Virus record (IMG/VR): IMGVR_UViG_3300025707_000004
Source of the DNA: a virus
Direction: 5' to 3' (one strand)
DNA: 64,000 nt
Part shown: piece after piece, positions 1-64,000 of the stretch
Numbering within the stretch: position 1 is the first letter of the stretch
Layout of the letters: each line of letters opens with the position of its first letter
Position numbers and translations under genes: made by a program
Notes under the pieces: generated by a model
What the model saw: the letters and a program-made list of their open reading frames with translations, nothing else
Told to the model about the DNA's origin: nothing
Database searches by the model: none

Positions 1-348
1 ACAACCAAGGTTCTGGCCAAGTTGGCCGCCGTTGAAGCCGCGCAAGCGGTCGCAGCCCCTGATGAGCCCCCGCCCCCGCCTGAAGAGGCTGGAGAGGCGG
101 AAGAGGACCAGGAAGCTGCCGCGGAGGCCCAGGCCGAAATGAGCGAAGACGAGAACCTGGAGCACTTGTCCCTTTCGGACGTGCTTCAGGATGCTCTCGG
201 AGCGGGTACCTCCGACGCGAGCCCTGACCAACAGGCAGGGGCCGAGACCGGTGATGAGGCAACCAGCGACATCGGGGACAAGGTGAGGCAGAGCCTCATC
301 AAGAAGCTGAAAGTTCGGGTCCACCCTGAGCAGCAGCGAGGAGCGTGA
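1..348 (+). CDS. Acidic head-module protein, 5'-partial (scaffold-like)
   Basis: Frame open from base 1; E/A/P-rich; precedes the capsid genes. Confidence 0.55.
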   Translation, partial: TTKVLAKLAAVEAAQAVAAPDEPPPPPEEAGEAEEDQEAAAEAQAEMSEDENLEHLSLSDVLQDALGAGTSDASPDQQAGAETGDEATSDIGDKVRQSLIKKLKVRVHPEQQRGA

Positions 349-349
349 G

Positions 350-709
350 ATGTTGACCAAAGAGGCAGCTCAGGAAGTTATGGCCGCGGTTCCGGGGGTT
401 CTTCGTGCCTTGGTGGCGGAGCGCGACGCGCTTCGTGCCGAGAACGACGGGCTGAAGGAGAAGCAGGCATCGGCTGACCTTGCCGGAGACGTGGTCGACC
501 TGATGGAGTCGCGTGGTCTTGGAGAGGCGGGCATGTCCCGCAAGGAAAAGATTGCGGCTCTTCTGATCTCAGGACGTGACCTCAACGTGCTGCAACAGGC
601 GGTCTCGATGCAGGCGCCAGAGATGTCGTTTTCCAAAGTTGCTAGTTCAGCGTCCGAGGGGGGCCAGAGCGGAGACCGCTTTGAGTCCTACCTTCGTGGC
701 GGGAACTAG
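350..709 (+). CDS. Coiled-coil head-module protein with K-x-A motifs
   Basis: GAGGAG RBS; KEAA, EKQAS and KVAS motifs; in capsid operon. Confidence 0.6.
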   Translation: MLTKEAAQEVMAAVPGVLRALVAERDALRAENDGLKEKQASADLAGDVVDLMESRGLGEAGMSRKEKIAALLISGRDLNVLQQAVSMQAPEMSFSKVASSASEGGQSGDRFESYLRGGN

Positions 710-737
710 AGTTCAGACGTACAAGGAGAAATAAAAA

Positions 738-1331
738 ATGGCTGTTAAGCCAATTTCTGCCACGCGTCGCCGCAACGTCAAGCCGGTCTCTTCCATTATC
801 CGCGCCAACCTGACGCGTGATATTGACTGCAGTGCGATGGCCTTCCCCCCTGAGGATGGTCAGTTCGTGATGGTCAACGGAGAAGTCGGTTCCAACCTTG
901 CGGTGGCCGATGGTGTGTTCGTTGGCGCCAATGTCGCTGGCGTTACCGCTACGACCATCGAGGCTTCTGGCCTCCGTATGGTGTGGGCCTCGGCCCTGCG
1001 TAGCGACCGGTCGGCGAGTGGCGACAAGCGTGTGCCCGTCATCTGGATGGGGCCGTTGGAGATTGAAACCAATCTCTACCTGCTCGCTGACGATGGCGAG
1101 GACAACAACCACGTCAGCAACTTCGCCGAGGGCAACCTCGTCTCGGTGGCTGAGGCCAACGTCGCCGTGGAGGGTTCGCTGAACCGTCTGCTGCTGACTC
1201 CGCTGCCCCATGGTTCCGCCGGCTGGGCTGTCGGGCAGGTCACGCGCAGTTCCGCCGTCAAGGGCGCCTCGGGCGTCAAGATTCGCGTCATGCTCTACGA
1301 CATGCCACGCTTCGTCGGCGAGAGGATTTAG
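738..1331 (+). CDS. Putative capsid decoration/cement protein
   Basis: AAGGAG RBS; beta-rich 197 aa immediately upstream of the MCP. Confidence 0.5.
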   Translation: MAVKPISATRRRNVKPVSSIIRANLTRDIDCSAMAFPPEDGQFVMVNGEVGSNLAVADGVFVGANVAGVTATTIEASGLRMVWASALRSDRSASGDKRVPVIWMGPLEIETNLYLLADDGEDNNHVSNFAEGNLVSVAEANVAVEGSLNRLLLTPLPHGSAGWAVGQVTRSSAVKGASGVKIRVMLYDMPRFVGERI

Positions 1332-1334
1332 TCG

Positions 1335-2531
1335 ATGAGTGTTGCAAATGACGCCCTGAACGCCCTCTTCGCGCAGAAGCTCGATACGGCTGAAGGCAAA
1401 GAGAAGATCGCCGCCTACGGTTCGGACTGGATTCGGGACCGCCTCCGCGAGGAGTCGTTCGCTCGGAAGATCCTGCCGCCACGTCAGGTCGGACGCAGTG
1501 AGCTGCAGGTGTCGGTGAACCACGACACCCTGATCAAGATCGTCGAGACTGAGCCGGAAAGTCGTGCCATGAGCATGTCGTTCCGTGGTCAGCCCGACGT
1601 GAACTACTACACGGCGAGCCGGTTCGAGGTGCCCTTCCACGAGGTGGGTTCCCCGCGGTTCGAGCAGACGACCCAGGAGCTGGCCGCCTACACGATCCCC
1701 GTCACGGCGATCATCAAGCGGCACATCGTCAACGACATCCAGGAGGTTGAGGACGTCACGTTCTTGAACCACGTGGAGTCGGCGTGTCAGTCGCTGCAGG
1801 AGGACGCCAACGGGCTGGTCTTCGGCGCGGTCTACGCGGACGATGACGCTTTCTCGGCTTTCAACGTTGCCCAGGGCACCGTGAAGGAGCTGGGCAAGGT
1901 CAAGGGAATCGACGTCATCCAACAGTCCGCCGCGGCCAACGCCGAGGATGGTCTGGACGAGGACCTCATCTTCCCGCTGCAGAAGGACGACATCATCAAG
2001 CTGGGGAAGCTCTTCCCCGGTCGTGGTGGTGCCCGCAACGGTCGCCTGCGTGCTGAGAAGCTTCTCATCACGGACACCGACCTGATGGACGCTGCGGCGT
2101 GGACGACCTCGGACGCGGGTGACAAGATCCCCGGCGAGACGGCCGTCAGTGGTTGGAAGTACAAGTCCCTCGTGGGGCTCACGTACATCCGTACGCTGAA
2201 GACCGACATCCTGCGCCCTGGCAACCTCTACGCGTTCTGTTCGCCCGACTACCTTGGCGGGTTCCTCATCCTGAACAAGACGCAGTTCTACGCGGACAAG
2301 GAGCGCAACCGCGTTTCCTTCGAGGCGTGGGAGGACATCGCCATCTACCTCGGCAACGTCGCCGCAGTTCGCAAGTTGGAGCTGTACGCGGGTGCTGTTG
2401 AGTTGGTCGACGACGTCCTGCACAACCCGACTCCCCGGGCGGACTTCCTTCCGTTCGCTGAGAAGGACCTGGGCAAGCTGAACAACCTCGTGGAAGAGAA
2501 CATCACCTTCCCCGCGGTCTCGCAGTTCTAG
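1335..2531 (+). CDS. Putative major capsid protein (HK97-like fold)
   Basis: 398 aa; strong codon bias; 'IRDRLREESFARKILPP' N-terminal segment; followed by a terminator; upstream of neck and tail genes. Confidence 0.75.
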   Translation: MSVANDALNALFAQKLDTAEGKEKIAAYGSDWIRDRLREESFARKILPPRQVGRSELQVSVNHDTLIKIVETEPESRAMSMSFRGQPDVNYYTASRFEVPFHEVGSPRFEQTTQELAAYTIPVTAIIKRHIVNDIQEVEDVTFLNHVESACQSLQEDANGLVFGAVYADDDAFSAFNVAQGTVKELGKVKGIDVIQQSAAANAEDGLDEDLIFPLQKDDIIKLGKLFPGRGGARNGRLRAEKLLITDTDLMDAAAWTTSDAGDKIPGETAVSGWKYKSLVGLTYIRTLKTDILRPGNLYAFCSPDYLGGFLILNKTQFYADKERNRVSFEAWEDIAIYLGNVAAVRKLELYAGAVELVDDVLHNPTPRADFLPFAEKDLGKLNNLVEENITFPAVSQF

Positions 2532-2544
2532 CAGCCCGCTAGAG

Positions 2545-2576
2545 GGGTGGAGGGGCTTAGTTCCCTCCACCTTTCT
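2545..2576 (+). terminator. Intrinsic terminator after MCP
   Basis: GGTGGAGGG-loop-CCCTCCACC then TTTCT. Confidence 0.6.
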
Positions 2577-2625
2577 GCTACCCTCTTAGACGTGGCCGTG
2601 AGTCATTTCAAACTGAGGTAGTCAA

Positions 2626-3234
2626 ATGCCCTTCCGAATCCGACACCTTCACGAGCATCGCAACGACCCCAAGCGTCGTGGAGCGAACCGTGCGGGGAAT
2701 CTCCTGCTGCGTCGTGCCAAGGTAAACATCGGAGGCAGGGTTCTGCGCGAGGGCCGCGGCATCGTTCTCCCTGACGCGGTTGTGCTGAAGTACCTTGCTC
2801 TCCTCCTCCAGTACCGCGACGCCGGGCTGATTGAGGTCTTTCCTCTCCCCCGCACTCCGGACGAGATGTACGAGAAGCTGGGCATGACCCCGCCCGCTCT
2901 TCCGCCGGAACCTGAGCCCGAGCCGGAACCTGAGCCCGAGCCGGAACCTGAGCCTGAGCCGGAGCCCGAGCCTGAGCCGGAGCCCGAGCCGGAACCTGAG
3001 CCCGAGCCAGAGCCGGAGCCCGAGCCGGAGCCGCAGCCCGAGCCCGAGCCGCAGCCCGAGCCCGAGCCCGAGCCCGAAGAAGAGGAAGAGGAAGAGCCGG
3101 AGCCGGAAGAAGAGGAAGAGCCCGAGCAGGAAGAAGAGCCTGATGGGGACGCCCCCGCTGCAGCTCCTTCAGCCCGTAAGCGCCCCCGGGGCCGACGAGC
3201 GCGGGCGGTAGCCAAGAAGACGAAGGAAGAGTAG
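2626..3234 (+). CDS. Protein with long (Pro-Glu)n repeat and basic C-terminus
   Basis: GAGG RBS; long EP dipeptide run then poly-E. Confidence 0.7.
2905..3138 (+). repeat. Hexamer tandem repeat (CCNGAR)n encoding PE/EP, then poly-Glu
   Basis: Directly visible. Confidence 0.9.
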
Positions 3235-3240
3235 GCCACC

Positions 3241-3585
3241 ATGCGAGGAAAGAGCCCCACCTTCCGCGTCAAGAACCTGAGTACCCGGGCGTTTCACGTC
3301 AAGAGCATGTACTTCGCTGGGCAGAGTGAGCAGAACCTGAGCACCTCCCTGCGTGACGTCGTCGAGCGGCTGATTGCCAAGGGGCTCCCTCTCCAGATTC
3401 AGGACATGGAGCCGCCTAAGGCGCCTGAGCCCGAGGTTGTGCCGGAGGCCGAGACGGTCCCGGCCCCTCCTGTCGAGCCCGAGCCGGAAGAAGCAGAAGA
3501 AGCGGCCGAGGTACCCAGGCCGGTCACGCGCAAGCGCCCACGTCGGAAGAGCGGGGCCAAAGCCAAGGCCAAGGCGGCTGAGTAA
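3241..3585 (+). CDS. Hypothetical P/E-rich protein with basic tail
   Basis: ORF in operon; architecture similar to the upstream gene. Confidence 0.6.
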   Translation: MRGKSPTFRVKNLSTRAFHVKSMYFAGQSEQNLSTSLRDVVERLIAKGLPLQIQDMEPPKAPEPEVVPEAETVPAPPVEPEPEEAEEAAEVPRPVTRKRPRRKSGAKAKAKAAE

Positions 3586-4130
3586 TGTCGGGCGTTGAGC
3601 AAGACCCAAAGGACCCGTCCACCATCCCGACAGGGCCGGGTGCGGCGATTGCGCAGGGGCCGCCGAAGAAGCTGCTCGATGCGATTACCCTCATCCGCGC
3701 GAAGCTCCGCGACTACCCGGAGCTGAACAGGTTGGTCGCGGGGCAGGAGAACAGCGACCGGCAGATAGCCTTCGCTGTCATGTACTGCGTGGACGACTGG
3801 AACTGCACCCCGCCGCTTATCGAGGACACGACGCTGGCGTCCTTCCCCTCGATGGCGCTTCTCATTGACGGGTCCATCGTCCAGGTCCTGCAGTCGGTGG
3901 GCCTGCTCCAGATGCGCAACCACATGCGGTACAGCGACGGCCAGGGCATGCAGGTCAGTACCTCCGACAAGGCCCCCCAGCTGATGGGGTGGGCCAACCT
4001 CTTTTCGCAGGGGTACGAGGCGAAGAAGATGCGCCTCAAGCGTGCCCTCAACCTCCAGGGCTCCCTGAACGGAAGTGGCCTGCCTTCGGAGTACACTTAC
4101 ATCAACGGCTGGTTCTCGGACGGGGAATAG
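3585..4130 (+). CDS. Putative head-tail adaptor (neck) protein
   Basis: Helical 181 aa located after the MCP; TAATG overlap with previous gene. Confidence 0.5.
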   Translation: MSGVEQDPKDPSTIPTGPGAAIAQGPPKKLLDAITLIRAKLRDYPELNRLVAGQENSDRQIAFAVMYCVDDWNCTPPLIEDTTLASFPSMALLIDGSIVQVLQSVGLLQMRNHMRYSDGQGMQVSTSDKAPQLMGWANLFSQGYEAKKMRLKRALNLQGSLNGSGLPSEYTYINGWFSDGE

Positions 4131-4132
4131 AC

Positions 4133-4498
4133 ATGGCAGCGCTCAAACCACAGGACCGGCCATCAGCTCGGTTCGACTTCACCACCGCGGCGGAGGCCGT
4201 AGACGTGTTGGTCGCGGGTGCGGAGTTCTTCCGGCGCTTCATGGTCCACATCGACGGCGGCGTCCAGGACGCCCAGGATGTCGACATCAAGGTCTCGCTG
4301 AATGGGACGGACTTCCCGGTGTTGCTGACCGCTATCGCGGCGACTGTAAATGGCGCCCCCGGCGTCGTCTTCCAGTTCGAGCTACAGACTATCCCCCGCA
4401 ACGGAATGAAGATTGCCTTCGCCAACAACGCAGCGGGCGGCAAAATTCACGTGATGATGTATGAGAACCCCTCGTACATTGCGCGTCACCAGAACTAG
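4133..4498 (+). CDS. Hypothetical beta-rich virion protein
   Basis: ATG at 4133, just after the upstream stop. Confidence 0.55.
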   Translation: MAALKPQDRPSARFDFTTAAEAVDVLVAGAEFFRRFMVHIDGGVQDAQDVDIKVSLNGTDFPVLLTAIAATVNGAPGVVFQFELQTIPRNGMKIAFANNAAGGKIHVMMYENPSYIARHQN

Positions 4499-4511
4499 GG
4501 GAGGGGTACCG

Positions 4512-5282
4512 ATGACTGAGCACAACCCGCTGACCGAGTACCTCGAAAAGGAAGCCTCGACGATGTCTGAGAAGCAGTGGCACGACGGAGCGCGATTCTT
4601 CATTTCTCTCCGCGAGTCTCAGGTGCCCGACGAGGACCGGTATACCGCCATCGTCAAGGAGGCCAGCCTCAAGTGGCTCGCTGGAGCGGCACGTCAGGCG
4701 GGGAAGGACGCGGGCTCCTCGGGGAAGAAGATCAAGGACATCCTCGGCAAGCCCTCGCTCGGCGAGCGCATCGGCGAGAAGTTCCACGACATCAAGGGCG
4801 GCATCGGCGACGTCCGGATGAAGATTCGCGACGCGGAGCGGAAGCACCTCTACAGCCGCATCCCGTTCGTGGGTCCGAGCCGCGAGACCAAGCTCCGCTG
4901 GCTGGCTGAGCGGCACGACACGGACTTCGCTACCCGTAAGGGCATCGAGGCCCTGCTGGGTGGCATCAAGAACGCCAAGATTTCAAAGGGCCACAAAGCC
5001 CTTGGAGACGCCCGGCGGGTCATGCGAGGCAAGGGCCTCACGGGCAAGCTCAACCGTCTTGACGGCTCTGGCCTGCTCCCGGGTGGGAAGAGCGTCGAGG
5101 ATACGGTGAAGGGCCAGTACGCCGCGTTCAAGGCGGGCCGAGCGGGCAAGATGGACGCCGCGCGGAAGAAGCGCATCCTTCGTGGTGCTGCTGTCGGCGG
5201 AGGTGCCCTGGCTGGCGGGGTCACGCTGGGCGCGCTGCTGAAGGGCAAGAAGAAGAGTTCGGACCAGGAGAACTGGAGCTAA
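4512..5282 (+). CDS. Basic Gly-rich protein with EKEA/KEAS motifs and C-terminal hydrophobic segment
   Basis: GGAGG RBS; LEKEAS and VKEAS motifs. Confidence 0.65.
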   Translation: MTEHNPLTEYLEKEASTMSEKQWHDGARFFISLRESQVPDEDRYTAIVKEASLKWLAGAARQAGKDAGSSGKKIKDILGKPSLGERIGEKFHDIKGGIGDVRMKIRDAERKHLYSRIPFVGPSRETKLRWLAERHDTDFATRKGIEALLGGIKNAKISKGHKALGDARRVMRGKGLTGKLNRLDGSGLLPGGKSVEDTVKGQYAAFKAGRAGKMDAARKKRILRGAAVGGGALAGGVTLGALLKGKKKSSDQENWS

Positions 5283-5288
5283 GCACGC

Positions 5289-6200
5289 ATGCTGCATGTG
5301 GCGCACCTACGTGTCCGCAGCTTCAGTCTCGACTACCTCGACATCTACTGGAGTCTGGCGAACGGAACATCTGAGGACCCACGGGATTACGAGTTCGTAG
5401 TCCAGTGGTCGTCCAATCAGTATGGTCCGTACCAAGCGGTCTCCGCCCCCATCATCGACGGGTTCCACTTCAGGGACACGACGGTCAAAGGGCAGCACTC
5501 TTTCTACCATCAGCGTTATTACCGACTAATAATCCGAAATCGCTCCTCGCAGGTCGAGGTCGCTTTTCCGGCTGAAGGCGGTGTCCGTCTTGAGGCTCCT
5601 GCGGACCTCATGGCGCTGGAGATGGCGCGGCAAGAGAACCTCAAGCTGAAGGAGTTCAACGGGCGGAAGGTGTGGGTCTTCGCGAAGCGGGTCTCGGGTC
5701 CGCGCTGCACTGCCTGCTATGACCCTGTCCAGCGTCGGCGAGTACGAAGTGACTGCGCGTCCTGCTTCGGCACCGGCACCTACGGCGGCTACCATGCCCC
5801 TGTCGAGTGCTACATGCAGATCCACACTCCGACAGAAGTCACACTGAAGATTCCTGACGGGGAGGTCCAGGTGGAGAACACGCAGTTCCGTCTGGGCAAC
5901 TACCCTGAGCTGTCTGAGGGTGACTTGGTCGTCGAGGCAGAGAACGTACGGTGGGCGGTCAGCGACCAAGTCGACAAGGTCCGGAAAGCCCGAGCGTTGG
6001 TCCGGCAGCAGGGCATCCTGCACCGCATCCCGAAGACCGATGCGCAGTACAACGTGCCGCTCAAGCTGACTGTGACCGAGGCGGGGGACCTACTGGGCTC
6101 TCCTGACCGGAACTTCTCGAACCCGCACAACCTCGCCGACGCTGACGTAGGCAAGGCAATCATCAGGCTGTTCGGCCCCCGTGACCATGAGCATCAATAA
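5289..6200 (+). CDS. Putative neck/head-closure protein (FN3-like N-terminus, two CxxC)
   Basis: CTAC and CASC motifs; lies between adaptor and tail terminator. Confidence 0.5.
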   Translation: MLHVAHLRVRSFSLDYLDIYWSLANGTSEDPRDYEFVVQWSSNQYGPYQAVSAPIIDGFHFRDTTVKGQHSFYHQRYYRLIIRNRSSQVEVAFPAEGGVRLEAPADLMALEMARQENLKLKEFNGRKVWVFAKRVSGPRCTACYDPVQRRRVRSDCASCFGTGTYGGYHAPVECYMQIHTPTEVTLKIPDGEVQVENTQFRLGNYPELSEGDLVVEAENVRWAVSDQVDKVRKARALVRQQGILHRIPKTDAQYNVPLKLTVTEAGDLLGSPDRNFSNPHNLADADVGKAIIRLFGPRDHEHQ

Positions 6201-6819
6201 GCCCCCGCCAGAAGCCTCGTTCGCGGAAGCACTGGAGGATCGTCTCCAGGTGGCTGTGCGGGCGTTCATCCTCTTCAGCCAGGGGTTGTTCCGTGCGCGC
6301 CAGCCGGGCAGCTACCACTGGGACCCGGTGGACGAGGAGAGCGACGTCTTCATCGCGGGACAGGAGCCGGATGAGCGGGAGGCCAGCAACAAGCGCCCCC
6401 GCATCATCGTGTCCCGGACCCAGGTCAACTTCGGCGGGACGTCAATCGACCAGACGTTGAAGCCGCGGTGGATTGGGCAGAACCTGACCATGACGGACTT
6501 GGTGTCGTTCCACATCGTGTTCTCGTGCACGGCGCGAGAGGGGCTAGAGGCTCAGCTGCTGGGATGGTGGGTTGCCACTCGCATGCTGTTGTTCCAGCGC
6601 GAGCTGCACAAGGTGGGTCGGCTTCACCACATTGCCACCCAGCGATTGACCATCAATCCGGAGACCCCGGCCAAGCGGGTAATCCCCGGTTCGCCTACCC
6701 CGGAGTGGAAGACGGTCCAGGTATCGGTGCCCGTTTCACTGCAGGAAGTCATTTCTGCTGATGCGAGCGGATTCTATAGTCAAGTAAGCCGGTATATGCT
6801 TGAGTTCAGTGACAACTAA
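6187..6819 (+). CDS. Putative tail terminator/completion protein
   Basis: Size and position directly upstream of the sheath. Confidence 0.5.
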   Translation: MSINKPPPEASFAEALEDRLQVAVRAFILFSQGLFRARQPGSYHWDPVDEESDVFIAGQEPDEREASNKRPRIIVSRTQVNFGGTSIDQTLKPRWIGQNLTMTDLVSFHIVFSCTAREGLEAQLLGWWVATRMLLFQRELHKVGRLHHIATQRLTINPETPAKRVIPGSPTPEWKTVQVSVPVSLQEVISADASGFYSQVSRYMLEFSDN

Positions 6820-6893
6820 ACAGCCTTGTTTTGAGCACGTGCCGCCGACTGGCACACTCCATTTGGGTACTGCAATGAGGAGCCGGAAACACA

Positions 6894-9800
6894 ATGGCAC
6901 AGCTTAGGCGCCCCAGTGTCGAGATTGACCAGCAGCTCAGTGCTGCTGCCCCCACCGTTCTGGAGCCCGACCTCGTTGCTTGCATCGTTGGGCCTTGCTT
7001 CCAGATTGTTGAACCCCTGGACGCTGACGGCGCCCTGAACGCGAAGGCGCAGGTGCTTACCGGAGCGGTCATCCGCAGCTCGGCAGCAGTTGGGGCGGCG
7101 ATTGCCGGCTCCGGCAAGAAGCTGAGCATCGCGGTCGACGGGGCTCCGGGGCAGGTCATCAACCTCCCGGTCACCGTTGGTGGGGCTACGCTCTCGCAAG
7201 AGATCGTCCAGAACAGCATCAACGCCCAGCTCACCGGAGCGACGGCGCTGTTCCAGGACAACAAGCTCGTGCTTGCGACGGTCACCAAGGGGAGGAGTGC
7301 TCGACTCAAGTTGGAGGTCATCGCGGCTGACGCGTACACCCTGCTCAACTTGACTGCGGACACGGAGACCCTCGGTACGGATGGCTACACCGGACAGGAC
7401 TACGAGGTTGGCTTCGGCGACCTTCCGTCCCCGATGGCGTCCATCGGCGAGGTCGCCATCGATGCCGACGACGTCACGCCCTACCGGTACTTCGCTGGCA
7501 CGCTCCAGCCCTTCCGCGACGACGCGTCGGGTAACTGGAACTCGTTCACCGGCTCCGCCAGTGAGTTCGCGAACGTGGTCACGTCGCTGGTCAACCAGCC
7601 TGCGCTGGGCAACCTGCGGACCAACTTGACCGGCCGCAGCATCCCGGGCTCGAAGACCAACACGCTGGTTCACACCGGTCGTGAGGCGAGCATCAAGATT
7701 CCCCTCGCCCACTTGGCGAAGGGCTCCGGTACCGAGCAGTGGCCTGACGTCACTGGGCTGAACTGGTTGAACGTCGAGGCTATCGGCCTTCAGAACTGGC
7801 GTAAGGACCAAGCGAACGGCGTGCCGGGCAACTTCATTGGTGCCCTAGGCAATGCGGTCAACGTGAAGTTCACGACGGTTGTCGGGCTGGACGCGGGCAC
7901 GGCGAAGTTCGTGTACACATCCGGCACCAAGACCTTGGACGTCCAGCGGCAGGCCGTCACGGTCACGTACGACGCCCTTCAGACGGCGCTCGACGCGGGC
8001 ATCGGCGGGATGGACACGGCGAAGGACCTCATCGTCACGCTGAACTTCGCAGACGGCATGGGGGCGGTTCCCTTCCTTCCTACGGCTGGCCTGCAGGCGG
8101 AGTGGCACTGCGGCGGAGGCGAAGACGCCCCCAACTTCAAGGCCGACCACACGACCATCGTGGCGTCCATCACTGGCGCGATGCCGGTGGAAGCTGCCGA
8201 TACGGCCGAGACCGAGCTGGGCATCAGCGGCAAGCTGAGCCTGTCCATCCACGGAGGTCCTTGGATTGACGTGGACATGTCCGGTGTGGTGGTTGACGCC
8301 ATCCACGCGGTCGCTGGTATCTCCTGCACCAGTGTGGCTGTGTTCTCACCCGACGATGACAACGGCGATGCAACCGTGGGCAAGTCGATCAACGTGCTGC
8401 GCATCAGCACCACGGATGGCGGCCTCGGCCCGGACTCGTCCCTCGAAATCAAGGCGGACAACGACGCCATCCTGGAGACGCTCTTCGGCGGCTTCAAGTC
8501 GCGGACGGCCACGCTTTCGGGCATCGGTACCGCTGGTGGTGCTGGCTGGCAGGACGCACGTCGTCGCCACGTCCTCGCCAAGGCGAACTACAACTCGCGT
8601 GCCGGTGCTTCGCGTGACGGGGCTCTCGTCCCGGGCGCGCAGACCATCGCGTACACGGGGCTGACGTCTCCGGCGTTCATCCTCTGTGACGTCACCCTCG
8701 GGGCACTGGCGGACCACGACGGCGTCTTGGACGTCAAGCACTCCGCCTACGACGGCGGCGCGGGCACCGTTGTCTCTCTCGCCATCGACGCGTTCGTTGG
8801 TACTCCGACGCTCGCGGAGGTCGTGAAGGAAATCGACGAGCAGATTCAGGCGGAAGCTGACCCTGGTGGTGGAGACCTCGATACGTTCATTGGCGTGAGC
8901 GAGCTGAACGGGCGTATCTGCTTCTTTGACCGGAAGCACGTGAATGGGGCGACCATTCGTCTGCTCTCGGATGCGGCAGGCAGCACCACTGCTGCCTTCG
9001 AGACCGCTCTGGGCGGGGCCGCTGCTTCTTTCGACCAGGACGCCACCACGGTGACGAACGCGTCGTGCAAGATTCAGGACAAGGGCGCCAACTTCGCGCT
9101 GCGGATGATCGAGGTGGGGCACGCGTTCTCGAACGGCGTCTTCCCGTCCACCTTCACCGTCACCTCAGAGTCGGACCTGACTGACTCGGTCCTCAGCTCG
9201 GTCGCGGGCGAGTCGGCCATTGTCTACAGCACGGGCGCCGTCACAATCACCTTCAGTGGTGAGAATGTGCTCGACCGCGTTGTTGCTGACGACGATGAGT
9301 TGTCCCTCTTGCTCCGGTTCACCGGTACGGGCGATGCGACGACGAGCGACACGGCGCTCACCTTCCGGCGTGTGTGGGCCAACGCGTTCCACTCTGAGCA
9401 GATTTCCTACAAGGGTCGCCTGTTCACTGGTGGTGCCGCCAAGGTCAAGCCCGGCGACATGATGTTCAACAACGGGGCCATCCTCGGCCGCGTCGTTGCC
9501 CTCAACGACTTCGTCATCGGCGGAAGCACCTTTACGGGTGGTGAGCTGGTCCTCTCGGAGTTCTCGGTCGACAACAACAAGGACCTCGCCAACTGGAACA
9601 TCGTGGCGGAGAACCTGCCCGACTCTGTCGACCGGCCGGACCTCGCGCCGGAGATGGTCGTCGACACGTTGCTGGAGCGCTTCGTGGTCAAGGGCGGGGT
9701 CAACCGTGACGCTGCTGGCATCCCGATGGGCGGTGTCGCACCGGTCTACGTGGGCTACAAGGCTCTGCGCAAGGACGTGAGTGCGGCGGCCGTCTCGCCT

Positions 9801-11216
9801 GAGATGCTGACCTTCAACAGCGCTGACGAGGTCGAGAGCCTCATCGGTCCGGTCACCCCGGAGAACCCGCTGGCGTTCGGTCTCGCGAAGGCGTTCCTCA
9901 ACCGGACCAACGTGAACATCTCTGCGATGGGTCTGGGGGAGGTCACTGCAGACGCCCCCAACGGTACGGTCGACGCTTACGCGCAGGCCCTGGACTTCCT
10001 CCGAAAGAAGGAGGTCTACGCCCTCGCCCCGCTCACGCAGGACGCGGAGGTCACCAAGCTCTTCAACCTGCACGTCACCGACATGTCGGCGGCGGTTCAG
10101 GGCAAGGAGCGCATCGCGTTCGTGAACGAGGCTCTGCCCACTGAGAAGGTCAGCACGCTGGTCATCTCGGGGTCGATGACCATCACCGACATCGGTGGTG
10201 GCAAGTTCGAGCTGGAGTTCGCCGACGAGACGCTCAACGTCTCCACCGCTATCGACGGCAAGCTGAACGCGGACGGCAATGCCCTCAGTGGTGCTGCCGG
10301 CACGGACTACACGCCGGACGACGGGGTCTACCTCGACCGCGCCGGTGATGCGTTCAAGTGGCTGGTGACCAAGGTGGTCAGCGCGACCGTCGTGCGAATC
10401 GACACCACCAACATCTACATCCCGGGCTTCGGTCCGGGTTCAGGTGGTAACGACGACAACTACTTCCGGACGACCGCAGCTGACCTTGACGACTTTGAGG
10501 TTGATGGGGAGACCTGCTCCATCCTGGTCCGTCAGGCAGCCGTCAAGACCAGCACGACGGCCGGACGGCTGGCTGTTTGCGAGACGATGGCGGAAATCAC
10601 GGGCGGAGCTACCGGTTACCAGAACCGGCGCTTGTTCTACACCCAGCCTGAGAAGGTCGGGACGGACAGCGCGGGCACGGAAATCGTGGTCCCCGGTTAC
10701 TACCTGTGTGCGGCCCAGGCGGCGATGGTGGCTCAGCTGCCCGCGCAGCAGCCGCACACGAACCTGCCGATGGTTGGTTTCACCCGGCCCATCGGGTCGA
10801 GTGACCTCTTCTCGGAAGACGAGATGGCTACCGCGGCTGCGGGTGGCGTGTTCTGGATTCTCCAGGATGCCCCCGGTGGTCCTCTGGCCTGTCGGCACCA
10901 GCTGTCGACGGACCTCAGCTCCATCAAGTCGCAGGAGCTGTCCATCACCAAGGCCATCGACATCTACGCCAAGGCCATTCGGGCTGCGACGAAGCGGATG
11001 ATTGGTCGCAACGTCATCGACAAGTCGTTGCTGGATGCGCTGAACATCTCCCTCCAGGCGGTGTCGGCGAACTACGCGGGTCCGAAGAAGGCCCTCGCAG
11101 CTGCTTCGGTGTCCAGCATCGCTCAGGATACGACTCGCCCGGATGGCGTTCTCGTGACCGTGGATACCATCACGTGGTACCCCTTCAACCGGCTGCGTCT
11201 CACGATTGTGGCCTAG
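6894..11216 (+). CDS. Contractile tail sheath protein with large insertion
   Basis: N-terminal 'RPSVEIDQ' and C-terminal sheath-like segment (PGYYLCAA...ELSITKAID...VTVDTITWYPFNRLRLTI). Confidence 0.85.
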   Translation: MAQLRRPSVEIDQQLSAAAPTVLEPDLVACIVGPCFQIVEPLDADGALNAKAQVLTGAVIRSSAAVGAAIAGSGKKLSIAVDGAPGQVINLPVTVGGATLSQEIVQNSINAQLTGATALFQDNKLVLATVTKGRSARLKLEVIAADAYTLLNLTADTETLGTDGYTGQDYEVGFGDLPSPMASIGEVAIDADDVTPYRYFAGTLQPFRDDASGNWNSFTGSASEFANVVTSLVNQPALGNLRTNLTGRSIPGSKTNTLVHTGREASIKIPLAHLAKGSGTEQWPDVTGLNWLNVEAIGLQNWRKDQANGVPGNFIGALGNAVNVKFTTVVGLDAGTAKFVYTSGTKTLDVQRQAVTVTYDALQTALDAGIGGMDTAKDLIVTLNFADGMGAVPFLPTAGLQAEWHCGGGEDAPNFKADHTTIVASITGAMPVEAADTAETELGISGKLSLSIHGGPWIDVDMSGVVVDAIHAVAGISCTSVAVFSPDDDNGDATVGKSINVLRISTTDGGLGPDSSLEIKADNDAILETLFGGFKSRTATLSGIGTAGGAGWQDARRRHVLAKANYNSRAGASRDGALVPGAQTIAYTGLTSPAFILCDVTLGALADHDGVLDVKHSAYDGGAGTVVSLAIDAFVGTPTLAEVVKEIDEQIQAEADPGGGDLDTFIGVSELNGRICFFDRKHVNGATIRLLSDAAGSTTAAFETALGGAAASFDQDATTVTNASCKIQDKGANFALRMIEVGHAFSNGVFPSTFTVTSESDLTDSVLSSVAGESAIVYSTGAVTITFSGENVLDRVVADDDELSLLLRFTGTGDATTSDTALTFRRVWANAFHSEQISYKGRLFTGGAAKVKPGDMMFNNGAILGRVVALNDFVIGGSTFTGGELVLSEFSVDNNKDLANWNIVAENLPDSVDRPDLAPEMVVDTLLERFVVKGGVNRDAAGIPMGGVAPVYVGYKALRKDVSAAAVSPEMLTFNSADEVESLIGPVTPENPLAFGLAKAFLNRTNVNISAMGLGEVTADAPNGTVDAYAQALDFLRKKEVYALAPLTQDAEVTKLFNLHVTDMSAAVQGKERIAFVNEALPTEKVSTLVISGSMTITDIGGGKFELEFADETLNVSTAIDGKLNADGNALSGAAGTDYTPDDGVYLDRAGDAFKWLVTKVVSATVVRIDTTNIYIPGFGPGSGGNDDNYFRTTAADLDDFEVDGETCSILVRQAAVKTSTTAGRLAVCETMAEITGGATGYQNRRLFYTQPEKVGTDSAGTEIVVPGYYLCAAQAAMVAQLPAQQPHTNLPMVGFTRPIGSSDLFSEDEMATAAAGGVFWILQDAPGGPLACRHQLSTDLSSIKSQELSITKAIDIYAKAIRAATKRMIGRNVIDKSLLDALNISLQAVSANYAGPKKALAAASVSSIAQDTTRPDGVLVTVDTITWYPFNRLRLTIVA

Positions 11217-11219
11217 GAC

Positions 11220-11234
11220 TATTAGCCGCTAATA
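11220..11234. repeat. TATTAG-N3-CTAATA palindrome (first of 13 clean copies)
   Basis: Other copies start at 15661, 20846, 22367, 27951, 34859, 37274, 39842, 43615, 52062, 53066, 57338, 60485. Confidence 0.9.
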
Positions 11235-11261
11235 CCTAGCGGTCTTGAGGAGACTCAGCAA

Positions 11262-11729
11262 ATGGCTTCTGATTCCTTCGGCGCTGCGAAGCGCCTTCCA
11301 GGCAAGCGGTTCCGCAGCGGCACCATGGGCGACGCCCTGAGTGAGGTCTACAAGGACGTCGAGGCGGGCTTCGTCGCGAGCGAGCTGAACGGCGTCGTGG
11401 TGCTCCAGCAGGACATCGCGGACGTTGCGACTGCAGACTACGACATCGCCATCACTGACGCGCTGACCCTGATTGACGTCATGGTCATCAAGACCGACGA
11501 CGCGGCGGGTGCCAACGACAACACGGTCACGGTGGTCACCGCCGCCGACGCGGACATCCACACGGCCATCAACATGACCGGTGGTGCGGACGGCGCGGTC
11601 TTCCGCATGTCGGCGGGGTACAACGACGCTACGGCACCCGTCGCTGCTGGTGGGCTCTTCCGTATCGAGCATGTCAAGGCTGGCGGCAATGCCGCTTGCC
11701 GTGTCTTGCTGACCTGCCGTCGCACCTAA
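11262..11729 (+). CDS. Hypothetical virion structural protein
   Basis: GAGGAG RBS; strong codon bias. Confidence 0.65.
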   Translation: MASDSFGAAKRLPGKRFRSGTMGDALSEVYKDVEAGFVASELNGVVVLQQDIADVATADYDIAITDALTLIDVMVIKTDDAAGANDNTVTVVTAADADIHTAINMTGGADGAVFRMSAGYNDATAPVAAGGLFRIEHVKAGGNAACRVLLTCRRT

Positions 11730-11733
11730 GCCG

Positions 11734-12501
11734 ATGCTGACTTCACGCAAGGTGTCGCTGCTTGAGAAGGTGGCTGCAGACAGCAAGACCTACGGCGATT
11801 ACCGGCGTGGGGCGGATTCGGCAAACGCTGAAAGCGCCAAGCTCCAGGCGCGCATCCAGAAGCAGGCCCCCGTCAAGGGGTCGAAGTCTTGGCACGCCCG
11901 CGGTAGCCTCAAGCGCGCCATTCAGCGACGGGGGCAGGTCCGGCTTCGTGGCAAGGCCCGCCGCTCGGCTGCTCGTGCTGCGCAGGCAAACGCGAACGTC
12001 CGGAGCTTCCCGAAGGCGCGGCGAGGCCACCAGTGGTCCGTCATACCGGACAAGAAGCCCCTGAAGCCCCACGTGGGCAAGGGTACTCTCGGGCAGCGTC
12101 GTGCTCAGGCAGGCTCGCCTGTCAGTGCGGGCTACAAGCTGCACAAGGACGAGAAGCGCCTCAAGCGCCACGTGGGCAAAGGCACGGCCGGTCAGCGGAT
12201 TGCCGAGGGGAACTACAAGGCCACCGAGGTCATGGGTCTCGTTCGGCGCGCTGCAGCCAACCGGAGCTACTCCCCGTGGAAGAAGCTCCAGGGCGAGCTG
12301 GCTGGTGCGAAGTCCAAGGGTCGGGAACTCGGTTCGTCGGTGATGGCAGCTAAGGCCAAGGCCAAGGCAACCGCCGCTGCAGCCAAGACAGCCCGCTATG
12401 GCGCTCCACCCTCACAGCCCGGCCCCGGCTGGTTCAAGAAGCTGACAGAACGCAAGAAGGCTCTGGGTACGCTCAGCCAAGCCTTGGCTGACAATAGTTA
12501 G
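11734..12501 (+). CDS. Highly basic protein with LEKVAA leader
   Basis: Starts MLTSRKVSLLEKVAA; internal duplicated 'HVGKGT'. Confidence 0.7.
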   Translation: MLTSRKVSLLEKVAADSKTYGDYRRGADSANAESAKLQARIQKQAPVKGSKSWHARGSLKRAIQRRGQVRLRGKARRSAARAAQANANVRSFPKARRGHQWSVIPDKKPLKPHVGKGTLGQRRAQAGSPVSAGYKLHKDEKRLKRHVGKGTAGQRIAEGNYKATEVMGLVRRAAANRSYSPWKKLQGELAGAKSKGRELGSSVMAAKAKAKATAAAAKTARYGAPPSQPGPGWFKKLTERKKALGTLSQALADNS

Positions 12502-12542
12502 AATCGTAGACTCAAAGAGAGCTGAAGAAGGAGCCTAAGGAA

Positions 12543-13325
12543 ATGGCTGAGGGACTCGCAGGGTGGAAGCCGTACTCCACACACGTACAGGGCGGCATCC
12601 CTGAGGGGAACTTCCTCAACGGAAAGTTCGTCCTCATCTGTGCAGGACCCCCCTTCTTCTCCCAGGTGGGCTTGCCCGCTGGTGAGGGAAGTGACCCGAA
12701 CCTCGCTGAGACGCTGGTGTTCCCCATCGGCATGACCCAGAACTGGGCTCTCAGCCAGAATCAGGCCATCACGCGCATCTTCGAGCTGGGCTCGGAGCGG
12801 TCGTACTTCATGACCGGCCGCAGCGTGGGCCAGATTTCGTTCGGGCGCATCATGTACCACGGGCCGTCGCTCTTGCGCTGCCTGACCGCGTACTACGACA
12901 CCCGCGCCGACGCGAACGTGGACGCCCATCAGGTGCGCCCACTCTTCGAGTCTGGTGGTGTTGGCGTCAATCCGTTCCTGACCGGCGCTGCCGGCGGACG
13001 GAGCCCGAGCCTGCACTCGGTGAAGGTGCCCCCGGGCTACGACAACATGTTCTTGAACTTGGCGTCCGACCTGTTCAGCCAGCCCATCGGGCTCCTGCTG
13101 GTCATGAAGGACAACCAGGAGAACAACGTCGCGTCGATGTACCTGGAGCAGTGCATGATTCCCCAGCACTCGATGGCGGTCGACGCCCAGGGTCTGGTCA
13201 TGCAGGAGTCGGTTGCCATCCAGTACGAGCGCATCCAGCCCATCCGGTTGGCCCAGCTCCAGCTGGCTGAGACCTTCTTGGCCCCTGATGCGACCGGCGG
13301 CTACCACGGCGGCCGTCTCGTCTAA
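12543..13325 (+). CDS. Tail tube protein
   Basis: PIGMTQNWALSQNQAITRIFELGS...QESVAIQYERI tube-like pattern; downstream of sheath. Confidence 0.75.
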   Translation: MAEGLAGWKPYSTHVQGGIPEGNFLNGKFVLICAGPPFFSQVGLPAGEGSDPNLAETLVFPIGMTQNWALSQNQAITRIFELGSERSYFMTGRSVGQISFGRIMYHGPSLLRCLTAYYDTRADANVDAHQVRPLFESGGVGVNPFLTGAAGGRSPSLHSVKVPPGYDNMFLNLASDLFSQPIGLLLVMKDNQENNVASMYLEQCMIPQHSMAVDAQGLVMQESVAIQYERIQPIRLAQLQLAETFLAPDATGGYHGGRLV

Positions 13326-13376
13326 GCTCGCCTGAAGGGCTCCCCCTTCGTCAGTTGAAAGACTTGGAGGTCTGAA

Positions 13377-13790
13377 ATGGATTGGGCAACACTTGGCTCG
13401 ACCGCAGCTTCGTATCTTCTCCCTATCTTGGAGATCGCGGCCATCATCATCGCCCGACTGGGCTACCAGTGGGTGAAGGCGCGCTTCAAGCTGGACATCT
13501 CCGAGCGCCAGGAAGAGCAGATTCGCCTGGGCATCCGCAATGGTGCCCGCGGTCTGGAGGAGATGGCTGCGAAGCAGCTCAAGGCCGACCCCGAGGGCGC
13601 TGGCATCGACAAGGCCAAGCTCCTGTGGGGCATGATTGAGAAGAAGTGGCCGGACCTCACCGGTGATGAGTTCGACGCCATGCTCAACGAGGAGCTGGCG
13701 TACATGGACGGCATGGGCGCTTCCGGTGGCGCTCAGGGGGTCATGCCCGAGGATGCTCCAGCTATCCTGGCCCCCGCAGGTGGACCATGA
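13377..13790 (+). CDS. Putative holin (LL-H-like, single N-terminal TM)
   Basis: GGAGG RBS; one TM followed by a charged helical domain. Confidence 0.45.
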   Translation: MDWATLGSTAASYLLPILEIAAIIIARLGYQWVKARFKLDISERQEEQIRLGIRNGARGLEEMAAKQLKADPEGAGIDKAKLLWGMIEKKWPDLTGDEFDAMLNEELAYMDGMGASGGAQGVMPEDAPAILAPAGGP

Positions 13791-14020
13791 CCCCCGCACG
13801 CAAAGCCGCCGTTCTTGAGAAGCTCGCCGCGGACAAGAAGAAGTCAAAGCGTGTCTGGGTGGCAGACAACCCAGTCAGCATCCTCGGCACCCCTGTCGGG
13901 CGTAGTTGGTACGGCAGCGACCTCCGGAAGAAGCTCCGTGCTGGCTCCCCTACTAAAGCGCAGCATGAGGCAGAAAAGCGGTTGGGGGTGGAAACGAGCG
14001 GGCACAAGTGGAACCCCTGA
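13787..14020 (+). CDS. Basic protein with LEKLAA leader
   Basis: Starts MTPARKAAVLEKLAA. Confidence 0.7.
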   Translation: MTPARKAAVLEKLAADKKKSKRVWVADNPVSILGTPVGRSWYGSDLRKKLRAGSPTKAQHEAEKRLGVETSGHKWNP

Positions 14021-14029
14021 GGACGTTTA

Positions 14030-14257
14030 ATGACGAACGCACGCAAAGCCGCCATCTTGGAGAAGCTCGCCGCGGGTATACTGCCTAAGCTGGTCCGCGC
14101 CGCCGTAAAAAAGACCCCGAAGAAGGTCCCGAAGAAGGTCCCGACGAAGCCCCCGGTTGCGAAGCCGCCCGCGCAGAGCAAGGAAGAGTTCACAAAAGCG
14201 CTCCGGGATAAGTTCCGTAAGGGCGACTACAACCGAGTAAAGATCGGTCTGACATGA
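14030..14257 (+). CDS. Basic protein with LEKLAA leader
   Basis: Starts MTNARKAAILEKLAA. Confidence 0.7.
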   Translation: MTNARKAAILEKLAAGILPKLVRAAVKKTPKKVPKKVPTKPPVAKPPAQSKEEFTKALRDKFRKGDYNRVKIGLT

Positions 14258-14904
14258 ACAACACCCGCAGAGCCGCCATCCTTGAGAAGCTCGCTGCTCC
14301 CTATTCCGCAGGCGGGGGTGAGCCCACCATTCCAGGGCGCATGCGCCCTGCACACGCTCGCAGAAACCTGACCCAACTCAAGAAGGCGCCACTCTCTGGT
14401 TCCGGTAAGATCGGGGTTATGGCTCGCGCAGGCGCTGTGCCGGGCCGGATAAGTCGGGGGGTCAAGAACCTCGCCTTCTCGAAAGGGCTTGACGGTCCTC
14501 GTGTCCGCCCTAGCCCCATGCCGGCGCGGTCCAAAACGAATCGGTACGGTGTGCCGCTCAACAAGACCGCTGGCCCGAAGCACGAGGGCGGTGGGATGAC
14601 ACTCCGCCATTCCGAGCAGTACTACCGCGGCAAGCGTGCTGACAGGGCTGCGATGGCTGCGAGCCGGCAGTCGAAGCGGCTGGTTGACAGCGCCGCGTCG
14701 TCGGATGCCATCTTCAAGGCGAACCGGAAGAATTACATGAGGGAGAGCGGAAACCAGGCCGCTGGGAGCCTCTCCAACGCACGGTACTGGAAGGGGCAGA
14801 GCCGGAAAAACACCGCCTCGGCTCGACAGTGGCGGGACAAGGCGAAGGGCTTCCGCAAGGAGAAGGGCCAAGCGCGGTTCACTATGAAGATGCTGAACAA
14901 GTAG
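14254..14904 (+). CDS. Basic protein with LEKLAA leader
   Basis: Starts MNNTRRAAILEKLAA. Confidence 0.7.
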   Translation: MNNTRRAAILEKLAAPYSAGGGEPTIPGRMRPAHARRNLTQLKKAPLSGSGKIGVMARAGAVPGRISRGVKNLAFSKGLDGPRVRPSPMPARSKTNRYGVPLNKTAGPKHEGGGMTLRHSEQYYRGKRADRAAMAASRQSKRLVDSAASSDAIFKANRKNYMRESGNQAAGSLSNARYWKGQSRKNTASARQWRDKAKGFRKEKGQARFTMKMLNK

Positions 14905-14915
14905 CGACCTGCGAG

Positions 14916-15320
14916 CTAATTCAGCTTCGAGAGCGTCCAGGCCCCGCTCAAGACGACCGCCATGCCGGTCACAACCCCCGCACCGTAGATGAAGCCCCCC
15001 GACTCCCACCAGTTGGTGTCGGGGATTTCCAGCGCTTTGTCCAGCAACCCGCTGAGGCGGGTGTTGAAGTCACTGTAGGAGTCGAGCTGCTTCTGGTAGC
15101 TGATGTCCTTTACCTCGCCTTCAGCCACACACTCCCCTAGCTGAGCGGCGGCTTCGGGTAGGCGGGTGTGCAGGCATTTGGCGGCCCTGCTTGCCTCAGC
15201 GTGCGGAAGCAGTAGGCCCTCACAGGGCGTGGTCACCGGCATGGCCTCGGTGCAAACCCCTTGGGCGTAGGCATGGGCCGGGCTCACGGCGAGTAAGACG
15301 GCAGTGAAGGTACGTAGCAT
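14916..15320 (-). CDS. Exported protein with signal peptide, Cys residues and C-terminal TM (spanin-like?)
   Basis: AHA/AYA signal-peptide end; coiled coil; C-terminal hydrophobic helix. Confidence 0.5.
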   Translation of the reverse strand: MLRTFTAVLLAVSPAHAYAQGVCTEAMPVTTPCEGLLLPHAEASRAAKCLHTRLPEAAAQLGECVAEGEVKDISYQKQLDSYSDFNTRLSGLLDKALEIPDTNWWESGGFIYGAGVVTGMAVVLSGAWTLSKLN

Positions 15321-15649
15321 CAGCTTTTCCCCAGCAGGTTGTCGTTCCAGAACTTGGCCAGCTCAACCGGCCCACCCTTGATAGCGTCGTCGACCTCTTT
15401 CTCTTCCGCGGCCAGTCGCGCATGGATGTGGTTGTACTCGGTCCAGATGGCCTGGAGCAGGGTGCTCTCCTCCTTCTGGGCTTCTGTGAGCCGGAGCTTG
15501 TGCTTTTCCTCCGCCACGTCCCGCTTCGCCTTGATGCCCCGCTTCTGTTGGTCCAGCGAGGCCCGGTACCAACGCCATGCGAAGACCGCCGCCACCAGCA
15601 TGAAGCCGATGAGGAGCCACCAGAAAATCGTCTTGAGCCAAGAGGGCAT
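15320..15649 (-). CDS. N-terminally anchored coiled-coil membrane protein (i-spanin-like?)
   Basis: GGAGG RBS; one TM plus coiled coil. Confidence 0.5.
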   Translation of the reverse strand: MPSWLKTIFWWLLIGFMLVAAVFAWRWYRASLDQQKRGIKAKRDVAEEKHKLRLTEAQKEESTLLQAIWTEYNHIHARLAAEEKEVDDAIKGGPVELAKFWNDNLLGKS

Positions 15650-15674
15650 GTCACCTCCATTATTAGCGGCTAAT

Positions 15675-15713
15675 AAAAAAAGAGAGGGGAGGTGCTATAG
15701 TCCCTCCCCCCTC
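15675..15713 (-). terminator. Intrinsic terminator ending the AAA/radical SAM operon
   Basis: GGGGAGG/CCTCCCC hairpin with U-tract on the - strand. Confidence 0.7.
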
Positions 15714-15737
15714 AACTGGACGCCCGACCAGGGGGGC

Positions 15738-16142
15738 TCAGGCGGCCAGCACTCGAAGCCTACCACCCTCTTCTGCGCGCAGCTCCGTGGAGAGCCCTTC
15801 CGACTCCAGGGCCTCTATGGCCGCGGTGAGGGTGTACCACTGCGCCAAGCCGTCTGGAAACCGGCGGTGCGAGTAGAGCGGGTTCTCACGGTGGAGCCAC
15901 CGAGCAATCCGCGGGCCGTCGTCCTCGTCTCCGCAGCACTCGAAGGTGCTCTGCGCTTCCGCGAACTCGAAGGTGATGGGGAGCATGCCGCCCCACACGC
16001 TCTTGTCGACCTTGAGGCCCGGGTGCTTCCGCATCTGGACGTCCTGAATCTCGGTATCGGGGAAGCCGAGCTTGACCAGGGTGCGCTTCAGCAGGTCGAG
16101 GTCGGTCAGGCGAGGAACGGTTATGCGTACGTACTTGCTCAC
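15738..16142 (-). CDS. DUF1257/Ycf35-like protein
   Basis: 'LTDLDLLKRTLVKLGF...AQWY...EEGGRLRV' pattern; context with DUF2997-like and AAA genes. Confidence 0.55.
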   Translation of the reverse strand: MSKYVRITVPRLTDLDLLKRTLVKLGFPDTEIQDVQMRKHPGLKVDKSVWGGMLPITFEFAEAQSTFECCGDEDDGPRIARWLHRENPLYSHRRFPDGLAQWYTLTAAIEALESEGLSTELRAEEGGRLRVLAA

Positions 16143-16813
16143 AGGCTCTTCTTTCTCGTGGCGGGGTCTTTAATCTCCCGCAGTACCTTGTCGGCCGGGA
16201 AGCCGGTGATGAGGGCGCCCCCTGTTGAGTCTACCAGGACGTCGACAGAGAAATGGCGCTTCAGGTCGCTGTCATTGAACCTCTCCCCGAAGAGGGTGAC
16301 CCGCTGGTTGCTGGAGGAGGCGTAGGTGTCCCCCTCGATGAGCCGATTCGCAATCTCGAACCGGCCAGAGATGAGCATGTCAATGTGCGTCATCAATAGC
16401 TCTTTCAGGCCCTGGGGGAAGAACCCGTCCAGCTCCTCCAGGGTGTACCCGGTGAAGACCACGATGTTCGGGGCCTGTCTAGCCCCACGCCGTGTGCGCA
16501 ACAGCGCCAGCAGGGTCAGGAACTCCTCGCCTTGCTGGAAAGGCTCGCCACCGGAGAAAGTGATTCCCTCCGCTTCCTCCTCATCGAGGCGGCGGAGGAG
16601 TTCCCGAGCGGAATAGTCCGTCTGGTAGGCGGTTACCCCTGTCCGTGCCTTCACCGACCACAGCTCTTTGTTGAAGCAGCCCCCACAGCCCAGGTCGCAG
16701 CCCTGGAAGTGGACCACCAGACGTTTCCCGGGGCCGTTGACGTTGAAGCTGGTGTTGATGCCACGGACCCGCAGGGTGTCTCCGGTTGTTCGGTAGGAAA
16801 GGGGGTTGGTCAA
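16139..16813 (-). CDS. Radical SAM protein (NrdG/activase-like)
   Basis: CxxxCxxC (CDLGCGGC), GITFSGGEPF, SSNQR. Confidence 0.85.
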   Translation of the reverse strand: MTNPLSYRTTGDTLRVRGINTSFNVNGPGKRLVVHFQGCDLGCGGCFNKELWSVKARTGVTAYQTDYSARELLRRLDEEEAEGITFSGGEPFQQGEEFLTLLALLRTRRGARQAPNIVVFTGYTLEELDGFFPQGLKELLMTHIDMLISGRFEIANRLIEGDTYASSSNQRVTLFGERFNDSDLKRHFSVDVLVDSTGGALITGFPADKVLREIKDPATRKKSL

Positions 16814-16992
16814 ACCTGGACTCCCGTCTCGACAGCCACCTCGTAGTACTCGTCCTTGTTGTCTTCGTCCCAGCCGGCACCATCGAGCGCCGCCTTGACG
16901 GCCTCGGTCACCTGCTCACAGGCAGGGCCGACGACGCCGCTGACCTCCATGGTGGCGTTGCCGTTCCTGTCTACGATGATTTCGATTTCCAT
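16810..16992 (-). CDS. DUF2997-like small protein
   Basis: MEIEIIVDRNGNATMEVSGVVGPACEQVT. Confidence 0.7.
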   Translation of the reverse strand: MEIEIIVDRNGNATMEVSGVVGPACEQVTEAVKAALDGAGWDEDNKDEYYEVAVETGVQV

Positions 16993-17819
16993 TCGTCCAG
17001 CGCCTTTATGTAGTGAGCACGTTTCCGCGCTAGTTGGTTTCTTGCGGCCCGGTAGCCCGGACCAAAGTTGGTGTTGGTTACGGGGTCCTTCCACCAAGCC
17101 CCTACGCGTAGGAAGAGCCCGGTGTGCTGCAGGTACATGAGCAGCTCGTATGTCTCGTCTATTCCCCGCCGCGGCCAGATGGACACCTTGGTCTCCGCGT
17201 CCTTTCGGGTGCGGCCGTTGGCTATGAGCAGGCGGACCCGCGCCCGTTGCTCAGCGAGCTGGCCGTAGATGGTCCTGAAGGACCCCTTTTGCATCTCGAT
17301 GGCGTGGTCCATATGGCAGCTGACGGTGTCGTGCAGGTAGGGGTGGATGCCATGCTCCATGCTCCAGCGCATCTGGTTTGCGACCACAACGAGGGCGCCA
17401 ACGGCTTTAGCCGTGGACCGGAGCATGGAGAGCCCCTGGTCTATTAGCCGCCGTTCTGCGTACGGGACGTGCGCCCACAGCGCGGTGTTGGAGGTCGCGG
17501 AGGTCACCAGTCCAGGGAGGTGGTCAATCAGGACGACCCGCACTCCCTCCTTCAGCATGTGGTAGGCCGTCTCGAAGCCAAGCTCCCCGGTACCGGGGAC
17601 GGCGATGATTGGGTCGACCCTCAGCTGGCGGAGCCACCTGGGGTCGGGGATGGTTGTGGCGACCAGACCGGTAGGCTCTGGCCGCGCTGTTTTCAGGATG
17701 GCTCTGCCCAGCGTGGATACACCCGAGTCAGGCATACCCCACATGGCGAGTACGCCCGGACGGAGTCCGCCCGCGACTACGGCGTCCAATACGCCGAGCC
17801 CCGTCCGGTACGTTCTCAT
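16971..17819 (-). CDS. RecA/UvsX-like protein with degenerate Walker A
   Basis: TGLGVLDAVVAGGL, GMPDSGVST (no Lys), VLID, ANQMR, GAWW. Confidence 0.7.
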   Translation of the reverse strand: MRTYRTGLGVLDAVVAGGLRPGVLAMWGMPDSGVSTLGRAILKTARPEPTGLVATTIPDPRWLRQLRVDPIIAVPGTGELGFETAYHMLKEGVRVVLIDHLPGLVTSATSNTALWAHVPYAERRLIDQGLSMLRSTAKAVGALVVVANQMRWSMEHGIHPYLHDTVSCHMDHAIEMQKGSFRTIYGQLAEQRARVRLLIANGRTRKDAETKVSIWPRRGIDETYELLMYLQHTGLFLRVGAWWKDPVTNTNFGPGYRAARNQLARKRAHYIKALDEWKSKSS

Positions 17820-19423
17820 TGAGTCCTTCTTCCTCGACTTCCTCGTTTGAGCCGCCCGACGCGAGTACCGGTAGGCCCGGCAGGGACAGCATCCTCTTCA
17901 GGCGCCGTAGCGTATACGGCTCGGCCCTCCGCCCACGAGCGAAGGTTCTCCAGTTTCTCCTTCATCGTCCGTGAGATAGGCACCACTACTGTTTGGGCAG
18001 CGATGATGTCGTTCTCGTTGAACTCACGGCTCTCAGCAAAGGCGGAGAACATGGCGCTCTCGATGAGGGTCTCTATCTCCGCCCCCGTGTAGCCCGCGCT
18101 CTTCTGAGCGAGGAGGTCGAGGTCGTAGTTCCCCCCATCCCGCCCCCGAGCACGGAGGTGAATCGAGAGAATCTCCTTGCGCTCGACGGTGTTGGGGAGG
18201 TCGACGAAGAAGATGCTGTCGAAGCGACCAGCGCGCAGGGCTTCAGGCGGTAGCTTTGACACGTCGTTCGCCGTGGCCACCACGAACACGGGAGAGGTCT
18301 TCTCCTGCATCCACGTCAACCATGTGCCGAAGACGCGGTCCGAGGTACCTCCGTCCCTCTCCCCGCCGCCGCTGCCCATACCCTTCTCAAGCTCATCCAC
18401 CCAGAGCACACAAGGGCTGATTACCTCAGCAAGCTGAAGCGCCTCACGGAGCTGCTTCTCGGACTGTCCGAGGTAGCTGCCCATGATTTTGCCCAGGTCC
18501 AGTCGGACCACGGGGAGGTTCCACTCGCCGCCGATGGCTTTGGCTACCCAACTCTTGCCACCGCCGGGAACCCCGACAAGTAGCAGCCCCTTGGGGAGAG
18601 GCAGCTGGTATTCCCTCGCTTCTTGCGAGAAAGCAAGCTTCCGCTGCCCCAGCCAGCTCTTGAGGGTGCCCATGCCACCCACGGACTCAAGACCGTTCAA
18701 AGAGTCCCAAAACTCAAGGAACCCGCTCCGCTTGATGATGCCCTTCTTCTCTGCCGTGATTATCCGCGGGTCGAAGCGGCCGGTTGAGCAGAAGCTGCTG
18801 GCGAGGGCGTTACCGACCTCATGAATAGTCAGACCCAGTGAGGCCCCGCTGACCTCCCACACCTGGACGGGTGTTAGCTCAAGTTCTTGGCTGTCCCCGT
18901 ACATCGTCACGATGTCGGTCAGCTCTTCACGGGTTGGTAGGGGCCAGTGCATGACCGTGACGGTCTTCTCTAGCCGTTTGGGGATGTTCACCTCAGCGTC
19001 AACGATGATGATGCTGTGGGGCAACCCCTGCGTCGATATCTTCTGCGCTATATCTTTCAGCTGCCGGAGGATTGGGTAGGCATTCCCGGTAGTAAGGAAA
19101 TGGCAGAAGTCCCTCAGTATCCAGACCCACGCATCAACCTGCCCACCACTCGAATCGAGGCGGGAGTTGATGTACTGCAGGGCACCTACTGGGGACTTCA
19201 CCGAGTTGTCGTCAACGGCCTTATCAGGCTCGGGGCTGTACAAGGTCTGCACAGCTTGGCTCAACGACCAGCGGACCACGGCCGTGCGGCCGTTCTCCAC
19301 CTCGTCTCCACTCCTTATGTGTTCGAGGATGGCTGCCTCGACCCGGTCCTCTTCGTGCGACTGAATCGCGAGGACCGGGTACGCAGCGTCGAGATACACG
19401 CCAAGCTGTTCTTTGGCGCTCAT
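17816..19423 (-). CDS. Ycf46-type AAA+ ATPase (degenerate N-terminal plus active C-terminal AAA domain)
   Basis: GVPGGGKS Walker A, LWVDELEK Walker B, TAND, RAGRFD. Confidence 0.9.
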   Translation of the reverse strand: MSAKEQLGVYLDAAYPVLAIQSHEEDRVEAAILEHIRSGDEVENGRTAVVRWSLSQAVQTLYSPEPDKAVDDNSVKSPVGALQYINSRLDSSGGQVDAWVWILRDFCHFLTTGNAYPILRQLKDIAQKISTQGLPHSIIIVDAEVNIPKRLEKTVTVMHWPLPTREELTDIVTMYGDSQELELTPVQVWEVSGASLGLTIHEVGNALASSFCSTGRFDPRIITAEKKGIIKRSGFLEFWDSLNGLESVGGMGTLKSWLGQRKLAFSQEAREYQLPLPKGLLLVGVPGGGKSWVAKAIGGEWNLPVVRLDLGKIMGSYLGQSEKQLREALQLAEVISPCVLWVDELEKGMGSGGGERDGGTSDRVFGTWLTWMQEKTSPVFVVATANDVSKLPPEALRAGRFDSIFFVDLPNTVERKEILSIHLRARGRDGGNYDLDLLAQKSAGYTGAEIETLIESAMFSAFAESREFNENDIIAAQTVVVPISRTMKEKLENLRSWAEGRAVYATAPEEDAVPAGPTGTRVGRLKRGSRGRRTQ

Positions 19424-19438
19424 CTCTGTTGGTGGGCT

Positions 19439-20740
19439 CTACTCTGCGGCCTTGCTGCTCCGACGCAGCTTGCGCTTGGCCGGGGCAGCGGGCGCCGCCT
19501 CTTCGCCAGCCGGTGCAGCCGCCTCGCTCGCGGGGGCAGCGGCGTCAACCTTCTTGGCCGAACGCTTGCGCGGGGTCTTCTTCGCGGCCTTCTTCGTGGT
19601 CTTCTTCGCGGCGACCTTCTTGGGCTTGGCCTCCTTCTTCGGCTTCGGCTTCGGGATGACCGCGAGGTCGATGTCGTCCGTCACGCCGTAGACCAGCGCG
19701 TTCTCATCGCAGCCCATGTTGAACCACGCCAAGGTCGCCAGAATGGCCTGCCGGCGGTCGTCGTCCATGTCGGTGTAGCAGGCGTCGGAGGTGAGGTCCG
19801 CGGCGAACTTCGCCACCTCACCCGTGGTCCGCTTCGTCTTGGCCTTCTCCACGATGTCGCGAGCGGCCTTCTTGTCGGAGGTCAGCTTCGCCAGCGCGGC
19901 CTTCTGGGCCGTGCGGTTCGGCGTGCCGTCCTTCTTGAACATGTCCTTGCTACTGGCCACCGCGAGGGCCTGCTTCAGGGTGATGGACCCGTCACGGATG
20001 GCGTCGAGGTACTCCGGCAGCGTCTTGGACGCGACCTTGTGGTACTGCGACACCGTCGCCTGGGACTTCGCCAGCAGCGCACTCACCTGGGTCTGGGTCC
20101 GCCCACCGGCGAGCAGCTTCTCCGCACCGGAAATCTCCGACGCGAGGTTGAGGCCCGTGCGAGCGAGGTTCTCGGCGAGGTTGAGGTCGTGCGCCCAGCC
20201 CACGACGTCGGGGGTCAGCTCAGTGGCCTCGGTGAAGACCACGGGGACATCGTCGTACTGGAATTCGATTTCAACGGTGATGACGCCATCCCCGTTGCGG
20301 AAGAGGTACGTCTCGTCCTTCTCCATCTCGCCGATGGTTTCGTCGGCGACGCGCTGGTTGTGCTCCGCAATCATCCGGCGCAGCGTGCGCAAGCCTGCGA
20401 CGCGCTGGAAGCCCGCCACGAGGTGGATGGACTCGATGATGGCGTTGTCGTCGTCGTCGACCATCACCTCGCCGTCGTCACTGGTCTGCACGACCGTGAT
20501 GACCTGCGGCGGGGAGATGAGGTGCTGGCTGTGGCCGGTGCCAGCTTCCCAGACGCTGCGCGCCAGGGACTCGGGGGCGGTCTCACCACCGCGGAGGTTC
20601 TCGATCTTGTCGGTCTCGATTGCGTCCAGGGGCACCCACATCTGGTCCATCGACGGGCCAGAGGACTCAGCCCCCGTGCCAGCGGCGGGAACCGGGGCTG
20701 CGGCTTCCGCCGAGGCGGTGTTTTCGGTCTGCTCACTCAT
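19439..20740 (-). CDS. ParB/Spo0J-family protein with Lys/Ala-rich tail
   Basis: AGFQRVAG (GxxR), AENLAR, HTH 'TQTQVSALLAKSQATVSQY', DGSIT. Confidence 0.8.
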   Translation of the reverse strand: MSEQTENTASAEAAAPVPAAGTGAESSGPSMDQMWVPLDAIETDKIENLRGGETAPESLARSVWEAGTGHSQHLISPPQVITVVQTSDDGEVMVDDDDNAIIESIHLVAGFQRVAGLRTLRRMIAEHNQRVADETIGEMEKDETYLFRNGDGVITVEIEFQYDDVPVVFTEATELTPDVVGWAHDLNLAENLARTGLNLASEISGAEKLLAGGRTQTQVSALLAKSQATVSQYHKVASKTLPEYLDAIRDGSITLKQALAVASSKDMFKKDGTPNRTAQKAALAKLTSDKKAARDIVEKAKTKRTTGEVAKFAADLTSDACYTDMDDDRRQAILATLAWFNMGCDENALVYGVTDDIDLAVIPKPKPKKEAKPKKVAAKKTTKKAAKKTPRKRSAKKVDAAAPASEAAAPAGEEAAPAAPAKRKLRRSSKAAE

Positions 20741-20889
20741 TGTAGGAATGGTCCTTTCTGACCTGTTCAAGTGCGTCAGGGGCGGCGTGTTTGCCCCGAC
20801 GTCGAGCACTCTAGCAGGTGGTTTCGCGGTCAGCGAAACAAAAATTATTAGCGGCTAATAGGGACCGTGGCTAGCTGCCATGTGTACTT

Positions 20890-22345
20890 TTGGAGGGTTT
20901 AGAGGGGTGACCACAATTTTGTGGTCGGTGTTCTGAATGATTCCGAGTAGTTACGCCCCTTCAGGGCTAGAGGTTTTAGAGGCGACCACAACTTTGTGGT
21001 CAGCGAAGTCAATGATTTCAGGCACTTAGCTGCATTAGTTGCAGTCTGCAAGTGACCACAAGGTTGTGGTCACCCCTTGGGTGTGTTCGCCCCGTCGCGC
21101 TTGCGCCTCTTTATAGAAGCCAGCCTAGTTCTGGCCGTGTTTACGTCCGCAACTGGCTGTATTTCGCTCTTAATTCGGAGGCTTCTGAGGGTGGAAACGT
21201 CCCCTCTTATCTCAAGTCCTTGTTCTTTAAGGCGAATCTCCACAACACCCAAACGAAGGACCACGTCATCTGCCTCGACGGTGAGGAAGCGCAGCGCGGG
21301 GTAGCTCTGGGCCAGAACCCGCAGCTCCCCGGCGAGGTCGGCCACCATCCGTGCGTCCCTCGAAGAGGACGCAAGTTCTGTCTGCCTTATTGCTTCTACC
21401 TGCAGGTTGATGAGGTTTACGGCATTTACTCGCCCAAGCAGCGCAGCTATCTGGTCAAAGGAGGATTTCATCTGCAGACGGTCTGCGAGACGTAGCGCTG
21501 CGAGGGCGTGAGCGAAGCGCCCCTGCAAGTCTGAGATACCTGAGATGAGTTGTACTCTCTCAGCTTCTAGCTCAGTAATGTTAGTTTCGGTAGCCGCTAT
21601 CACTCCCTCGTCAGCAACGGGCGTTAGCCCGAGAACGGTGCTCCTGACGTTCCGTGCATCTGCCAGCCAGTCAGAGAGTAGGCGCTGCAGGGCCTCCGCT
21701 TCGCGGAAGAACACCCCCGCGTCGTAGACCAGCTCCTCAGCCTCCCAGAGGTACTGGTCAAACATACGTTGTCTGAACGTAGTGAACTGCTCAGGAGAGA
21801 GTGTGAAGTCTTGTAGAGCAGAGAGGAAGTTGGTGTAGAGGCTGGGGACCAGGACCACTGCCGGGGGCAGGGTCTTGTAGGTGTTCAGTTTCTGGAGCCC
21901 CGCCCACACCTCTGGGCAGGCGACGCGGTAGGGCAGGTGCACGGCTACCAGCCGCGAGGCTGGAATGTGCGTCCACTGCAGAATCCGCCCCGTATCCTTC
22001 GTTGAAAGCGAGCCCTCTTCCCAGTACGTATCGTCAGTTGGGTCGTAGAACTCTATTTCTGGAGGCCGTTTTAGGACAGAACTGCGACTGATTTTGATGT
22101 GAACGGTGTCCGGTTTCGAGGGAGAAAGGAACGAAAACTCACGATGGGGCATTTCTCGTCCCAGGTGTGTGCGGGCTCTGGGGGTGACCACAACCTTGTG
22201 GTCACCTCTAATACTTCTACAACGGGCCTAAGTATGCAGAATCATTAGAGGTGCTGACCACAAAATTGTGGTCACCCACAGAGTGTGTACGGCTAAGTAC
22301 CTGAAATCATTGAACGTGGTGACCACAATGATTTGTGGTCACCAC
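20890..22345. mobile_element. Inverted-repeat-bounded cassette with 3+3 GACCACAA-N2-4-TTGTGGTC palindromes
   Basis: Palindromes at 20909, 20984, 21054 and 22186, 22256, 22321; perfect 25-bp IR at 21052-21076 and 22181-22205. Confidence 0.55.
21070..22152 (-). CDS. Hypothetical coiled-coil protein inside the IR cassette
   Basis: ATG at 22152; stop codon lies within the left IR; codon usage more AT-rich. Confidence 0.6.
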   Translation of the reverse strand: MPHREFSFLSPSKPDTVHIKISRSSVLKRPPEIEFYDPTDDTYWEEGSLSTKDTGRILQWTHIPASRLVAVHLPYRVACPEVWAGLQKLNTYKTLPPAVVLVPSLYTNFLSALQDFTLSPEQFTTFRQRMFDQYLWEAEELVYDAGVFFREAEALQRLLSDWLADARNVRSTVLGLTPVADEGVIAATETNITELEAERVQLISGISDLQGRFAHALAALRLADRLQMKSSFDQIAALLGRVNAVNLINLQVEAIRQTELASSSRDARMVADLAGELRVLAQSYPALRFLTVEADDVVLRLGVVEIRLKEQGLEIRGDVSTLRSLRIKSEIQPVADVNTARTRLASIKRRKRDGANTPKG

Positions 22346-22368
22346 GCTCTGTGTGGGTCAAGCCGGTA

Positions 22369-23085
22369 TTAGCGGCTAATACGACGACCCTGGTAGGGCG
22401 GGTAGGTGATGGAGTGCCTCTTGAGGTATTGCGTCACCCCGATAGTGACGCTGTAGGACGCGACCTGAGTGTCCGCGTGGGCATTCCACGGCCCGGTGGT
22501 GTGGGCGCCTTTGATGAAGCGGTTCGCGACATCGCTGGGATTGATGACTGGGACCACCCCGGCGTGAACCAGGGCGTCTGCGAGCCATTGAGGGCAGCTG
22601 AGGTCTCGCAGATCCTCAAGCTGGTCAGATGAGAGCACGCCCTCCGCCACGTCGACATTGACCTGGAGGTATGAGCTGAGGGTCTTTCCCAGTACTGCTG
22701 GGCCCTGAGCGCTCTTGTTCGTTGCGTGTGCCATCAGCGCCTGCCAGAAGGTCGTGAACAACCTATCCTTGGCACCGCGGTTGGTGGCTCTGGTCTCTGT
22801 GGCGTTATTGGGCGCCCAACCCCCGCTGAGCACATAGCTCAACGCACGGGGGCCTATCATCATGGCGTCCGGCTTCATGATGATGACTCCCCGAGCCCGC
22901 GCGAACCCCCGTTTGTCCAGGGGCACCCCCATGTACACGGCCTCCCCGTCGAGCACGCTCCTTACGAAGTGTATGTCGATGGGGGGAAGCCGCGCGCCTT
23001 CTCTGTCCTCCGGGAAATACCGGAATTCAAAGGCGGGGACGATTGCGGAGCGGAAGAGCGGCTCCAGCTCAACTTCTATGGCCAC
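22369..23085 (-). CDS. Hypothetical protein, last gene of the Ubl operon
   Basis: Starts 4 nt after the ThiF stop. Confidence 0.6.
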   Translation of the reverse strand: MAIEVELEPLFRSAIVPAFEFRYFPEDREGARLPPIDIHFVRSVLDGEAVYMGVPLDKRGFARARGVIIMKPDAMMIGPRALSYVLSGGWAPNNATETRATNRGAKDRLFTTFWQALMAHATNKSAQGPAVLGKTLSSYLQVNVDVAEGVLSSDQLEDLRDLSCPQWLADALVHAGVVPVINPSDVANRFIKGAHTTGPWNAHADTQVASYSVTIGVTQYLKRHSITYPPYQGRRISR

Positions 23086-23088
23086 CGG

Positions 23089-23778
23089 CTAGTCGACCGA
23101 GATGAGGAGGCCAGCGGGGTTGAACAGCGAGAAGTTGTAGCGCTGATACAGCTTCTCCTGCTCGCCAAGAAAGGCGCTGGTGACGTACCCCGCCAACGCG
23201 GCACCGATCATCATCCCGCAGAATGGGGTGTTGCGCTCGGTGCAGGGCAGCGGGGAGACGCCGGTCGCGTCGAACGACAGCGGGTACCGCTCGAAAACCC
23301 CCTCCGTGTCCTCCATCCAGGCCGCGTGGATGGAACCGTGCCGAGCACCCATCCGGGCATCCAGCACCAGCTCGGTGGCGGGCAGAAGACACGCCTGCTC
23401 GAACACCTGCTGCCGGACTGCCAGCGAGTCGACCGCGGGGATGATGTAGCTGGTGCCCTCCGGCACCTGCTCCTTCGACTCGAACTTGTCGACGACCGGC
23501 TTGATTTCGACGCCGAGAGTCGCCCCGATGCCCTCGTATAGTGCCTCGACCTTGTCCAAGCCTACGTCACCAAGGCCGTACCCCTGCGGGTAGACGTTGA
23601 CGTTGTCGACCACGTCAAAGTCCATCACCGTGACGTTCTCGAATCCGGTGCGGACCAGCGCCCGGACCAGCCAGCTCCCGATGGACCCCGCCCCGATGAC
23701 CAGGATGCCGTGCTCCTTGGCGCTCTTGACGTCGAGCACTGTGGAGTACCGCGCGTGGTAGTTGGGTTCTTCGCTCAT
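23089..23778 (-). CDS. ThiF/E1-like ubiquitin-activating enzyme
   Basis: ILVIGAGSIGS, DFDVVD-N, KVEAL, AVDS, DARMG, candidate catalytic Cys in 'PLPCT'. Confidence 0.9.
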   Translation of the reverse strand: MSEEPNYHARYSTVLDVKSAKEHGILVIGAGSIGSWLVRALVRTGFENVTVMDFDVVDNVNVYPQGYGLGDVGLDKVEALYEGIGATLGVEIKPVVDKFESKEQVPEGTSYIIPAVDSLAVRQQVFEQACLLPATELVLDARMGARHGSIHAAWMEDTEGVFERYPLSFDATGVSPLPCTERNTPFCGMMIGAALAGYVTSAFLGEQEKLYQRYNFSLFNPAGLLISVD

Positions 23779-25361
23779 GCCGTTGCCTCCTTGGTGGTCT
23801 TCTTCTTGGTGGTCTTCTTCTTGGTGGTCTTCTTCGGAGGCACCGCCGTGACCTCCCCCGTCTCCGCGTCAACAACCTCCTGCAGCTCCAGCGGGGGCTC
23901 CGGCTCGGGCGTCGGAGGCTGAGTGGCCACCTCACCCCGAGGCGCCCCAAGCTCGGCCCAGCCCTCCGCTTCGAGGCTGTCCGGGACGATGGCAACGAGG
24001 CCGTACTCGTTGTCCTTGAGTTGGTCTAGGGCCTTCTTCCCACCAACACCCATCCAGATGCTGATGGTCGTCTGCCCCGCGCGGACGCGGAGGTTCTTGG
24101 AGAGGCAGCCGGTGGCCATGTACTCCGGCGGGCGCTTCTCCCACATGATGCCGATGGGCCTCGCTTTCCAGAAGCCGCCGGCCATGTTCGCCTCGGTCCC
24201 GTCCATCGCCTTGTCCACATCGTGGAGCACGCGCCGACCGTGGACGGACGCCCCCGCCATCCACCAGCCGCTCGCGTCGTCGTAGGTGCACTGCACCCGC
24301 TTGTACTCGCTGGCGACGATGATCTCGAACTCGGAGTCGGTCTGAGACCAGCTGAGGACTGACCCGCGCTCCTTGGCCTGCTTGCAGAAGGCATCGAGCA
24401 GGTGCCACTCGTCGACACTGTTGGCCGCGAGGCTGGTTTCCTTGACGGCTTTCTCCAGCCCCTCCAGGTCCGAGGGCTTGAGGAAGCCTTCGTAGTAGAG
24501 GACGTGGGCCATGTAGGGCAGAGTTTCCCGAAGGTCGATGGCCGACTTGCTGCGCGCGTTCGCAGACCAGCTCAGCAGGACCGCGAGGTCTGCGGGGAGG
24601 TGACGCTGGGAAGGACCACTACTCCCGCCGTGCCGAGCCCGATGTGCTGCCACCAGCCCGTTCATCGACTGGGGCCAGTAGCTGCTGTCGTCATCGTCTG
24701 TGAGCCCGAGCCGCCGCGCCGTGGCGTGGTTGTAGGCGGGACGAGCCCCAGGGGTCCCGTGGTTCTTCTGCTTGTAGACCGTCACGGGGGCAGTCCCGTA
24801 GCTGGCCTGCTCCTCCAGGGTGATTTGCGCCCAGCTGAGTTCCGACGACACGTCCACGTCGATGGAAAATTCGAGCTTCTCCCCGACCGTGAAGTTCAGC
24901 CCCATGTAGAAGATATCCAGGCGGAGGTAGTAGTCCGCCTTCAGGATGGGCTTGCCGGCGAAGTACTTCGCCGCCACCTTCTTGTTCAGCACGAGGCTGT
25001 ACTGGATGTCCCACTCCAGCTTCTTGGCGGTCGCGATGTCAGTGCCGCTGAAGAAGCACTCCATGACGTCGTGGCTGTGGCCCCACACGACGAGCCGCTC
25101 CATGGTGTACCCGGCGGACTCGCACAGAGCCATCACGTCCTTCGTGTCGAAGATCGTGCTGACCCGGGTGTTTTCCTGCTTCGGGACGATGATGTCCACG
25201 ATGAGCCGGGCATCGTTGGGCGCGCAGACGCATGCCCAACTGCATTCACCGTTGGAGGTGCGGACCAGCTGCATCATCCGATCCATGACCTGCTGCTTGA
25301 ATCGGAGGGGAGGCAGGGTGAACTTCAATTCGGCCGCTGTCGCGGTTTTGGTTCCGCTCAT
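23775..25361 (-). CDS. JAB/JAMM metallopeptidase with long C-terminal extension
   Basis: E (GEC)...WGHSH...FFSGTD JAMM motif. Confidence 0.85.
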   Translation of the reverse strand: MSGTKTATAAELKFTLPPLRFKQQVMDRMMQLVRTSNGECSWACVCAPNDARLIVDIIVPKQENTRVSTIFDTKDVMALCESAGYTMERLVVWGHSHDVMECFFSGTDIATAKKLEWDIQYSLVLNKKVAAKYFAGKPILKADYYLRLDIFYMGLNFTVGEKLEFSIDVDVSSELSWAQITLEEQASYGTAPVTVYKQKNHGTPGARPAYNHATARRLGLTDDDDSSYWPQSMNGLVAAHRARHGGSSGPSQRHLPADLAVLLSWSANARSKSAIDLRETLPYMAHVLYYEGFLKPSDLEGLEKAVKETSLAANSVDEWHLLDAFCKQAKERGSVLSWSQTDSEFEIIVASEYKRVQCTYDDASGWWMAGASVHGRRVLHDVDKAMDGTEANMAGGFWKARPIGIMWEKRPPEYMATGCLSKNLRVRAGQTTISIWMGVGGKKALDQLKDNEYGLVAIVPDSLEAEGWAELGAPRGEVATQPPTPEPEPPLELQEVVDAETGEVTAVPPKKTTKKKTTKKKTTKEATA

Positions 25362-26598
25362 AACGCGTCTTGAGCCTTTCGAGTAGGCCGCCCAGATTCT
25401 GGGTCAGCTGGAGATTCGTGTCGGCCGACCCGAGGAGGTCGGGAAAGATGGGCTGCCCGCAGATGCCTTTGGCGTCTGGAAACGGGTTGCCCTGTCGTTT
25501 GGCTTCGGTTCGGAGGCAGTTGGTGTGCGCCACTGTGGGGGTCTGCCCGGGTTTGGGAGAAGGGAGTGTGTCTGCGCAGACAAAACAGCGCGGTGTGCGG
25601 CAAGCGTTCGCGGTGTGTGGCGCCCCACGACCACAGGGACATTCGTCCTCGTCCGTGTGGCAGTCCGTCCAGTTGCTCAGCGCAAGGTACGGGTCCGCGT
25701 GGTTGTAGTGACTGAGTAGGTGGCAGACCAGGATGGCCGCGTCCAACCACCGCCCGTCAGACATGTGGTCTAGCAGCTCTGACGAGCCGGTGCTTCCACA
25801 GCAGAGGCTGCCCCCGCTGTTCGCATGTGGCATGAAGTAGTCCATACCGGCGGTCAGAAGGTCGACGGGCTCGTCAATAAAGGGAGTGATGTACGCCCCC
25901 GCGTGCCGAGAGACATTCCCCTGGTTCAGTCGGATGCGCACGGAGAGCCGGGGGAAGTAGGTATCAATGGGCCACGTACCATCCTCCGAAGTTTCCGCCC
26001 AGGTGCGTGTGATGCGCTTGGTGCGGAAGGACACTTCCAGGAAGGTTGGCCGGTCGATGACGGTGATTCCAGCCCGGCGGTCGATGAGGGCCAGGAAGTA
26101 TCCGACGTTCTCGTCTTCCTCGGGGTAGGGCATACCCGCTTCGATGCGGGTCTTGAGGGCACCCAGTCGCTTCGCAACCTTTGCTTGGTTGCTGTTGTGC
26201 CGCTGGAGCAGGTTCAGGGCGTGCCTGTGTGCCTGCTGGTTCTGTAGCAGTTGGGTATGGGCGTCACTAAGGTTGCTGGCCGCCCGCTCTCCGTCACGCT
26301 TGGCGGTCGATACGCGTTGCTGCAGGGCAAGTACGTCAGCGTCCGCAAGCGCCTTTTGTTCGAGTGCGGCTTCCTTGGCGACCTTCGCCGCCGCGATGGC
26401 TTCTTCTCCGTCGTCGGTTTTCACCATCGCGTCGGCGATAAGATTGGGAAAGGCGTCAGCTTCCGCTTGGAGGTTGACGACCATGCGGGTGAGCCCGGTG
26501 CCCGCCTTTTTGGCGGCGGTATTGTAGCGGTCAACGAGGGCCTGCACGACCTCGCGGTCAGTTGCCCCCGCATCTAAGCCAATGAGGCCGATGCGCAA
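25246..26598 (-). CDS. E2-like conjugating enzyme with N-terminal coiled coil and C-terminal Cys/His-rich domain
   Basis: AAGGAG RBS plus TTG start; MPHANSGGSLCCG resembles E2 HPH...G.ICLG; YNHADPY. Confidence 0.65.
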   Translation of the reverse strand: MRIGLIGLDAGATDREVVQALVDRYNTAAKKAGTGLTRMVVNLQAEADAFPNLIADAMVKTDDGEEAIAAAKVAKEAALEQKALADADVLALQQRVSTAKRDGERAASNLSDAHTQLLQNQQAHRHALNLLQRHNSNQAKVAKRLGALKTRIEAGMPYPEEDENVGYFLALIDRRAGITVIDRPTFLEVSFRTKRITRTWAETSEDGTWPIDTYFPRLSVRIRLNQGNVSRHAGAYITPFIDEPVDLLTAGMDYFMPHANSGGSLCCGSTGSSELLDHMSDGRWLDAAILVCHLLSHYNHADPYLALSNWTDCHTDEDECPCGRGAPHTANACRTPRCFVCADTLPSPKPGQTPTVAHTNCLRTEAKRQGNPFPDAKGICGQPIFPDLLGSADTNLQLTQNLGGLLERLKTRYERNQNRDSGRIEVHPASPPIQAAGHGSDDAAGPHLQR

Positions 26599-26617
26599 AG
26601 GTATCTCCTTCAAATAG

Positions 26618-26644
26618 AAAAAGGGCGCGGTTTCCCGCGCCCTT
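26618..26644 (-). terminator. Intrinsic terminator between the Ubl and E2 genes
   Basis: AAGGGCGCGG-GAAA-CCGCGCCCTT hairpin then TTT on the - strand. Confidence 0.75.
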
Positions 26645-26676
26645 CTAGTTACCGGTGAGGCAGCGGGAAGGGGCTC

Positions 26677-27099
26677 TTAGCAGCCGCCCTCCACCTTCTG
26701 CGACACCTGAACGCGGAACGTGCCCGCGGAGAGGGTTGTGGTGTTCGAGGCCATCGTCGAGGACATGTCCGGCCTGATGACGGAGACCTCGCGCTCGCTG
26801 ATGTTGACGTTGTTGTCCGCCAAGAGGCGGAACAGGTTCACCCCGGCTTCGGCCTCGACCTCGAACTTGCGCTTTCCGGCGCGGTCGATGATGACCCGGG
26901 ACGCGCCACCGCTGCCGCCACCGCTCGACACAGCGGCGGTCGTGGTGTTGGCCGAGGTGAAGCGCGACAGGTCCTCGATCCACGCGGAGATGCCCGTCTT
27001 GCTGGTCCAGGGCGACGCGTAGGCCGCCTTCTGGTCGCGGTCCATGGCCTTCAGAGCGGCCTTGGCGTCGGAGGGGTCGAGGTTCTTGAGGTTATCCAT
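26677..27099 (-). CDS. Ubiquitin-like (beta-grasp) protein ending KVEGG-C
   Basis: Helical N-domain, SSGGGSGG linker, beta-grasp-like pattern, di-Gly plus one residue; adjacent to E2, JAB and E1. Confidence 0.75.
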   Translation of the reverse strand: MDNLKNLDPSDAKAALKAMDRDQKAAYASPWTSKTGISAWIEDLSRFTSANTTTAAVSSGGGSGGASRVIIDRAGKRKFEVEAEAGVNLFRLLADNNVNISEREVSVIRPDMSSTMASNTTTLSAGTFRVQVSQKVEGGC

Positions 27100-27377
27100 T
27101 TTCTGAGTTCTTTCTCTGCTGCGGCTGCGGTTTCACCCTGCAAGCTGAGCATGTACGTGTACGTCGGGGGGGAAGTGTCTGTGGTTGTAAGCACGGCCGT
27201 CAATGGCGCATCTTCGTTCAGGACTTCTGCGGTGTGTACCAGTCCCCCATAGGTCAGGCGTGCAAGTCCGTCAATAGTGACCGACCTGCGGATGAGTTTC
27301 AATGTGCGACCCGGGCCAACCCCGAGAAGCGATGTGGTCTTGAAGGGAAGCAGTCGATGGGCGGTTACGCCGTGCAT
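27051..27377 (-). CDS. Hypothetical protein
   Basis: Fills the operon gap. Confidence 0.4.
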   Translation of the reverse strand: MHGVTAHRLLPFKTTSLLGVGPGRTLKLIRRSVTIDGLARLTYGGLVHTAEVLNEDAPLTAVLTTTDTSPPTYTYMLSLQGETAAAAEKELRKWITSRTSTPPTPRPL

Positions 27378-27838
27378 CCGGACAGCAGCTCGTTGAGAAC
27401 GAGCTTGTCGGGGTGCGTGGTCTCGAAGCCGTCTGCGAAGAAGGCTACGGTAATCCGGTCCGGCTGTAGCCAGCTGAGTACCTCGTCCATGTGCGTGGCG
27501 GGCGAGATACAGAGGATGCGCTCTCCGGGGTGAAGCGTTGCCACTTGGGCCAGCCTTGCGGCGACTGGCGTTGAGTGACCGCTCACCCGAGCGTTTCGCA
27601 AGCAGACTTCCCATCCGCGTGCGTTCAGCCTCTGTAGGAAGCTGGTCTGGGCTCCAGGGCGTATGCGAGTGGTTACGCCCCAAACAGGTTCTGTGTGGTC
27701 TGGTCCGAAGACCTTGTCTTGTGCGGCTTTTACGAGGTCGCCGTAGTCAAGTCTTGCCTGGCTGTACCGGGGCTCCAGACGTTTGATGTCCTGCCATGCG
27801 TAATAAAGCGCGCTCAGATCAACTAATGTTTTCAACAC
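27365..27838 (-). CDS. NYN/LabA (PIN-like) fold protein, probably degenerate
   Basis: LVD..., LDYGDL, FLQRLNARGWEV pattern; acidic catalytic residues incomplete. Confidence 0.4.
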   Translation of the reverse strand: MLKTLVDLSALYYAWQDIKRLEPRYSQARLDYGDLVKAAQDKVFGPDHTEPVWGVTTRIRPGAQTSFLQRLNARGWEVCLRNARVSGHSTPVAARLAQVATLHPGERILCISPATHMDEVLSWLQPDRITVAFFADGFETTHPDKLVLNELLSGCTA

Positions 27839-27877
27839 CTCCCTTTACAGAGTGGGGGTAACTCGGTCCTAACCAGC

Positions 27878-28010
27878 GCTCTTATACCGTGTAACCCCCT
27901 CTTTTTGTACTACATGATGTACACCCCGGTTCGTCGGAAACCCCCGCGGTTATTAGCCGCTAATACCAACGTGTATATCAGGGCAGATGGCGGGGGCTTA
28001 TTGGTATAAG
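27878..28010. promoter_or_regulatory. Divergent pair of N18-spaced ATAAG promoter-like motifs flanking a palindrome
   Basis: - strand 27881-27908 (ACAAA variant); + strand 27983-28010 (GCAGA); palindrome at 27951 between them. Confidence 0.65.
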
Positions 28011-28056
28011 CCGTTTGTACCCAGAAGGTTAGTACACCCCAGGAAAAGGGATACAG

Positions 28057-28905
28057 ATGCGTAACAAAGTTCTAGTTACTCCCGCCACGTTGGAGAGTGA
28101 CGACGCTTTCGGGCAGTTTTTCGCAATGGCGGCAGCGCTGAATGGCATCGCCGTTCCGGCGGAGGGAATCGAGGCAACCATCACTGCTCGTATGGGCGGG
28201 CAGAACGTGGATGTGCTGGAGGTGCTGAGTGCCATGGTGCTCCAGCAGGCGACGCCGGCCACCACCACACCCGACAACTCGGTCCCGGCGTTTGAGCACA
28301 CCCCGCGCCTCGACGGCGAGGGTATTGTCCCGCCCCCGGCTATCGAAGTGCCGCAGCGGACAGACCTCCCGGTGCTGATCGACCCGGACGGCCAACTGAA
28401 CGGCCCGTTGCTCATGCTCACGGCCAACCAGTACCACAGGCTGCACGAGCGCATGCGTAACCTCAGCCCCATCGTTCCGGGCGTGGAGGAACTGCGTGCC
28501 AGCGTGGTCCGCCTTGTGGAGGACCTCACTACCAAGGCGCTCCACGCAAAGCTGGCCAATCTCCGAGACCCTTTGCTGGCGATGCTGCAGCAGTTGGACA
28601 CGGGCGTCCGTATGACCGCGGGCGAATCCGTCCAGGGCCTTACACGTGGGCAGACACGTACACACCTGGAGGAAACCCTCCCAGGACTTCGGGAGCAGAT
28701 GGAGGAACAGCGCGCCAGCTATATGGAGGTGCACCGCATGTTCAGTGATGGTTTCGTCAACGCTCGCGTGGACGAGATGTTCGAGGTGCGAACGGAGACG
28801 GAGGAGGTAGTCGACCCAGACAGCGGCGACACCGTTACGAACGTGCTGAGGACCCTGTTGGCCCTCGGAGGCGCTCGTGGGGAGTCACACCATGCCGCAG
28901 AGTAG
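28057..28905 (+). CDS. Hypothetical protein
   Basis: ORF downstream of the promoter motif. Confidence 0.65.
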   Translation: MRNKVLVTPATLESDDAFGQFFAMAAALNGIAVPAEGIEATITARMGGQNVDVLEVLSAMVLQQATPATTTPDNSVPAFEHTPRLDGEGIVPPPAIEVPQRTDLPVLIDPDGQLNGPLLMLTANQYHRLHERMRNLSPIVPGVEELRASVVRLVEDLTTKALHAKLANLRDPLLAMLQQLDTGVRMTAGESVQGLTRGQTRTHLEETLPGLREQMEEQRASYMEVHRMFSDGFVNARVDEMFEVRTETEEVVDPDSGDTVTNVLRTLLALGGARGESHHAAE

Positions 28906-29707
28906 ACAGGACCGCCGCCTCCTCGACAGCGGCGCCGTCTTCGGCGCAACGCGCTATGCGTGGGGCAACCATGTCCGTGGTGTCGTCGCCCCGGAGACGC
29001 TACGAGCGCTCTGCCTTCAGCTTGGTGACACGGTGGGGCGGGGCGTGTACGTGTACATACTCGCGCACCTGCTCTCGCGGAAGTACCCGGTACTCACCCC
29101 ACTGGTCACGCGTGTGATGCCCAACTTCCACGGGGCAGTGGATAGTCGGGCCACACAGAAGGGAAGTACGCTGATCGTCCACAGCAACCGTACGTTTCTC
29201 CCAAGTGGCCCTGAAGGCATGGTTCACCGGCAGGAGTGGGGGGTGTGTGTCCAGGTGCATGACATGTGGCGCCCGTGGGAGCTGCCGCACCACCGGAAGA
29301 TGCTGACGTCCTGGTGGGACCCGGCGACAATGTGGGTCAGGCAGGAGTATGAGATTGAAATCGACGAGGAGGAAGGGGAGTCAGAGGAAGGACTCGAAGA
29401 CGAGGATACCCCGCGCGCACGGGAGCAGCTCCGCCGCGCACGGGTGCAGCGGGTCCGGCAGGACGCCGCCGAACGACTCCAGTTCGTGAACAACAGGCTG
29501 GCTCTCGTCCCGGTGGAGGGCACTGGAACCTACGCAGACATCGCGTACGAATATATGCACTGCTTGGAGCAGGGCTTCGGGCGTGAGCGCGCGTACCTGC
29601 ATCTGATGTCGCTGCTTCGTCCGGTTCATATGGTCTCCTCGAAAACGGAGGCCCCGGAGCAGCGGCTGGCGTACTGTGCCAACACGATGAACGGCAAGTG
29701 GTGGTAA
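28892..29707 (+). CDS. Hypothetical protein
   Basis: GGAG RBS; followed by a hairpin. Confidence 0.6.
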   Translation: MPQSRQDRRLLDSGAVFGATRYAWGNHVRGVVAPETLRALCLQLGDTVGRGVYVYILAHLLSRKYPVLTPLVTRVMPNFHGAVDSRATQKGSTLIVHSNRTFLPSGPEGMVHRQEWGVCVQVHDMWRPWELPHHRKMLTSWWDPATMWVRQEYEIEIDEEEGESEEGLEDEDTPRAREQLRRARVQRVRQDAAERLQFVNNRLALVPVEGTGTYADIAYEYMHCLEQGFGRERAYLHLMSLLRPVHMVSSKTEAPEQRLAYCANTMNGKWW

Positions 29708-29817
29708 CACCGCGGCCGTAAAAAGTGGAGGGGGCGGGGGACCCCCTCTCTTTTTATCTAGCAATCTTGTACAGAATGATATACTGCTGAGGGACCGTAG
29801 GAGGAAGCCAAGCGCTT

Positions 29818-30054
29818 ATGGTTCAGGAGACGATCTGGAGGTACGAGGCGAACCGTCGCGGCAAGGCTGCGGCGGCGGAGAACAAGATTGGGCCTTATAC
29901 CGTGCTGGAGGAACAGCTCACTCGTATCCGCTTACTGCGGATTTTCGCCTGCAATGACTACGACGCGTGTTTGACATACGCCGCCAGGAAGAACTGGGAT
30001 TCGTTCACCTGTCGCGGCTGCAAGAAAGCTGAGGTACTGCGTGGCATCTCGTAA
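29818..30054 (+). CDS. Small Cys-rich (Zn-binding?) protein
   Basis: GGAGG RBS; C..YDAC and CRGC. Confidence 0.6.
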   Translation: MVQETIWRYEANRRGKAAAAENKIGPYTVLEEQLTRIRLLRIFACNDYDACLTYAARKNWDSFTCRGCKKAEVLRGIS

Positions 30055-30802
30055 GAAGCCCAAGCCTGAAGAGGCTGCGGCCCCTGTGACTGTGGCCACC
30101 CTGAAGGAGCGGGCTAGAAAGGCCGAACCGGTTGTCCCGGCTGCAGCTCCGGTTGAGTCCCCGACGTCACGACCACTCTCTCCACAGATGCGAAGCACCA
30201 TCCAGGGGTACGCTCGTGATGCTGCGGCATTGGAGGCCGAGCCCGAAGATGATGGTCGCGTGGACCTGGGGGAGATTCCCGAGGAGGTCAAGAAGGCGCG
30301 GGAAGAGGAAGAGAAGGAGAAGGACACCAGCACCGTCGTGTACTCGTACACTGCGTACGACCGACCAGAGGTGCGTAAGCAGGTCGAGGCACGTTGCGAG
30401 GACCTGGGCGACTTCTCGGACCTCCTGACCAGTGGTCGGGTGATTCAGCAGGTGCCGATTCTTAGCGAGCGGCTCGATGTCGTTTATCAGTCGCTAATAG
30501 GCTCCGAGACGTGGTTCGCCCAGCGGGTGGCTATGACTCGCTACCCGCGCGGTCGTGAGGCACAGACCTGGAACGGCTACGCACGTCTCGCGCTGGCGGT
30601 CATGGCCATCAACGGTGCTGAGTACCCCCCGGCCTACAACGAGAAGAAGGAGCTGGATGAGCAACTGCTTGCCGCTCGTGTCGAGCAATTCCTGAAGTTG
30701 CCTGAGCACCTCATCAATCTGATGCTGGTCAACCTGGGTTGGTTCGATGACCGCGTCGAGCAGCTGTTCAAGGACGACTTCGACCTCCTAAAAAATGGAT
30801 AA
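30041..30802 (+). CDS. Putative tail assembly chaperone (G-like)
   Basis: Ends in slippery A AAA AAT; helical C-terminal domain. Confidence 0.5.
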   Translation: MASRKKPKPEEAAAPVTVATLKERARKAEPVVPAAAPVESPTSRPLSPQMRSTIQGYARDAAALEAEPEDDGRVDLGEIPEEVKKAREEEEKEKDTSTVVYSYTAYDRPEVRKQVEARCEDLGDFSDLLTSGRVIQQVPILSERLDVVYQSLIGSETWFAQRVAMTRYPRGREAQTWNGYARLALAVMAINGAEYPPAYNEKKELDEQLLAARVEQFLKLPEHLINLMLVNLGWFDDRVEQLFKDDFDLLKNG

Positions 30803-31110
30803 GGTCTCCCTTGGGATGGCACCGGGCCAACCTCCTATTTGACACGATAGGGGAGCCCCCGGAGCCCGGCTCACTGAGGGAGGCCGCGTGTGTCGTTGTG
30901 CAGCGGTACAGGTGGGAGCAGGAGTACTACAAGACCTGCGTACTTGCCGCGGCCGGCGACAAGAGTGCGCAACAGGAGTTCTTGGGAGAGTATCGTTCCG
31001 CGTTGCTCCCCTTCTTGACAGACATTAAGAAGCAGGTTGAGGGACGGATGCAGACAGCCATGACTAGAGCGTTTGCTCAAGGGCCCATCCGAATTCGGAG
31101 GACAGAATGA
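30790..31110 (+). CDS. -1 frame extension (T-like) of the tail chaperone
   Basis: Open in the -1 frame from the slippery site; no strong start of its own. Confidence 0.5.
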   Translation, partial: KKWIRSPLGWHRANLLFDTIGEPPEPGSLREAACVVVQRYRWEQEYYKTCVLAAAGDKSAQQEFLGEYRSALLPFLTDIKKQVEGRMQTAMTRAFAQGPIRIRRTE

Positions 31111-31478
31111 GCGAAGAAGCTGGGATCTACCCCCGCGCCTTGATGGTCATCGGCGTGGGCAGGACTCGTATCTACATTGACGAGGATGGAAACCCCGACC
31201 AGACAGAGGTGGCCACACTGACGTTGATGACTGCGCCTGATGGTGAGGTCTTCGACATTCCCGTGGAGGTGGACATCGCCGAGACGGTGGACGCGGTGTT
31301 GGCGAGCTTCGCACTACCAGAGATGGAAGAGACGCCCCCAATGTCGCCCCAGGCGGCTGCGGAGGTACTGGGGGGTAACCATGCCGCGCCGCCGCAAGCT
31401 CGCCGGGAGAGAGTTCCTCAGGCAGCAGGCGCGCAGAGGACACAAAGCGACGGTTCTCCAAAGGTCCCGCAGTTCTAG
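31107..31478 (+). CDS. Hypothetical protein
   Basis: GGAGG RBS, ATGA overlap. Confidence 0.6.
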   Translation: MSEEAGIYPRALMVIGVGRTRIYIDEDGNPDQTEVATLTLMTAPDGEVFDIPVEVDIAETVDAVLASFALPEMEETPPMSPQAAAEVLGGNHAAPPQARRERVPQAAGAQRTQSDGSPKVPQF

Positions 31479-31863
31479 GGAGTTTTGGACGTGCGGAGTG
31501 TGCTTCAAGCGGACGGTCAGCCTGACCTACGGGGCGAGATGCTCTCGATGCCGGTCAATCGCGCCCCCGCGCGTCCACGTTACGTGGCTCCAGAATGTGT
31601 GGCAGCGCGGAAGACCAACAACGGTAGGGGCGACACTCTACCGCACGACACGTCGGGGCTTAGTACTAGCCAAGCTGGCTTCGTCCATCGGGACCGCGGT
31701 GAGGAAAACGTACAGACACCCAGTCTATTCTCGCGACGTGTTGTGGGAGACCCGGGTAGTTCCTACGCCCTTCAGGAAGACCGAACGCTGGTGGGTGGTC
31801 GCCTTCATGGACGGGTACAGGTACTCGGGTTGGATGCACCCGGGAGTAGAAGTAAGGAGGCCG

Positions 31864-32046
31864 TTGGACTCGCTGATGACGTACATAGGTAGAAAGAAGA
31901 TGTTCCAGGTGCGTTTGCCCGAGGAGCTACACCGCTGGCTGAAGGGCTACGCGGCCAAGCACGGAGTCAGCATGACAGAGGTGATGGTCACGTACGTGGA
32001 GAGCCTCAAGGAGAAAGAGGACAGCATGTCCGTGAAGCAACTATGA
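31864..32046 (+). CDS. Ribbon-helix-helix (Arc-like) DNA-binding protein
   Basis: FQVRLPEELHRWLKGYAAKHGVSMTEVM; AAGGAGG RBS; may be the C-terminus of a longer ORF. Confidence 0.7.
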   Translation: MDSLMTYIGRKKMFQVRLPEELHRWLKGYAAKHGVSMTEVMVTYVESLKEKEDSMSVKQL

Positions 32047-32579
32047 ATCAAACAACGTCCACGTATGACTGGCCGCCCTCGTCTTTGGGCGTGATTGAGC
32101 TGGTCCACGCGGCCCTGGAGAAGGAACTCCTACAGCTTGTCCTCCGCCCAGGTATCGGCATCGAGGCCACCTGGAAGCCCGAGGGGATGGAAGACACCCA
32201 GATGGGTCTTGCCGGGGACCGGGAGGACGTAGGCGCTGCCTTCAGTCGGCTGAGCTTGAAGGAGGTGCGCCCGGGTATGAACCAGCACGCGCTGGCCAAC
32301 ATCGCCGGAGCGTTTCTTCACTTGTCAACTCAGGGGCTCGTGCCTACGTTCATCGTATGCTCTTCGCTTGAGCGCTTCCGAGAGTGGGTGGGGATGCCGG
32401 ACATGGTGGCCCTGCCCCCCGTGGGTGGAGTGACGGACGACAAGAACTTCATGAACGTGCGCCTTCGCCAAATCGAGGAGAGGCACGTCCCGCCAGACCG
32501 AGCAGTGGTATTCGGGGCGCGGCTGACGTCCTCATCGATTTCCGAATCCCGCGCAGGCGCCGTGCTGTTGTACGAATGA
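32043..32579 (+). CDS. Hypothetical protein
   Basis: ATGA overlap. Confidence 0.6.
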   Translation: MNQTTSTYDWPPSSLGVIELVHAALEKELLQLVLRPGIGIEATWKPEGMEDTQMGLAGDREDVGAAFSRLSLKEVRPGMNQHALANIAGAFLHLSTQGLVPTFIVCSSLERFREWVGMPDMVALPPVGGVTDDKNFMNVRLRQIEERHVPPDRAVVFGARLTSSSISESRAGAVLLYE

Positions 32580-33358
32580 AGCGCCGAGTAGATCACCTTC
32601 GAGAAACACAGGAGCAAGCAATGGAACGGCTTGTGTTGGAAATGCGGCAGTCGCTGGAAGCGATGCCGGGTGTGGGCGAAGAGCCCTTTATCGAGTACCT
32701 GCAGGGCGGTGTCCGCCACGACACGGCGTTTGCGCTCATGCGGGTGTTCGACAACGGGCGATGGGAGCAAATGCTGGAGCTGCTCCTCAACTTCGACTCG
32801 GGGTACGGCCTCAACTTCAAAATCTGCCAGCGATTCATGGTGAAGGAGGGGAAGCTCGGCTTTTTGTGGGAGGTGACCATCCAAGGCGCTGTTCTGCAGG
32901 AGGCTATCTACTCCTTCCGCGCCATCCTGATGGCCTGCGTGCATGAGCTGTGGCTGACGGCGCAACCGTCGACCACGCTACCCATTCAGGACCGCGTGCG
33001 CATCGTGGCGGCGCAGCTGAAGGCGACGGGTCAGCCTCCCTTGGAAGCGGCGGCCATCGCAGCGGCCCCTGAGCTGGACCACCTGCCCATCGATGAGGTT
33101 GAGGCCATCATTGAGGAGAACAGCACCGCTGACGCCCCAGCCCAGCCGGTCAAGACGCGGCGTCCGGCACGGTCTAGGAAGGCGCTGGGGGTGCCCAACC
33201 TCCCCCGCAGTGGCGAGGACAAGCTCGGGGTCATCCCTGATGGGGCGACGACCGCAGACGGGAAGGGCTACTCAATTAAGCTCCCGCAGCCACAGCCAGA
33301 GAAGTGGAACGAGCACGTGGGTCCGGTGGGCGGTAGCCGCAGGGGTACGCGGCGATGA
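32576..33358 (+). CDS. Hypothetical protein
   Basis: ATGA overlap. Confidence 0.6.
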   Translation: MKRRVDHLRETQEQAMERLVLEMRQSLEAMPGVGEEPFIEYLQGGVRHDTAFALMRVFDNGRWEQMLELLLNFDSGYGLNFKICQRFMVKEGKLGFLWEVTIQGAVLQEAIYSFRAILMACVHELWLTAQPSTTLPIQDRVRIVAAQLKATGQPPLEAAAIAAAPELDHLPIDEVEAIIEENSTADAPAQPVKTRRPARSRKALGVPNLPRSGEDKLGVIPDGATTADGKGYSIKLPQPQPEKWNEHVGPVGGSRRGTRR

Positions 33359-34050
33359 AAATCTTCGGGGCAGGCGCCAGCGATGAGATGGCCGCCATCA
33401 AGCTGATGTTCCCTGACCCTGTCGAGAAAGCGACGTGGGCACTGCAGGTGAACTACCTGCACCGAGGGCCACTGACCAACCCGTTCATGGGTGTGCAGAT
33501 TTGGAAGAAGTCTGCCAAGGGCTTCGGGTTCAGCGACGAGCTGGTGCGTTGGTGTGCCGTGGATGGCTGTCTGGGCCACAGCGCCATGCAGAGCCTCGAC
33601 CTGACGCCGGAAGAGGACAAGGCCATCACGGAACTCGGCGCGTTTACTGCGCCCGAGAAGTGGCCCGCGTCAGCGCGCATGCGGCTGCACACGTACATGG
33701 CGGGGGAGACAGCCTGCCCCAAGTGCTTCGCCAAGGCTGTGTGGCGTGAGCTGCCTGACTCGGTGGGGTACAGCCTGCCCCTTGAGCAGCTGGCAGATGC
33801 CCTGGCTCGACACTGGGATGCCTTGGAGGGTGACGCGGACCTGTACCTCGTCAAGGAGAAGAAGCTGAACGGGATGCAGATTGCTCGTCGTGAGATGAAC
33901 ACCCGCGATGACTGGCTGCCCGAGTACAAGGCCAAGCTCGAAGAGGCCCGTGACCGAGAACAGGTCTACTACCAGCGAGCCCGAATCATCAAGGACACTG
34001 CGGCAGGTAAGTCGGTGTCGTCCGCTATCCTGGCGCTGCTGAGAGCATGA
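33355..34050 (+). CDS. Hypothetical protein with Cys pairs
   Basis: CAVDGC and CPKC. Confidence 0.6.
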   Translation: MKIFGAGASDEMAAIKLMFPDPVEKATWALQVNYLHRGPLTNPFMGVQIWKKSAKGFGFSDELVRWCAVDGCLGHSAMQSLDLTPEEDKAITELGAFTAPEKWPASARMRLHTYMAGETACPKCFAKAVWRELPDSVGYSLPLEQLADALARHWDALEGDADLYLVKEKKLNGMQIARREMNTRDDWLPEYKAKLEEARDREQVYYQRARIIKDTAAGKSVSSAILALLRA

Positions 34051-34382
34051 TGAAGACCCTCAAAGAAATCGTTGAAGAGCTGGAGATACGTCGGTCAGCA
34101 GTTCGGGCGTGGGAGAGCCTGATTGGTGTTCTGCAGACGAAGATTCATCAGGGCGGCGTCCCAGCCTCAGTGCCCGTAGACCAGATAGGCACAGGCTACA
34201 TGCCCCCGCCCCTGCAGATGCTCCCTATTCACGACGCGCCATTCCTGTTGGCTAGCGTGCTCCCGCACCTGAAGGCCGCGAAGGCGGCGTTGGCGGAGAT
34301 GGAGGAGATGGAGTTCGACATTGAAGAAGAAGCGGCGGAAGACAAGCAAGGCGACGAAGCGGCGGGAGAAGAAAGTGAGTGA
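34047..34382 (+). CDS. Hypothetical protein
   Basis: ATGA overlap. Confidence 0.55.
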   Translation: MMKTLKEIVEELEIRRSAVRAWESLIGVLQTKIHQGGVPASVPVDQIGTGYMPPPLQMLPIHDAPFLLASVLPHLKAAKAALAEMEEMEFDIEEEAAEDKQGDEAAGEESE

Positions 34383-34887
34383 CAAGGGGTACGAGGGGCC
34401 TGTCTCCATTTCGGAGGAGCGCGCTCTCGCGATGATCGCGAACAAGAACGAGGAGCCCGCCGTTCGCCTGGAGCTGATGGCAAGCTACATCCTCAACCTG
34501 CACCACGCCAAACTGGAGCTGTACCAGAAGCAGGCAGTGCTTGAGGGCAGGTTGGCGGCCCTCGCTAGGGCACACATCGCGGGTGACGAGGAAGCCTTCA
34601 AAGCGCTGATGGCGGACACCAAGTCGTTCCTCGGCCTCTCTGCTATGGCCCCCATCCATTACTGGCGCTTCGTTGAGGGCGCGAGCCCGGTGGACTGCGT
34701 GGAGGACAAACTCAGTGAGGTGGAGCAGACCCAGCTCGCCCAGAGCATGCTGGCCGCGGCTGCGGACGATGACCTCGAAGAAGAGGGCTGCAAGTTGGAG
34801 GGTGAGTGCAAGACCCCGAACCGCTGCACGATGCAGCAGCAGTGCCTTGGCGCGGTTGTATTAGCGGCTAATAATCCGGGTAACTAA
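34375..34887 (+). CDS. Hypothetical protein with C-terminal Cys cluster
   Basis: GTG start overlapping the upstream stop. Confidence 0.55.
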   Translation: MSDKGYEGPVSISEERALAMIANKNEEPAVRLELMASYILNLHHAKLELYQKQAVLEGRLAALARAHIAGDEEAFKALMADTKSFLGLSAMAPIHYWRFVEGASPVDCVEDKLSEVEQTQLAQSMLAAAADDDLEEEGCKLEGECKTPNRCTMQQQCLGAVVLAANNPGN

Positions 34888-35190
34888 GAAACGCGAGGAG
34901 TCGCGCTCTCAGCGGGGCGAGGCCGCCCCACGTCAAGGTTTGGATCAGCTTCGGGCGCACTCGATGCACATCCCCATTTTTGGTCTTGGGGTCCTCTAGG
35001 CTACTAGGGCAGCTTCAGCTCGATCTTGAGTTCGAGGAAGCGGCCGTAGTCGTATTCCGTGATTTTCTCGGTCACGGTCTCGGTCGCCCAATCGGCGAGC
35101 CAGGGGATTGCGTACTGGAGAATAGCCAGTCCGATGTACTTGAGCATTTCCTTAGCGATCAGAAGCATGTGAACTCTTTTCTTGTATCGA

Positions 35191-36192
35191 TCAGGCCGCC
35201 CGGGTTGGGGCGACCAGTTGGTCTACACGAGAAGGGAGCGCATGCGAGAGCAGCCGTTGGCTGATGTTCAGGAAGTCGAAATCGTCTCCGACGCTGTCAT
35301 CCGTCTGACGGAGACAGGAGAGGTGGTGATTGTGCCGGAGGGTCGGGTGCTTGCCGGGGGTGAAGACCCGATTCCAGGCGTTGAACAGCATCGGAGCCAC
35401 CCAGCCGAGCATCGCCCCGCTGGGAGTGGTGAAGCAGCTGTAACGAAAGGTCGCCCGCTCGGCGTCAGCATCCCAGGCGACGATGCTGGGGAACACGAAG
35501 GTCGGTGTCCGCAACACGAACTGGTCCATCAGGACCTTCGCGTTCACCTCTGTGGGGCTGTCCCGCAATAACGCGTGGGCCGAACCGACCACATTAGGGC
35601 GGCACACAGAGCTGAAGAGGGACCAGTACGTGCGAGACAGGACCTCGCGGGTCACCGTGACCTGCTGGTCGAACCAGCCGCCTAGGCGGAACTCGGTTCC
35701 CTCAACCGTGGGGAGATCCCAACACATCGTGGCGTGAGTGGGCCAAGTGTCCCTGGACGTAGGCCCCATGGCATCGAGTACGTCAAGAGGCCAGTCGGAG
35801 CAGTACGGCGTGGTCGGCGCGAAGCTGTCCAGCAGCTTGTCGGTGGCATCACGCATGTCTGCCGCGGAAGCGGGATTGATGCTCCCCGTCGCGTAGAGCA
35901 ACCGTGTGCGCTCTTCGCCTTCTGCGTCCTCCCAGGCTGAGTTCAGCCAGAAGCGGATACCGTCAAGAGTAATCCCAGCCCCGGTCTCTGTAGCGAGGAG
36001 CTGTGCGACGCGGGCGTTTAGGCAGCCCGCAGATATCAGGGTGCTTGCAGGCGCACCACTCCGCCAACGACGTAGGGAGTAGTGCGCGCAGGACTGGTCC
36101 CGGTGGAAGGAGAGCCGGATACTCGATCCAGTACCACACTTGATGTTGAAGGAATTGCGGGTGCTGGAGCGGACGACGATAGTCGGGGGCAT
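35191..36192 (-). CDS. Hypothetical protein
   Basis: GAGG RBS; promoter motif at 36238-36265 upstream. Confidence 0.6.
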   Translation of the reverse strand: MPPTIVVRSSTRNSFNIKCGTGSSIRLSFHRDQSCAHYSLRRWRSGAPASTLISAGCLNARVAQLLATETGAGITLDGIRFWLNSAWEDAEGEERTRLLYATGSINPASAADMRDATDKLLDSFAPTTPYCSDWPLDVLDAMGPTSRDTWPTHATMCWDLPTVEGTEFRLGGWFDQQVTVTREVLSRTYWSLFSSVCRPNVVGSAHALLRDSPTEVNAKVLMDQFVLRTPTFVFPSIVAWDADAERATFRYSCFTTPSGAMLGWVAPMLFNAWNRVFTPGKHPTLRHNHHLSCLRQTDDSVGDDFDFLNISQRLLSHALPSRVDQLVAPTRAA

Positions 36193-36256
36193 GAGGTCCT
36201 CGTAGTAAGAAGTATCTAGGGCTCCCCTAGCATTGGGCTTATACCCAAGCAGGCGG

Positions 36257-36523
36257 CTACTTTGCGTAGGGGCCGGGAGAGTCTTTGAGGAAGTATTGAA
36301 CGCATTGGCTACACATGCCCGAGCCGTCGCTCCAAAACAGCTGGTAGCTACCCTCGGGGGTCTCGGGAGGGATGGCGCAGCCACAGCTGGTGCAGGTGAG
36401 CCTCTTACGATGTGCGCTCGACCCTGGCTTGCGCGGGTCGCGTGAGCAGGCTACCTCAGCCCGCAGCACTTTGCCGCGTGGGCTAAGGCGGGTCTTGTAT
36501 GGGCTCTCCGGCATATCGGTCAT
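36257..36523 (-). CDS. Zn-ribbon protein
   Basis: CTSC and CSQC. Confidence 0.5.
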   Translation of the reverse strand: MTDMPESPYKTRLSPRGKVLRAEVACSRDPRKPGSSAHRKRLTCTSCGCAIPPETPEGSYQLFWSDGSGMCSQCVQYFLKDSPGPYAK

Positions 36524-36942
36524 TCGGGCAAGAGGTACGTTTCCAGCTTCTCCCGCAACCAAGCACTCCAGTAGACCCCGGCAGTCTTGCCGAGAGGCTG
36601 GCTCATGAAGTAGGCGAGCCCCTCGCTATGTAGCCCGGCGGTGTAGAAGAGCACCTTCAGTTCGTCCTGGGAGAAGCCGAAGTCATCCGGAGCAATCTGC
36701 CAGAAAGCGAGCCCGGCGTCATTGGCTACTTCGCCACAGGACTCCTTGTGGCGGTTGTACGCGAATTGAACAACCCCCTCGTACTCGTAGTCGTCATCGA
36801 GGTCGTCTTCGTCCGGCTCGGGGTCATTGAAGAGCATCCCAGCCTCGTTCATGAACCAGTAGTACTCCGCCAGCTCCTCCAGGAGCGCGAGGACGCGACC
36901 ACGCCAGTTGGGCTCGTACTTGGGCTGCTTTTTGCCCACCAT
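36520..36942 (-). CDS. Hypothetical acidic protein
   Basis: ORF with coupled stop/start. Confidence 0.6.
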   Translation of the reverse strand: MVGKKQPKYEPNWRGRVLALLEELAEYYWFMNEAGMLFNDPEPDEDDLDDDYEYEGVVQFAYNRHKESCGEVANDAGLAFWQIAPDDFGFSQDELKVLFYTAGLHSEGLAYFMSQPLGKTAGVYWSAWLREKLETYLLPE

Positions 36943-36971
36943 GTGTTTTTGTCCGCGTGTTAGGGTTTTGG

Positions 36972-37259
36972 ATGTCTAAGAAATCGAAACGTGAGGAGCT
37001 GGAACGGAAGCTCGCCGGCAGTACACCCGCCGAGCGTCCCGCAAGGCTGTCAATCGAGGAGCGTCGGGCAGAGTCTAGCCATCCCGTAGCCGGACGAAGG
37101 CGTAAGCCCCCAGGGCTCTTCCCGCTCTCGCGTATGGGGCAGAAGTGCAGCTCATGCGCGTGGTACCTGGGTAACAAAGCCCACGTGCACCGCGGGGTGT
37201 GCGAGAAGTTCAAATATCAGGTCGGTGCTATGCTGGTCTGTGATGAATGGGAAGATTAA
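36972..37259 (+). CDS. Small protein with HiPIP-like Cys pattern
   Basis: CSSCAWY...GVC...VCDEW. Confidence 0.5.
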   Translation: MSKKSKREELERKLAGSTPAERPARLSIEERRAESSHPVAGRRRKPPGLFPLSRMGQKCSSCAWYLGNKAHVHRGVCEKFKYQVGAMLVCDEWED

Positions 37260-37560
37260 ACAGCCCCGGCCGATATTAGTCACTAATACTCGCCGCCGTC
37301 GAGTCCGTCACGAGGTCCTGCGGCTGAAGCAGCGGACCAGCCTGAACAACCGCGACCTACTCAAGCTACGTAGGCGCTTGCGCCGCAACACCATCCCGAT
37401 GGGAGTCAACCACGTCAAAATGCGTGATGGTTCCTTCGCGGTAGTGAGCACTAAGAACGGCAAGCCCCTGGTGATGTCGTTCCTTACCTCGTCGATGCAC
37501 CCTCCAGGCACAGACGTGACGCCGCATCTGTACAAAAAGAAAGGCCCGACCACACCGTAG
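37243..37560 (+). CDS. Basic hypothetical protein
   Basis: ORF; contains a palindrome variant at 37274. Confidence 0.45.
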   Translation: MNGKIKQPRPILVTNTRRRRVRHEVLRLKQRTSLNNRDLLKLRRRLRRNTIPMGVNHVKMRDGSFAVVSTKNGKPLVMSFLTSSMHPPGTDVTPHLYKKKGPTTP

Positions 37561-38034
37561 GGGACCTCCATGGTCGTCCTCACTGGCGAGTCGGGCCCTG
37601 TCCCCGAGATTGAATGAAAGTCCCGACACGGGAACACCCCACGGGACTTGGGGCGGGTACAGCCTGTACCCGTGCAGTGGGCCAGCTAAGCCCTCTGCTT
37701 CACGGCTCTTATACCGTTCCGTTGCCAGTACTTGCAGACTAGCGGTCGGTCTTGGCTGCAGGGAGGTTATCCCGCTTGCGCTTCAGCAGGAGCAGGTGAA
37801 TGGCGCCAACAACGACGCCGAGGGCCAACAGACCCCCCGGAATGTAGTACTCAAGCATGTAGATACTCTGTGTGTCTCTGTACTCAGGCGGAGCACATGT
37901 GGGTGTTGCTTTTCTTAGCTACGAGGGCTAAATCGGCTCCAAAACGGGCACGTAGTACGCATTAGTACACAATTTGAGTCGGTTCGGTGGCCCCCCTTTG
38001 TGGGGTACACTGAGGAGGCCACGACGAGGTTGAG

Positions 38035-38976
38035 ATGGACGCCGCAGAAATGCAGAAGCAGGCCAGTATTGGCCGCCTAGCCGGGAAGCTCCGGAAGCTC
38101 CTTTACGGAGAGGTCGCACCACTCAGTCAGGTGGGCCGAGCGGTCGGTCAAGCGGCCTCGTACAAGGCTCTGCCCACGCCTCTTCGGCAGCCCCGTAGGC
38201 TGTTCGACTTGCTCGCCGACCGCATCTCGATTGCGGGGGGTAGCCCTGCTGAGGCAGCGACGGGTCGGGCGGTTACGACCATTCCTGGGCTTATCACCGA
38301 GGCGGACACCGTTCGGCGGACGATGAAGGCCGCCAGGAAGCTCTCCAACAGGCGTCAGCTCGCGGCCACTAAGCGGGTGCTCAAGCTGCAGGGGGCGTCC
38401 AAAGCACTGGAGACGGGGGACAGCATTGGGACGCAGGCGTTCTCAGCCATGGCTGCGCCGAAGGACCCCGCGGAAATGCTGCAGCGGCTGCTGCTGGCGT
38501 CTGGGAAAGACCTGGGTGTTGGCCTTGCCCATATGGGTATCGGCCAAGCCGCTAGTAAGGCGAGCCGCCAGGAACGCCTACTGGGTGGACGAGGGCAGAA
38601 GCAGCTGAAGAAGCTCTTGTTGGGAGGAAAGGCGGGTCAGGTCGACATCCGGCCGTCGCCGCGGTCCCTCCTGCAGCTGCTCACCGGGCAGGAGAAGGGC
38701 TCAGCGGCGTTCTCGCTGGGGAATACCGCGTACGTTCCCTCGCGGCCCAAGCCGGACTTCGGCAAAGGTGACCCGTTCCATGGGTTGCTGCGGGCGCTCG
38801 AACGCAAGAGCCAACGCAAGCCAGTCCGTGATGCGCTCGCCACGGTGGGTGAGAGCCCGATTACGCCTACGCTACTGAACTTGGCCTCAGCGGCGATACC
38901 CCAGGCTCGCCACGCTTCAACCGCCCTGAGCCTCGCCAACATCCCGCTGGCTAACCCGCTCAAGGCGCTGCAGTAG
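38035..38976 (+). CDS. Basic protein with N-terminal KQA motif (virion-internal candidate)
   Basis: Starts MDAAEMQKQAS; GAGG RBS. Confidence 0.65.
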   Translation: MDAAEMQKQASIGRLAGKLRKLLYGEVAPLSQVGRAVGQAASYKALPTPLRQPRRLFDLLADRISIAGGSPAEAATGRAVTTIPGLITEADTVRRTMKAARKLSNRRQLAATKRVLKLQGASKALETGDSIGTQAFSAMAAPKDPAEMLQRLLLASGKDLGVGLAHMGIGQAASKASRQERLLGGRGQKQLKKLLLGGKAGQVDIRPSPRSLLQLLTGQEKGSAAFSLGNTAYVPSRPKPDFGKGDPFHGLLRALERKSQRKPVRDALATVGESPITPTLLNLASAAIPQARHASTALSLANIPLANPLKALQ

Positions 38977-39019
38977 CTAAGAAACAGGGGGGCGCTCACT
39001 TCCCCCCTGACTTCTCCGT

Positions 39020-39364
39020 TCACACCACGTGGGCGTTGTTTCCTGCGTCCGCGGGCCTCACCCGACCCTGGACGTACTCACGCCACAGCAGCGCCTCGTG
39101 GATGAGCTGCCGCAGTAGGTTCGGGCTGAGATTGCCGAGCAGGTCGACAAGCTCGTCGGGGGCATCCTTCGCGAACCGGAGCAGGGCATCCCCGTCAGCA
39201 TCGCAGAGGTAGACCTCGCCCGCACGGTGGATTAGCTCCCGCCAAGGGCCGGGTCCCGAGGTCCGTAGGTCGGCAGCATGCGCGTCCAGCCGGTCGAGGT
39301 CGCTATTGGTGTACCGCTCAGGGGTGCTTTTGTGGGGTCTCCGCCCGTTGTTGTACTGGGCCAT
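39020..39364 (-). CDS. Hypothetical protein
   Basis: AAGGA RBS. Confidence 0.55.
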   Translation of the reverse strand: MAQYNNGRRPHKSTPERYTNSDLDRLDAHAADLRTSGPGPWRELIHRAGEVYLCDADGDALLRFAKDAPDELVDLLGNLSPNLLRQLIHEALLWREYVQGRVRPADAGNNAHVV

Positions 39365-39821
39365 GTTGGTGTCCTTGTGGGTTGGCCGGGAACCGCGCGC
39401 GTGTAGCGAGCGCCGTGGCGCCCCAACGCAGCGCCTCCTTGGCGTTTGGGAGGCTGATGAGCCCCTCGGAAAAGATGGCGTGGTCCTTGTAGGCCCGGTA
39501 GTGCAGTGGTCTCCGCCCGATGCGGAACACCACTACAAGCCGGCCTGTCTCGACTCTTGAAGCCCTTAGGCAGAAGCGTACGTTCTCACCCGCAGGTCCC
39601 CATGTAGCAGCGTCAAAGTGCACCTCAGCCTTGGGGGCGCGGTTGCGAAGACGCAGCAGGTACTGCGTTAGCTCGATGATGTCGTTGGGCGGCTCGTGGT
39701 AGTCCCGGATAGCCGAGTCCCAGAAGTGTTGAGCAACACCTACAGGCTTCGGGAATCGGATTAGCCGTTTCATATTAGTAGGGTACACGGTTGCGCGGGG
39801 GTGTGACCGAGTAGCGGCCAT
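39318..39821 (-). CDS. Hypothetical protein
   Basis: GAGGT RBS. Confidence 0.5.
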   Translation of the reverse strand: MAATRSHPRATVYPTNMKRLIRFPKPVGVAQHFWDSAIRDYHEPPNDIIELTQYLLRLRNRAPKAEVHFDAATWGPAGENVRFCLRASRVETGRLVVVFRIGRRPLHYRAYKDHAIFSEGLISLPNAKEALRWGATALATRARFPANPQGHQHGPVQQRAETPQKHP

Positions 39822-39850
39822 ACCTCACAAAGCTAACGCATTATTAGCCG

Positions 39851-40360
39851 CTAATAATCCTGATGCATCTCGTCGGCGCCCTCTTTCTCGGGCTTCGTGA
39901 CGGTTTTGGTGGGGAGGACCAGTCGCCAAGGGCCTAGCGGATGCGGATGGTGGGGGTGGTCATCAGCCTCATCGGCGGCGTGGAGGTAGGCGCGGTACGT
40001 GGGCGCTTCGCGGCCCATCACTAGCGGGATACGGGCCATAAGGTCCGAGCCCTCCACCATATGGAACCACACCCCATCAGTCATCTGGACACGTTCGCCC
40101 TTGTCAAGGGCGAGGGTGTACCCCTGGTCACCGTAGGTGTCGAGCACGACACGAGCAAAGACGCGGGGGATACTGGAGTCGGACGCATCAGGGAAGAGCA
40201 ACATCCGCGGGGCGGTGTGTGCGGGGTGTATGGAAGGCTGGAGGGAGTCCGGCCCATCGACCTCCACCCAGGCGGTGAAGGCCGTGGGTGCAGGGGTATG
40301 CGCGCTGTCGTAGTAACCCACCGGGGTGTCTATGGGTGTAAGGGCTGGCAGGAGGCTCAT
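39851..40360 (-). CDS. Hypothetical protein ending EMHQDY
   Basis: ATGA coupling; C-terminal tag. Confidence 0.6.
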   Translation of the reverse strand: MSLLPALTPIDTPVGYYDSAHTPAPTAFTAWVEVDGPDSLQPSIHPAHTAPRMLLFPDASDSSIPRVFARVVLDTYGDQGYTLALDKGERVQMTDGVWFHMVEGSDLMARIPLVMGREAPTYRAYLHAADEADDHPHHPHPLGPWRLVLPTKTVTKPEKEGADEMHQDY

Positions 40361-40863
40361 CCCCTTGCCTCGAAGAAGTGGCGGAAGCGCTTCAAGGCTC
40401 CGGTCATCTGGACCAGGGCGCAAGGGGGTCGGCAGGTCCCCTGCGCACCCCCGCAGGCGACACAGTTCGGTGCGTCGTTCTGCCACACGTCGTTGACGAC
40501 TGTCTGCAGGACCGCGTACTCCTTGTAGAAGGGCTCCCGCTCCTGGATGGCGCGGTCGACGGCCCGCCGCGCGCGGTCAACGATTAGGAGGGGGCAGGTC
40601 GAGCGGTGCTGCTGAGTTGGTGATGTTCTGCAGAGTCTGCAGAGCTTGCTACCGCTGTGACCGGCGTAATAGCCCCCCATCTCACGAGTGAGGTTGCGTA
40701 GCTCTTTGTTGAGCCCGTCCCAGCCAATGAGGAGCATCCGGTAGTAGATGGAGCGGGCCTCCTTCTGCGGCTCCTGCTCGGGCGCCGTGCTGACCTGGAC
40801 CTCGGGTAGGTCGTCTTCAGGGCCGAGCAGCTCCTCGTAGACGTCTTCTCCGATGTTGCTCAT
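40357..40863 (-). CDS. Protein with two CxxC...HxxxC-like Zn motifs
   Basis: CRLC..HRSTC and CVAC..CRPPC. Confidence 0.6.
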   Translation of the reverse strand: MSNIGEDVYEELLGPEDDLPEVQVSTAPEQEPQKEARSIYYRMLLIGWDGLNKELRNLTREMGGYYAGHSGSKLCRLCRTSPTQQHRSTCPLLIVDRARRAVDRAIQEREPFYKEYAVLQTVVNDVWQNDAPNCVACGGAQGTCRPPCALVQMTGALKRFRHFFEARG

Positions 40864-41087
40864 GACTTCTCTTCCTCTTGGTCTAGCCGCTCAAGCTCTT
40901 CTCGCCAGAGGCGGTTGCAGGGCTGGCGGAGGCAAATGTATTCAGGGCCCACCCGTTCGGCGGGGACGTGAGAGTCGTGGACGTCCAGGGTCTTGTTGCA
41001 GGCACTGGCACCCTCGTCGGTTCGAGCGTGGATGACGAGAGGCCCCCGCTTGTAGGTGCTTCTGCTGAACTTGGGCGGAGTAGCCAT
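40860..41087 (-). CDS. Small Cys/His protein
   Basis: H..C...C...C pattern. Confidence 0.5.
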   Translation of the reverse strand: MATPPKFSRSTYKRGPLVIHARTDEGASACNKTLDVHDSHVPAERVGPEYICLRQPCNRLWREELERLDQEEEKS

Positions 41088-41108
41088 TACGTATTCCTTG
41101 CTTCTTTC

Positions 41109-41267
41109 CTACTTCAACTTCAACTTCTCCGCGGGTACCAAGGTGCCCTTCCCGCAGTAGCGGCAGATTGGCTTGAAGTACTGGTTTTTCGGGTCAGTGC
41201 TGAAGCCTGTGCGCTGCTCGCGGTGGCATTTGGGGCACCTGCACTTGGTGAATACGCTACCGCGCAT
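41109..41267 (-). CDS. Zn-ribbon micro-protein
   Basis: Manual translation: CPKC and CRYC. Confidence 0.5.
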   Translation of the reverse strand: MRGSVFTKCRCPKCHREQRTGFSTDPKNQYFKPICRYCGKGTLVPAEKLKLK

Positions 41268-41293
41268 TGGTCGAGCCCAACCATCGCGTCATG

Positions 41294-41764
41294 TCACCAC
41301 TCGTATTTCGGCAGGTGGTCGTAGACGTTCTCGTCGCGGTCGAACTCGATGAGGCGGGCACCGCATTCGAGGGCCATCTTCCACACGGGGATGAGCCACT
41401 CAGGCAAATGCTCGCCCAACTCATCCGCCTCCAGTACCTGGACGAACACGAGGTAGCCGTAGCTGCCCAGCTTCCCCGTGCTCTCAATGGTTCGTAGGTC
41501 CCCGAAGTCGGGGTCGTTGCTCGGCATGTGGCCCGTGCTCAGCGAGAGCATCACGCAGGCTGGGCGCATGTCGTCGGCGACGTGCATCAGCTTGATGGCG
41601 AGCGCTTCGACGTCATCGGTCTCAACGTCTCGGGGGATGGGGACATCGAAGACGGGCGCCACGTCGCCGTCTACCTCTAATGGCTCTTCGACGGTGACGT
41701 GGTTGATGAAGGCGTTTTCGGCGGTGTGGAAGTCGAGCAGCTTGCGGTTCCGGGGGTACTTCAT
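41294..41764 (-). CDS. Hypothetical protein
   Basis: Coupled ORF. Confidence 0.6.
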   Translation of the reverse strand: MKYPRNRKLLDFHTAENAFINHVTVEEPLEVDGDVAPVFDVPIPRDVETDDVEALAIKLMHVADDMRPACVMLSLSTGHMPSNDPDFGDLRTIESTGKLGSYGYLVFVQVLEADELGEHLPEWLIPVWKMALECGARLIEFDRDENVYDHLPKYEW

Positions 41765-42072
41765 TGGCCCTCTCCAACACGCACCACCCGGTGCCCGCCA
41801 TCGCTGTCGTCACCACCATCGGCGGCGTCTGCGTCAGCCCGAGCGGTCAACCGGTTGACCGCCTTGATGATGGGGTGGGGCACCCTGCCTGGAGGTTCCC
41901 GCAGCTCAGGTACGGGAGCGTCGTACTCAGTGGCGTGGCCGGCGACGTACCCCTCCGGGTCCGTCCAGAAGTCGGCGTCGGCGACGGCGGCTTCCTCTTC
42001 GTAGTCGTAGGGGTTGCAGTCCCCTGTGACGTACCACTCGCCCGTTCGCCCGGTCTTGTTGAAGTAGCTCAC
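41761..42072 (-). CDS. Hypothetical acidic protein
   Basis: Coupled ORF. Confidence 0.5.
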   Translation of the reverse strand: MSYFNKTGRTGEWYVTGDCNPYDYEEEAAVADADFWTDPEGYVAGHATEYDAPVPELREPPGRVPHPIIKAVNRLTARADADAADGGDDSDGGHRVVRVGEGQ

Positions 42073-42290
42073 AGATCCTCACCCTCCTCCATGACCTCGG
42101 CCCTGATCGATCCCTTCTCCCAGTAGTCCGTGTCATCGAAGAACTCCCCGCCGTCGGTCTCATCCCACACCCGCTGGGCGAGGTCTTGAAGGGCCTGCGG
42201 GTTGTTGGCGGTGGCGTCGTCGACCTCCACCTCTTTGACGAACTCCACCCTGGTGAATGCGGAGAGCCGGATACGGACGCGCTGACCCAT
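42069..42290 (-). CDS. Hypothetical acidic protein
   Basis: Coupled ORF. Confidence 0.55.
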   Translation of the reverse strand: MGQRVRIRLSAFTRVEFVKEVEVDDATANNPQALQDLAQRVWDETDGGEFFDDTDYWEKGSIRAEVMEEGEDL

Positions 42291-42883
42291 CAGGTCCTCT
42301 CTTTCGTGGCGTCGTTGTCGTCTTCGGAGATCTCGTCACAGCGCCGGATCTCCTGCTCTCGCGCACAGTCCTCCAGCACGTCCCACCCGAGGCTAACGCT
42401 GCGGTCTTGCAGCGCAGACTTGGCGCTCTGGAGGAACGCCTCGGCGTCCTCATCACTGAGATCGTAGACATCCGTGATGTCTTCGACGGTCCAAGAGATA
42501 GCAACTACCGGACCAGTGGTGACCTCCCCGCCGGACGTGGCGTCGGCGCCGCAGTCGGCGCAGATACGGTCGACCATGCCGTGTTGCGTGAGGGCCATGC
42601 TGGCAACCTCGGCGACCTCTTTCACCAACTCGGCGAAGTCGGGGTAGGCCACCTCAAGCTCTTCCAGGGTGTCTCCGCTTATCAACGCCTGTCGGACCGC
42701 CTCAGCCGCTTCGACCAGCTTGTCGTCAGCGGTCAGGGTCGGAATGGGGTTAACCTCGATACGGTCGACCATGCCCTCACCCACCCACCGCTCGGCCTCA
42801 CGCCGAAGATGCTTTTTCATGTTCGCTTCGTGAGCCGCGTCGGCCTGCTCACCCGCCGCCTGAATGATGATTGTCAGTGCCAT
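42290..42883 (-). CDS. Hypothetical acidic protein
   Basis: AGGAGG RBS. Confidence 0.6.
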   Translation of the reverse strand: MALTIIIQAAGEQADAAHEANMKKHLRREAERWVGEGMVDRIEVNPIPTLTADDKLVEAAEAVRQALISGDTLEELEVAYPDFAELVKEVAEVASMALTQHGMVDRICADCGADATSGGEVTTGPVVAISWTVEDITDVYDLSDEDAEAFLQSAKSALQDRSVSLGWDVLEDCAREQEIRRCDEISEDDNDATKERT

Positions 42884-43305
42884 TGTGATGCACCCTCCTT
42901 TGAGTGCCAGGGGCCAGCGAGCATGAGCGCATGCCAGCATTCGGTTGTTACGTCGGCGAACTCTACGTGGTTGACCGCGCAGTTCTCGTCGTTTGTTTCG
43001 TGGATGTCTCCGCAGCTCTCGCACCACACGTACCCCATGGGGACAGCGCCCGGCACGGGGTTGTCGCAGGGGTTACCCCCGTCCGACAGCACAACGGTAG
43101 GTGTGTCGACAGCGGTCAGCTCGTCGTAAGCGACTTGGTACGAGCCAGGGATGTGGCCGTTCTCGTCGGCCATGGGCCGCACAAGCGTTGGTACGATTAC
43201 GACCGCCTCCGCCTCTTCCGCGCTATAGCGGCGTGCAACGAAGCCGGTCTCTACCTTGTCCTGCCAGGTGAATTGAACCCAGCTGTGTAGCTTCGGCTCA
43301 GGCAT
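42874..43305 (-). CDS. SH3-like plus Zn-ribbon protein
   Basis: Beta-barrel-like N-terminus; CESC. Confidence 0.5.
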   Translation of the reverse strand: MPEPKLHSWVQFTWQDKVETGFVARRYSAEEAEAVVIVPTLVRPMADENGHIPGSYQVAYDELTAVDTPTVVLSDGGNPCDNPVPGAVPMGYVWCESCGDIHETNDENCAVNHVEFADVTTECWHALMLAGPWHSKEGASQWH

Positions 43306-43603
43306 CGTCGGCCTCCTCGTCTTCCATGCCGAAGAGCGCTAACCAACGCGCTCGACGTTCGGGGTCTTCCATGCTGCACGCGACGGTGTACGCCGCGTCG
43401 GGGATGCTGCTGTTCGCGAACACGTCGGAGAACTCGGTGGGGATTTCCCGGAGGTCGTTTACGAAGCTGACCTCGACGTCCACCCTGTGACCGGGCGCGT
43501 CTTCACCGAGCATGCCGTCGTCGATGCAACGGCGGATGTTCTGCTCGATGGAGAACTCAGTCTGGAGTCCGCCACTGCGGGGGGTGGTGATTGTTACGTT
43601 CAT
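43298..43603 (-). CDS. Hypothetical protein
   Basis: GGAG RBS. Confidence 0.55.
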   Translation of the reverse strand: MNVTITTPRSGGLQTEFSIEQNIRRCIDDGMLGEDAPGHRVDVEVSFVNDLREIPTEFSDVFANSSIPDAAYTVACSMEDPERRARWLALFGMEDEEADDA

Positions 43604-43632
43604 TCGTTTCTCCCTATTAGCGGCTAATACGT

Positions 43633-43749
43633 TCAGACGTCCATGTGGTAGTCGGCGGAGAGCAAGACGGCTTCGTAGGGGCTGGTGGTTGCTGGGTACA
43701 CTTTGCGGCGGTGGACGACCCGGTCGCCGTTGTTGTATTCGCTGGGCAT
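43633..43749 (-). CDS. 38-aa truncated paralog ending DYHMDV
   Basis: Manual translation MPSEYNNGDRVVHRR...ADYHMDV; AGGAGG RBS. Confidence 0.6.
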   Translation of the reverse strand: MPSEYNNGDRVVHRRKVYPATTSPYEAVLLSADYHMDV

Positions 43750-43756
43750 GGGCCTC

Positions 43757-43969
43757 CTATACGTCTACGTGGTAATCGAGGTGCAGAAACCCGGGGCGCA
43801 CTTCAAAGTCGCCCTCGTTCCACCACGAGATCATTCCTGAGTCCAGATTGACTCGCCAAACGGTCATGCCGACCGCTGCGCTGTAGTGGGCGGAAACCAG
43901 CGTGGCTTCCTGTGGGCGTTTGAACATGTCTTTGCGGTGGGCCCGGTCTCCCGGCTTGGGATTAGACAT
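43757..43969 (-). CDS. SH3-like paralog ending DYHVDV
   Basis: GDRA...VWRV...WW. Confidence 0.65.
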   Translation of the reverse strand: MSNPKPGDRAHRKDMFKRPQEATLVSAHYSAAVGMTVWRVNLDSGMISWWNEGDFEVRPGFLHLDYHVDV

Positions 43970-44171
43970 CGACGTGGTACTCGTCGGGGCAAACCTCGAA
44001 GCGGGATTGGTACCACCACGTTTCACGGCCCGTAGGTTCGAGTAACACCAGCCAAGTGACCTCTTGGCCTACTTCACTCCAGCGGGAGTGTGACAGCGTG
44101 CCGTATCGGTAGGTGCTGGGGTCAACGTGCCTGGGTCGGCGGACACGTTGTCCGGTCGTGAAGCTAGACAT
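43962..44171 (-). CDS. SH3-like paralog ending EYHVDV
   Basis: GQRV...TWLV...WWY. Confidence 0.65.
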   Translation of the reverse strand: MSSFTTGQRVRRPRHVDPSTYRYGTLSHSRWSEVGQEVTWLVLLEPTGRETWWYQSRFEVCPDEYHVDV

Positions 44172-44418
44172 CGATGTGAAACTCCGGCTCGGCTGGCGGC
44201 GGCTCCCAAGCACGCTTGAAGACGAACTCCCCGTGGTACCACCACTCGTAGGAGTCGGCAGGGATGCCGTCGTTCTGTCCCAGCTTCTGGACACGCCAAG
44301 CACCCGGATTTGCGCTCTCGCTCTGCCAACCCAGCCGAGCACGGAGCGGAGTGCCGTCGGGGTAGAAGCGTTCGGTGTGTTCGACGATGTCGTTCCTTGC
44401 AAATGCGTCGCGGGGCAT
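44164..44418 (-). CDS. SH3-like paralog ending EFHIDV
   Basis: NDIVEH...AWRV...EWW. Confidence 0.7.
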   Translation of the reverse strand: MPRDAFARNDIVEHTERFYPDGTPLRARLGWQSESANPGAWRVQKLGQNDGIPADSYEWWYHGEFVFKRAWEPPPAEPEFHIDV

Positions 44419-44429
44419 AGCGGCTCCTT

Positions 44430-44678
44430 TCAGATGTCCTCGTGAAATTCGGGGCGCTCGCTAAGTGGCGCTTCGGCCAACGTGAACTCCCGGGTAGACC
44501 ACCACTCGAAGTAGTCGACGTGGACACCGTCTATGTCGATGCGCTGGATACGCCAAGCAGGAGCGCTGTCGTCCTTGCTGATGAAGCGCAGCAGACCACG
44601 AAGGGGCGTGCCGCTGCCGGTGGAGTAGCAGCGGTAGTTGTGTTTAACGATGTCGCCGCGGGCATATCCGTCAGCCAT
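44430..44678 (-). CDS. SH3-like paralog ending EFHEDI
   Basis: GDIVKH...AWRI...EWW. Confidence 0.7.
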   Translation of the reverse strand: MADGYARGDIVKHNYRCYSTGSGTPLRGLLRFISKDDSAPAWRIQRIDIDGVHVDYFEWWSTREFTLAEAPLSERPEFHEDI

Positions 44679-44689
44679 GGTTATGTCCC

Positions 44690-44913
44690 TCAAATGTCCT
44701 CGTGGTATTGGGGCGGGGTCGTAACAGCGGCGGAGCTAACGACGGTGAAGGCACTGGAGCACCACCAGTCCTCTTGGTGCCAACTGAGGCCGATGATGCG
44801 GACTCTCCAGTAGGTGGCGTTGCCGGAGTTTTTGTAAAGCAGCTCCCCCTCACGCCGTTGCCACTGTTGTCGTACTGCCGCTCCCTGTGCTCGACGATGT
44901 CACCCTTCTTCAC
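44690..44913 (-). pseudogene. Frameshifted SH3-like paralog ending QYHEDI
   Basis: N- and C-terminal halves lie in different frames across a G5 run near 44845. Confidence 0.6.
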
Positions 44914-45059
44914 GGCTGTGCTCCTCCCTAGGTAAAGCAGTACTTGGGTCCATCGGCCTTATACCGCCAAGATGGCCGAGTCTGCGGTTCGACCATTAGT
45001 CGGTAATAAAAGAGCAGCGCCCCCGAAGGGGATGCTCTTGCCCCGCTGAGTGCGGGGGC

Positions 45060-46022
45060 TTAGATGCCCAGCGGGTGGGGCACACCGCTGAAGTAGATGG
45101 TGATGCTGTTCGCGCACCGACGCGTCTCCAGCCCGTACTCATCGGTGATGAACTTGGCCAGCGCATCACGGATGCCGGCGCAAGCACCCACCGTCCTCGA
45201 CGAGAAGGGAGCCCGCAGCTGCAGCTCCCTCCGCTCGTTGTCCCACGAGATCGTCGAGTACTCGTGGGACAACGAGGTCGAGATGGTCAGCCGGGTATGA
45301 CCATGCCGCGCTCCCTCAGCGGCTACCCGGAGGATTCCGGGGAGCGAACTTCGGATTTCGTGGAGGACGCCCTCCGGCGATGCGGCGTGGTCCAAGCTCT
45401 CCACCCGCTCCGCGTTGAGCTGGACCAGTCCAGCCCGGAGGGCCTCGGGACTGAGCGGGGCCTCCACCTCGCCTCTCCTGCGCTGAATGGCGCCCATGAA
45501 GGCGCCACGCAGCGGGTCGATGGACGCGTGGAACAGGCAGTGGGCCACGTCAGCCCATCCGGTACACCTGGGCGTGGTGAGCACGGCGCGGATGACCCGC
45601 TCCGTCCACGCCCAGTACTCGTCGCGCCGCTCGTCACTCCACCCCTGCGGCACAGGGTTCATGGATGCCCGGTTGTCCAGGCAGTCAGCGAGCTTGACGA
45701 GGGCGGCACCACCGGAGAGTTCCGGGGCATGCGTCACGCACAGTTCCTTGCGGAACTCCTTGCTCAGCTCCTTGTCGTCGGTCAGCTCCGCTACCATGCC
45801 GGCAACGTGCTCACCAAACTCGGCCCGGAGCTGCTCCGGGGTGACGTCGGTGTCCTCCACGGTGTCGTGGAGCAGCGCGCCGATGATGGTGGTTTCGTCG
45901 GCCCCAGCCGCCTTGAGGGCAGCCGCCATCCGGAGGGGATGGCAGATGTAGGCTGACCCGTCGCCCTTCCGCTTCTGGAAGCGGTGGGCGTGTGCCGCAA
46001 ATGCGGCTGCGATGATGGGCAT
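45060..46022 (-). CDS. Mesh1/SpoT-type HD-domain small alarmone hydrolase with C-terminal extension
   Basis: AH..QKRKG..YICHP, LLHDTVEDT, VKLADCLDN. Confidence 0.85.
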   Translation of the reverse strand: MPIIAAAFAAHAHRFQKRKGDGSAYICHPLRMAAALKAAGADETTIIGALLHDTVEDTDVTPEQLRAEFGEHVAGMVAELTDDKELSKEFRKELCVTHAPELSGGAALVKLADCLDNRASMNPVPQGWSDERRDEYWAWTERVIRAVLTTPRCTGWADVAHCLFHASIDPLRGAFMGAIQRRRGEVEAPLSPEALRAGLVQLNAERVESLDHAASPEGVLHEIRSSLPGILRVAAEGARHGHTRLTISTSLSHEYSTISWDNERRELQLRAPFSSRTVGACAGIRDALAKFITDEYGLETRRCANSITIYFSGVPHPLGI

Positions 46023-46070
46023 TTCTGCCTCCTTCTGTTGTGTTGGTTGAGTAGGCGTAATTGCCTCCTC

Positions 46071-46110
46071 TATGGTTCTTATCCCTAGAAAGGGGGGGTG
46101 GTTTTGCAGG
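46071..46110 (-). promoter_or_regulatory. Promoter-like motif TGCAAA-N~19-GGATAAGAAC (representative copy)
   Basis: About 15 copies, each upstream of a transcription unit. Confidence 0.7.
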
Positions 46111-46506
46111 GGGCTAAGAAGAGCGCGGGGAGAAGCCCCCGCACCCATTGACCACACCGACCAGTATTAGTCGGTGTAGTTCTGAAGGCGGTCACGGCAC
46201 GCAGCCATGGACACCCGGGGTCGAGGCGGTGCTGGAGCATCGCCGCAACCTCTCCCGGCGCCACCTTTTCCCCGGAGGGATAGGTGCCGCGGTCCAGCAA
46301 CTGGCCGTGCTCCCGCCAATCGGCGAGCAAGTACTCCAGCTCGCCGACGACCTCCGAGCGACGGCACCCTTCGAGACCCTCGGCGGAGCCAACCAGCTCC
46401 CCCTTGTAACTAGACATATCGAACCTTTCTGCAGCAACGCTGCATTGGGAGGCGTAGATGCCCCCGTTCATAGTTCTTATCCCAAAAAGCACTAGCGGGT
46501 TTGCAG

Positions 46507-46941
46507 CTAGTCCTCTCGGTTGATGCCGTCGCCTTCCGCTTCGTCCTCAGCGCTCACATGGAGTACCGCGATTTCCACCACGCTGGACGTGTCGACCTTT
46601 CCCCAAGCGGCGTCGAGGGCGACTTCGGCGGCGTGCTCCGCGGTCTTGGCTTGGACGACCACGTCCTCCGAGTGCCAGCCCTCGTGGCGCAGGATGTAGC
46701 AGAGCTGGACGTCCCAGTTGACTTTGTCGAGCGCCAGCTCTTCCTTGATTTCCTCCCACCGCTTCTCGGCGCGAATGAACAGGGTGTGCACCTCAGCGGT
46801 GGTGAGGTCCATGGACGCCGCGACCTCGGCGATGATGTCGGTGTCCGGCGCGATGGCCGCACGTAGCTCGGCGAGTAGGCGGGGGAATTGAACGTCGTTG
46901 TCTGCCCAGGCGGTGCTCGCGCCGGGCTTCTTCTTAGGCAT
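46507..46941 (-). CDS. Hypothetical phage protein
   Basis: AGGA RBS; QFPRLLAEL motif. Confidence 0.6.
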   Translation of the reverse strand: MPKKKPGASTAWADNDVQFPRLLAELRAAIAPDTDIIAEVAASMDLTTAEVHTLFIRAEKRWEEIKEELALDKVNWDVQLCYILRHEGWHSEDVVVQAKTAEHAAEVALDAAWGKVDTSSVVEIAVLHVSAEDEAEGDGINRED

Positions 46942-46978
46942 GGGTTATCCTGTGGGTGACTATCGGGAGTAATGGCAG

Positions 46979-47200
46979 ATGAGTGGCGATACTGAGGCTC
47001 TTCCGGTCGCAATGAAGAGAAAGGTCGTGCTCGGCTTCATGTCGGCATTCGGCCTGATTGTTTGGTGGGGTTGGGGCAACATGACTGAGGCGGCCACCCT
47101 GCGCGTTGAAAACGCTACGATGGGGCAACAGGTTGAGGTCTGCGCTGACATCCAGAAGCAGGCCGTGAAGCTCATCGTTAAGTTGAGGGAAACACCATGA
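46979..47200 (+). CDS. Small membrane protein
   Basis: One TM segment. Confidence 0.5.
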   Translation: MSGDTEALPVAMKRKVVLGFMSAFGLIVWWGWGNMTEAATLRVENATMGQQVEVCADIQKQAVKLIVKLRETP

Positions 47201-47562
47201 TTCGGCAAATTCTACTCGCCAGTCTCATCGTCTACGGGTCGCTGGGCATCTTCCTCTACACGACCACGCTAGGTGCCAAAGCCCAGCCAGCGCCGGTCGT
47301 CACGCCCGAGGCACCCATCATCGTGGAGGAGCCCGGTCGCGTGCGGGGCTTCCTGGAGATGCTCAAGACCAATGAGGGGCGTGCGGTGCTCTTGGTGAAG
47401 CTCGCTGAGCTGCGCGAGGCCACGCTCTTGATGGCCCCCTCCCCTCCCGCGCCGCCGGGCGAGGTGGATAAGCGTCAAGAGATGCTCAGGGAGGTGGACG
47501 AGCTGGAGAACTTGCTCCAGCAGTACCATCAGGTGGCGCCTGAGTCCAAGAAGGGCGGCTGA
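47197..47562 (+). CDS. Membrane-anchored/exported protein
   Basis: N-terminal TM; ATGA overlap. Confidence 0.55.
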   Translation: MIRQILLASLIVYGSLGIFLYTTTLGAKAQPAPVVTPEAPIIVEEPGRVRGFLEMLKTNEGRAVLLVKLAELREATLLMAPSPPAPPGEVDKRQEMLREVDELENLLQQYHQVAPESKKGG

Positions 47563-47565
47563 CCG

Positions 47566-47832
47566 CTAGGGGTCGCACTCGCTGGTGGCTTTGTTGCCGA
47601 GGTCTTCGTCGGCAATGCGCCGTAGCGCGGCAACGCTTCTGGAGACGATGGCACGTGCTTGGTGCGCGCCGGCTACGAGGTGCCGCGGCTTTGAAACAGG
47701 GCTCGTGGTTAGCAGCGAGATAACCACGCTGAGGTCGTTGCAGAGGTCGTTGAGCTTGTCCGAGCGGTGGGCCAGGAGTCGCCGCATACGGGTCTCGCTG
47801 TAGTCCCGCTCTACTACGTAGTCACTCTTCAT
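47566..47832 (-). CDS. Hypothetical protein
   Basis: ORF. Confidence 0.45.
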   Translation of the reverse strand: MKSDYVVERDYSETRMRRLLAHRSDKLNDLCNDLSVVISLLTTSPVSKPRHLVAGAHQARAIVSRSVAALRRIADEDLGNKATSECDP

Positions 47833-47835
47833 TGG

Positions 47836-48153
47836 TCATCCGGTGTAGTGGGTGAGTTCGATTGCGCGGCGCAGCTGGGTTAAGCCGTACCACTCGGGGA
47901 AGACGAACTTGAACTTGCCTTGAAGGATGCGTTGGCCGTCAACCATGGTTTCCCATGAGCCAGCGTCGTCCCTGCACCACACGGTGAGGTGTGCGTGGTG
48001 GGTGCCTCCGCGGAACGACAGGGCGCCGTCTTTGCGGAGGGAGGGCTCTATGGGCCAAGGCCAGTCGAGGAGGAGGAAGACACGCCAAGCGGTGAGGTAG
48101 ACCGCAGTCTCCGCACCAGCTTCACGGAAGGGCACGGGACTGAGCATGTGCAC
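47836..48153 (-). CDS. Hypothetical protein
   Basis: AAGGA RBS. Confidence 0.5.
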   Translation of the reverse strand: MHMLSPVPFREAGAETAVYLTAWRVFLLLDWPWPIEPSLRKDGALSFRGGTHHAHLTVWCRDDAGSWETMVDGQRILQGKFKFVFPEWYGLTQLRRAIELTHYTG

Positions 48154-48167
48154 GGGCGGTTCCTTGT

Positions 48168-49628
48168 TTAGGGAGCGGGGTCGTACTCGATGTGAAGCCG
48201 GGGTGCGTGCTTGTGCTCCTTGCCGACCTCACCGTTGGTGGAGACTGCGAGGCGCAAGCCACCAGCCTCCACAGAGCTAATGATGAACGACATGGCGTTG
48301 CCCGGCTTCCACCCGGGGGCGTCCACACGGGCCTGCACCAATGCCGAGATGTCGGCGCTTCGCTGGTCCTCTGGCGGGGCTCGGGTCTGCCAAATCCCAG
48401 GCACCCACTCGATGGCTTCCGCGGTCTTCACCCTGCCGCTGATGTTGTCGCGGTCTCGACTGAAAACGGCGGAGTTCGGAACGGCTTCACCATGGATAGC
48501 CATCTTCATCGGCTTGTTGGGCTCACCAGTGCTGAACTGGATATACGCCTTGGCGATCTTGACCCCAGCCGGAATCGGAAGCCGGCGGAAGCGAATCCCG
48601 ATGTACTGGTTGAACTGCTTGTCCTGCGTCAGCTCCAAGTCGCTGCTGCCGAGGGACATACGACCACTGCGCTCCTCAGCATCGTCACGACCCGCGGCTA
48701 CCCGGATGTCGAGGACCACGGTGTCGACACGCCACTCCTTGTAGAGCATGAGAGCGAAGCCGTTGGCGTTGCTGTCGTCACAGAGGACGAGGAGGTTACC
48801 CATGATGGCGATGCACTCCAGGTTGCCCCCCTTCGGCGAAGCCCAAGTGCGGAGCGAGTCGAACGTGCCGTTGGTCGACTTGAGGCTCACCTCCTCCAGT
48901 GAGTTCCCGCCGACGTTGTGCCAGACGTAGAGCTTGCCGCTTGAGCGATTGAACTCCAGACCCGATGACTCACGGGTGTTGGTGCCGTACGCACCGATGA
49001 AGCTGACCACGTCGCTGTCGACACCAAGGTCAAATGCGTAGACCTTGCCCCCGTTCTGGTGAGCAACGAGCATCAAGCCGCCCATGCCGTTGCTCGACTT
49101 GGGGAACGCCGTGCCGTCAGGCTTCGTGAAGCCGGACTTGGCGAGCCACTCATCAGGGACGAAAGCGATGCCCTCAGGACCAGCTCCGTTGTACGCCGGC
49201 ACAAACGGGCGGATGTTCCACTGGTGCAGCAGCTTCACGTCCCCGTATTGGGACGTGTCGTACTTGCGGATGAGGTGCTCCCGCTCCGCCATGATGTAGA
49301 CGCTGTTCTCGTTGTAGTCGACCTGGGTGATGCCCTCGCAGTCACCACCAGACTTCCAGTAGGCCCGCGCCTCGTCCTGGTAGTCGACGACATACGAGCC
49401 CTCACCGTCTGGGACCATGGCGACGAATTGGCCGCCATTGTCGGCAACCCATAAGCGCTTGGTGACCGGGTTGAAGTGCGCGCCCGACACGTCGCTACCG
49501 AAGCCGTCGTCGAGTTCGGTGAGGTTGGTAGAGGTCTCCCACGTCTCAGCGGGCCAGGGGTCCCCGCTCGCGGTTCCGACCAAGAGGCCAAAGGTCAGCA
49601 GGGTCATGATTGCGGTTTTCATCGTCAC
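48168..49628 (-). CDS. Secreted protein: YjiK/SdiA-regulated-like beta-propeller plus C-terminal beta-sandwich
   Basis: Signal peptide; repeated EGI/SGL blades; DDAEE..SSDLEL..GIRF..IP.G domain. Confidence 0.7.
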   Translation of the reverse strand: MTMKTAIMTLLTFGLLVGTASGDPWPAETWETSTNLTELDDGFGSDVSGAHFNPVTKRLWVADNGGQFVAMVPDGEGSYVVDYQDEARAYWKSGGDCEGITQVDYNENSVYIMAEREHLIRKYDTSQYGDVKLLHQWNIRPFVPAYNGAGPEGIAFVPDEWLAKSGFTKPDGTAFPKSSNGMGGLMLVAHQNGGKVYAFDLGVDSDVVSFIGAYGTNTRESSGLEFNRSSGKLYVWHNVGGNSLEEVSLKSTNGTFDSLRTWASPKGGNLECIAIMGNLLVLCDDSNANGFALMLYKEWRVDTVVLDIRVAAGRDDAEERSGRMSLGSSDLELTQDKQFNQYIGIRFRRLPIPAGVKIAKAYIQFSTGEPNKPMKMAIHGEAVPNSAVFSRDRDNISGRVKTAEAIEWVPGIWQTRAPPEDQRSADISALVQARVDAPGWKPGNAMSFIISSVEAGGLRLAVSTNGEVGKEHKHAPRLHIEYDPAP

Positions 49629-49895
49629 TCCGTATCCGTTAGCGGCCCCGATTCGGGCTTCACGGACACGGTATCACTCGTCTTCGGCTTCGGTGACTGT
49701 CACTTCGATGCTGATTGGCCCAAGGGGCACTTCTCGGTGCCCTTCGAGCCACGTACGTGCCGTTCCAAGCGAACCCCCAGTTCAGACGCCGGAGCTGCCT
49801 CTTGTTGATGGCTAGCTTGTTCCCAGCTTCCGCAGCCGCAGCCCTCTTACCGATGGTGGCGTCCCAGTTGAGGATTTCTTCTTCTTCGGCGTCGT

Positions 49896-50252
49896 TCATG
49901 GCTCACCTAGTAGGGTGCCTTTGTAGGCAATGGCTTTACCGAGCAGCTCAGGGATGTCCACCAGGGTGGCTTCGGTCAGCTCAAGGGTCTCTTGGCCATC
50001 GTCTTCCTCTGAGGGTGTCTGGACGATGGCGATTAGGGTCAGTGCGCCGTTGTCCTCCCGGTCAATCCAGACGATGCAGTCCAACGGGCCTTTGTACTCG
50101 TAGAAGCTCTGGGTGCGCCCGGGGACGAGCCCCTCGCTGAAGAGCCACTCTTCCTTCTCCCAGTTGTGGATGTTTAGGACCATCTCGGCGCGAGCGATGG
50201 CCACGGGGGTTCTCATTGGCGGGTCTTCCCACCCAAGTCTCGGCAGCTTCAC
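49896..50252 (-). CDS. Hypothetical protein
   Basis: Coupled ORF. Confidence 0.5.
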   Translation of the reverse strand: MKLPRLGWEDPPMRTPVAIARAEMVLNIHNWEKEEWLFSEGLVPGRTQSFYEYKGPLDCIVWIDREDNGALTLIAIVQTPSEEDDGQETLELTEATLVDIPELLGKAIAYKGTLLGEP

Positions 50253-50414
50253 TAGCTGTCCCTTTCTAGGTCCCGTAACACGTCTTCGACATCGTCGTCA
50301 CTGCGTGGGTCAACGGGGATGGCCCCGAAGGTTACGAGGTGCGGCTCTGCCCACTCAGGGAATGGGGGCAGGCCGCGTCTTTGAGGGAGTTTGATGTCCT
50401 TACTCATGGCTTTC

Positions 50415-50918
50415 CTAGCGGTAGTGGGTGCAAGCCGCCCCATCGGCGTTGTCGTTCATGCTGGCATCCGCGTTTTCCCGCACCTCAGCGCAGGCGGTTG
50501 CGCCCACCTTTGTGGCATGGATGCAGACCTGATTGTTCAGGTTGGGGTTCTCGTGGCGCCGCATGTCGCAGACCCGCCAGTCCTTGTGGTTTCGGATGGG
50601 GTCCCAGCTGCAGCGAACGACGTAGAAGCGCTCACCCTTGTGCTCGTCCTCAGCCTCCCGCTCGCGCCACCAGTCGGACACGAAGTCGCGGGCTTCTTGG
50701 ATTGTGCCGCACTCGTCGGCTATTCCACGGGACAGGAAGAACATGTCGTCTTCATGGCCCACGAAGGCAAGGGGCCATACGTGGCTGGGCTCGCCGTCAG
50801 CAGTGCAGTCTACGATGGGCGTGGAGAAGGCTTGGCCCCCTGAGCCTGTCATGGGAATCGTGGCGGGGCCGCCCCGGAGGGTGGCCGAGTTGGCGTAAAC
50901 GAGGTAGGTCTCTTTCAT
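50415..50918 (-). CDS. Hypothetical protein
   Basis: ATGA coupling. Confidence 0.55.
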   Translation of the reverse strand: MKETYLVYANSATLRGGPATIPMTGSGGQAFSTPIVDCTADGEPSHVWPLAFVGHEDDMFFLSRGIADECGTIQEARDFVSDWWREREAEDEHKGERFYVVRCSWDPIRNHKDWRVCDMRRHENPNLNNQVCIHATKVGATACAEVRENADASMNDNADGAACTHYR

Positions 50919-51190
50919 GTCTCGTCCTCGTCAGGCGCAAGGCGCAGCAGAGGGGTCTCGGTGGCGCGGCACAGAATCCAGCCGCTCTCGGCGGCCTCAT
51001 CGGTTGCCCCGAAGGTGTCCAAACCCTCGATGGCCTTTTCTTTCGAGGCGAAGAGGCCCACGAAGGGGTGCTCGTGCTTGTGCGGGTTGCGCCAGGGGTA
51101 GAGGAGACGGTCTTCGCCGTCGACATGCACGAGTTCGCGCCAGACGTAGTGGGTTTCGGGCTCGGAGAGGTTGTCGGTGGCTTGCTTCAT
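50915..51190 (-). CDS. Hypothetical protein
   Basis: AGGAG RBS. Confidence 0.55.
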   Translation of the reverse strand: MKQATDNLSEPETHYVWRELVHVDGEDRLLYPWRNPHKHEHPFVGLFASKEKAIEGLDTFGATDEAAESGWILCRATETPLLRLAPDEDET

Positions 51191-51197
51191 GGGGCTC

Positions 51198-51266
51198 CTA
51201 GATATCGATGTGGTATTCGGCGCACGCTACGGCTCGACGTGCGAATACGAGGTCAGGGTCAGTCAT
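51198..51266 (-). CDS. 22-aa micro-ORF ending EYHIDI
   Basis: MTDPDLVFARRAVACAEYHIDI; ATGA overlap with the upstream stop. Confidence 0.45.
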   Translation of the reverse strand: MTDPDLVFARRAVACAEYHIDI

Positions 51267-51568
51267 CCCGGCATCCCCCCGATGGACCCAGAAGGCCCTC
51301 CCCCTCCATCCCAGCAGTTACCGCAGTAGCCCCCGCTGATGGCGGGTTGGCCGCATGAGCAGGCAGGGGCGCTGCTGGCTTGAGGGAGGTAGCCGCCGGC
51401 AAGGCACGTTTCGTACAGGAGGTGCAGACGGCCATCCGACCCTGCCCTGCTCCGCAAGTACACGCCAATCCGCGCTGCCACGATGCCCAAGTCGGGGTCG
51501 GAATGACCCACGCTCCGCCTGATGGTGCGGAGGGCGGTCAGCATCTCTTCAGGTGTCGGTTTACTCAT
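51263..51568 (-). CDS. Small Cys-rich protein
   Basis: CSCG...YCGNC. Confidence 0.5.
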   Translation of the reverse strand: MSKPTPEEMLTALRTIRRSVGHSDPDLGIVAARIGVYLRSRAGSDGRLHLLYETCLAGGYLPQASSAPACSCGQPAISGGYCGNCWDGGGGPSGSIGGMPG

Positions 51569-52041
51569 CGAACCGTCACGACATGCGACGACAGCGCAGC
51601 TCGCCAATAAGCCACGGTGTCCTCTGGCACGGTGCCGCCAATCTGGTTGTAAGCGAACTTGTAGACGGTGCTCGCCATTTCGTCCATGCCGCACAGAGCG
51701 AGGCACCGAATCACCCTCGTGATTCGGAGATGGTTGTGGTCGTACTCGTTGACCCACTCATGCGAGTTCTCCAGGAAGGAGAGGAAGCGCCCGGTGAGCA
51801 TGATGAGGCGAGCCTGCATGAGCGGATTGCTCTTCATCTCGTCGTAGAAGTCATCTGCGGCGGCAGGGCTGGCGGGCACAGCACGGCTGGGCTCGGGAAT
51901 AGGGAACGCCCACTGAATGTGGTTGTGGTTGCGCTCCCACCAATCGTCGCTGTTGGTGAAGTAGATGGGGAGGCCGCGGTCTGCACCGTCGAAGCCGTTG
52001 TCTTGCCAGAAATCGAGTAGGTTTCTGTCGTCGTCAGTCAT
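51565..52041 (-). CDS. OGFr (opioid growth factor receptor) conserved-domain protein
   Basis: HNHIQWAFP..EPS and HNHLRITRVIRCL; AAGGAG RBS. Confidence 0.8.
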   Translation of the reverse strand: MTDDDRNLLDFWQDNGFDGADRGLPIYFTNSDDWWERNHNHIQWAFPIPEPSRAVPASPAAADDFYDEMKSNPLMQARLIMLTGRFLSFLENSHEWVNEYDHNHLRITRVIRCLALCGMDEMASTVYKFAYNQIGGTVPEDTVAYWRAALSSHVVTVR

Positions 52042-52070
52042 GGGTTTGTTCTCCTTGCCGTTATTAGCGG

Positions 52071-52352
52071 CTAATAGTCGACATGCATCTCTTCGGGCTT
52101 GGGGCGAGGCCACGGCTTGGGGCCGGCGTCGATGCGGACGTGGTCGTAGCCGCACTCGCCGCGACAGGTAAGTACCCCGAGGTCGGAGAGCGACACAGTG
52201 CCGGCCTCGCAGAGCGGGCATTCGTCTCCGTGGTCGCAGGCTATGAAGGCGGTGTAGAGGCGTTGAGAGACGGTGGCGTTGTCGGGGCCCCCGATGAAGG
52301 GAAACAACTCTTCTTCACCGTCGTCGTAGGGGATTCGACCATCGTCGTCCAT
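52071..52352 (-). CDS. Zn-ribbon protein ending EMHVDY
   Basis: CPLC and CRGEC; C-terminal tag. Confidence 0.6.
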   Translation of the reverse strand: MDDDGRIPYDDGEEELFPFIGGPDNATVSQRLYTAFIACDHGDECPLCEAGTVSLSDLGVLTCRGECGYDHVRIDAGPKPWPRPKPEEMHVDY

Positions 52353-52511
52353 GAGGGAGGCTCCTGGTGTGGCTGTGCGGGAGTTATACCCTGACGGGCT
52401 CGTAGGGCTTATGCCTAAAAGGGGCGCGCGTTTGCGGGGGGCTAAGAAGAAAGGGCGGTGTTCCCACCACCCCTCTCCCTAGGCACTATGTCCCGAGTTA
52501 GCAGCGATTAG

Positions 52512-52994
52512 TTAGTTTTCGTCGAACTGCAACCAGATGGCTGCAGCCTCTCCTGCGGCCGTCAGCACCGCGCCCGGGGGGCACGGGTGGACGACCAGCA
52601 TCCGGCCCACCACTGCACGGAGCAGCGGGCGTGCATCGAAGTCCCCGTGCAGGTCGGCCTGCACGGAGTGGAGGAGCGCGCTGGCCTCCTCGGCATTCGT
52701 CACGCCCGCTTCACAGCGGGCACGCAGGTCGGCCTTGCGGTCGGCCGTCCTCTTCTCCGCCGCCGCCCCCTTCGCCGCCTCTTCTGCCTCCCACGCCGCC
52801 AAAGCGACGCCCTCGGGGCCGCCCAGCCACTCGGCCAGGGCGGCCTCGGCCGCCTCTCCCCCCTGCTGCGCGGCCCGCTCCAGGCGGCCTCGCTCCTGTC
52901 CTGCGTGAAGGCGGTTGAACGCCTTCGCCTGCGCCGCGTTTCGGCGCTTCTCGTCCGCCATCTCGGCGGCTACCTTGGGGTCTTCCCAATGCAT
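52512..52994 (-). CDS. Ala-rich helical hypothetical protein
   Basis: AAGGAG RBS downstream of the promoter motif at 53035. Confidence 0.6.
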   Translation of the reverse strand: MHWEDPKVAAEMADEKRRNAAQAKAFNRLHAGQERGRLERAAQQGGEAAEAALAEWLGGPEGVALAAWEAEEAAKGAAAEKRTADRKADLRARCEAGVTNAEEASALLHSVQADLHGDFDARPLLRAVVGRMLVVHPCPPGAVLTAAGEAAAIWLQFDEN

Positions 52995-53377
52995 GTCGAA
53001 CTCCTTCGGTTAAGTAGGTTGTCTGTCCATAGTTCTTATCCCCAAAACGGCCACGTGTTTTGCATTATTAGCGGCTAATAATGGGGCGGAAATACCAGCC
53101 CCCGCTCCCCACACCTATGCAGCGTGTAGCACCGCTGCTGAGACGTTAGAGCGCCTCAAGGTGTGGGGGACGGGAAGCTCCCCTTAGCTCAGGGCGCATG
53201 TCATACCCTGAGCCTCTGCACGTTATATTTAGGAACGGGAGGGGTTACTCCGAGACCCGGAAAGTCCTCGTAGCGCAGTAGGCGGTGTTATGCCTACCTT
53301 GGACCAGCGCGGGGAGGTCAGCACGTACAGGCACTGTACTGGGGACAATTCGCCAGCGGCGGGTCCGTCCCATCTGA

Positions 53378-53602
53378 TTACTCGTCGAAATGCATCTCTT
53401 GGTCTGCGGGCTCTGTGGCCAAGACGACCGGCTCGTACCCGCCTTGTAGCCAACTCTTGATCTTGAGGTCGACGGTGTCCTTCCCCCCGCCACCCGCGGA
53501 AATGAGGGGAAGGACGTCATCCCGTAGCACCTGGGTGCGCTCTCGCACCAGGAACTCGTCCATGAACTTCGCCCATTCGGGGAAGTTGCTGCCGTAAGCC
53601 AT
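53378..53602 (-). CDS. Hypothetical protein ending EMHFDE
   Basis: ORF with tag variant. Confidence 0.55.
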   Translation of the reverse strand: MAYGSNFPEWAKFMDEFLVRERTQVLRDDVLPLISAGGGGKDTVDLKIKSWLQGGYEPVVLATEPADQEMHFDE

Positions 53603-53605
53603 GAC

Positions 53606-54991
53606 CTACTCCAAGACTCGGGTTGAGGGAATGTACGGCGAGCCATCAGGCCCCCGCAGGTGCCGTTTGACGCGGACGGTCTTGAAGGCAATCCACTCAT
53701 CACCCTCCCGAGGACCAATACCACGATTGGCACGGCTCTCGGCTTGGAGCATTTCCTGGACGTACTCGGGGAGGTGCCCATCGGTGATGAGCGCGTACTC
53801 CAGCTCCACCAGCCGCGCTCGCTTCGCACTGTCGAGGTTGGCCAGTTTCCCGCGGCGGATGAAGAGCCGCTCGTGGGCAGACACCGAGTGCTGGTAGATG
53901 AGTTCGCCGCGGTCGGGTCCCTCACCACTGCCTTCGCTGTCTGCCCAGCCGTAGTCCGCCGCTTGGGCTACCCCTGGGAGAGGGGAGAGTGCGGTAGAGA
54001 CACTCACCCGGTAGAAGGGCTTCGGCATCGTCCGGGGACACACCGGTCGCTTCTTCCACGCACGCCTCTCACGCAACGACGCCCGCGTCTTTACCACTTC
54101 GCCCCGGCGGTAGTAGATGCGCTGGAGGAGCGAATAGACGGCGAGGCAGAGTATCGGGCTTTTGCGTGACCACTCGCCATCTCGGAAGATGGACACTACC
54201 CGGACGGTCAGCACCCCCATCGAAGCGCGCTCACCGACGAGGGCCAACGCTACCACGCTGTTCTCGTTGACGACAAAGCCACAGATGCTCATCAGGGCGT
54301 GGTCAAAGCTCTCGGCGTGTTCGACCGAAGCCGCCCGGCGAAGAGCCCCGCAGAGCAGGGGACTCGGAAGCGTGTCCATCAGCATCCACTCCGAGGTCTC
54401 TGAGGGGCCGAGCAGCTGGAAGACGAGAGGCTTCTCCGTTGTGATGAACATCGACGGCGCCGCGAGCGGAGGAATGCCGTCGATGTCGTCGAGCACCTTC
54501 TGAGCCTTGTTGTAGATGGCCCAGATGTGGTCAGTCCACTGCTGGGTGGAGGTCATCGTGTCCCACGCACCTGACGTGAAGATGTAGCGACCAATACCGT
54601 CGAAGAGGTCATCGAGCCCGGCACCAAGAGCATCCACGGGGACCTCGTACAAGTCGGCCGCCACGAGCGCGGCGCGGATGGCCTCAGGCAGCCCACTCCG
54701 CTCAGTGAGCGGTTGCAGGCTGTCGAGGTCCAGGTCTAGGCCGCTCAAGATAGCGTGTGCCCACATCAGGCGGTCGACGGCGGTGCTGTTGGGGTGGACG
54801 ATGGCCGGCAGGTGCTCAGGGGTGATGTAGGTTTCCGCGCCGTCGTCCCCGACGATGCGGGAGGCAACCAGGGTCATGGCCGTATCGACATAGTTGTTCT
54901 CGTGAAACCTCGGCCACTTACGGTCGTCCTCGGCATGCGTCGTGATGACGCGCTTGTTTCGGCCGGCGCCGACAATCCTAGTGCTGGACAT
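53606..54991 (-). CDS. Hypothetical phage protein
   Basis: 461 aa; C-terminal HSVSAHER...HLRGP motif. Confidence 0.65.
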   Translation of the reverse strand: MSSTRIVGAGRNKRVITTHAEDDRKWPRFHENNYVDTAMTLVASRIVGDDGAETYITPEHLPAIVHPNSTAVDRLMWAHAILSGLDLDLDSLQPLTERSGLPEAIRAALVAADLYEVPVDALGAGLDDLFDGIGRYIFTSGAWDTMTSTQQWTDHIWAIYNKAQKVLDDIDGIPPLAAPSMFITTEKPLVFQLLGPSETSEWMLMDTLPSPLLCGALRRAASVEHAESFDHALMSICGFVVNENSVVALALVGERASMGVLTVRVVSIFRDGEWSRKSPILCLAVYSLLQRIYYRRGEVVKTRASLRERRAWKKRPVCPRTMPKPFYRVSVSTALSPLPGVAQAADYGWADSEGSGEGPDRGELIYQHSVSAHERLFIRRGKLANLDSAKRARLVELEYALITDGHLPEYVQEMLQAESRANRGIGPREGDEWIAFKTVRVKRHLRGPDGSPYIPSTRVLE

Positions 54992-55033
54992 GGTTACTTT
55001 CCCTTCGCTTCAGTGGTTAGTGGTTGCGGGAGG

Positions 55034-55504
55034 CTATGCGGCCACCGCGTACTTGAGAGTGCGACCAGCCAGCAAGAGCGGGCGAGCCACATCGTCGAGG
55101 TCTTGGACCAGGACTTGCCCCAGGCCAGTTGAGACGAGTGTACGCGCCACGCTGAGGGTCGAGGGAGCGATGTACGCCCCGATGTGCGAGCGGATGAGTC
55201 GCTCCTTCAGCGTCCGGATAGCCGTACTTGCCCACGGCGGAAGGCCGATGGTGAAGGTGGTCATCGCGTCAGGGTCCCCATCGGGCAGGTTCGGGAGCCG
55301 CCCCATGAGGGCCAGTAGCCCCTCGGTGCTGAACCGGTGGTCGCCAGCCGCCAGCAGAAACCGCAGGAACGTCGCATCGGCGATGTTCTTCCGGCGGTCA
55401 TTCACTGGGGGTGGGCAGTAGACCGACTCGACGAAGCCGGGGCGGGCGGTGTAGTAGGCGTGGTAGAGCGCCCCGTCCAGGCGGATGTTGATCTTGGCGG
55501 ACAT
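55034..55504 (-). CDS. Tandem RHH-like paralog
   Basis: AAGGAG RBS; FTIGLP..AIRTLK..VARTLVSTGL. Confidence 0.5.
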   Translation of the reverse strand: MSAKINIRLDGALYHAYYTARPGFVESVYCPPPVNDRRKNIADATFLRFLLAAGDHRFSTEGLLALMGRLPNLPDGDPDAMTTFTIGLPPWASTAIRTLKERLIRSHIGAYIAPSTLSVARTLVSTGLGQVLVQDLDDVARPLLLAGRTLKYAVAA

Positions 55505-55524
55505 GGAATCTCCTTGTTTGGCGG

Positions 55525-55860
55525 CTAATCGCCGGTCTTGGCCGTAGCCAGCGCGGAGGAGAGGGTCTCCTTGTTCGCCTGCATGTGGCTGAGGTTGCAG
55601 ACGGGCCGCTTCGACCCGCGGGTCTCCGCGATGATGAAGGAGCCCCACGGGATGCCGGAAAATGACGTGTTGCGAAGCGAAGCCACGACCAGCTCGCCGT
55701 GAGACTCGTCGTTGTCGTACGTCTTCTTGTCTTCAGGGCGGAGCATGGCCCAGATGCCTTCGCCGTTGGGGTCGCCGGTGCTGTTGAGGTTGACCTTGAT
55801 GAGTTCGCCGCCGTCGAAGTCCTCGAACTCCACGTCTTGGCCGTTATAGGTCAGGTGCAT
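55525..55860 (-). CDS. Hypothetical protein
   Basis: AGGAG RBS; GEGIWA. Confidence 0.6.
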   Translation of the reverse strand: MHLTYNGQDVEFEDFDGGELIKVNLNSTGDPNGEGIWAMLRPEDKKTYDNDESHGELVVASLRNTSFSGIPWGSFIIAETRGSKRPVCNLSHMQANKETLSSALATAKTGD

Positions 55861-55896
55861 GCGCTGTTCTCCTGGTTTCTGTGGTGTTTGAAGCCC

Positions 55897-56310
55897 CTAC
55901 ACGTCCGAAGGCATGCCGAGGTCTGGGTGCCGCTTCAAAAGGCGTATGGCCTCTTTGCGCTCGTTGAGCCGGCGCTGCTCCTTCTCTTCCTCCTTCCTTT
56001 TTCTGATGGCCTGTTTCTCAGCCTCATGGGCAGCCGCGCAGAACGCCACCATGTCGTCGAGTGTCATGTGCAGCTCATTCAAGCTGACGGTGAGGTAGGA
56101 CAGGCTGGCATCACGGTCAATGGGGCAGAAGGTCAGCTCGATGTGGCTGTCCCCTTCTGGCACCCAGGAGCTGAGTTCCAGGCCGTAACCCCACTGACGC
56201 GTAGCGGGGTGTTTGCTGCAGATGAGCCTCGACGCGAACGCTCGGAGGAAGTCGTTGAGTTCATCGGCGCTGGCGACAGCAGCTGCGAGTTGCTTGGGGG
56301 TCATGTTCAC
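55897..56310 (-). CDS. Hypothetical protein
   Basis: AAGGAG RBS. Confidence 0.55.
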   Translation of the reverse strand: MNMTPKQLAAAVASADELNDFLRAFASRLICSKHPATRQWGYGLELSSWVPEGDSHIELTFCPIDRDASLSYLTVSLNELHMTLDDMVAFCAAAHEAEKQAIRKRKEEEKEQRRLNERKEAIRLLKRHPDLGMPSDV

Positions 56311-56313
56311 TCC

Positions 56314-56628
56314 TTAGATGTCTACGTGCATTTCGTCGTCTGCACCGGTTGGCGCCTTCGGGATGTGCCCCGCGTGCTGGAACCAGCGGCCGGTGGAGTC
56401 CTGGACGCTCTGAGGGTCCAGGCTGAAGTCCTCCATGACGTAGCCGCCGCACATATTGTCGATTGCTTCGAGGATGTCCGAGGAGCAGTCATCCGGGTAA
56501 TCGCCGAGGACCATGTCCAGCTCGTTGAGGTACTCGCTGATTGCGATGGCGCGCTCTTCACGCTCATCGTCCCAGTCACCATCCCTTACGCCCCGGTTGA
56601 ACAGCTCCTCAGACGTCATCGCACTCAT
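56314..56628 (-). CDS. Acidic protein ending EMHVDI
   Basis: C-terminal tag. Confidence 0.6.
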   Translation of the reverse strand: MSAMTSEELFNRGVRDGDWDDEREERAIAISEYLNELDMVLGDYPDDCSSDILEAIDNMCGGYVMEDFSLDPQSVQDSTGRWFQHAGHIPKAPTGADDEMHVDI

Positions 56629-56770
56629 GTTGGTCCCCTTCCCAGTCCCACTCGTGCCCGCACGTGTTGCAGTACGCCTCGTGGCCGCAGCCGGGCGGGT
56701 CTGGGAGGTCTATGTCGTCGGAGCCGCAAGCTGGGCACGTCTCCCGCTCTTCACCGGCCGGCTCAGACAT
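56609..56770 (-). CDS. Zn-ribbon micro-protein
   Basis: Manual translation: CPACGS and CNTCGHEW. Confidence 0.5.
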   Translation of the reverse strand: MSEPAGEERETCPACGSDDIDLPDPPGCGHEAYCNTCGHEWDWEGDQHECDDV

Positions 56771-57212
56771 CCGTGTGCTCCTGCGGGAGTGCGGCCTCCA
56801 CCAGCGCGTCCGCCTTGCCCTTCAGGTACCAGTACGTGAGCGTGGACTGAATGACGGGATTGGGAGCTTCATTATCCCCGCCCTCGTACGCCCCGCCCAC
56901 CCCGTACAGCACGCTAACGTGCTTGCCGAGGCCGAGGGTGCTCGCCTTGATGTCTGCCCTGACGGCGCTTTGCTCGGGGAGCTGGGGGTGCTCGGCCCGC
57001 CACAGCCGGCAAAAGACGCGCATCATGACTTGGTGCGGCTTGTCCTCGTGCCACTCGACGACGTAGGGCTTGTCCTTGAAGTCCCAGCGGCGCCCGCTCA
57101 TGTAGTAAGTGTAGAGGTCTTGGATGTCCTCGTCGGTGAGGTCGTCACCGCATTTGCGCTCGCGAGGATTGCCCTTGTCGAATACCTCGAATGCGTGGTC
57201 GGGAAGTCCCAT
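56763..57212 (-). CDS. Hypothetical protein ending QEHTDV
   Basis: AGGAG RBS downstream of the promoter motif at 57305. Confidence 0.6.
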   Translation of the reverse strand: MGLPDHAFEVFDKGNPRERKCGDDLTDEDIQDLYTYYMSGRRWDFKDKPYVVEWHEDKPHQVMMRVFCRLWRAEHPQLPEQSAVRADIKASTLGLGKHVSVLYGVGGAYEGGDNEAPNPVIQSTLTYWYLKGKADALVEAALPQEHTDV

Positions 57213-57362
57213 TAATTGCTCTCCTGGGTAAGTAGTTGGGCAGATGTGCGTGGTGTTGGCCCCCTCGCATGGGGCGAGAAGGTGCGAACTCAGGGTTCAT
57301 AGTTCTTATGCCAAAAAGCACCCCAAGCCTTGCGGATTATTAGCGACTAATAATGGCGCTGC

Positions 57363-57821
57363 TCACTCTTCCGCTCTTTCGTATTGGGCTTTGAGCTTAG
57401 CGAGCTGACGCAGGTCCCTCTGCTCCGCAGCGTATTCTTTCCACTCCAGATACTTGGCCCGCTCCACCTCGTAGATGGCGAGCTTGGCCTCGTAGATAGT
57501 GAGCTTGCGGTTGTACGTCACCATCCGCTTCTCGTACTCACCCATCTCCACGTCGAACCGCTCGTTGGCTATCTCCCGAGGGGGCATCTGGAGCATGGTC
57601 GTCATGGTCGTGTGGCAGTCGTGGTAGTCCGACGTGTCCACTTCTTTGATGGGCAAGTCGAGTAGCTCGTCAGCCGTGAGCTGGTGGAATTCCATCACGC
57701 CCCGCAACGTCGGGGACGAGTAGCGCAAGTCGATTTGCTGCCCCGGGAGACTGAGCGTCTGCGAAGGCAGCTTCGGCATCTTGGGCTTATTCGGCTTACT
57801 CGGACTGGTAACCTTCTTCAT
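57363..57821 (-). CDS. Coiled-coil hypothetical protein
   Basis: GAGGA RBS. Confidence 0.55.
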   Translation of the reverse strand: MKKVTSPSKPNKPKMPKLPSQTLSLPGQQIDLRYSSPTLRGVMEFHQLTADELLDLPIKEVDTSDYHDCHTTMTTMLQMPPREIANERFDVEMGEYEKRMVTYNRKLTIYEAKLAIYEVERAKYLEWKEYAAEQRDLRQLAKLKAQYERAEE

Positions 57822-57845
57822 CAGTCGTCCTCCTCATGGCTGTGT

Positions 57846-58145
57846 TCATTCGGCCCCCTTGATGAACACCATGTCGTCGTGCATGGAGCAGTCGGGGTGG
57901 TGCGGTTCCTCGAAGGTAGGCACATCCCTTGGGGTGAAGTTGTTGGCGAAGTTCCGGCACACCTCGCAGTCGTAGTCAGTCTTGCCGTAGACCGCTAACT
58001 CCATCGCGGTCTTCTCAAACTCGTCTTGTGGGGCAGCTACGTCGACCAGACGAATCCGGTCCCAGAACGCCCCGCGAGACTCGACCTTCGTGACCCGGTA
58101 AGTACGCCCCGCAAGTAAGACGTGCTCGTCGACTTTGTAGCTCAC
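57846..58145 (-). CDS. Small Zn-binding protein
   Basis: CEVC and HHPDC. Confidence 0.55.
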   Translation of the reverse strand: MSYKVDEHVLLAGRTYRVTKVESRGAFWDRIRLVDVAAPQDEFEKTAMELAVYGKTDYDCEVCRNFANNFTPRDVPTFEEPHHPDCSMHDDMVFIKGAE

Positions 58146-58188
58146 GCAGCCTCCATGGCTTGGTCCCTTTGAGTATTAGTGACTGATG

Positions 58189-58455
58189 CTACATCTCTAC
58201 CTGCCGCATGTCGCCATCGGCGATTGCGAGCAGCCAGAGGAGATTGTGGACGCAGAAGAGAGCTTGCTTGAGGGTCAGCCCGCTCGCTTCTTGTAGCGTG
58301 TGGGCCTGCATCAATTCCCGGTTGCCCGGATAGACTTCCTTGAGGCTGACGTGGCGGACGGTGAAGCCTTCGGGCTCAGACTCGGGGTTACTGAGGTCGC
58401 AACGCCAGCCAGGGCCGATGAGGTAGATGTTGCCGGTGCGGGTGATGCTCAGCAT
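58189..58455 (-). CDS. Hypothetical protein
   Basis: Coupled ORF. Confidence 0.5.
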   Translation of the reverse strand: MLSITRTGNIYLIGPGWRCDLSNPESEPEGFTVRHVSLKEVYPGNRELMQAHTLQEASGLTLKQALFCVHNLLWLLAIADGDMRQVEM

Positions 58456-59045
58456 GCGCTGCGCTCCTTGATGGCATCGAGAAACACGAGGGGGTTGGTG
58501 CTGGGGGCCTCGCCGAGAAGGACGCCTTCGGGCTCCCGTGCTGGCGCCAACTCATGCGGGCGGATTTCGTGGAGGTGGATCCGGACGCGGGGGGAATTAA
58601 CCACGACCTGCGGGCTCGCTCCACGGCCACGGACCATCTCCAAGCCCGCCCGGACCAGCATGCGCAGCACGGTCTCTGCCGTCCAGAGGCGGACCTTCGA
58701 TCCCGGGTGGTAGACGTTCAGCCACGCCCGCAACGCCTGCAACCCGCGGTACGTCCCGTCAGGTATCCGCAAGGTCACGTATTCGCAGGAGGCGCTGCCC
58801 CGAAGCTCCCGCATGAAGTCGTTTTGGGCGTGGCCCAGGAGTAGCGCCCGGCCCTCGACACGCACCATCCGCGGAATGTCGTAGCCGTGGCACAGATGTG
58901 CCGCCCCGTAGTGAAGTAGTGTGTAGAAGGGGCCGCCAGGGTTGGTGTCGTCGAAGGTCTGGTGGTAATCGACGCGGTAGCGCTTCAGCTCGGCCATGAG
59001 TTGGGGGTCACGGCAAGAGAAGGCGGCGTAGTGCGGGGCAGACAT
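58449..59045 (-). CDS. Tandem RHH-like paralog
   Basis: LLHYGAA; VTLRIP..YRGLQALRAWLN..VLRMLVRAGLE. Confidence 0.55.
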   Translation of the reverse strand: MSAPHYAAFSCRDPQLMAELKRYRVDYHQTFDDTNPGGPFYTLLHYGAAHLCHGYDIPRMVRVEGRALLLGHAQNDFMRELRGSASCEYVTLRIPDGTYRGLQALRAWLNVYHPGSKVRLWTAETVLRMLVRAGLEMVRGRGASPQVVVNSPRVRIHLHEIRPHELAPAREPEGVLLGEAPSTNPLVFLDAIKERSAC

Positions 59046-59055
59046 GAGGCGCTCC

Positions 59056-59628
59056 TTAGAGGCTTTGGGGCTTGAGGGCGGCGACGTAGTCGAACGCCAC
59101 GTCTGCGAAGGTCGCCTCACCCGTGGCGGGCAGGCTTGTAGCGGCCGACTGGTCGCCCTGTGCGTGGCAGGCGAAGAGGTGGGCCGCAGCCTTGGGGTCG
59201 GCGTGAATTTCGTAGGCACTCAAGTTGCCCCTAGTGGTGTGGCCCTCTGCCCACCCGATGATGGCGCGCGTGAGGTCGCCGATGCTCCGGGAGAGGGCTT
59301 GGCGGTTCAAGCAGACACGCAGCGCGTCCAGCCGGGCGTACATCCGGATGGGGAGGTAAAGAGTCGGGGGCGAGTAGGTGTACCCGGGGCTTTCGTTCTC
59401 GGCCCGCCAGTCTTCATCCACCGCGGATTTAAGGGCTAACCTGGGGGCGTCAGGGTTGAAGCCGAAGCAAAGACGCGCCGCCCCGTAGTTCAACAGCGCC
59501 CGCATCGCTTCGTCCATGTCAGCGTGAGGGAAGTAAGCTTTGTGCCTCTCGGCGAAACCCCGCAGGGCCTTGGCGAGCCTGGGGTCAGTGGTGTAGAGCT
59601 GGATTGGCTTGAATGTGAGCGCTCCCAT
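59056..59628 (-). CDS. Tandem RHH-like paralog
   Basis: LLNYGAA; LYLPIRMYARLDALRVCLN. Confidence 0.55.
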   Translation of the reverse strand: MGALTFKPIQLYTTDPRLAKALRGFAERHKAYFPHADMDEAMRALLNYGAARLCFGFNPDAPRLALKSAVDEDWRAENESPGYTYSPPTLYLPIRMYARLDALRVCLNRQALSRSIGDLTRAIIGWAEGHTTRGNLSAYEIHADPKAAAHLFACHAQGDQSAATSLPATGEATFADVAFDYVAALKPQSL

Positions 59629-59760
59629 TAGTGCCTCCTGGGTAGTGTAGTCGGGGCTTTGTCCAAGGCGCTTATGCCAAGAAGCAGGGGCGCTTTGCGG
59701 GGGCTAAAAAGGGATGACCCCCCGAAGGGGGTCAGAGCCCGAACGCTTTTACGCGTTCAT

Positions 59761-60228
59761 CTATGAGAAGACGGTGTCGTACCAAGACGCCGTCTGGAGG
59801 ACGAGCAGCACGTCGTAGCCGTTCGTGACGTACAGCTCAAGGCCGGTCAGCAGTGCCACCCGCGTCGCTTGCGGGGTCGTCAGCTCCCGGCTGAAATACC
59901 GGAGTCGCGTCCGGTTCATCTGCCTGCGGAGGGTCTCCAGCCGTCGCACAAGCTTAGGCGGGAGCATGAGGTTGAACCGGTACGATTCGGCCTCGTCCTC
60001 CTTGGGCAAATACTCGACCAGCCCTGACTCAGCCGAGAGCATCCCAGCCCGCAGCACTATGTCCACGCCCGCACACACCAAGATGCGGTAGTGGCTCTGG
60101 ATGGTGCGGGCACGACAGGCCCACTCCGACGCCCGCAACTCACGGTCGAAGTGGTGGAAGAGCAGCCGCTCTCGGCTGAACGTGAGGGTCACGCTGCGGG
60201 CCTTCGGCATCGGTGGGTCCGCGCTCAT
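59761..60228 (-). CDS. Tandem RHH-like paralog
   Basis: FNLMLPPKLVRRLETLRRQMN..ATRVALLTGLE. Confidence 0.55.
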   Translation of the reverse strand: MSADPPMPKARSVTLTFSRERLLFHHFDRELRASEWACRARTIQSHYRILVCAGVDIVLRAGMLSAESGLVEYLPKEDEAESYRFNLMLPPKLVRRLETLRRQMNRTRLRYFSRELTTPQATRVALLTGLELYVTNGYDVLLVLQTASWYDTVFS

Positions 60229-60499
60229 GGGGACCCTCTCAGTCGCCGCTTCTGCATGATGCGCTCCTTACGCATGTGTGCGGCGAAGGTGGTGCGGCGC
60301 AGACGGCCGTACGCCGAAGTGAGGGAATGGACGCCACCGAATGACGACGAGCTTTCCCCCCTCCGTGAGCAGGACCCAAAGGGCCATGGTGAAGCAGTTC
60401 AATGATTCTCCTTGGTGGTTAGGGTGTTGGTTGCTTCCATAGTTCTTATGCCAAGAAGCCCCTCCCCTTTTGCGGTAGGCTGAGTATTAGTCGCTAATA

Positions 60500-60817
60500 A
60501 TGGAGACCGAGATGTCTGTCGTACTGGAGCCTTCGCCAGAGAGCCTTGAGCGCATGCGCGAGCGCTGGTGGGAGAAGCCGTCGCCGCTCGTTGCGCTGCA
60601 GCTGAGCGTGTGGAACCCCGAGACGGAGAAGTACGAGGCGCGGTGGCAGGTGCGCCAAGAAGCGGACCAATGCCGTGGGCTCTCGGTGATACAGGTGGTT
60701 TACCTGCGGACACCCACGCCGGAGGAGCGTGCTTGTGTCGATGAGTGCTTGAGCATGCAGTCCCCTGAAGCACGCGTGAGCGTGGTTCTTAGTGACCTCC
60801 TGCCTGAGCCGCTGTGA
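60500..60817 (+). CDS. Hypothetical protein
   Basis: ORF starting at the palindrome at 60485. Confidence 0.5.
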   Translation: METEMSVVLEPSPESLERMRERWWEKPSPLVALQLSVWNPETEKYEARWQVRQEADQCRGLSVIQVVYLRTPTPEERACVDECLSMQSPEARVSVVLSDLLPEPL

Positions 60818-60999
60818 GCAACTCGTCTACAGCGCGCTGGCGGCAGCGGGCGCAGAAGCACGTCGTTCACCTGGACAGGCTGGCGGCAATGATGGGCCTC
60901 GATAGCCGCGACAAACTCATGCCTGCAATCTCTCAGATGCGGATGATGAACGACGTCCTCACCAAAGAGAACGCCAAGCTGCGCGCACAACAGGACTAG
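60814..60999 (+). CDS. Hypothetical coiled-coil peptide
   Basis: GTGA overlap. Confidence 0.45.
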   Translation: MSNSSTARWRQRAQKHVVHLDRLAAMMGLDSRDKLMPAISQMRMMNDVLTKENAKLRAQQD

Positions 61000-61249
61000 C
61001 TAAGAACGAGCGCCCGGGTGGGGCGCGCGTTCTCCCATCACGGGTCGAGGGCCTTTCGTGCCCTCTCCACGATGGGGAGTTTTTTCACAGCCTCGCCGCC
61101 CTCGTCCAGCACGAAGCCGAGACCGAAGGCGAGGGCAAAGAGTAGGACACCGGACAAAAGGTCCAGGTTCTCGGGGCTCATTGCTCTTCTTTCGTTAGTT
61201 GGGTTAGATGGCTTTGTAAAAGTTGTGGCGCGTGGCGCCGAGACGAGAA

Positions 61250-61945
61250 AGAAAAGGGCCGCACAACCTCGGGCGTGAACCCGATAGTCATGCAGCCCCC
61301 GACCGGAAAACGCTCTGCGCGCTCAGTACGGCCTACCCAGGCACAGATGGCTGTGCACGGCCCCCGGGCCTGCTGGGTGCAGGTGTTCCGGTTCGCCTCA
61401 TTTGGGAGGCCCATAGAAATGAGTGCCCCGCCACCCCATTGCAGCCGAGGAGGCGGGGCGGAGCATCGAGCGCCTGTTAATGCATTGCCCTGTGCGGGTT
61501 GCCGGCGCTCAACCCCTTTGAACCACCGACCCCGAAGGGCGGGCGACTGCGTCAAAGGGGAAGCTCTAGAGTTGGAAGGACAGGCGGGACTTGAACCCGC
61601 ACTTTCAGGCTCCTGATAGCCACTGCCCTATTTTTCGGAATGCTTCACCCGGTTCGGAGATTGATGGTCTCCTTAGCCCGCTCATGCGGACTGTACCCGT
61701 TACAGCACCCTCGCGTCCGTCCCTAGCGCCGGGGCCATCGCTGCTCATCACAGCAGTTCTGGCCCCCGCGCCTTCGGGACGTCGGCTAGCGGTTGAACCC
61801 GGCTACCCGCTCACCATGCCCCTCGGGGCTAGGGAGCGGACCGGCGCAGCCCCCGGTTTTACCCGAGGTACCTGCTGTTTAGTGTCTCATCTTTCCCTCC
61901 CGTGTTAAGCGGTGTTAGAGACGGGCGAGGCGTAATACCTCCTCC
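61250..61945 (-). ncRNA. Candidate ~700-nt structured RNA
   Basis: Promoter motif at 61952-61980; many hairpins; no credible ORF; hairpin plus U-tract near 61250. Confidence 0.45.
61573..61629 (-). ncRNA. 57-nt mini-tRNA-like element (acceptor stem, T-arm, CCA; no D-arm)
   Basis: AGGGCAG/CTGTCCT stem; GCGGG-TTCAAGT-CCCGC; encoded CCA. Confidence 0.65.
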
Positions 61946-62139
61946 ATACTTCTTATCCCCAAAAGAGGTGCTTGTTTTGCACTTTTCGGGCTCCCACCAA
62001 TAGAAACTCCTTCTGCTGCCTTAGCAGCCCCTTACCAATCTCCGGCGAAGGCGCCATATGCGCCAACGCCACCGCATAATTCGTGCAGCCACGCGCGGAT
62101 GACGTATAGCCATCCGCACGAGGCTGCACCAGCGCGCGA

Positions 62140-62568
62140 TCATGTGAAGCGTTTGCCTCCCGATGACCACGCCCCCCAGCGCCGCGACGCCTTGCGGCGC
62201 ACGCCGGCGAGCGCCCCCGCCAGCGTGAGGCTGGCGTCGCTCCACCCCCCCGTACCCAGCGGCGAGAGGTCCTGCGCGGCGACGACGCTTGTGAGCGTCT
62301 GCGCCAGTTCGGCCGAGATTTGCCCGGCGAGCCGGACATCCTCGACGCCGTGCGCGGCCAAGAGGCCGCGCAGGGCGTCCTGGACGGAGGAGGTGGCGAT
62401 TCGCGCCTCCTCCTCCGCCTCCTCTTCCGCCTCGCGCAGCTCCGCGCGGGCGAACTTCGCCTCGTCCTCCGCGTCGATGATGGCGGCGCTCGCCTGCTCG
62501 GCGAGCGCCTCCGCCGCCTCCAGAGCCAGGGCGGCGCGGACGATTCGGTTGGTCGTGTGACCGTTCAT
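62140..62568 (-). CDS. Ala/Glu-rich coiled-coil protein
   Basis: AAGGAG RBS downstream of the promoter motif at 62633. Confidence 0.55.
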   Translation of the reverse strand: MNGHTTNRIVRAALALEAAEALAEQASAAIIDAEDEAKFARAELREAEEEAEEEARIATSSVQDALRGLLAAHGVEDVRLAGQISAELAQTLTSVVAAQDLSPLGTGGWSDASLTLAGALAGVRRKASRRWGAWSSGGKRFT

Positions 62569-63035
62569 AGAAGACTCCTTCTGCAGCAATGCTGCGTGGA
62601 TGAAATGGGCGTAATTGCCCCTGTTCATAGTTCTTATCCCTAAAAACACCCCGTGTTTTGCAGGGGCTAAGAAGAAACCCAGGAGGGGTTTCTCAGCACA
62701 CCACTGAAGCGTAGAGGGGGGCTACGCTGTTAACGACGTCAGGGCGCCGGACCTGTGGTTTGTTGTTCCCGGATTCTCGCATCCGCCGAAGCGGTGGGAA
62801 CTTTAACTCCACCCCGTGTCATTGGGGATCTCGGTGCGGACCGAGCACACACTTCCTTTACCCCCTACCCGTTCTTACCCCTAGGGACAAGACACGGCTG
62901 ACTGGTGGTTTAGCACTTCACAATCGCACTCCTACTGGGGGGCTAGTGCCTCCGTTCACAGTTCTTATGCCAAGAACGCCCCCCTGTTCTGCAGGTAAGA
63001 ACAGGCGCCCCCCAGAAGGGGGACGCCCGCAGCGG

Positions 63036-63503
63036 CTAACGCTGCTGTTTGAGGACCCGCTCAATCTCCACCGGGTCGTATGGCGGGACGTGGGCCGATG
63101 CAGCCGACACCCGGCCGAGGAAGTCGCCCCAATCCGCCTTGGTGGCGAGCGGGGCACCGGAGATGGACTGGAACGCCCACCCATGCTCCAGGCTGAGCAG
63201 CGCCACCTGCTCGTACACCTGTCGCCTCGACCCGATGTGCTTCCCGCCGAAGTCCCCGGTCCGCACATTCCAGGCATGCACCCACACCCGGCTGGCCGAG
63301 TGGTTGACGCTGAGCCCGATACGCACGTCAGTGTGCACCGGGTGCTTCACGATGAGCGGATGACCCATCAGGGTCTTCCGCACGTTGAGGTCCATCACCG
63401 CGTCGGGCACGCGGAGGAAGCTGATGCTCGGCCCCAATTCCTCGGTAGGCACCCCACCCGGGACGCCTAACGCGAGAACCGCTGCCAGGATTTTCCCAAT
63501 CAT
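63036..63503 (-). CDS. Putative exported protein
   Basis: AGGAG RBS; hydrophobic N-terminus. Confidence 0.55.
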   Translation of the reverse strand: MIGKILAAVLALGVPGGVPTEELGPSISFLRVPDAVMDLNVRKTLMGHPLIVKHPVHTDVRIGLSVNHSASRVWVHAWNVRTGDFGGKHIGSRRQVYEQVALLSLEHGWAFQSISGAPLATKADWGDFLGRVSAASAHVPPYDPVEIERVLKQQR

Positions 63504-63512
63504 TGTCTACTC

Positions 63513-64000
63513 CTATAGCGTCCAGAGGTCGAAGTGGTAGTCCGCACAATTACGGATGTCCGGTCGGGAGCCAGGAGCCCCACACCGCCACTGCTTGTTG
63601 AAGTTCGTGATGGCCTCGTCGGCAGCCATCTCGGGCCAGATGCGCCGGTCCAGCTCGCGACCGATGAGGTCACCCAGGTCGCCTCCTTGCAGCCCCAGCT
63701 CGATGGGCGGGTGCAGCAAGCCCCGTTCACCCGCCCCGACCATGCGGTCAGCGAAGTAGACGGGTATCTCGTTCAGCCCCGGGATGGGGATGATTTTCGG
63801 CGTGTTCATAAGCCGCCCGAATTCTGGGTGGGCAAACTGCTCGGGGAGAGCGCCGATGAGAAGGGCGAAGTCGTCGGAAGGGCCTCGCCCGAACCAGTAC
63901 TCCACGTCCGTGTGCCGCCCTGCGGTGGTTTCCACGAGCGCGTGCGCGAGGTAGTCCTGGGCTTGGGTAGCCCGACCGTACCAGCGCTCACACGCCCACA
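63513..64000 (-). CDS. Hypothetical protein, 5'-partial
   Basis: Frame open to the window end; ends DYHFDLWTL. Confidence 0.5.
   Translation of the reverse strand, partial: WACERWYGRATQAQDYLAHALVETTAGRHTDVEYWFGRGPSDDFALLIGALPEQFAHPEFGRLMNTPKIIPIPGLNEIPVYFADRMVGAGERGLLHPPIELGLQGGDLGDLIGRELDRRIWPEMAADEAITNFNKQWRCGAPGSRPDIRNCADYHFDLWTL

What the first reader, a model, noticed from the sequence alone, without database searches (positions are those of the whole stretch)
22369..27838. Phage-encoded complete ubiquitin-like conjugation operon (Ubl-E2-JAB-E1)
Seen: four adjacent co-oriented genes. They are a beta-grasp-like protein ending KVEGG-C (26677-27099), an E2-like protein (PHANSGGSLCCG), a JAMM peptidase (E...HSH...S..D) and a ThiF/E1 with a candidate catalytic Cys. 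Known: Ubl/E1/E2/JAB sets occur in bacterial Bil/Bub anti-phage systems and in the PRTRC (ParB-related, ThiF-related) cassette, and JAB trims residues after the di-Gly. Inference: here a large myophage carries its own protein-tagging machinery near a ParB gene and an AAA+ ATPase. It may tag host defence proteins, or phage proteins for remodelling. No ThiS/MoaD-pathway genes are nearby, which argues against cofactor sulfur transfer.
Basis: partly seen in the sequence, partly recalled or inferred. Interest (0 to 1): 0.92.

Follow-up and report, generated by a model that had tools for sequence, protein, structure and literature searches.

The report
Phage-encoded ubiquitin-like protein-tagging operon
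A large uncultured phage carries its own ubiquitin-style tagging kit (tag, activating enzyme, transfer enzyme, trimming protease); kits like this have so far been studied only as bacterial anti-phage defences, and what this one tags is unknown.

Summary
On the minus strand lies a six-gene unit.

- **Tag:** a 140-aa protein whose C-terminal half is predicted as a beta-grasp and ends VEGG-C.
- **E2:** a 455-aa protein with a UBC-like core. Its motif PH..(7)..C.G lines up with HPN...Cys85 of UbcH5.
- **Protease:** a JAMM peptidase with a complete E / HxH / SxxD motif. Its best solved relatives are Rpn11.
- **E1:** a 229-aa single-domain ThiF with all adenylation residues and an invariant PCxE cysteine.
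- **Two unknown genes:** 157 aa upstream and 238 aa downstream.

The gene order Ubl-E2-JAB-E1 equals that of BilABCD. The block is syntenic in metagenome contigs down to about 22% E2 identity, including a 175-kb TARA Oceans scaffold. It is always followed by two unknown genes, a ParB-like gene, a Cdc48/VCP-like AAA+ gene and a RecA-like gene.

The tags end in Gly plus zero or one residue. A strong terminator hairpin after the tag gene is conserved in position but not in sequence.

The E2 family matches no Pfam, NCBIfam, PADLOC or PHROG model. Related cassettes sit unannotated in the cultured Xanthomonas jumbo phage PhiXhv-15 and probably in crAss001.

Biochemistry and targets are untested. This scan has already reported phage Ubl cassettes on other DNA, but none resembling this sequence.

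The parts
27951..27965 (.). 15-bp palindrome TATTAGCCGCTAATA at the upstream edge of the unit
   Evidence: family D7, inverted pairs I9 and I12. It is a perfect inverted partner of the copy at 22367-22381. Its role is unknown.
27365..27838 (-). First gene of the unit, 157 aa, no known family
   Evidence: ORF. No Pfam, NCBIfam, PHROG or PADLOC match. It is 89% identical to the gene in the same position in L001, more than the Ubl is (60%).
26677..27099 (-). Ubiquitin-like tag: N-terminal helical part, Gly/Ser/Thr linker, C-terminal beta-grasp (residues about 66-134), ending VEGG-C
   Evidence: AF2 model with beta-beta-alpha-beta-beta-beta topology and pLDDT about 70 in that part. The Foldseek PDB matches at E<=0.001 are ubiquitin-like domains, and ubiquitin, NEDD8, MoaD and TtuB follow, with TM by target 0.5-0.65. 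Gly139 is invariant in five lineages. Relatives end GG, GG, AG-R and AG-A.
26619..26646 (-). Intrinsic-terminator-like hairpin (12-bp stem, then a U run) between the tag gene and the E2 gene
   Evidence: A strong GC hairpin plus U run lies at the same place in L005, L001, L009 and L012, with different stem sequences in the distant loci (z -2.3 to -4.0).
25246..26613 (-). E2-like protein, 455 aa: coiled coil (about 1-160), UBC-like core (about 165-320, candidate catalytic Cys271), Cys/His-rich zinc module (about 318-366), C-terminal helix
   Evidence: P262, H263, C271, G273, Y303, N304 and W315 are invariant among 24 family members. With the core profile, 4 of 5 PDB hits are UBC E2s and HPH..C aligns to HPN..Cys of UbcH5. 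In the fold search most of the top 50 are E2, UEV or RWD folds, Z 4.0-5.5. UQ_con is the most recurrent weak Pfam hit in the family.
23775..25286 (-). JAMM/JAB metallopeptidase domain (about the first 125 aa), a roughly 370-aa region of unknown fold, and a Lys/Thr-rich basic tail. The start is uncertain (25274-25361) and overlaps the E2 stop.
   Evidence: E14, H70, S71, H72, S80, G81, T82 and D83 are invariant down to 24% identity. The profile matches Rpn11/PSMD14 at E 2.4e-5. Pfam Prok-JAB scores 19.5 bits, below its cut-off of 25.
23089..23778 (-). Minimal ThiF/MoeB-type E1, 229 aa. Its start overlaps the JAB stop (ATGA).
   Evidence: Pfam ThiF E 6.6e-18. Invariant residues are R10 (candidate Arg finger), G29/G31/G34, D53/D55, N61, Q65, K76, D117, R122, R142, and C179 in the PCxE motif.
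22369..23085 (-). Protein X, 238 aa, no known family. It starts 3 nt after the E1 stop and is the most conserved gene of the unit.
   Evidence: It is 97% and 83% identical where the Ubl is 90% and 60%. It follows ThiF in every related contig. Only 8 clusters match among 5.8 billion proteins. No significant PDB match and no useful Atlas lead.
22367..22381 (.). 15-bp palindrome TATTAGCGGCTAATA at the downstream edge of the unit, overlapping the stop of X
   Evidence: D7, I9.
21070..22191 (-). Protein Y, 373 aa, partly coiled coil, no known family. It is flanked on each side by three GTGACCACAAnnTTGTGGTCAC palindromes.
   Evidence: D1, D2, I3-I8. A gene of 339-377 aa lies in this position in all related contigs.
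19439..20809 (-). ParB-like protein with a Lys-rich basic tail (syntenic neighbour; link to the tagging genes not shown)
   Evidence: All matches are weak: HTH_ParB E 0.013 and the PHROG ParB-like family E 4e-4. Orthologues in L009 and L016 match HTH_ParB and ParB_N.
17816..19423 (-). AAA+ ATPase whose ATPase domain is closest to the D2 domain of VCP/p97/Cdc48/VAT, with an unknown 240-aa N-terminal part (syntenic neighbour)
   Evidence: Pfam AAA E 2.5e-28. phrog_8638 E 3.9e-139. The best PDB match is an archaeal VCP-like ATPase at E 5.8e-52.
16971..17819 (-). RecA/KaiC-like ATPase, 282 aa (syntenic neighbour)
   Evidence: The window's own matches are weak. The L009 orthologue matches Pfam RecA at E 2.7e-17.

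Best explanation
This is a real, phage-encoded ubiquitin-like conjugation cascade.

Proposed mechanism (every chemical step is inferred from the families, none was measured):
1. The tag is made as a precursor ending Gly-Gly-Cys. Because a terminator follows its gene, it is probably made in excess over the enzymes.
2. The JAMM peptidase removes the last residue and exposes Gly139.
3. The ThiF-type E1, probably a homodimer, adenylates Gly139 with ATP. It may carry the tag as a thioester on Cys179.
4. The tag passes to Cys271 of the UBC-like E2.
5. The E2 joins the tag to lysines of target proteins. Its coiled coil and Cys-rich zinc module probably supply dimerisation and target choice, since no separate E3 is present.
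6. The JAMM peptidase also reverses the conjugation.

The two conserved unknown proteins (157 aa and 238 aa) belong to the same transcription unit. They are candidate adaptors, regulators or main substrates. The targets are unknown.
For: - Four independent component tests agree: beta-grasp fold with an invariant terminal Gly; E2 core profile aligned to the UbcH5 HPN-Cys and PNPDDP motifs, plus a UBC-dominated fold search; JAMM motif invariant and Rpn11 as best solved relative; ThiF with an intact adenylation site and an invariant loop Cys.
- The gene order Ubl-E2-JAB-E1 equals bilA-bilB-bilC-bilD. BilC cleaves one residue after the reactive Gly (PMC10557695).
- Genes overlap or abut, and the unit is bounded by two palindrome copies.
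- Synteny holds down to about 22% E2 identity in at least five lineages, including a 175-kb marine scaffold.
- Tag ends are Gly plus zero or one residue.
- A terminator after the tag gene is conserved in position with diverged sequence.
- No sulfur-pathway partner was detected nearby.
Against: - Nothing biochemical was tested.
- The E2 evidence is consistent but individually weak: PDB profile E-values 0.17-1.6, fold Z at most 5.5 (the tool warns that Z under 8 can be a common arrangement), and Pfam UQ_con below threshold.
- The E2 model has low confidence outside the core (mean pLDDT 63.7). The Ubl model is moderate (68.7).
- The E1 is a minimal MoeB/ThiF type, the kind that normally makes thiocarboxylates.
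- One relative (the P0007 contig) lacks a JAB-sized gene.
- No E3 and no target is identified.
- The phage nature of the window rests on few hallmark matches.
Confidence: 0.7

Rival explanations
1. Inter-phage or superinfection defence. The chemistry is the same, but the cassette is a Bil-like immune module carried by the phage. It would tag structural proteins of competing phages rather than host proteins or the phage's own proteins.
For: The characterised systems with this gene order are anti-phage defences (PMC10557695; Bub, PMC11601596). Phages often carry defence genes (general knowledge).
Against: The block sits at a fixed place in the conserved replication and DNA-handling core of the lineage. 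It keeps synteny across very divergent relatives, which is unlike a mobile accessory defence island. No PADLOC model matches the E2, JAB or Ubl. No CapH/CapP-type regulators were seen.
Confidence: 0.12
2. Sulfur-carrier pathway. The E1 converts the beta-grasp protein to a thiocarboxylate that donates sulfur to a phage nucleotide, tRNA or cofactor modification. The 'E2' would then be an unrelated zinc protein.
For: The E1 is a 229-aa MoeB/ThiF-type enzyme whose best NCBIfam match is ThiF. The tag resembles MoaD, TtuB and ThiS as much as it resembles ubiquitin. A radical-SAM gene lies 6 kb away.
Against: The E2-like gene is conserved, and its invariant Cys aligns with the UbcH5 catalytic Cys. 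The JAMM peptidase is Rpn11-like. No ThiG/ThiH, MoaE, TtuA, rhodanese or desulfurase domain was found among the scanned neighbours. The radical-SAM protein is of the Fer4_12 type, which is typical of NrdG and QueE (own knowledge).
Confidence: 0.08
3. PRTRC-like DNA-maintenance module. The tagging genes work with the neighbouring ParB-like, AAA+ and RecA-like proteins to control phage genome segregation, replication or nucleoid proteins, as is suspected but unproven for the plasmid and ICE cassette called PRTRC.
For: The gene content matches the PRTRC idea: ParB-related plus ThiF-related plus JAB, E2 and Ubl. Adjacency holds in all long contigs. JAB and ParB both end in Lys-rich basic tails that suggest DNA association.
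Against: NCBIfam PRTRC_ThiF scores 39.5 bits against a cut-off of 144.75, and no other PRTRC model matches. The same AAA+ occurs beside a ParB-like gene in cluster O mycobacteriophages, where no ThiF was found. Adjacency may therefore only reflect lineage gene order.
Confidence: 0.1

Closest known systems
BilABCD (Type I/II Bil, 'bacterial ISG15-like') anti-phage ubiquitination operons
   Same: The gene order is the same: Ubl, E2, JAB, E1. The E2 is UBC-like with a catalytic Cys. A JAB peptidase is shown there to cut one residue after the reactive Gly and to reverse conjugates (PMC10557695). The tag here likewise ends in Gly plus zero or one residue.
   Different: - BilD is a large E1 with inactive and active adenylation domains and a mobile Cys domain. 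The E1 here is a 229-aa single ThiF domain.
- The E2 here is 455 aa, with a coiled coil and a Cys-rich zinc module.
- The tag has an extra N-terminal helical part.
- Two extra conserved genes are present.
- The system is encoded in the core genome of a phage, not in a bacterial defence locus.
- No defence-library model matches the E2, JAB or Ubl.
PRTRC (ParB-related, ThiF-related cassette) of plasmids and integrative elements
   Same: It combines ThiF-type E1, JAB, E2-like and Ubl genes with a ParB-like gene on a mobile replicon.
   Different: The window's proteins fail the NCBIfam PRTRC models. ThiF scores 39.5 bits against a cut-off of 144.75, and no other component matches. The function of PRTRC itself is unknown. 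The breakdown of PRTRC components is from my own knowledge.
E2-less Ubl systems (archaeal SAMP/UbaA/HvJAMM1; Thermus TtuB/TtuC)
   Same: They share a minimal MoeB/ThiF-type E1, a MoaD-like beta-grasp tag ending in Gly-Gly, and a JAMM peptidase.
   Different: Those systems lack an E2 and double as sulfur carriers. Here a conserved UBC-like protein with an invariant Cys lies between the tag and the peptidase.
CBASS Cap2/Cap3
   Same: The ThiF Rossmann region gives weak matches to Cap2 E1-E2 models. Cap2 appears among the fold matches of the E2 core. Cap3 is a JAB peptidase (own knowledge).
   Different: In Cap2 the E1 and E2 are fused, and the substrate is the C-terminus of a CD-NTase rather than a separate Ubl. 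The scans run here found no nucleotidyltransferase or effector gene nearby.
Unannotated cassettes in cultured phages (Xanthomonas jumbo phage PhiXhv-15; Bacteroides phage crAss001 gp75-gp79)
   Same: **PhiXhv-15:** a 141-aa protein ending ASGG, then an 892-aa protein with the motif IHPH...GSLCLG, then a 227-aa ThiF. The 892-aa protein matches this E2 family by hhalign at 67-87% probability, E 5e-6 to 5e-5.

**crAss001:** gp78 carries a motif reading YMHSHV..C.G. gp77 carries HSH-x7-SGTD and is annotated as a metalloprotease. gp76 is ThiF.
   Different: - PhiXhv-15 shows no JAB gene, and its small protein is not detectably similar in sequence.
- The crAss001 gp78 match is not significant (probability 7%).
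- The proteins after ThiF are not similar to X.
- The records annotate these genes as 'thiamine biosynthesis protein' or hypothetical.

Membership tests
ThiF/MoeB/E1 adenylating superfamily (Pfam PF00899) | Score above the Pfam gathering threshold | tested here: met
   65.2 bits against a cut-off of 28.1, E 6.6e-18.
ThiF/MoeB/E1 adenylating superfamily (Pfam PF00899) | Intact nucleotide-binding and adenylation residues, and a Cys in the crossover-loop region | tested here: met
   GxGxxG, D53/D55, N61, Q65, K76, D117, R122, R142, the N-terminal R10 and C179 (PCxE) are invariant in 5 sequences down to 30% identity. Assigning each residue to its role is from my own knowledge of MoeB and ThiF.
JAB/JAMM (MPN+) metallopeptidases | The motif E ... 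HxH-x7-S-x2-D | tested here: met
   Present and invariant in 4 sequences down to 24% identity. The profile matches Rpn11 at E 2.4e-5 over the motif region.
JAB/JAMM (MPN+) metallopeptidases | Pfam Prok-JAB gathering threshold | tested here: not met
   19.5 bits against a cut-off of 25. The L009 orthologue scores 15.3 bits. The domain is too divergent for the curated cut-off.
UBC/E2 superfamily | HPN-type loop followed by the catalytic Cys, then a helix ending in a PNP.DP-like motif | tested here: met
   The family consensus is HPHv..G..CLG ... L..YN..DPY. P262, H263, C271, G273, Y303 and N304 are invariant. HMMER aligns these onto HPNINSNGSICLD ... LLTDPNPDDP of UBC enzymes.
UBC/E2 superfamily | UBC fold (N-terminal helix, four-stranded sheet, active-site loop, crossover helix) | tested here: inconclusive
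   In the AF2 core the conserved parts have pLDDT 80-95. In VIA-align most of the top 50 are E2, UEV or RWD folds, but Z is only 4.0-5.5. Foldseek gives no match at E<=0.001.
UBC/E2 superfamily | Significant match to Pfam UQ_con or the Prok-E2_A to E models | tested here: not met
   No hit for the window protein. Across 24 family members, UQ_con matches 3 (best E 0.031) and Prok-E2_D matches 1 (E 0.12), all below threshold.
Ubiquitin-like beta-grasp modifiers | Beta-grasp fold | tested here: met
   The model has beta-beta-alpha-beta-beta-beta topology. The Foldseek PDB matches at E<=0.001 are ubiquitin-like domains, and ubiquitin, NEDD8, MoaD and TtuB follow, with probability about 1.0 and TM by target 0.5-0.65. 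Model confidence is moderate (pLDDT about 70). No sequence-level match to the PDB or Pfam.
Ubiquitin-like beta-grasp modifiers | Reactive C-terminal Gly, exposed or followed by a short removable extension | tested here: met
   The C-termini are GG-C, GG, GG, AG-R and AG-A in five lineages, and the Gly is invariant.
BilABCD | Gene order Ubl-E2-JAB-E1 | tested here: met
   compared with the order stated in PMC10557695.
BilABCD | E1 with tandem inactive and active adenylation domains and an inserted Cys domain | tested here: not met
   The E1 is 229 aa with a single ThiF domain covering residues 18-211. The BilD architecture is given in PMC10557695.
BilABCD | Sequence similarity of the E2, JAB and Ubl to defence-system models | tested here: inconclusive
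   No PADLOC or NCBIfam hit for these three proteins. I did not verify that PADLOC 2.0.0 holds Bil models.
PRTRC cassette | Match to NCBIfam PRTRC_ThiF (TIGR03736) above its cut-off, and matches to the other PRTRC component models | tested here: not met
   39.5 bits against a cut-off of 144.75. No other PRTRC model matches any of the nine proteins at E<=0.1.
PRTRC cassette | A ParB-related gene in the same cassette | tested here: met
   A ParB-like gene lies two genes downstream here and in the related contigs.
ThiS/MoaD sulfur-carrier pathways | Presence of the sulfur-acceptor or sulfur-donor enzymes (ThiG/ThiH, MoaE, TtuA/NcsA, rhodanese, desulfurase) | tested here: not met
   None was found among the larger ORFs of 11-35 kb scanned with Pfam, NCBIfam and PHROGs. 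Small ORFs were not scanned.
Thioester cascade (function) | E1~Ubl and E2~Ubl thioesters and lysine isopeptide conjugates | not testable with these tools
   This needs biochemistry.

The most novel reading that the evidence does not exclude
The tagging genes and their fixed neighbours form one machine: a phage-encoded, eukaryote-like 'tag and extract' pathway.

- The E2 has UbcH5-type motifs and a built-in RING-like zinc module. It would act as a combined E2/E3.
- It would tag DNA-bound host or phage proteins.
- The Cdc48/VCP-like AAA+ ATPase would unfold or extract the tagged proteins.
- The Rpn11-like peptidase, with its basic DNA-binding tail, would recycle the tag.

This would be a viral counterpart of the ubiquitin/Cdc48/Rpn11 logic.
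Probability: 0.1. Interest if true: 0.92.

Novelty: new variant of a known kind. Interest (0 to 1): 0.74.

Why it matters
Ubiquitin-like conjugation in bacteria has been characterised as an anti-phage weapon (CBASS Cap2/Cap3, Bil, Bub). The papers I could search describe no complete Ubl-E2-JAB-E1 cascade encoded by a bacteriophage.

Here such a cascade sits in the conserved core of a lineage of large marine and other uncultured phages. It is built on an E2 family that no library recognises. Its E2 and peptidase align best with the eukaryotic UbcH5 and Rpn11.

If it is active, phages use protein tagging during infection. That opens the questions of what they tag and whether such viral modules contributed to the evolution of ubiquitin signalling.

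Related cassettes in the cultured phages PhiXhv-15 and crAss001 would make this testable at the bench.

Tried and rejected
- **Complex prediction.** E1 plus mature tag plus the E2 core as partner gave no verdict (score 0.00, controls not run). This is neither support nor evidence against binding.
- **IMG/VR scans.** Searches with the E2, a distant E2 and protein X found no related viral contig. The alignment-based scan could not run for lack of a conserved stretch.
- **blastn against phage records.** The whole region gave no match.
- **tblastn with the window's ThiF.** It found nothing in cultured phages. The more typical L009 ThiF was needed to reach crAss-like, Flavobacterium and Xanthomonas phages.
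- **PDB profile search with the full-length E2 alignment.** It returned only coiled-coil noise. Trimming to the core was necessary. The three-sequence profile gave only a ribosomal zinc-ribbon protein at E 0.64.
- **Foldseek on the E2 model.** No match at E<=0.001.
- **Tag profile.** No PDB sequence match.
- **Protein X.** No PDB match, no Atlas lead at 0.9 or above, and no similarity to the genes after ThiF in PhiXhv-15 or crAss001.
- **Whole genome.** Not held for this window.
- **Idea rejected: JAB is present only where the tag needs trimming.** The L009 tag ends in GG, yet a gene with the JAMM motif follows its E2.
- **Idea rejected as unsupported: the AAA+ always travels with the tagging genes.** Cluster O mycobacteriophages and other cultured phages have the AAA+, but no ThiF match was found in them.

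Full report
**1. What is there**

Between two copies of a 15-bp palindrome (27951-27965 and 22367-22381) the minus strand carries six tightly packed genes:
- a 157-aa ORF (27365-27838);
- a 140-aa protein (26677-27099);
- a 455-aa protein (25246-26613);
- a protein of about 503 aa (23775 to about 25286), whose start overlaps the previous stop;
- a 229-aa protein (23089-23778), whose ATG overlaps the previous stop;
- a 238-aa protein (22369-23085), which starts 3 nt after the previous stop.

Downstream on the same strand come a 373-aa gene, a ParB-like gene, an AAA+ ATPase, a RecA-like ATPase and a radical-SAM gene.

**2. The tag**

No library recognises the 140-aa protein by sequence. Its AlphaFold model has a helical N-terminal part, a disordered Gly/Ser/Thr linker and a C-terminal beta-beta-alpha-beta-beta-beta domain with pLDDT about 70.

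The Foldseek matches at E<=0.001 are ubiquitin-like domains. Ubiquitin itself, NEDD8, MoaD and TtuB are among the further matches (TM by target 0.5-0.65).

The protein ends VEGG-C. Relatives in four other lineages end GG, GG, AG-R and AG-A, and the Gly is invariant. This is the pattern of a modifier with a reactive C-terminal glycine, sometimes capped by one residue. In Bil the JAB enzyme removes exactly one residue after the Gly (PMC10557695).

**3. The E2**

The 455-aa protein has no family match. An exhaustive HMMER search of 1.84 billion representatives found only 22 relatives. Their alignment gives the consensus HPHv..G..CLG ... L..YN..DPY..L..W, with P262, H263, C271, G273, Y303, N304 and W315 invariant.

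A profile of the core alone, searched against all PDB sequences, returned five hits. Four are UBC enzymes. HMMER placed the family's HPH...C on HPNINSNGSIC (catalytic Cys85 of UbcH5) and YN..DP on PNPDDP. The E-values are 0.17-1.6, so the weight lies in the exclusivity and the register of the hits.

The AF2 core is confident in the conserved parts. An exhaustive structural comparison ranks Pex4p, UbcH7, UBE2E1, UBE2S, UbcH5, UbcH10, Cdc34, Cap2, a Bub complex (BubCD-BubB-BubA) and UEV and RWD domains among the top 50, at a modest Z of 4.0-5.5. Foldseek alone was not significant. UQ_con is the most recurrent weak Pfam hit across family members.

I conclude that this is a divergent UBC-like E2 with Cys271 as the candidate active site. 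It is flanked by an N-terminal coiled coil and a conserved Cys/His-rich segment. One relative hits a prokaryotic RING model there. That segment could provide the target choice an E3 would otherwise give; this is inference.

**4. The peptidase and the E1**

The third enzyme has the full JAMM motif, invariant down to 24% identity. Its profile matches the proteasomal deubiquitinase Rpn11 at E 2.4e-5. The curated Pfam threshold is not reached. About 370 further residues are of unknown fold, and the protein ends in a Lys/Thr-rich basic tail.

The E1 is a clear ThiF-family member. It is only 229 aa, with the glycine loop, the acidic and basic adenylation residues, an N-terminal Arg and a Cys in a PCxE motif all invariant. 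It is therefore of the MoeB/ThiF homodimer type, unlike the two-domain BilD.

**5. Conservation**

The same order was found in five lineages (tag, E2, JAB, ThiF, X of about 235 aa, Y of about 360 aa, ParB-like, AAA+, RecA-like, DUF2997, radical SAM):
- contigs 60-90% identical to the window;
- TARA and other metagenome contigs where the E2 is about 22% identical;
- a 175-kb marine scaffold.

One relative lacks a JAB-sized gene. Protein X is the best conserved gene of the unit and is known only from these contigs.

Between the tag gene and the E2 gene every lineage has a strong GC hairpin followed by a U run, with different stem sequences in the distant lineages. I read this as an attenuator that sets tag excess over the enzymes.

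**6. Is it a phage?**

- No genome is held for the window.
- The AAA+ belongs to a phage family: phrog_8638 at E 4e-139, and 35% identity to cluster O mycobacteriophage gp97.
- A 1440-aa protein resembles structural proteins of 180-kb phages and weakly matches a tail-sheath family.
- No cellular housekeeping gene appeared in any scan.
- Earlier notes on the same genome describe virion genes and a phage RNA polymerase. I did not test these.

**7. Relatives in cultured phages**

tblastn with a distant ThiF of this family found ThiF genes in 80 phage records.

In Xanthomonas jumbo phage PhiXhv-15 the ThiF is preceded by a 141-aa protein ending ASGG and by an 892-aa protein. The 892-aa protein carries IHPH...GSLCLG and is homologous to this E2 family (hhalign probability 67-87%).

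In crAss001, gp79 to gp75 read as follows: gp78, a protein with an E2-like motif; gp77, a JAMM peptidase; gp76, ThiF; and hypothetical proteins on either side (gp79, gp75). The gp78 match is not significant. These genes are annotated as 'thiamine biosynthesis protein' or hypothetical.

**8. Known or new**

The kind of system is known from bacteria: operon classes of Iyer et al. 2006, Bil, Bub and CBASS. Asgard-virus E1 homologues have been noted. A jumbo-phage survey does not mention such a system.

Searches of the held literature found no description of a complete phage-encoded cascade or of the crAss cassette.

This scan has reported phage Ubl cassettes on other DNA several times. None resembles this one in sequence.

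I class it as a new variant of a known kind. It has a new E2 family, a minimal E1, two new partner genes and a place in the phage core genome.

**9. Limits**

No chemistry was tested. The E2 evidence is convergent but weak piece by piece. The targets are unknown. The link to ParB, the AAA+ and RecA may be gene order only, since the AAA+ and ParB occur together in phages where no ThiF was found. The complex prediction gave no verdict.

Noticed in passing
window 20846-20860, 22367-22381, 27951-27965: Three copies of the 15-bp palindrome TATTAG-YCG/CGR-CTAATA. Two of them bracket the tagging unit exactly, and the copy at 22367 overlaps the stop codon of protein X. They may mark transcription-unit borders or ParB sites.
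   Followed up: partly
window 20904-21071 and 22181-22349: Three copies of the palindrome GTGACCACAAnnTTGTGGTCAC, 65-75 bp apart, lie on each side of the 373-aa gene Y (21070-22191). This looks like a symmetric operator array around a single gene.
   Followed up: partly
window 23787-23835 (JAB C-terminus) and 19439-19600 (ParB C-terminus): Both the JAB protein and the ParB-like protein end in Lys-rich basic tails. In JAB the tail is KKTTKKKTTKKKTTK, encoded by three 15-nt tandem repeats. In ParB it is a KPKPKKEAKPKK... tail. Both suggest DNA or nucleoid association.
   Followed up: no
window 17816-19423: The ATPase domain of the AAA+ is closest to the D2 domain of archaeal VAT and eukaryotic p97/Cdc48 (E 5.8e-52). 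Its 240-aa N-terminal part is unknown. The same protein family lies seven genes from a ParB-like gene in cluster O mycobacteriophages such as Catdawg (gp97 and gp90).
   Followed up: partly
L005 10748-13207 and L006 8349-10808: In two close relatives the AAA+ gene is called as two pieces (359 and 187 aa), separated by a 187-aa HNH-domain gene. This is probably a homing endonuclease or intein-type insertion that the window lacks.
   Followed up: no
L014 (Bacteroides phage crAss001, gp75-gp79) and L015 (Xanthomonas phage PhiXhv-15, 2691-7446): Cultured phages carry unannotated cassettes of the same logic, and the ThiF is annotated 'thiamine biosynthesis protein'. crAss001 gp79 has a possible ubiquitin-like N-terminal domain; I did not test this.
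   Followed up: partly
window 27051-27683 versus 27365-27838: Two overlapping ORFs in different frames lie upstream of the tag gene. Gene callers chose the 210-aa frame in L005 and the 157-aa frame in L001. The 157-aa frame is 89% identical between the window and L001, so it is probably the real one.
   Followed up: partly
window 16139-16813: A radical-SAM protein of the Fer4_12 type (E 3.8e-29). It is syntenic with DUF2997 and DUF1257 genes in related contigs, and its function in this phage lineage is unknown.
   Followed up: no

What the first reader, a model, noticed from the sequence alone, without database searches (positions are those of the whole stretch)
39851..57212. Shared C-terminal H-x-D-[VIY] tag on about 12 small, mostly unrelated early proteins
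Seen C-termini: EMHQDY (39851), DYHMDV (43633), DYHVDV (43757), EYHVDV (43962), EFHIDV (44164), EFHEDI (44430), QYHEDI (44690), EYHIDI (51198), EMHVDY (52071), EMHFDE (53378), EMHVDI (56314) and QEHTDV (56763). The consensus is [ED]-[YFM]-H-x-D-hydrophobic-COOH, often after a Pro/acidic linker. It occurs on SH3-like, Zn-ribbon, acidic and micro-ORF bodies alike. Inference: a portable docking or degron signal recruiting diverse cargo to one hub (compare SSB tails or PDZ/TPR ligands). The hub could be the phage AAA+/Ubl machinery or a host protein. Caveats: in 3 cases 'DV*' overlaps the next ATG, and 6 of the 12 are paralogs, so the independent cases number about 6-7.
Basis: partly seen in the sequence, partly recalled or inferred. 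Interest (0 to 1): 0.85.

Follow-up and report, generated by a model that had tools for sequence, protein, structure and literature searches.

The report
Shared C-terminal tag on phage proteins
About 19 small, mostly unrelated accessory proteins of an uncultured 188-kb marine phage end in the same six-residue tail (acidic, aromatic or Met, His, any, Asp, one last residue), which behaves like an address label read from the free protein end by a partner that is still unknown, and which I could not find described anywhere.

Summary
All 12 listed C-termini are present. The strict motif [YFM]-H-x-D-[VIY] occurs 10 times directly before a stop codon and never internally in any of the six frames of the 64-kb window. 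Wobble bases and stop codons vary freely, so the constraint is on the peptide and not on DNA or RNA. Walking along the source scaffold added 7 more tagged genes, one of them on the opposite strand. In total, 18 intact genes plus 1 frameshifted gene out of about 62 carry the tag, all within a 32-kb accessory zone; none lies in the structural, Ubl or AAA+ regions. At least 13 tagged bodies are unrelated to each other and all are ORFans. Closer relatives keep the tag through linker rewriting, gene fusion, domain duplication and gene turnover. A distant relative (48% GC) that shares the AAA+/Ubl module shows no tag in the 39 kb examined. The tail is modelled as flexible.

My best reading is a portable C-terminal docking or degron signal for one reader specific to this lineage. 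This scan noted the same tag in an overlapping window of this genome, and analogous tags with different sequences in at least 8 other large phages.

The parts
39851..40360 (-). 169-aa ORFan ending EMHQDY. The final TAT and the TAG stop form the left arm of a 15-bp palindrome.
43633..43749 (-). 38-aa protein ending DYHMDV. It consists of the N-terminal piece of the small-domain family joined directly to the tag.
43757..43969 (-). 70-aa small-domain paralog ending DYHVDV.
43962..44171 (-). 69-aa small-domain paralog ending EYHVDV. Its GAT-GTC codons contain the ATG of the next gene.
44164..44418 (-). 84-aa small-domain paralog ending EFHIDV. It is modelled as a five-strand beta barrel (residues 11-67) with a flexible tail (residues 68-84).
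44430..44681 (-). 83-aa small-domain paralog ending EFHEDI.
44690..44913 (-). Frameshifted paralog. It starts at GTG 44913 in one frame and ends QYHEDI in another, after a 1-nt loss in a G run near 44850. The intact ortholog is L011 3158-3382.
51198..51266 (-). 22-aa micro-ORF ending EYHIDI. Its start overlaps the upstream stop as ATGA.
52071..52352 (-). 93-aa Cys-rich (zinc-ribbon-like) ORFan ending EMHVDY. Relative L025 has a 205-aa two-repeat version ending AMHVDE.
53378..53602 (-). 74-aa ORFan ending EMHFDE, a variant with an acidic last residue.
56314..56628 (-). 104-aa acidic ORFan ending EMHVDI. The L025 ortholog is 93% identical with the same tag.
56763..57212 (-). 149-aa ORFan ending QEHTDV, a variant with Glu at -4. 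The L025 ortholog is 75% identical with an identical tag.
63513..64000 (-). C-terminal part of a 568-aa protein ending DYHFDL-WTL. The DNA reads GAC CTC TGG ACG CTA TAG, consistent with a former TGA stop changed to TGG, which buries a tag under three added residues.
39842..39856 (.). Copy of the genome-wide 15-bp palindrome TATTAG-NNN-CTAATA. Other copies next to tags lie at 43615-43629 and 52062-52076. The adjacency is incidental, since there are 15 copies across the window.
46470..62971 (-). Span holding six copies of the promoter-like motif GG[CG]ATAAGAACTAT, at 46470, 53029, 57299, 60439, 62627 and 62958. All are on the minus strand, and several lie about 25 nt after a palindrome copy. They mark the transcription units of the tag zone. 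The seventh match in the search (39854-39867) is the tag DNA of the 39851 gene itself.

Best explanation
The tail [E/D]-[Y/F/M]-H-x-D-x-COOH is a portable peptide signal specific to this phage lineage. It hangs on a flexible linker at the very end of about 30% of the small accessory proteins in one 32-kb, separately transcribed zone of an uncultured 188-kb marine phage. That zone also holds an AcrVA2-like gene and an HD-domain gene, so it is probably a host-takeover or counter-defence zone.

Most likely one reader protein captures the free C-terminus. His at -3 and Asp at -1 lie on one face of an extended strand and, together with the terminal carboxylate exactly one residue further on, are the recognised groups. 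The residues at -4, -2 and 0 form the mostly hydrophobic other face.

What is shown: the tag is real, is selected at the peptide level, is strictly terminal, sits on unrelated bodies, survives gene turnover, and decays or is masked when it becomes internal.

What is inferred: that one common reader exists (about 0.6). My leading guess for the consequence is a shared fate rather than a shared function. That would mean hand-over to an ATP-driven unfoldase or protease, directly or through an adaptor, so that these small proteins are short-lived or are cleared together (about 0.3). Recruitment to a common scaffold comes next (about 0.25).
For: - Terminal enrichment: 10 terminal against 0 internal strict matches in six frames. 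Six of 92 conservative gene ends carry the core against 0.15 expected, P = 4e-9.
- Peptide level: synonymous codons and all three stop codons are used freely (CAC 14/CAT 5, GAC 12/GAT 7).
- Gene orientation: one tagged gene lies on the opposite strand, so the tag follows gene direction.
- Unrelated carriers: bodies are unrelated by all-against-all BLASTP without the tail, and none has a Pfam or PHROG family.
- Census: 18 of 62 genes in the zone are tagged, with median length 78 aa against 142 aa for untagged genes. None was found in window 1-39.8 kb or in record 27.6-45.4 kb.
- Family conservation: in the small-domain family the tag's H and D are invariant, like the core Trp residues, while the linker varies from 0 to about 12 residues.
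- Unbiased search: a profile with the tag removed, run against 1.84 billion proteins, found only lineage members, and all of them are tagged.
- Relatives: they keep the tag on rewritten linkers. In relative L011 the whole array is tagged and a two-module fusion has a decayed internal copy (RRFHVDD) alongside a proper terminal DYHVDI. In relative L025 two proteins with no homolog in our phage carry the tag, as does a duplicated zinc-ribbon homolog.
- Flexible tail: residues 68-84 are modelled as coil with pLDDT 55-63, behind a confident barrel.
- Precedent: a transferable five-residue C-terminal degron on a small protein, LarA of Caulobacter, is read by Lon (PMC10665427).
Against: - No reader was found, and no peptide-binding domain (PDZ, TPR or similar) appeared among about 60 phage proteins scanned.
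- The chemistry is unlike known bacterial C-terminal degrons, which are non-polar or end in His. In LarA a terminal Asp abolishes recognition.
- The last residue tolerates V, I, Y, E and R, which is odd for a hydrophobic end pocket.
- Micro-ORFs of 20-38 aa carry the tag. This fits neither model neatly and could reflect truncation remnants.
- Only about half of the scaffold (record 27.6-117.1 kb) was censused.
- Expression timing is unknown.
Confidence: 0.6

Rival explanations
1. Adaptor handle for the phage's own ubiquitin-like (Ubl-E2-JAB-E1) or AAA+ machinery. The variable bodies would bind different targets, and the common tail would plug them into the conjugation or unfolding machine, much as F-box or poxvirus PRANC proteins plug into a cullin ligase.
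For: The phage encodes ThiF/E1, a JAB protein and a Ycf46-type AAA+ with a pore-loop-like SYLG motif. A design with many variable small proteins sharing one handle fits substrate-receptor logic.
Against: A distant relative keeps the whole Ubl and AAA+/DUF2997/radical-SAM/DUF1257 block in the same order but has no H-x-D-x endings on about 45 genes in 39 kb, including its AcrVA2-like/HD accessory zone. The tags lie 20 kb or more from these operons.
Confidence: 0.08
2. Sorting signal. The tail would address the proteins to a place, such as the virion (for injection into the next host) or a phage-built compartment, in the way PTS1, HDEL or encapsulin cargo peptides work.
For: Strictly terminal position, portability and restriction to small accessory proteins. 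Analogous private tags occur in other large phages of this scan.
Against: No compartment-shell gene was seen in the part examined. The tagged genes lie in a zone with a different promoter-like motif from the structural genes.
Confidence: 0.1
3. Processing or conjugation site. The single variable last residue would be a removable cap. Its loss would expose ...H-x-D-COOH for ligation or further modification, as in ubiquitin precursors or Pup.
For: Exactly one residue always follows the invariant Asp, and that residue is the most variable position of the tag: V, I, Y, E or R.
Against: There is no Gly-Gly, and the modelled carrier is an SH3-like barrel, not a beta-grasp. No carboxypeptidase or dedicated ligase was found near the zone. 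Among the Y/F-class tags the last residue is nearly always V or I, which points to recognition rather than disposal.
Confidence: 0.06
4. Nucleic-acid signal. The conserved ending would really be a DNA or RNA element (translational coupling site, ribosome-binding site, promoter, terminator or recombination joint) that happens to be read as peptide.
For: In 3 window cases GAT-GTC-stop contains the next gene's ATG, and in 2 cases TAT-TAG is the arm of the 15-bp palindrome. GAT is used more often than the genome average.
Against: Third codon positions, the x codon and the stop codon vary freely while first and second positions are fixed. Most tags have no overlapping start, and the downstream sequences are unrelated. 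Tags occur at operon ends and on the opposite strand. The pattern is never found in the other five frames.
Confidence: 0.03
5. Relic without function. All carriers would descend from one ancestral gene, or were built on one 3' end by recombination, and the tail would simply not have decayed yet.
For: Six of the window's twelve are paralogs in a tandem array. Micro-ORFs could be truncation remnants.
Against: The bodies and linkers have diverged beyond recognition while H and D stay invariant. Relatives with 25-55% body identity keep the tag. An internalised copy has begun to decay. New unrelated genes in a relative carry it.
Confidence: 0.05

Closest known systems
C-terminal degrons of bacterial AAA+ proteases: ssrA tail (ClpXP/ClpAP/FtsH), SulA Sul20C, and the five-residue LarA degron read by Lon (PMC10665427)
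   Same: A very short signal at the extreme C-terminus on an unstructured tail. It is transferable between unrelated proteins, and LarA is itself a small protein.
   Different: The sequence class differs. Known signals are non-polar (LAA) or V-x-V-H, and Asp at the end abolishes LarA recognition. Here Asp at -1 and His at -3 are invariant and the last residue may be E or R. About 19 phage proteins share the signal, and no protease link is shown.
Hub-docking tails of replication proteins: E. coli SSB C-terminal tip, T7 gp2.5 and gp4 acidic tails, and T4 proteins that bind the gp45 clamp by their C-termini (from my own knowledge and from the notes returned)
   Same: Several different proteins of one phage or cell end in the same short acidic/hydrophobic tail, which docks on one hub through the free carboxylate.
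   Different: Those carriers are known DNA-handling proteins, and their last aromatic or hydrophobic residue is the key contact. Here the carriers are ORFan accessory proteins, the key residues are His and Asp, and no hub is known.
Poxvirus ankyrin/PRANC and cellular F-box proteins
   Same: Many variable proteins share a C-terminal handle that plugs into one machine, and this phage does encode a ubiquitin-like system.
   Different: Those handles are folded domains of about 40 residues, not six-residue tails. The link to the Ubl system is not supported here.
C-terminal sorting signals (PTS1 -SKL, HDEL/KDEL) and encapsulin cargo-loading peptides
   Same: A few terminal residues address unrelated cargo to one receptor.
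   Different: Those systems are eukaryotic organelles or bacterial nanocompartments with known receptors. No compartment or receptor is known for this phage.
Other shared C-terminal tags noted by this scan in large phages (e1-173140, e1-4772764, e1-5321841, e1-3271877, e1-5345117, e1-5699044, e1-3433680)
   Same: The anatomy is the same: a private short C-terminal tail on a tenth to a fifth or more of the small accessory genes of a large phage, conserved in close relatives, with no reader identified.
   Different: The tag sequence is different in every lineage. These are unpublished AI notes, not established knowledge.

Membership tests
AAA+ protease C-terminal degrons (ssrA, Sul20C, LarA) | Signal sits at the extreme C-terminus and needs a free end | tested here: met
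   10 terminal against 0 internal matches. The internalised copy in the L011 fusion has decayed. The 568-aa protein has a copy buried under a 3-residue extension.
AAA+ protease C-terminal degrons (ssrA, Sul20C, LarA) | Transferable between unrelated proteins | tested here: met
   Met in the evolutionary sense only. At least 13 unrelated bodies carry it, and so do new genes in relative L025.
AAA+ protease C-terminal degrons (ssrA, Sul20C, LarA) | Non-polar or His-terminal sequence (LAA; V-x-V-H) | tested here: not met
   The tag is [ED]-[YFM]-H-x-D-x with invariant Asp at -1. Asp at the end abolishes LarA recognition (PMC10665427).
AAA+ protease C-terminal degrons (ssrA, Sul20C, LarA) | Recognised and degraded by an AAA+ protease | not testable with these tools
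   The host is unknown and no stability data exist.
Hub-docking acidic tails (SSB tip, T7 gp2.5/gp4, T4 clamp binders) | Acidic run ending in one conserved hydrophobic or aromatic last residue | tested here: inconclusive
   Acidic residues occur at -5 and -1, and the last residue is mostly V, I or Y. However, E or R ends 5 of about 23 tags counted in the phage and in relative L025.
Hub-docking acidic tails (SSB tip, T7 gp2.5/gp4, T4 clamp binders) | Carriers are replication or repair proteins that meet at a known hub | tested here: not met
   No carrier has a Pfam or PHROG family. None of the larger annotated genes (AAA+, ThiF, HD, RecA-like, ParB-like) carries the tag.
PDZ-binding C-terminal motifs | Specificity carried by positions 0 and -2, with -1 free | tested here: not met
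   Here -1 (Asp) and -3 (His) are invariant, while -2 is the free position.
PDZ-binding C-terminal motifs | A PDZ-domain reader is present | tested here: inconclusive
   No PDZ hit among about 60 phage proteins scanned. Half of the genome and the host were not examined.
Ubiquitin-like modifiers with a capped C-terminus | Gly-Gly at the mature end and a beta-grasp fold | tested here: not met
   The tags contain no Gly-Gly. The one family modelled is a five-strand SH3-like barrel.
Virion cargo signals (T4 capsid targeting sequence) | N-terminal leader removed by the prohead protease; carriers found in the virion | tested here: not met
   This signal is C-terminal. Presence in the virion is not testable here. 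A separate N-terminal leader family is reported for this genome only in an unchecked note.

The most novel reading that the evidence does not exclude
Large phages run private protein-addressing systems. Each lineage would have its own short C-terminal 'postcode' (here H-x-D-x-COOH), read by a dedicated lineage-specific receptor. That receptor would collect a fifth to a third of the accessory proteins for one common fate, such as timed destruction, delivery to a machine, or delivery to a place. This tag would be one more instance of a general phage mechanism that has not been described.
Probability: 0.25. Interest if true: 0.9.

Novelty: new variant of a known kind. Interest (0 to 1): 0.66.

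Why it matters
Short terminal tags that give unrelated proteins a common partner or fate are a basic principle of cell biology, as in ssrA, SSB tips, PTS1 and F-box proteins. No such system is described for the accessory 'dark matter' genes of phages.

Here one six-residue tail labels about 30% of the genes in a counter-defence-type zone of an abundant marine phage, whose contigs occur in more than 50 sample blocks of the collection.
- a handle on about 19 ORFans at once;
- possibly a new host vulnerability or a phage timing mechanism;
- a compact, transferable tag for protein control in the (still unknown) host.

Several other large phages appear to have their own different tags, which suggests a general and testable phenomenon.

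Tried and rejected
- Complex prediction of the phage AAA+ ATPase (41-row alignment) with the 84-aa tagged protein (10-row alignment): no verdict, score 0.00 against a mark of 0.32. This is not evidence either way.
- Pattern scan of viral contigs for [DE]-Y-H-V-D-V-stop: 11 scattered single hits in unrelated, mostly low-GC contigs. Only four read as ORF ends, and no contig had several. The lineage is not in that collection.
- The same pattern in genome contigs: 59 scattered single hits across many phyla, with no clustering.
- The search for related loci with the 461-aa protein in viral contigs and in genome contigs: nothing. This gave no clue to the host.
- The genome search on the relative's record: the record is not held. 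The whole genome of the window is not held either.
- Pfam and PHROG scans of tagged proteins and of larger untagged zone proteins: no families.
- Atlas search of the 568-aa protein: no usable hit.
- Literature searches for a shared C-terminal motif on phage early proteins, for jumbo-phage targeting signals, for short linear motifs in phages, and for Ycf46/DUF1257/DUF2997: nothing relevant.
- RNA evidence: no RNA holder listed among the sequencing runs.
- Foldseek of the small-domain model against the PDB: nothing at E <= 0.001.
- Walking the distant relative: 39 kb reached and no tag found. The remaining ~140 kb of that phage type (its AAA+ protein also occurs on a 179-kb contig) was not reached, so absence is not proven.

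Full report
**What is in the sequence.** The strict pattern [YFM]-H-x-D-[VIY] occurs ten times immediately before a stop codon and not once internally in any of the six reading frames of the 64-kb window. All ten lie on the minus strand between 39.8 and 56.8 kb. I also tested a deliberately conservative gene set of 92 ORFs, which misses several short tagged genes. Six of those gene ends carry the core H-x-D-x, against 0.15 expected from 2000 within-protein shuffles (maximum 3; binomial P = 4e-9). The same four-residue pattern occurs internally 21 times where about 25 are expected. So only the terminal position is enriched.

**Peptide or nucleic acid.** The nineteen tag DNAs of this phage use synonymous codons freely: CAC 14 and CAT 5 for His; GAC 12 and GAT 7 for Asp; four different Val codons; two Ile codons; and all three stop codons. 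First and second codon positions are fixed. The sequences after the stop codons are unrelated to each other. One tagged gene lies on the opposite strand, so the tag follows gene orientation.

In the two tags ending in Tyr (39851, 52071), the TAT codon and the TAG stop form the arm of a 15-bp palindrome. That palindrome has 15 copies across the whole window, so it is not specific to tags. These overlaps explain some excess of GAT codons. They do not explain the invariant His or the aromatic/Met position, and most tags have no overlap at all.

**Corrections to the list.**
- The 44690 case is a paralog broken by a one-base loss in a G run. It starts at GTG 44913 in one frame and ends QYHEDI in another. 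With one more G it would read as the intact 74-aa ortholog found in a relative. Three separately assembled marine runs from two studies carry the same sequence with no differences, so this is not an assembly slip.
- The 51198 case is a 22-aa micro-ORF whose start overlaps the upstream stop as ATGA.

**Extent.** The window is part of a 188,287-bp metagenomic scaffold, and contigs carrying its proteins occur in more than 50 blocks of the public collection. Walking beyond the window's right edge gave seven more tagged genes, ending EMHVDV, AMHADR, SEHIDV, DYHVDV, EYHTDV, LFHQDR and EVHTDV. No tags follow in the next 18 kb. The tag zone therefore spans about 32 kb. Within it, 18 intact genes plus the frameshifted one, out of about 62 public gene calls, carry the tag. 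Tagged proteins are small (median 78 aa, range 22-169) compared with a median of 142 aa for untagged neighbours. No tag occurs in the structural, Ubl, ParB or AAA+ part of the window. About 48% of the scaffold was examined.

The zone has its own promoter-like motif, GG[CG]ATAAGAACTAT. It matched seven times against 0.7 expected, always on the minus strand. One of the seven matches is the tag DNA of the 39851 gene itself. The zone is thus transcribed separately from the structural block, but 'early' remains unproven.

**Independence of the carriers.** After removal of the last eight residues, only two pairs among the 18 tagged proteins still match each other. Six window genes form one small-domain family. 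That leaves at least 13 unrelated bodies. None has a Pfam or PHROG family.

The small-domain protein is modelled as a five-strand barrel (residues 11-67, pLDDT 76-89) followed by a coil tail (residues 68-84, pLDDT 55-63) that carries the tag. Its nearest solved folds are SH3-like barrels (KOW, Tudor, PWWP, PsaE), but only at E 0.05-0.2 and TM about 0.5. 'SH3-like' is therefore plausible, not proven.

**Evolution.**
- A profile of the family with the tag cut off, searched against 1.84 billion representative proteins, found only members of this phage lineage, and every one of them ends in the tag.
- In the family alignment the tag's His and Asp are invariant, like the core tryptophans, while the linker varies from zero to about twelve residues.
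- Two homologs have entirely different linkers and still end EFHEDV or EYHEDV.
- A 5-kb contig of a relative (L011) has the same gene order, and all six array members end in the tag. One is a fusion of two modules in which the now internal copy has decayed to RRFHVDD while the new end is DYHVDI.
- A second relative contig (L025; its 461-aa protein is 91% identical) has orthologs with identical tags at 75% and 93% body identity. It also has a duplicated zinc-ribbon homolog of the 52071 protein that ends AMHVDE after an unrelated C-terminal half, two tagged proteins with no homolog in our phage, and another tagged micro-ORF.
- In our phage a 568-aa protein ends DYHFDL-WTL, with TGG where a TGA stop would have made a normal tag.

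Together these show selection on the peptide, a requirement for the free end, and portability.

The phage AAA+ ATPase has homologs at 86%, 65% and about 45% identity on large contigs. The 45% relative has 48% GC and keeps the same order of E2-like, JAB, ThiF, ParB-like, AAA+, RecA-like, DUF2997, radical SAM and DUF1257 genes. It also has a counterpart accessory zone with an AcrVA2-like gene and an HD-domain gene. The AcrVA2-like hit there supports the atlas lead for our 461-aa protein. Yet none of its roughly 45 genes in the 39 kb examined ends in H-x-D-x, and no other shared ending is apparent.

So the tag is lineage-specific while the AAA+/Ubl block is shared. No peptide-binding domain was found among about 60 phage proteins scanned. 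Scans of viral and bacterial genome collections for the back-translated tag gave only scattered chance hits, and no host could be assigned.

**Mechanism.** The anatomy is that of a C-terminal short linear motif: a flexible linker followed by six residues whose alternate positions form a polar face (Glu -5, His -3, Asp -1) and a mostly hydrophobic face (-4, -2, 0). Exactly one residue always follows the invariant Asp. This fits capture of an extended strand together with its terminal carboxylate.

Because the carriers are unrelated and presumably act on different targets, a shared fate seems somewhat more likely than a shared functional partner. My leading guess (about 0.3) is hand-over to an unfoldase or protease. 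A transferable five-residue C-terminal degron on a small protein is known for Lon (LarA, PMC10665427). The chemistry here is clearly different, since Asp at the end kills the LarA signal, so a new reader or adaptor would be needed. Recruitment to a scaffold (about 0.25), sorting or packaging (about 0.1), an adaptor handle for the Ubl/AAA+ machine (about 0.08) and a capped processing site (about 0.06) remain open. A nucleic-acid signal (about 0.03) and a functionless relic (about 0.05) are unlikely.

**Novelty.** I found no description of this motif or of any such tag on phage accessory proteins. The principle of short C-terminal tags read by one partner is known, so I class this as a new variant of a known kind. 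This scan had already noted the same tag in an overlapping window of this genome, and analogous tags with different sequences in at least eight other large phages, none with an identified reader. If these are instances of one general phage addressing mechanism, the interest would be high.

Noticed in passing
window 53606-54991 (-): The nearest protein-atlas clusters of this 461-aa ORFan are viral and partly annotated AcrVA2-like (PF26125, score 0.95). The counterpart gene in a distant relative (L035 14212-15813) has that Pfam hit on record. It may be an anti-CRISPR-type gene sitting among the tagged genes.
   Followed up: partly
window 48168-49628 (-): 486-aa protein with a clear N-terminal signal peptide and no known family. 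It is conserved in relative L025 (12440-13906). A secreted protein encoded by a phage is unusual.
   Followed up: no
window 45060-46022 (-); L011 669-2597: An HD_4 (RelA/SpoT-type hydrolase) domain is fused to a C-terminal domain in this phage. In relative L011 the same two parts are separate genes with a 239-aa gene between them.
   Followed up: no
window 46470, 53029, 57299, 60439, 62627, 62958 (-): Promoter-like motif GG[CG]ATAAGAACTAT, found on the minus strand only and often about 25 nt downstream of a copy of the 15-bp palindrome. It is probably the promoter class of the accessory zone, possibly read by the phage's own RNA polymerase.
   Followed up: partly
window-wide, e.g. 11220, 15661, 20846, 22367, 27951, 34859, 39842, 43615, 52062, 53066: The 15-bp palindrome TATTAG-NNN-CTAATA has 15 copies (12 perfect) against 0 expected, often at gene or operon ends.
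   Followed up: partly
window 44840-44860 (-): A G5 run where G6 would restore the frame of a small-domain paralog. The loss is fixed in three independently assembled marine runs. It is either a pseudogene or a slippery homopolymer switch.
   Followed up: partly
L031/L033/L035 (ENA ERZ17174936 NODE_152821, 48% GC): A distant relative shares the Ubl-E2-JAB-ThiF, ParB-like, AAA+, RecA-like, DUF2997, radical SAM and DUF1257 gene order with this 62%-GC phage. This suggests a family of roughly 150-190 kb marine phages spanning very different base compositions.
   Followed up: partly
L011 4057-4497: A two-module fusion of small-domain genes with a decaying internal tag copy (RRFHVDD). It is a natural experiment showing that the tag needs a free end.
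   Followed up: yes
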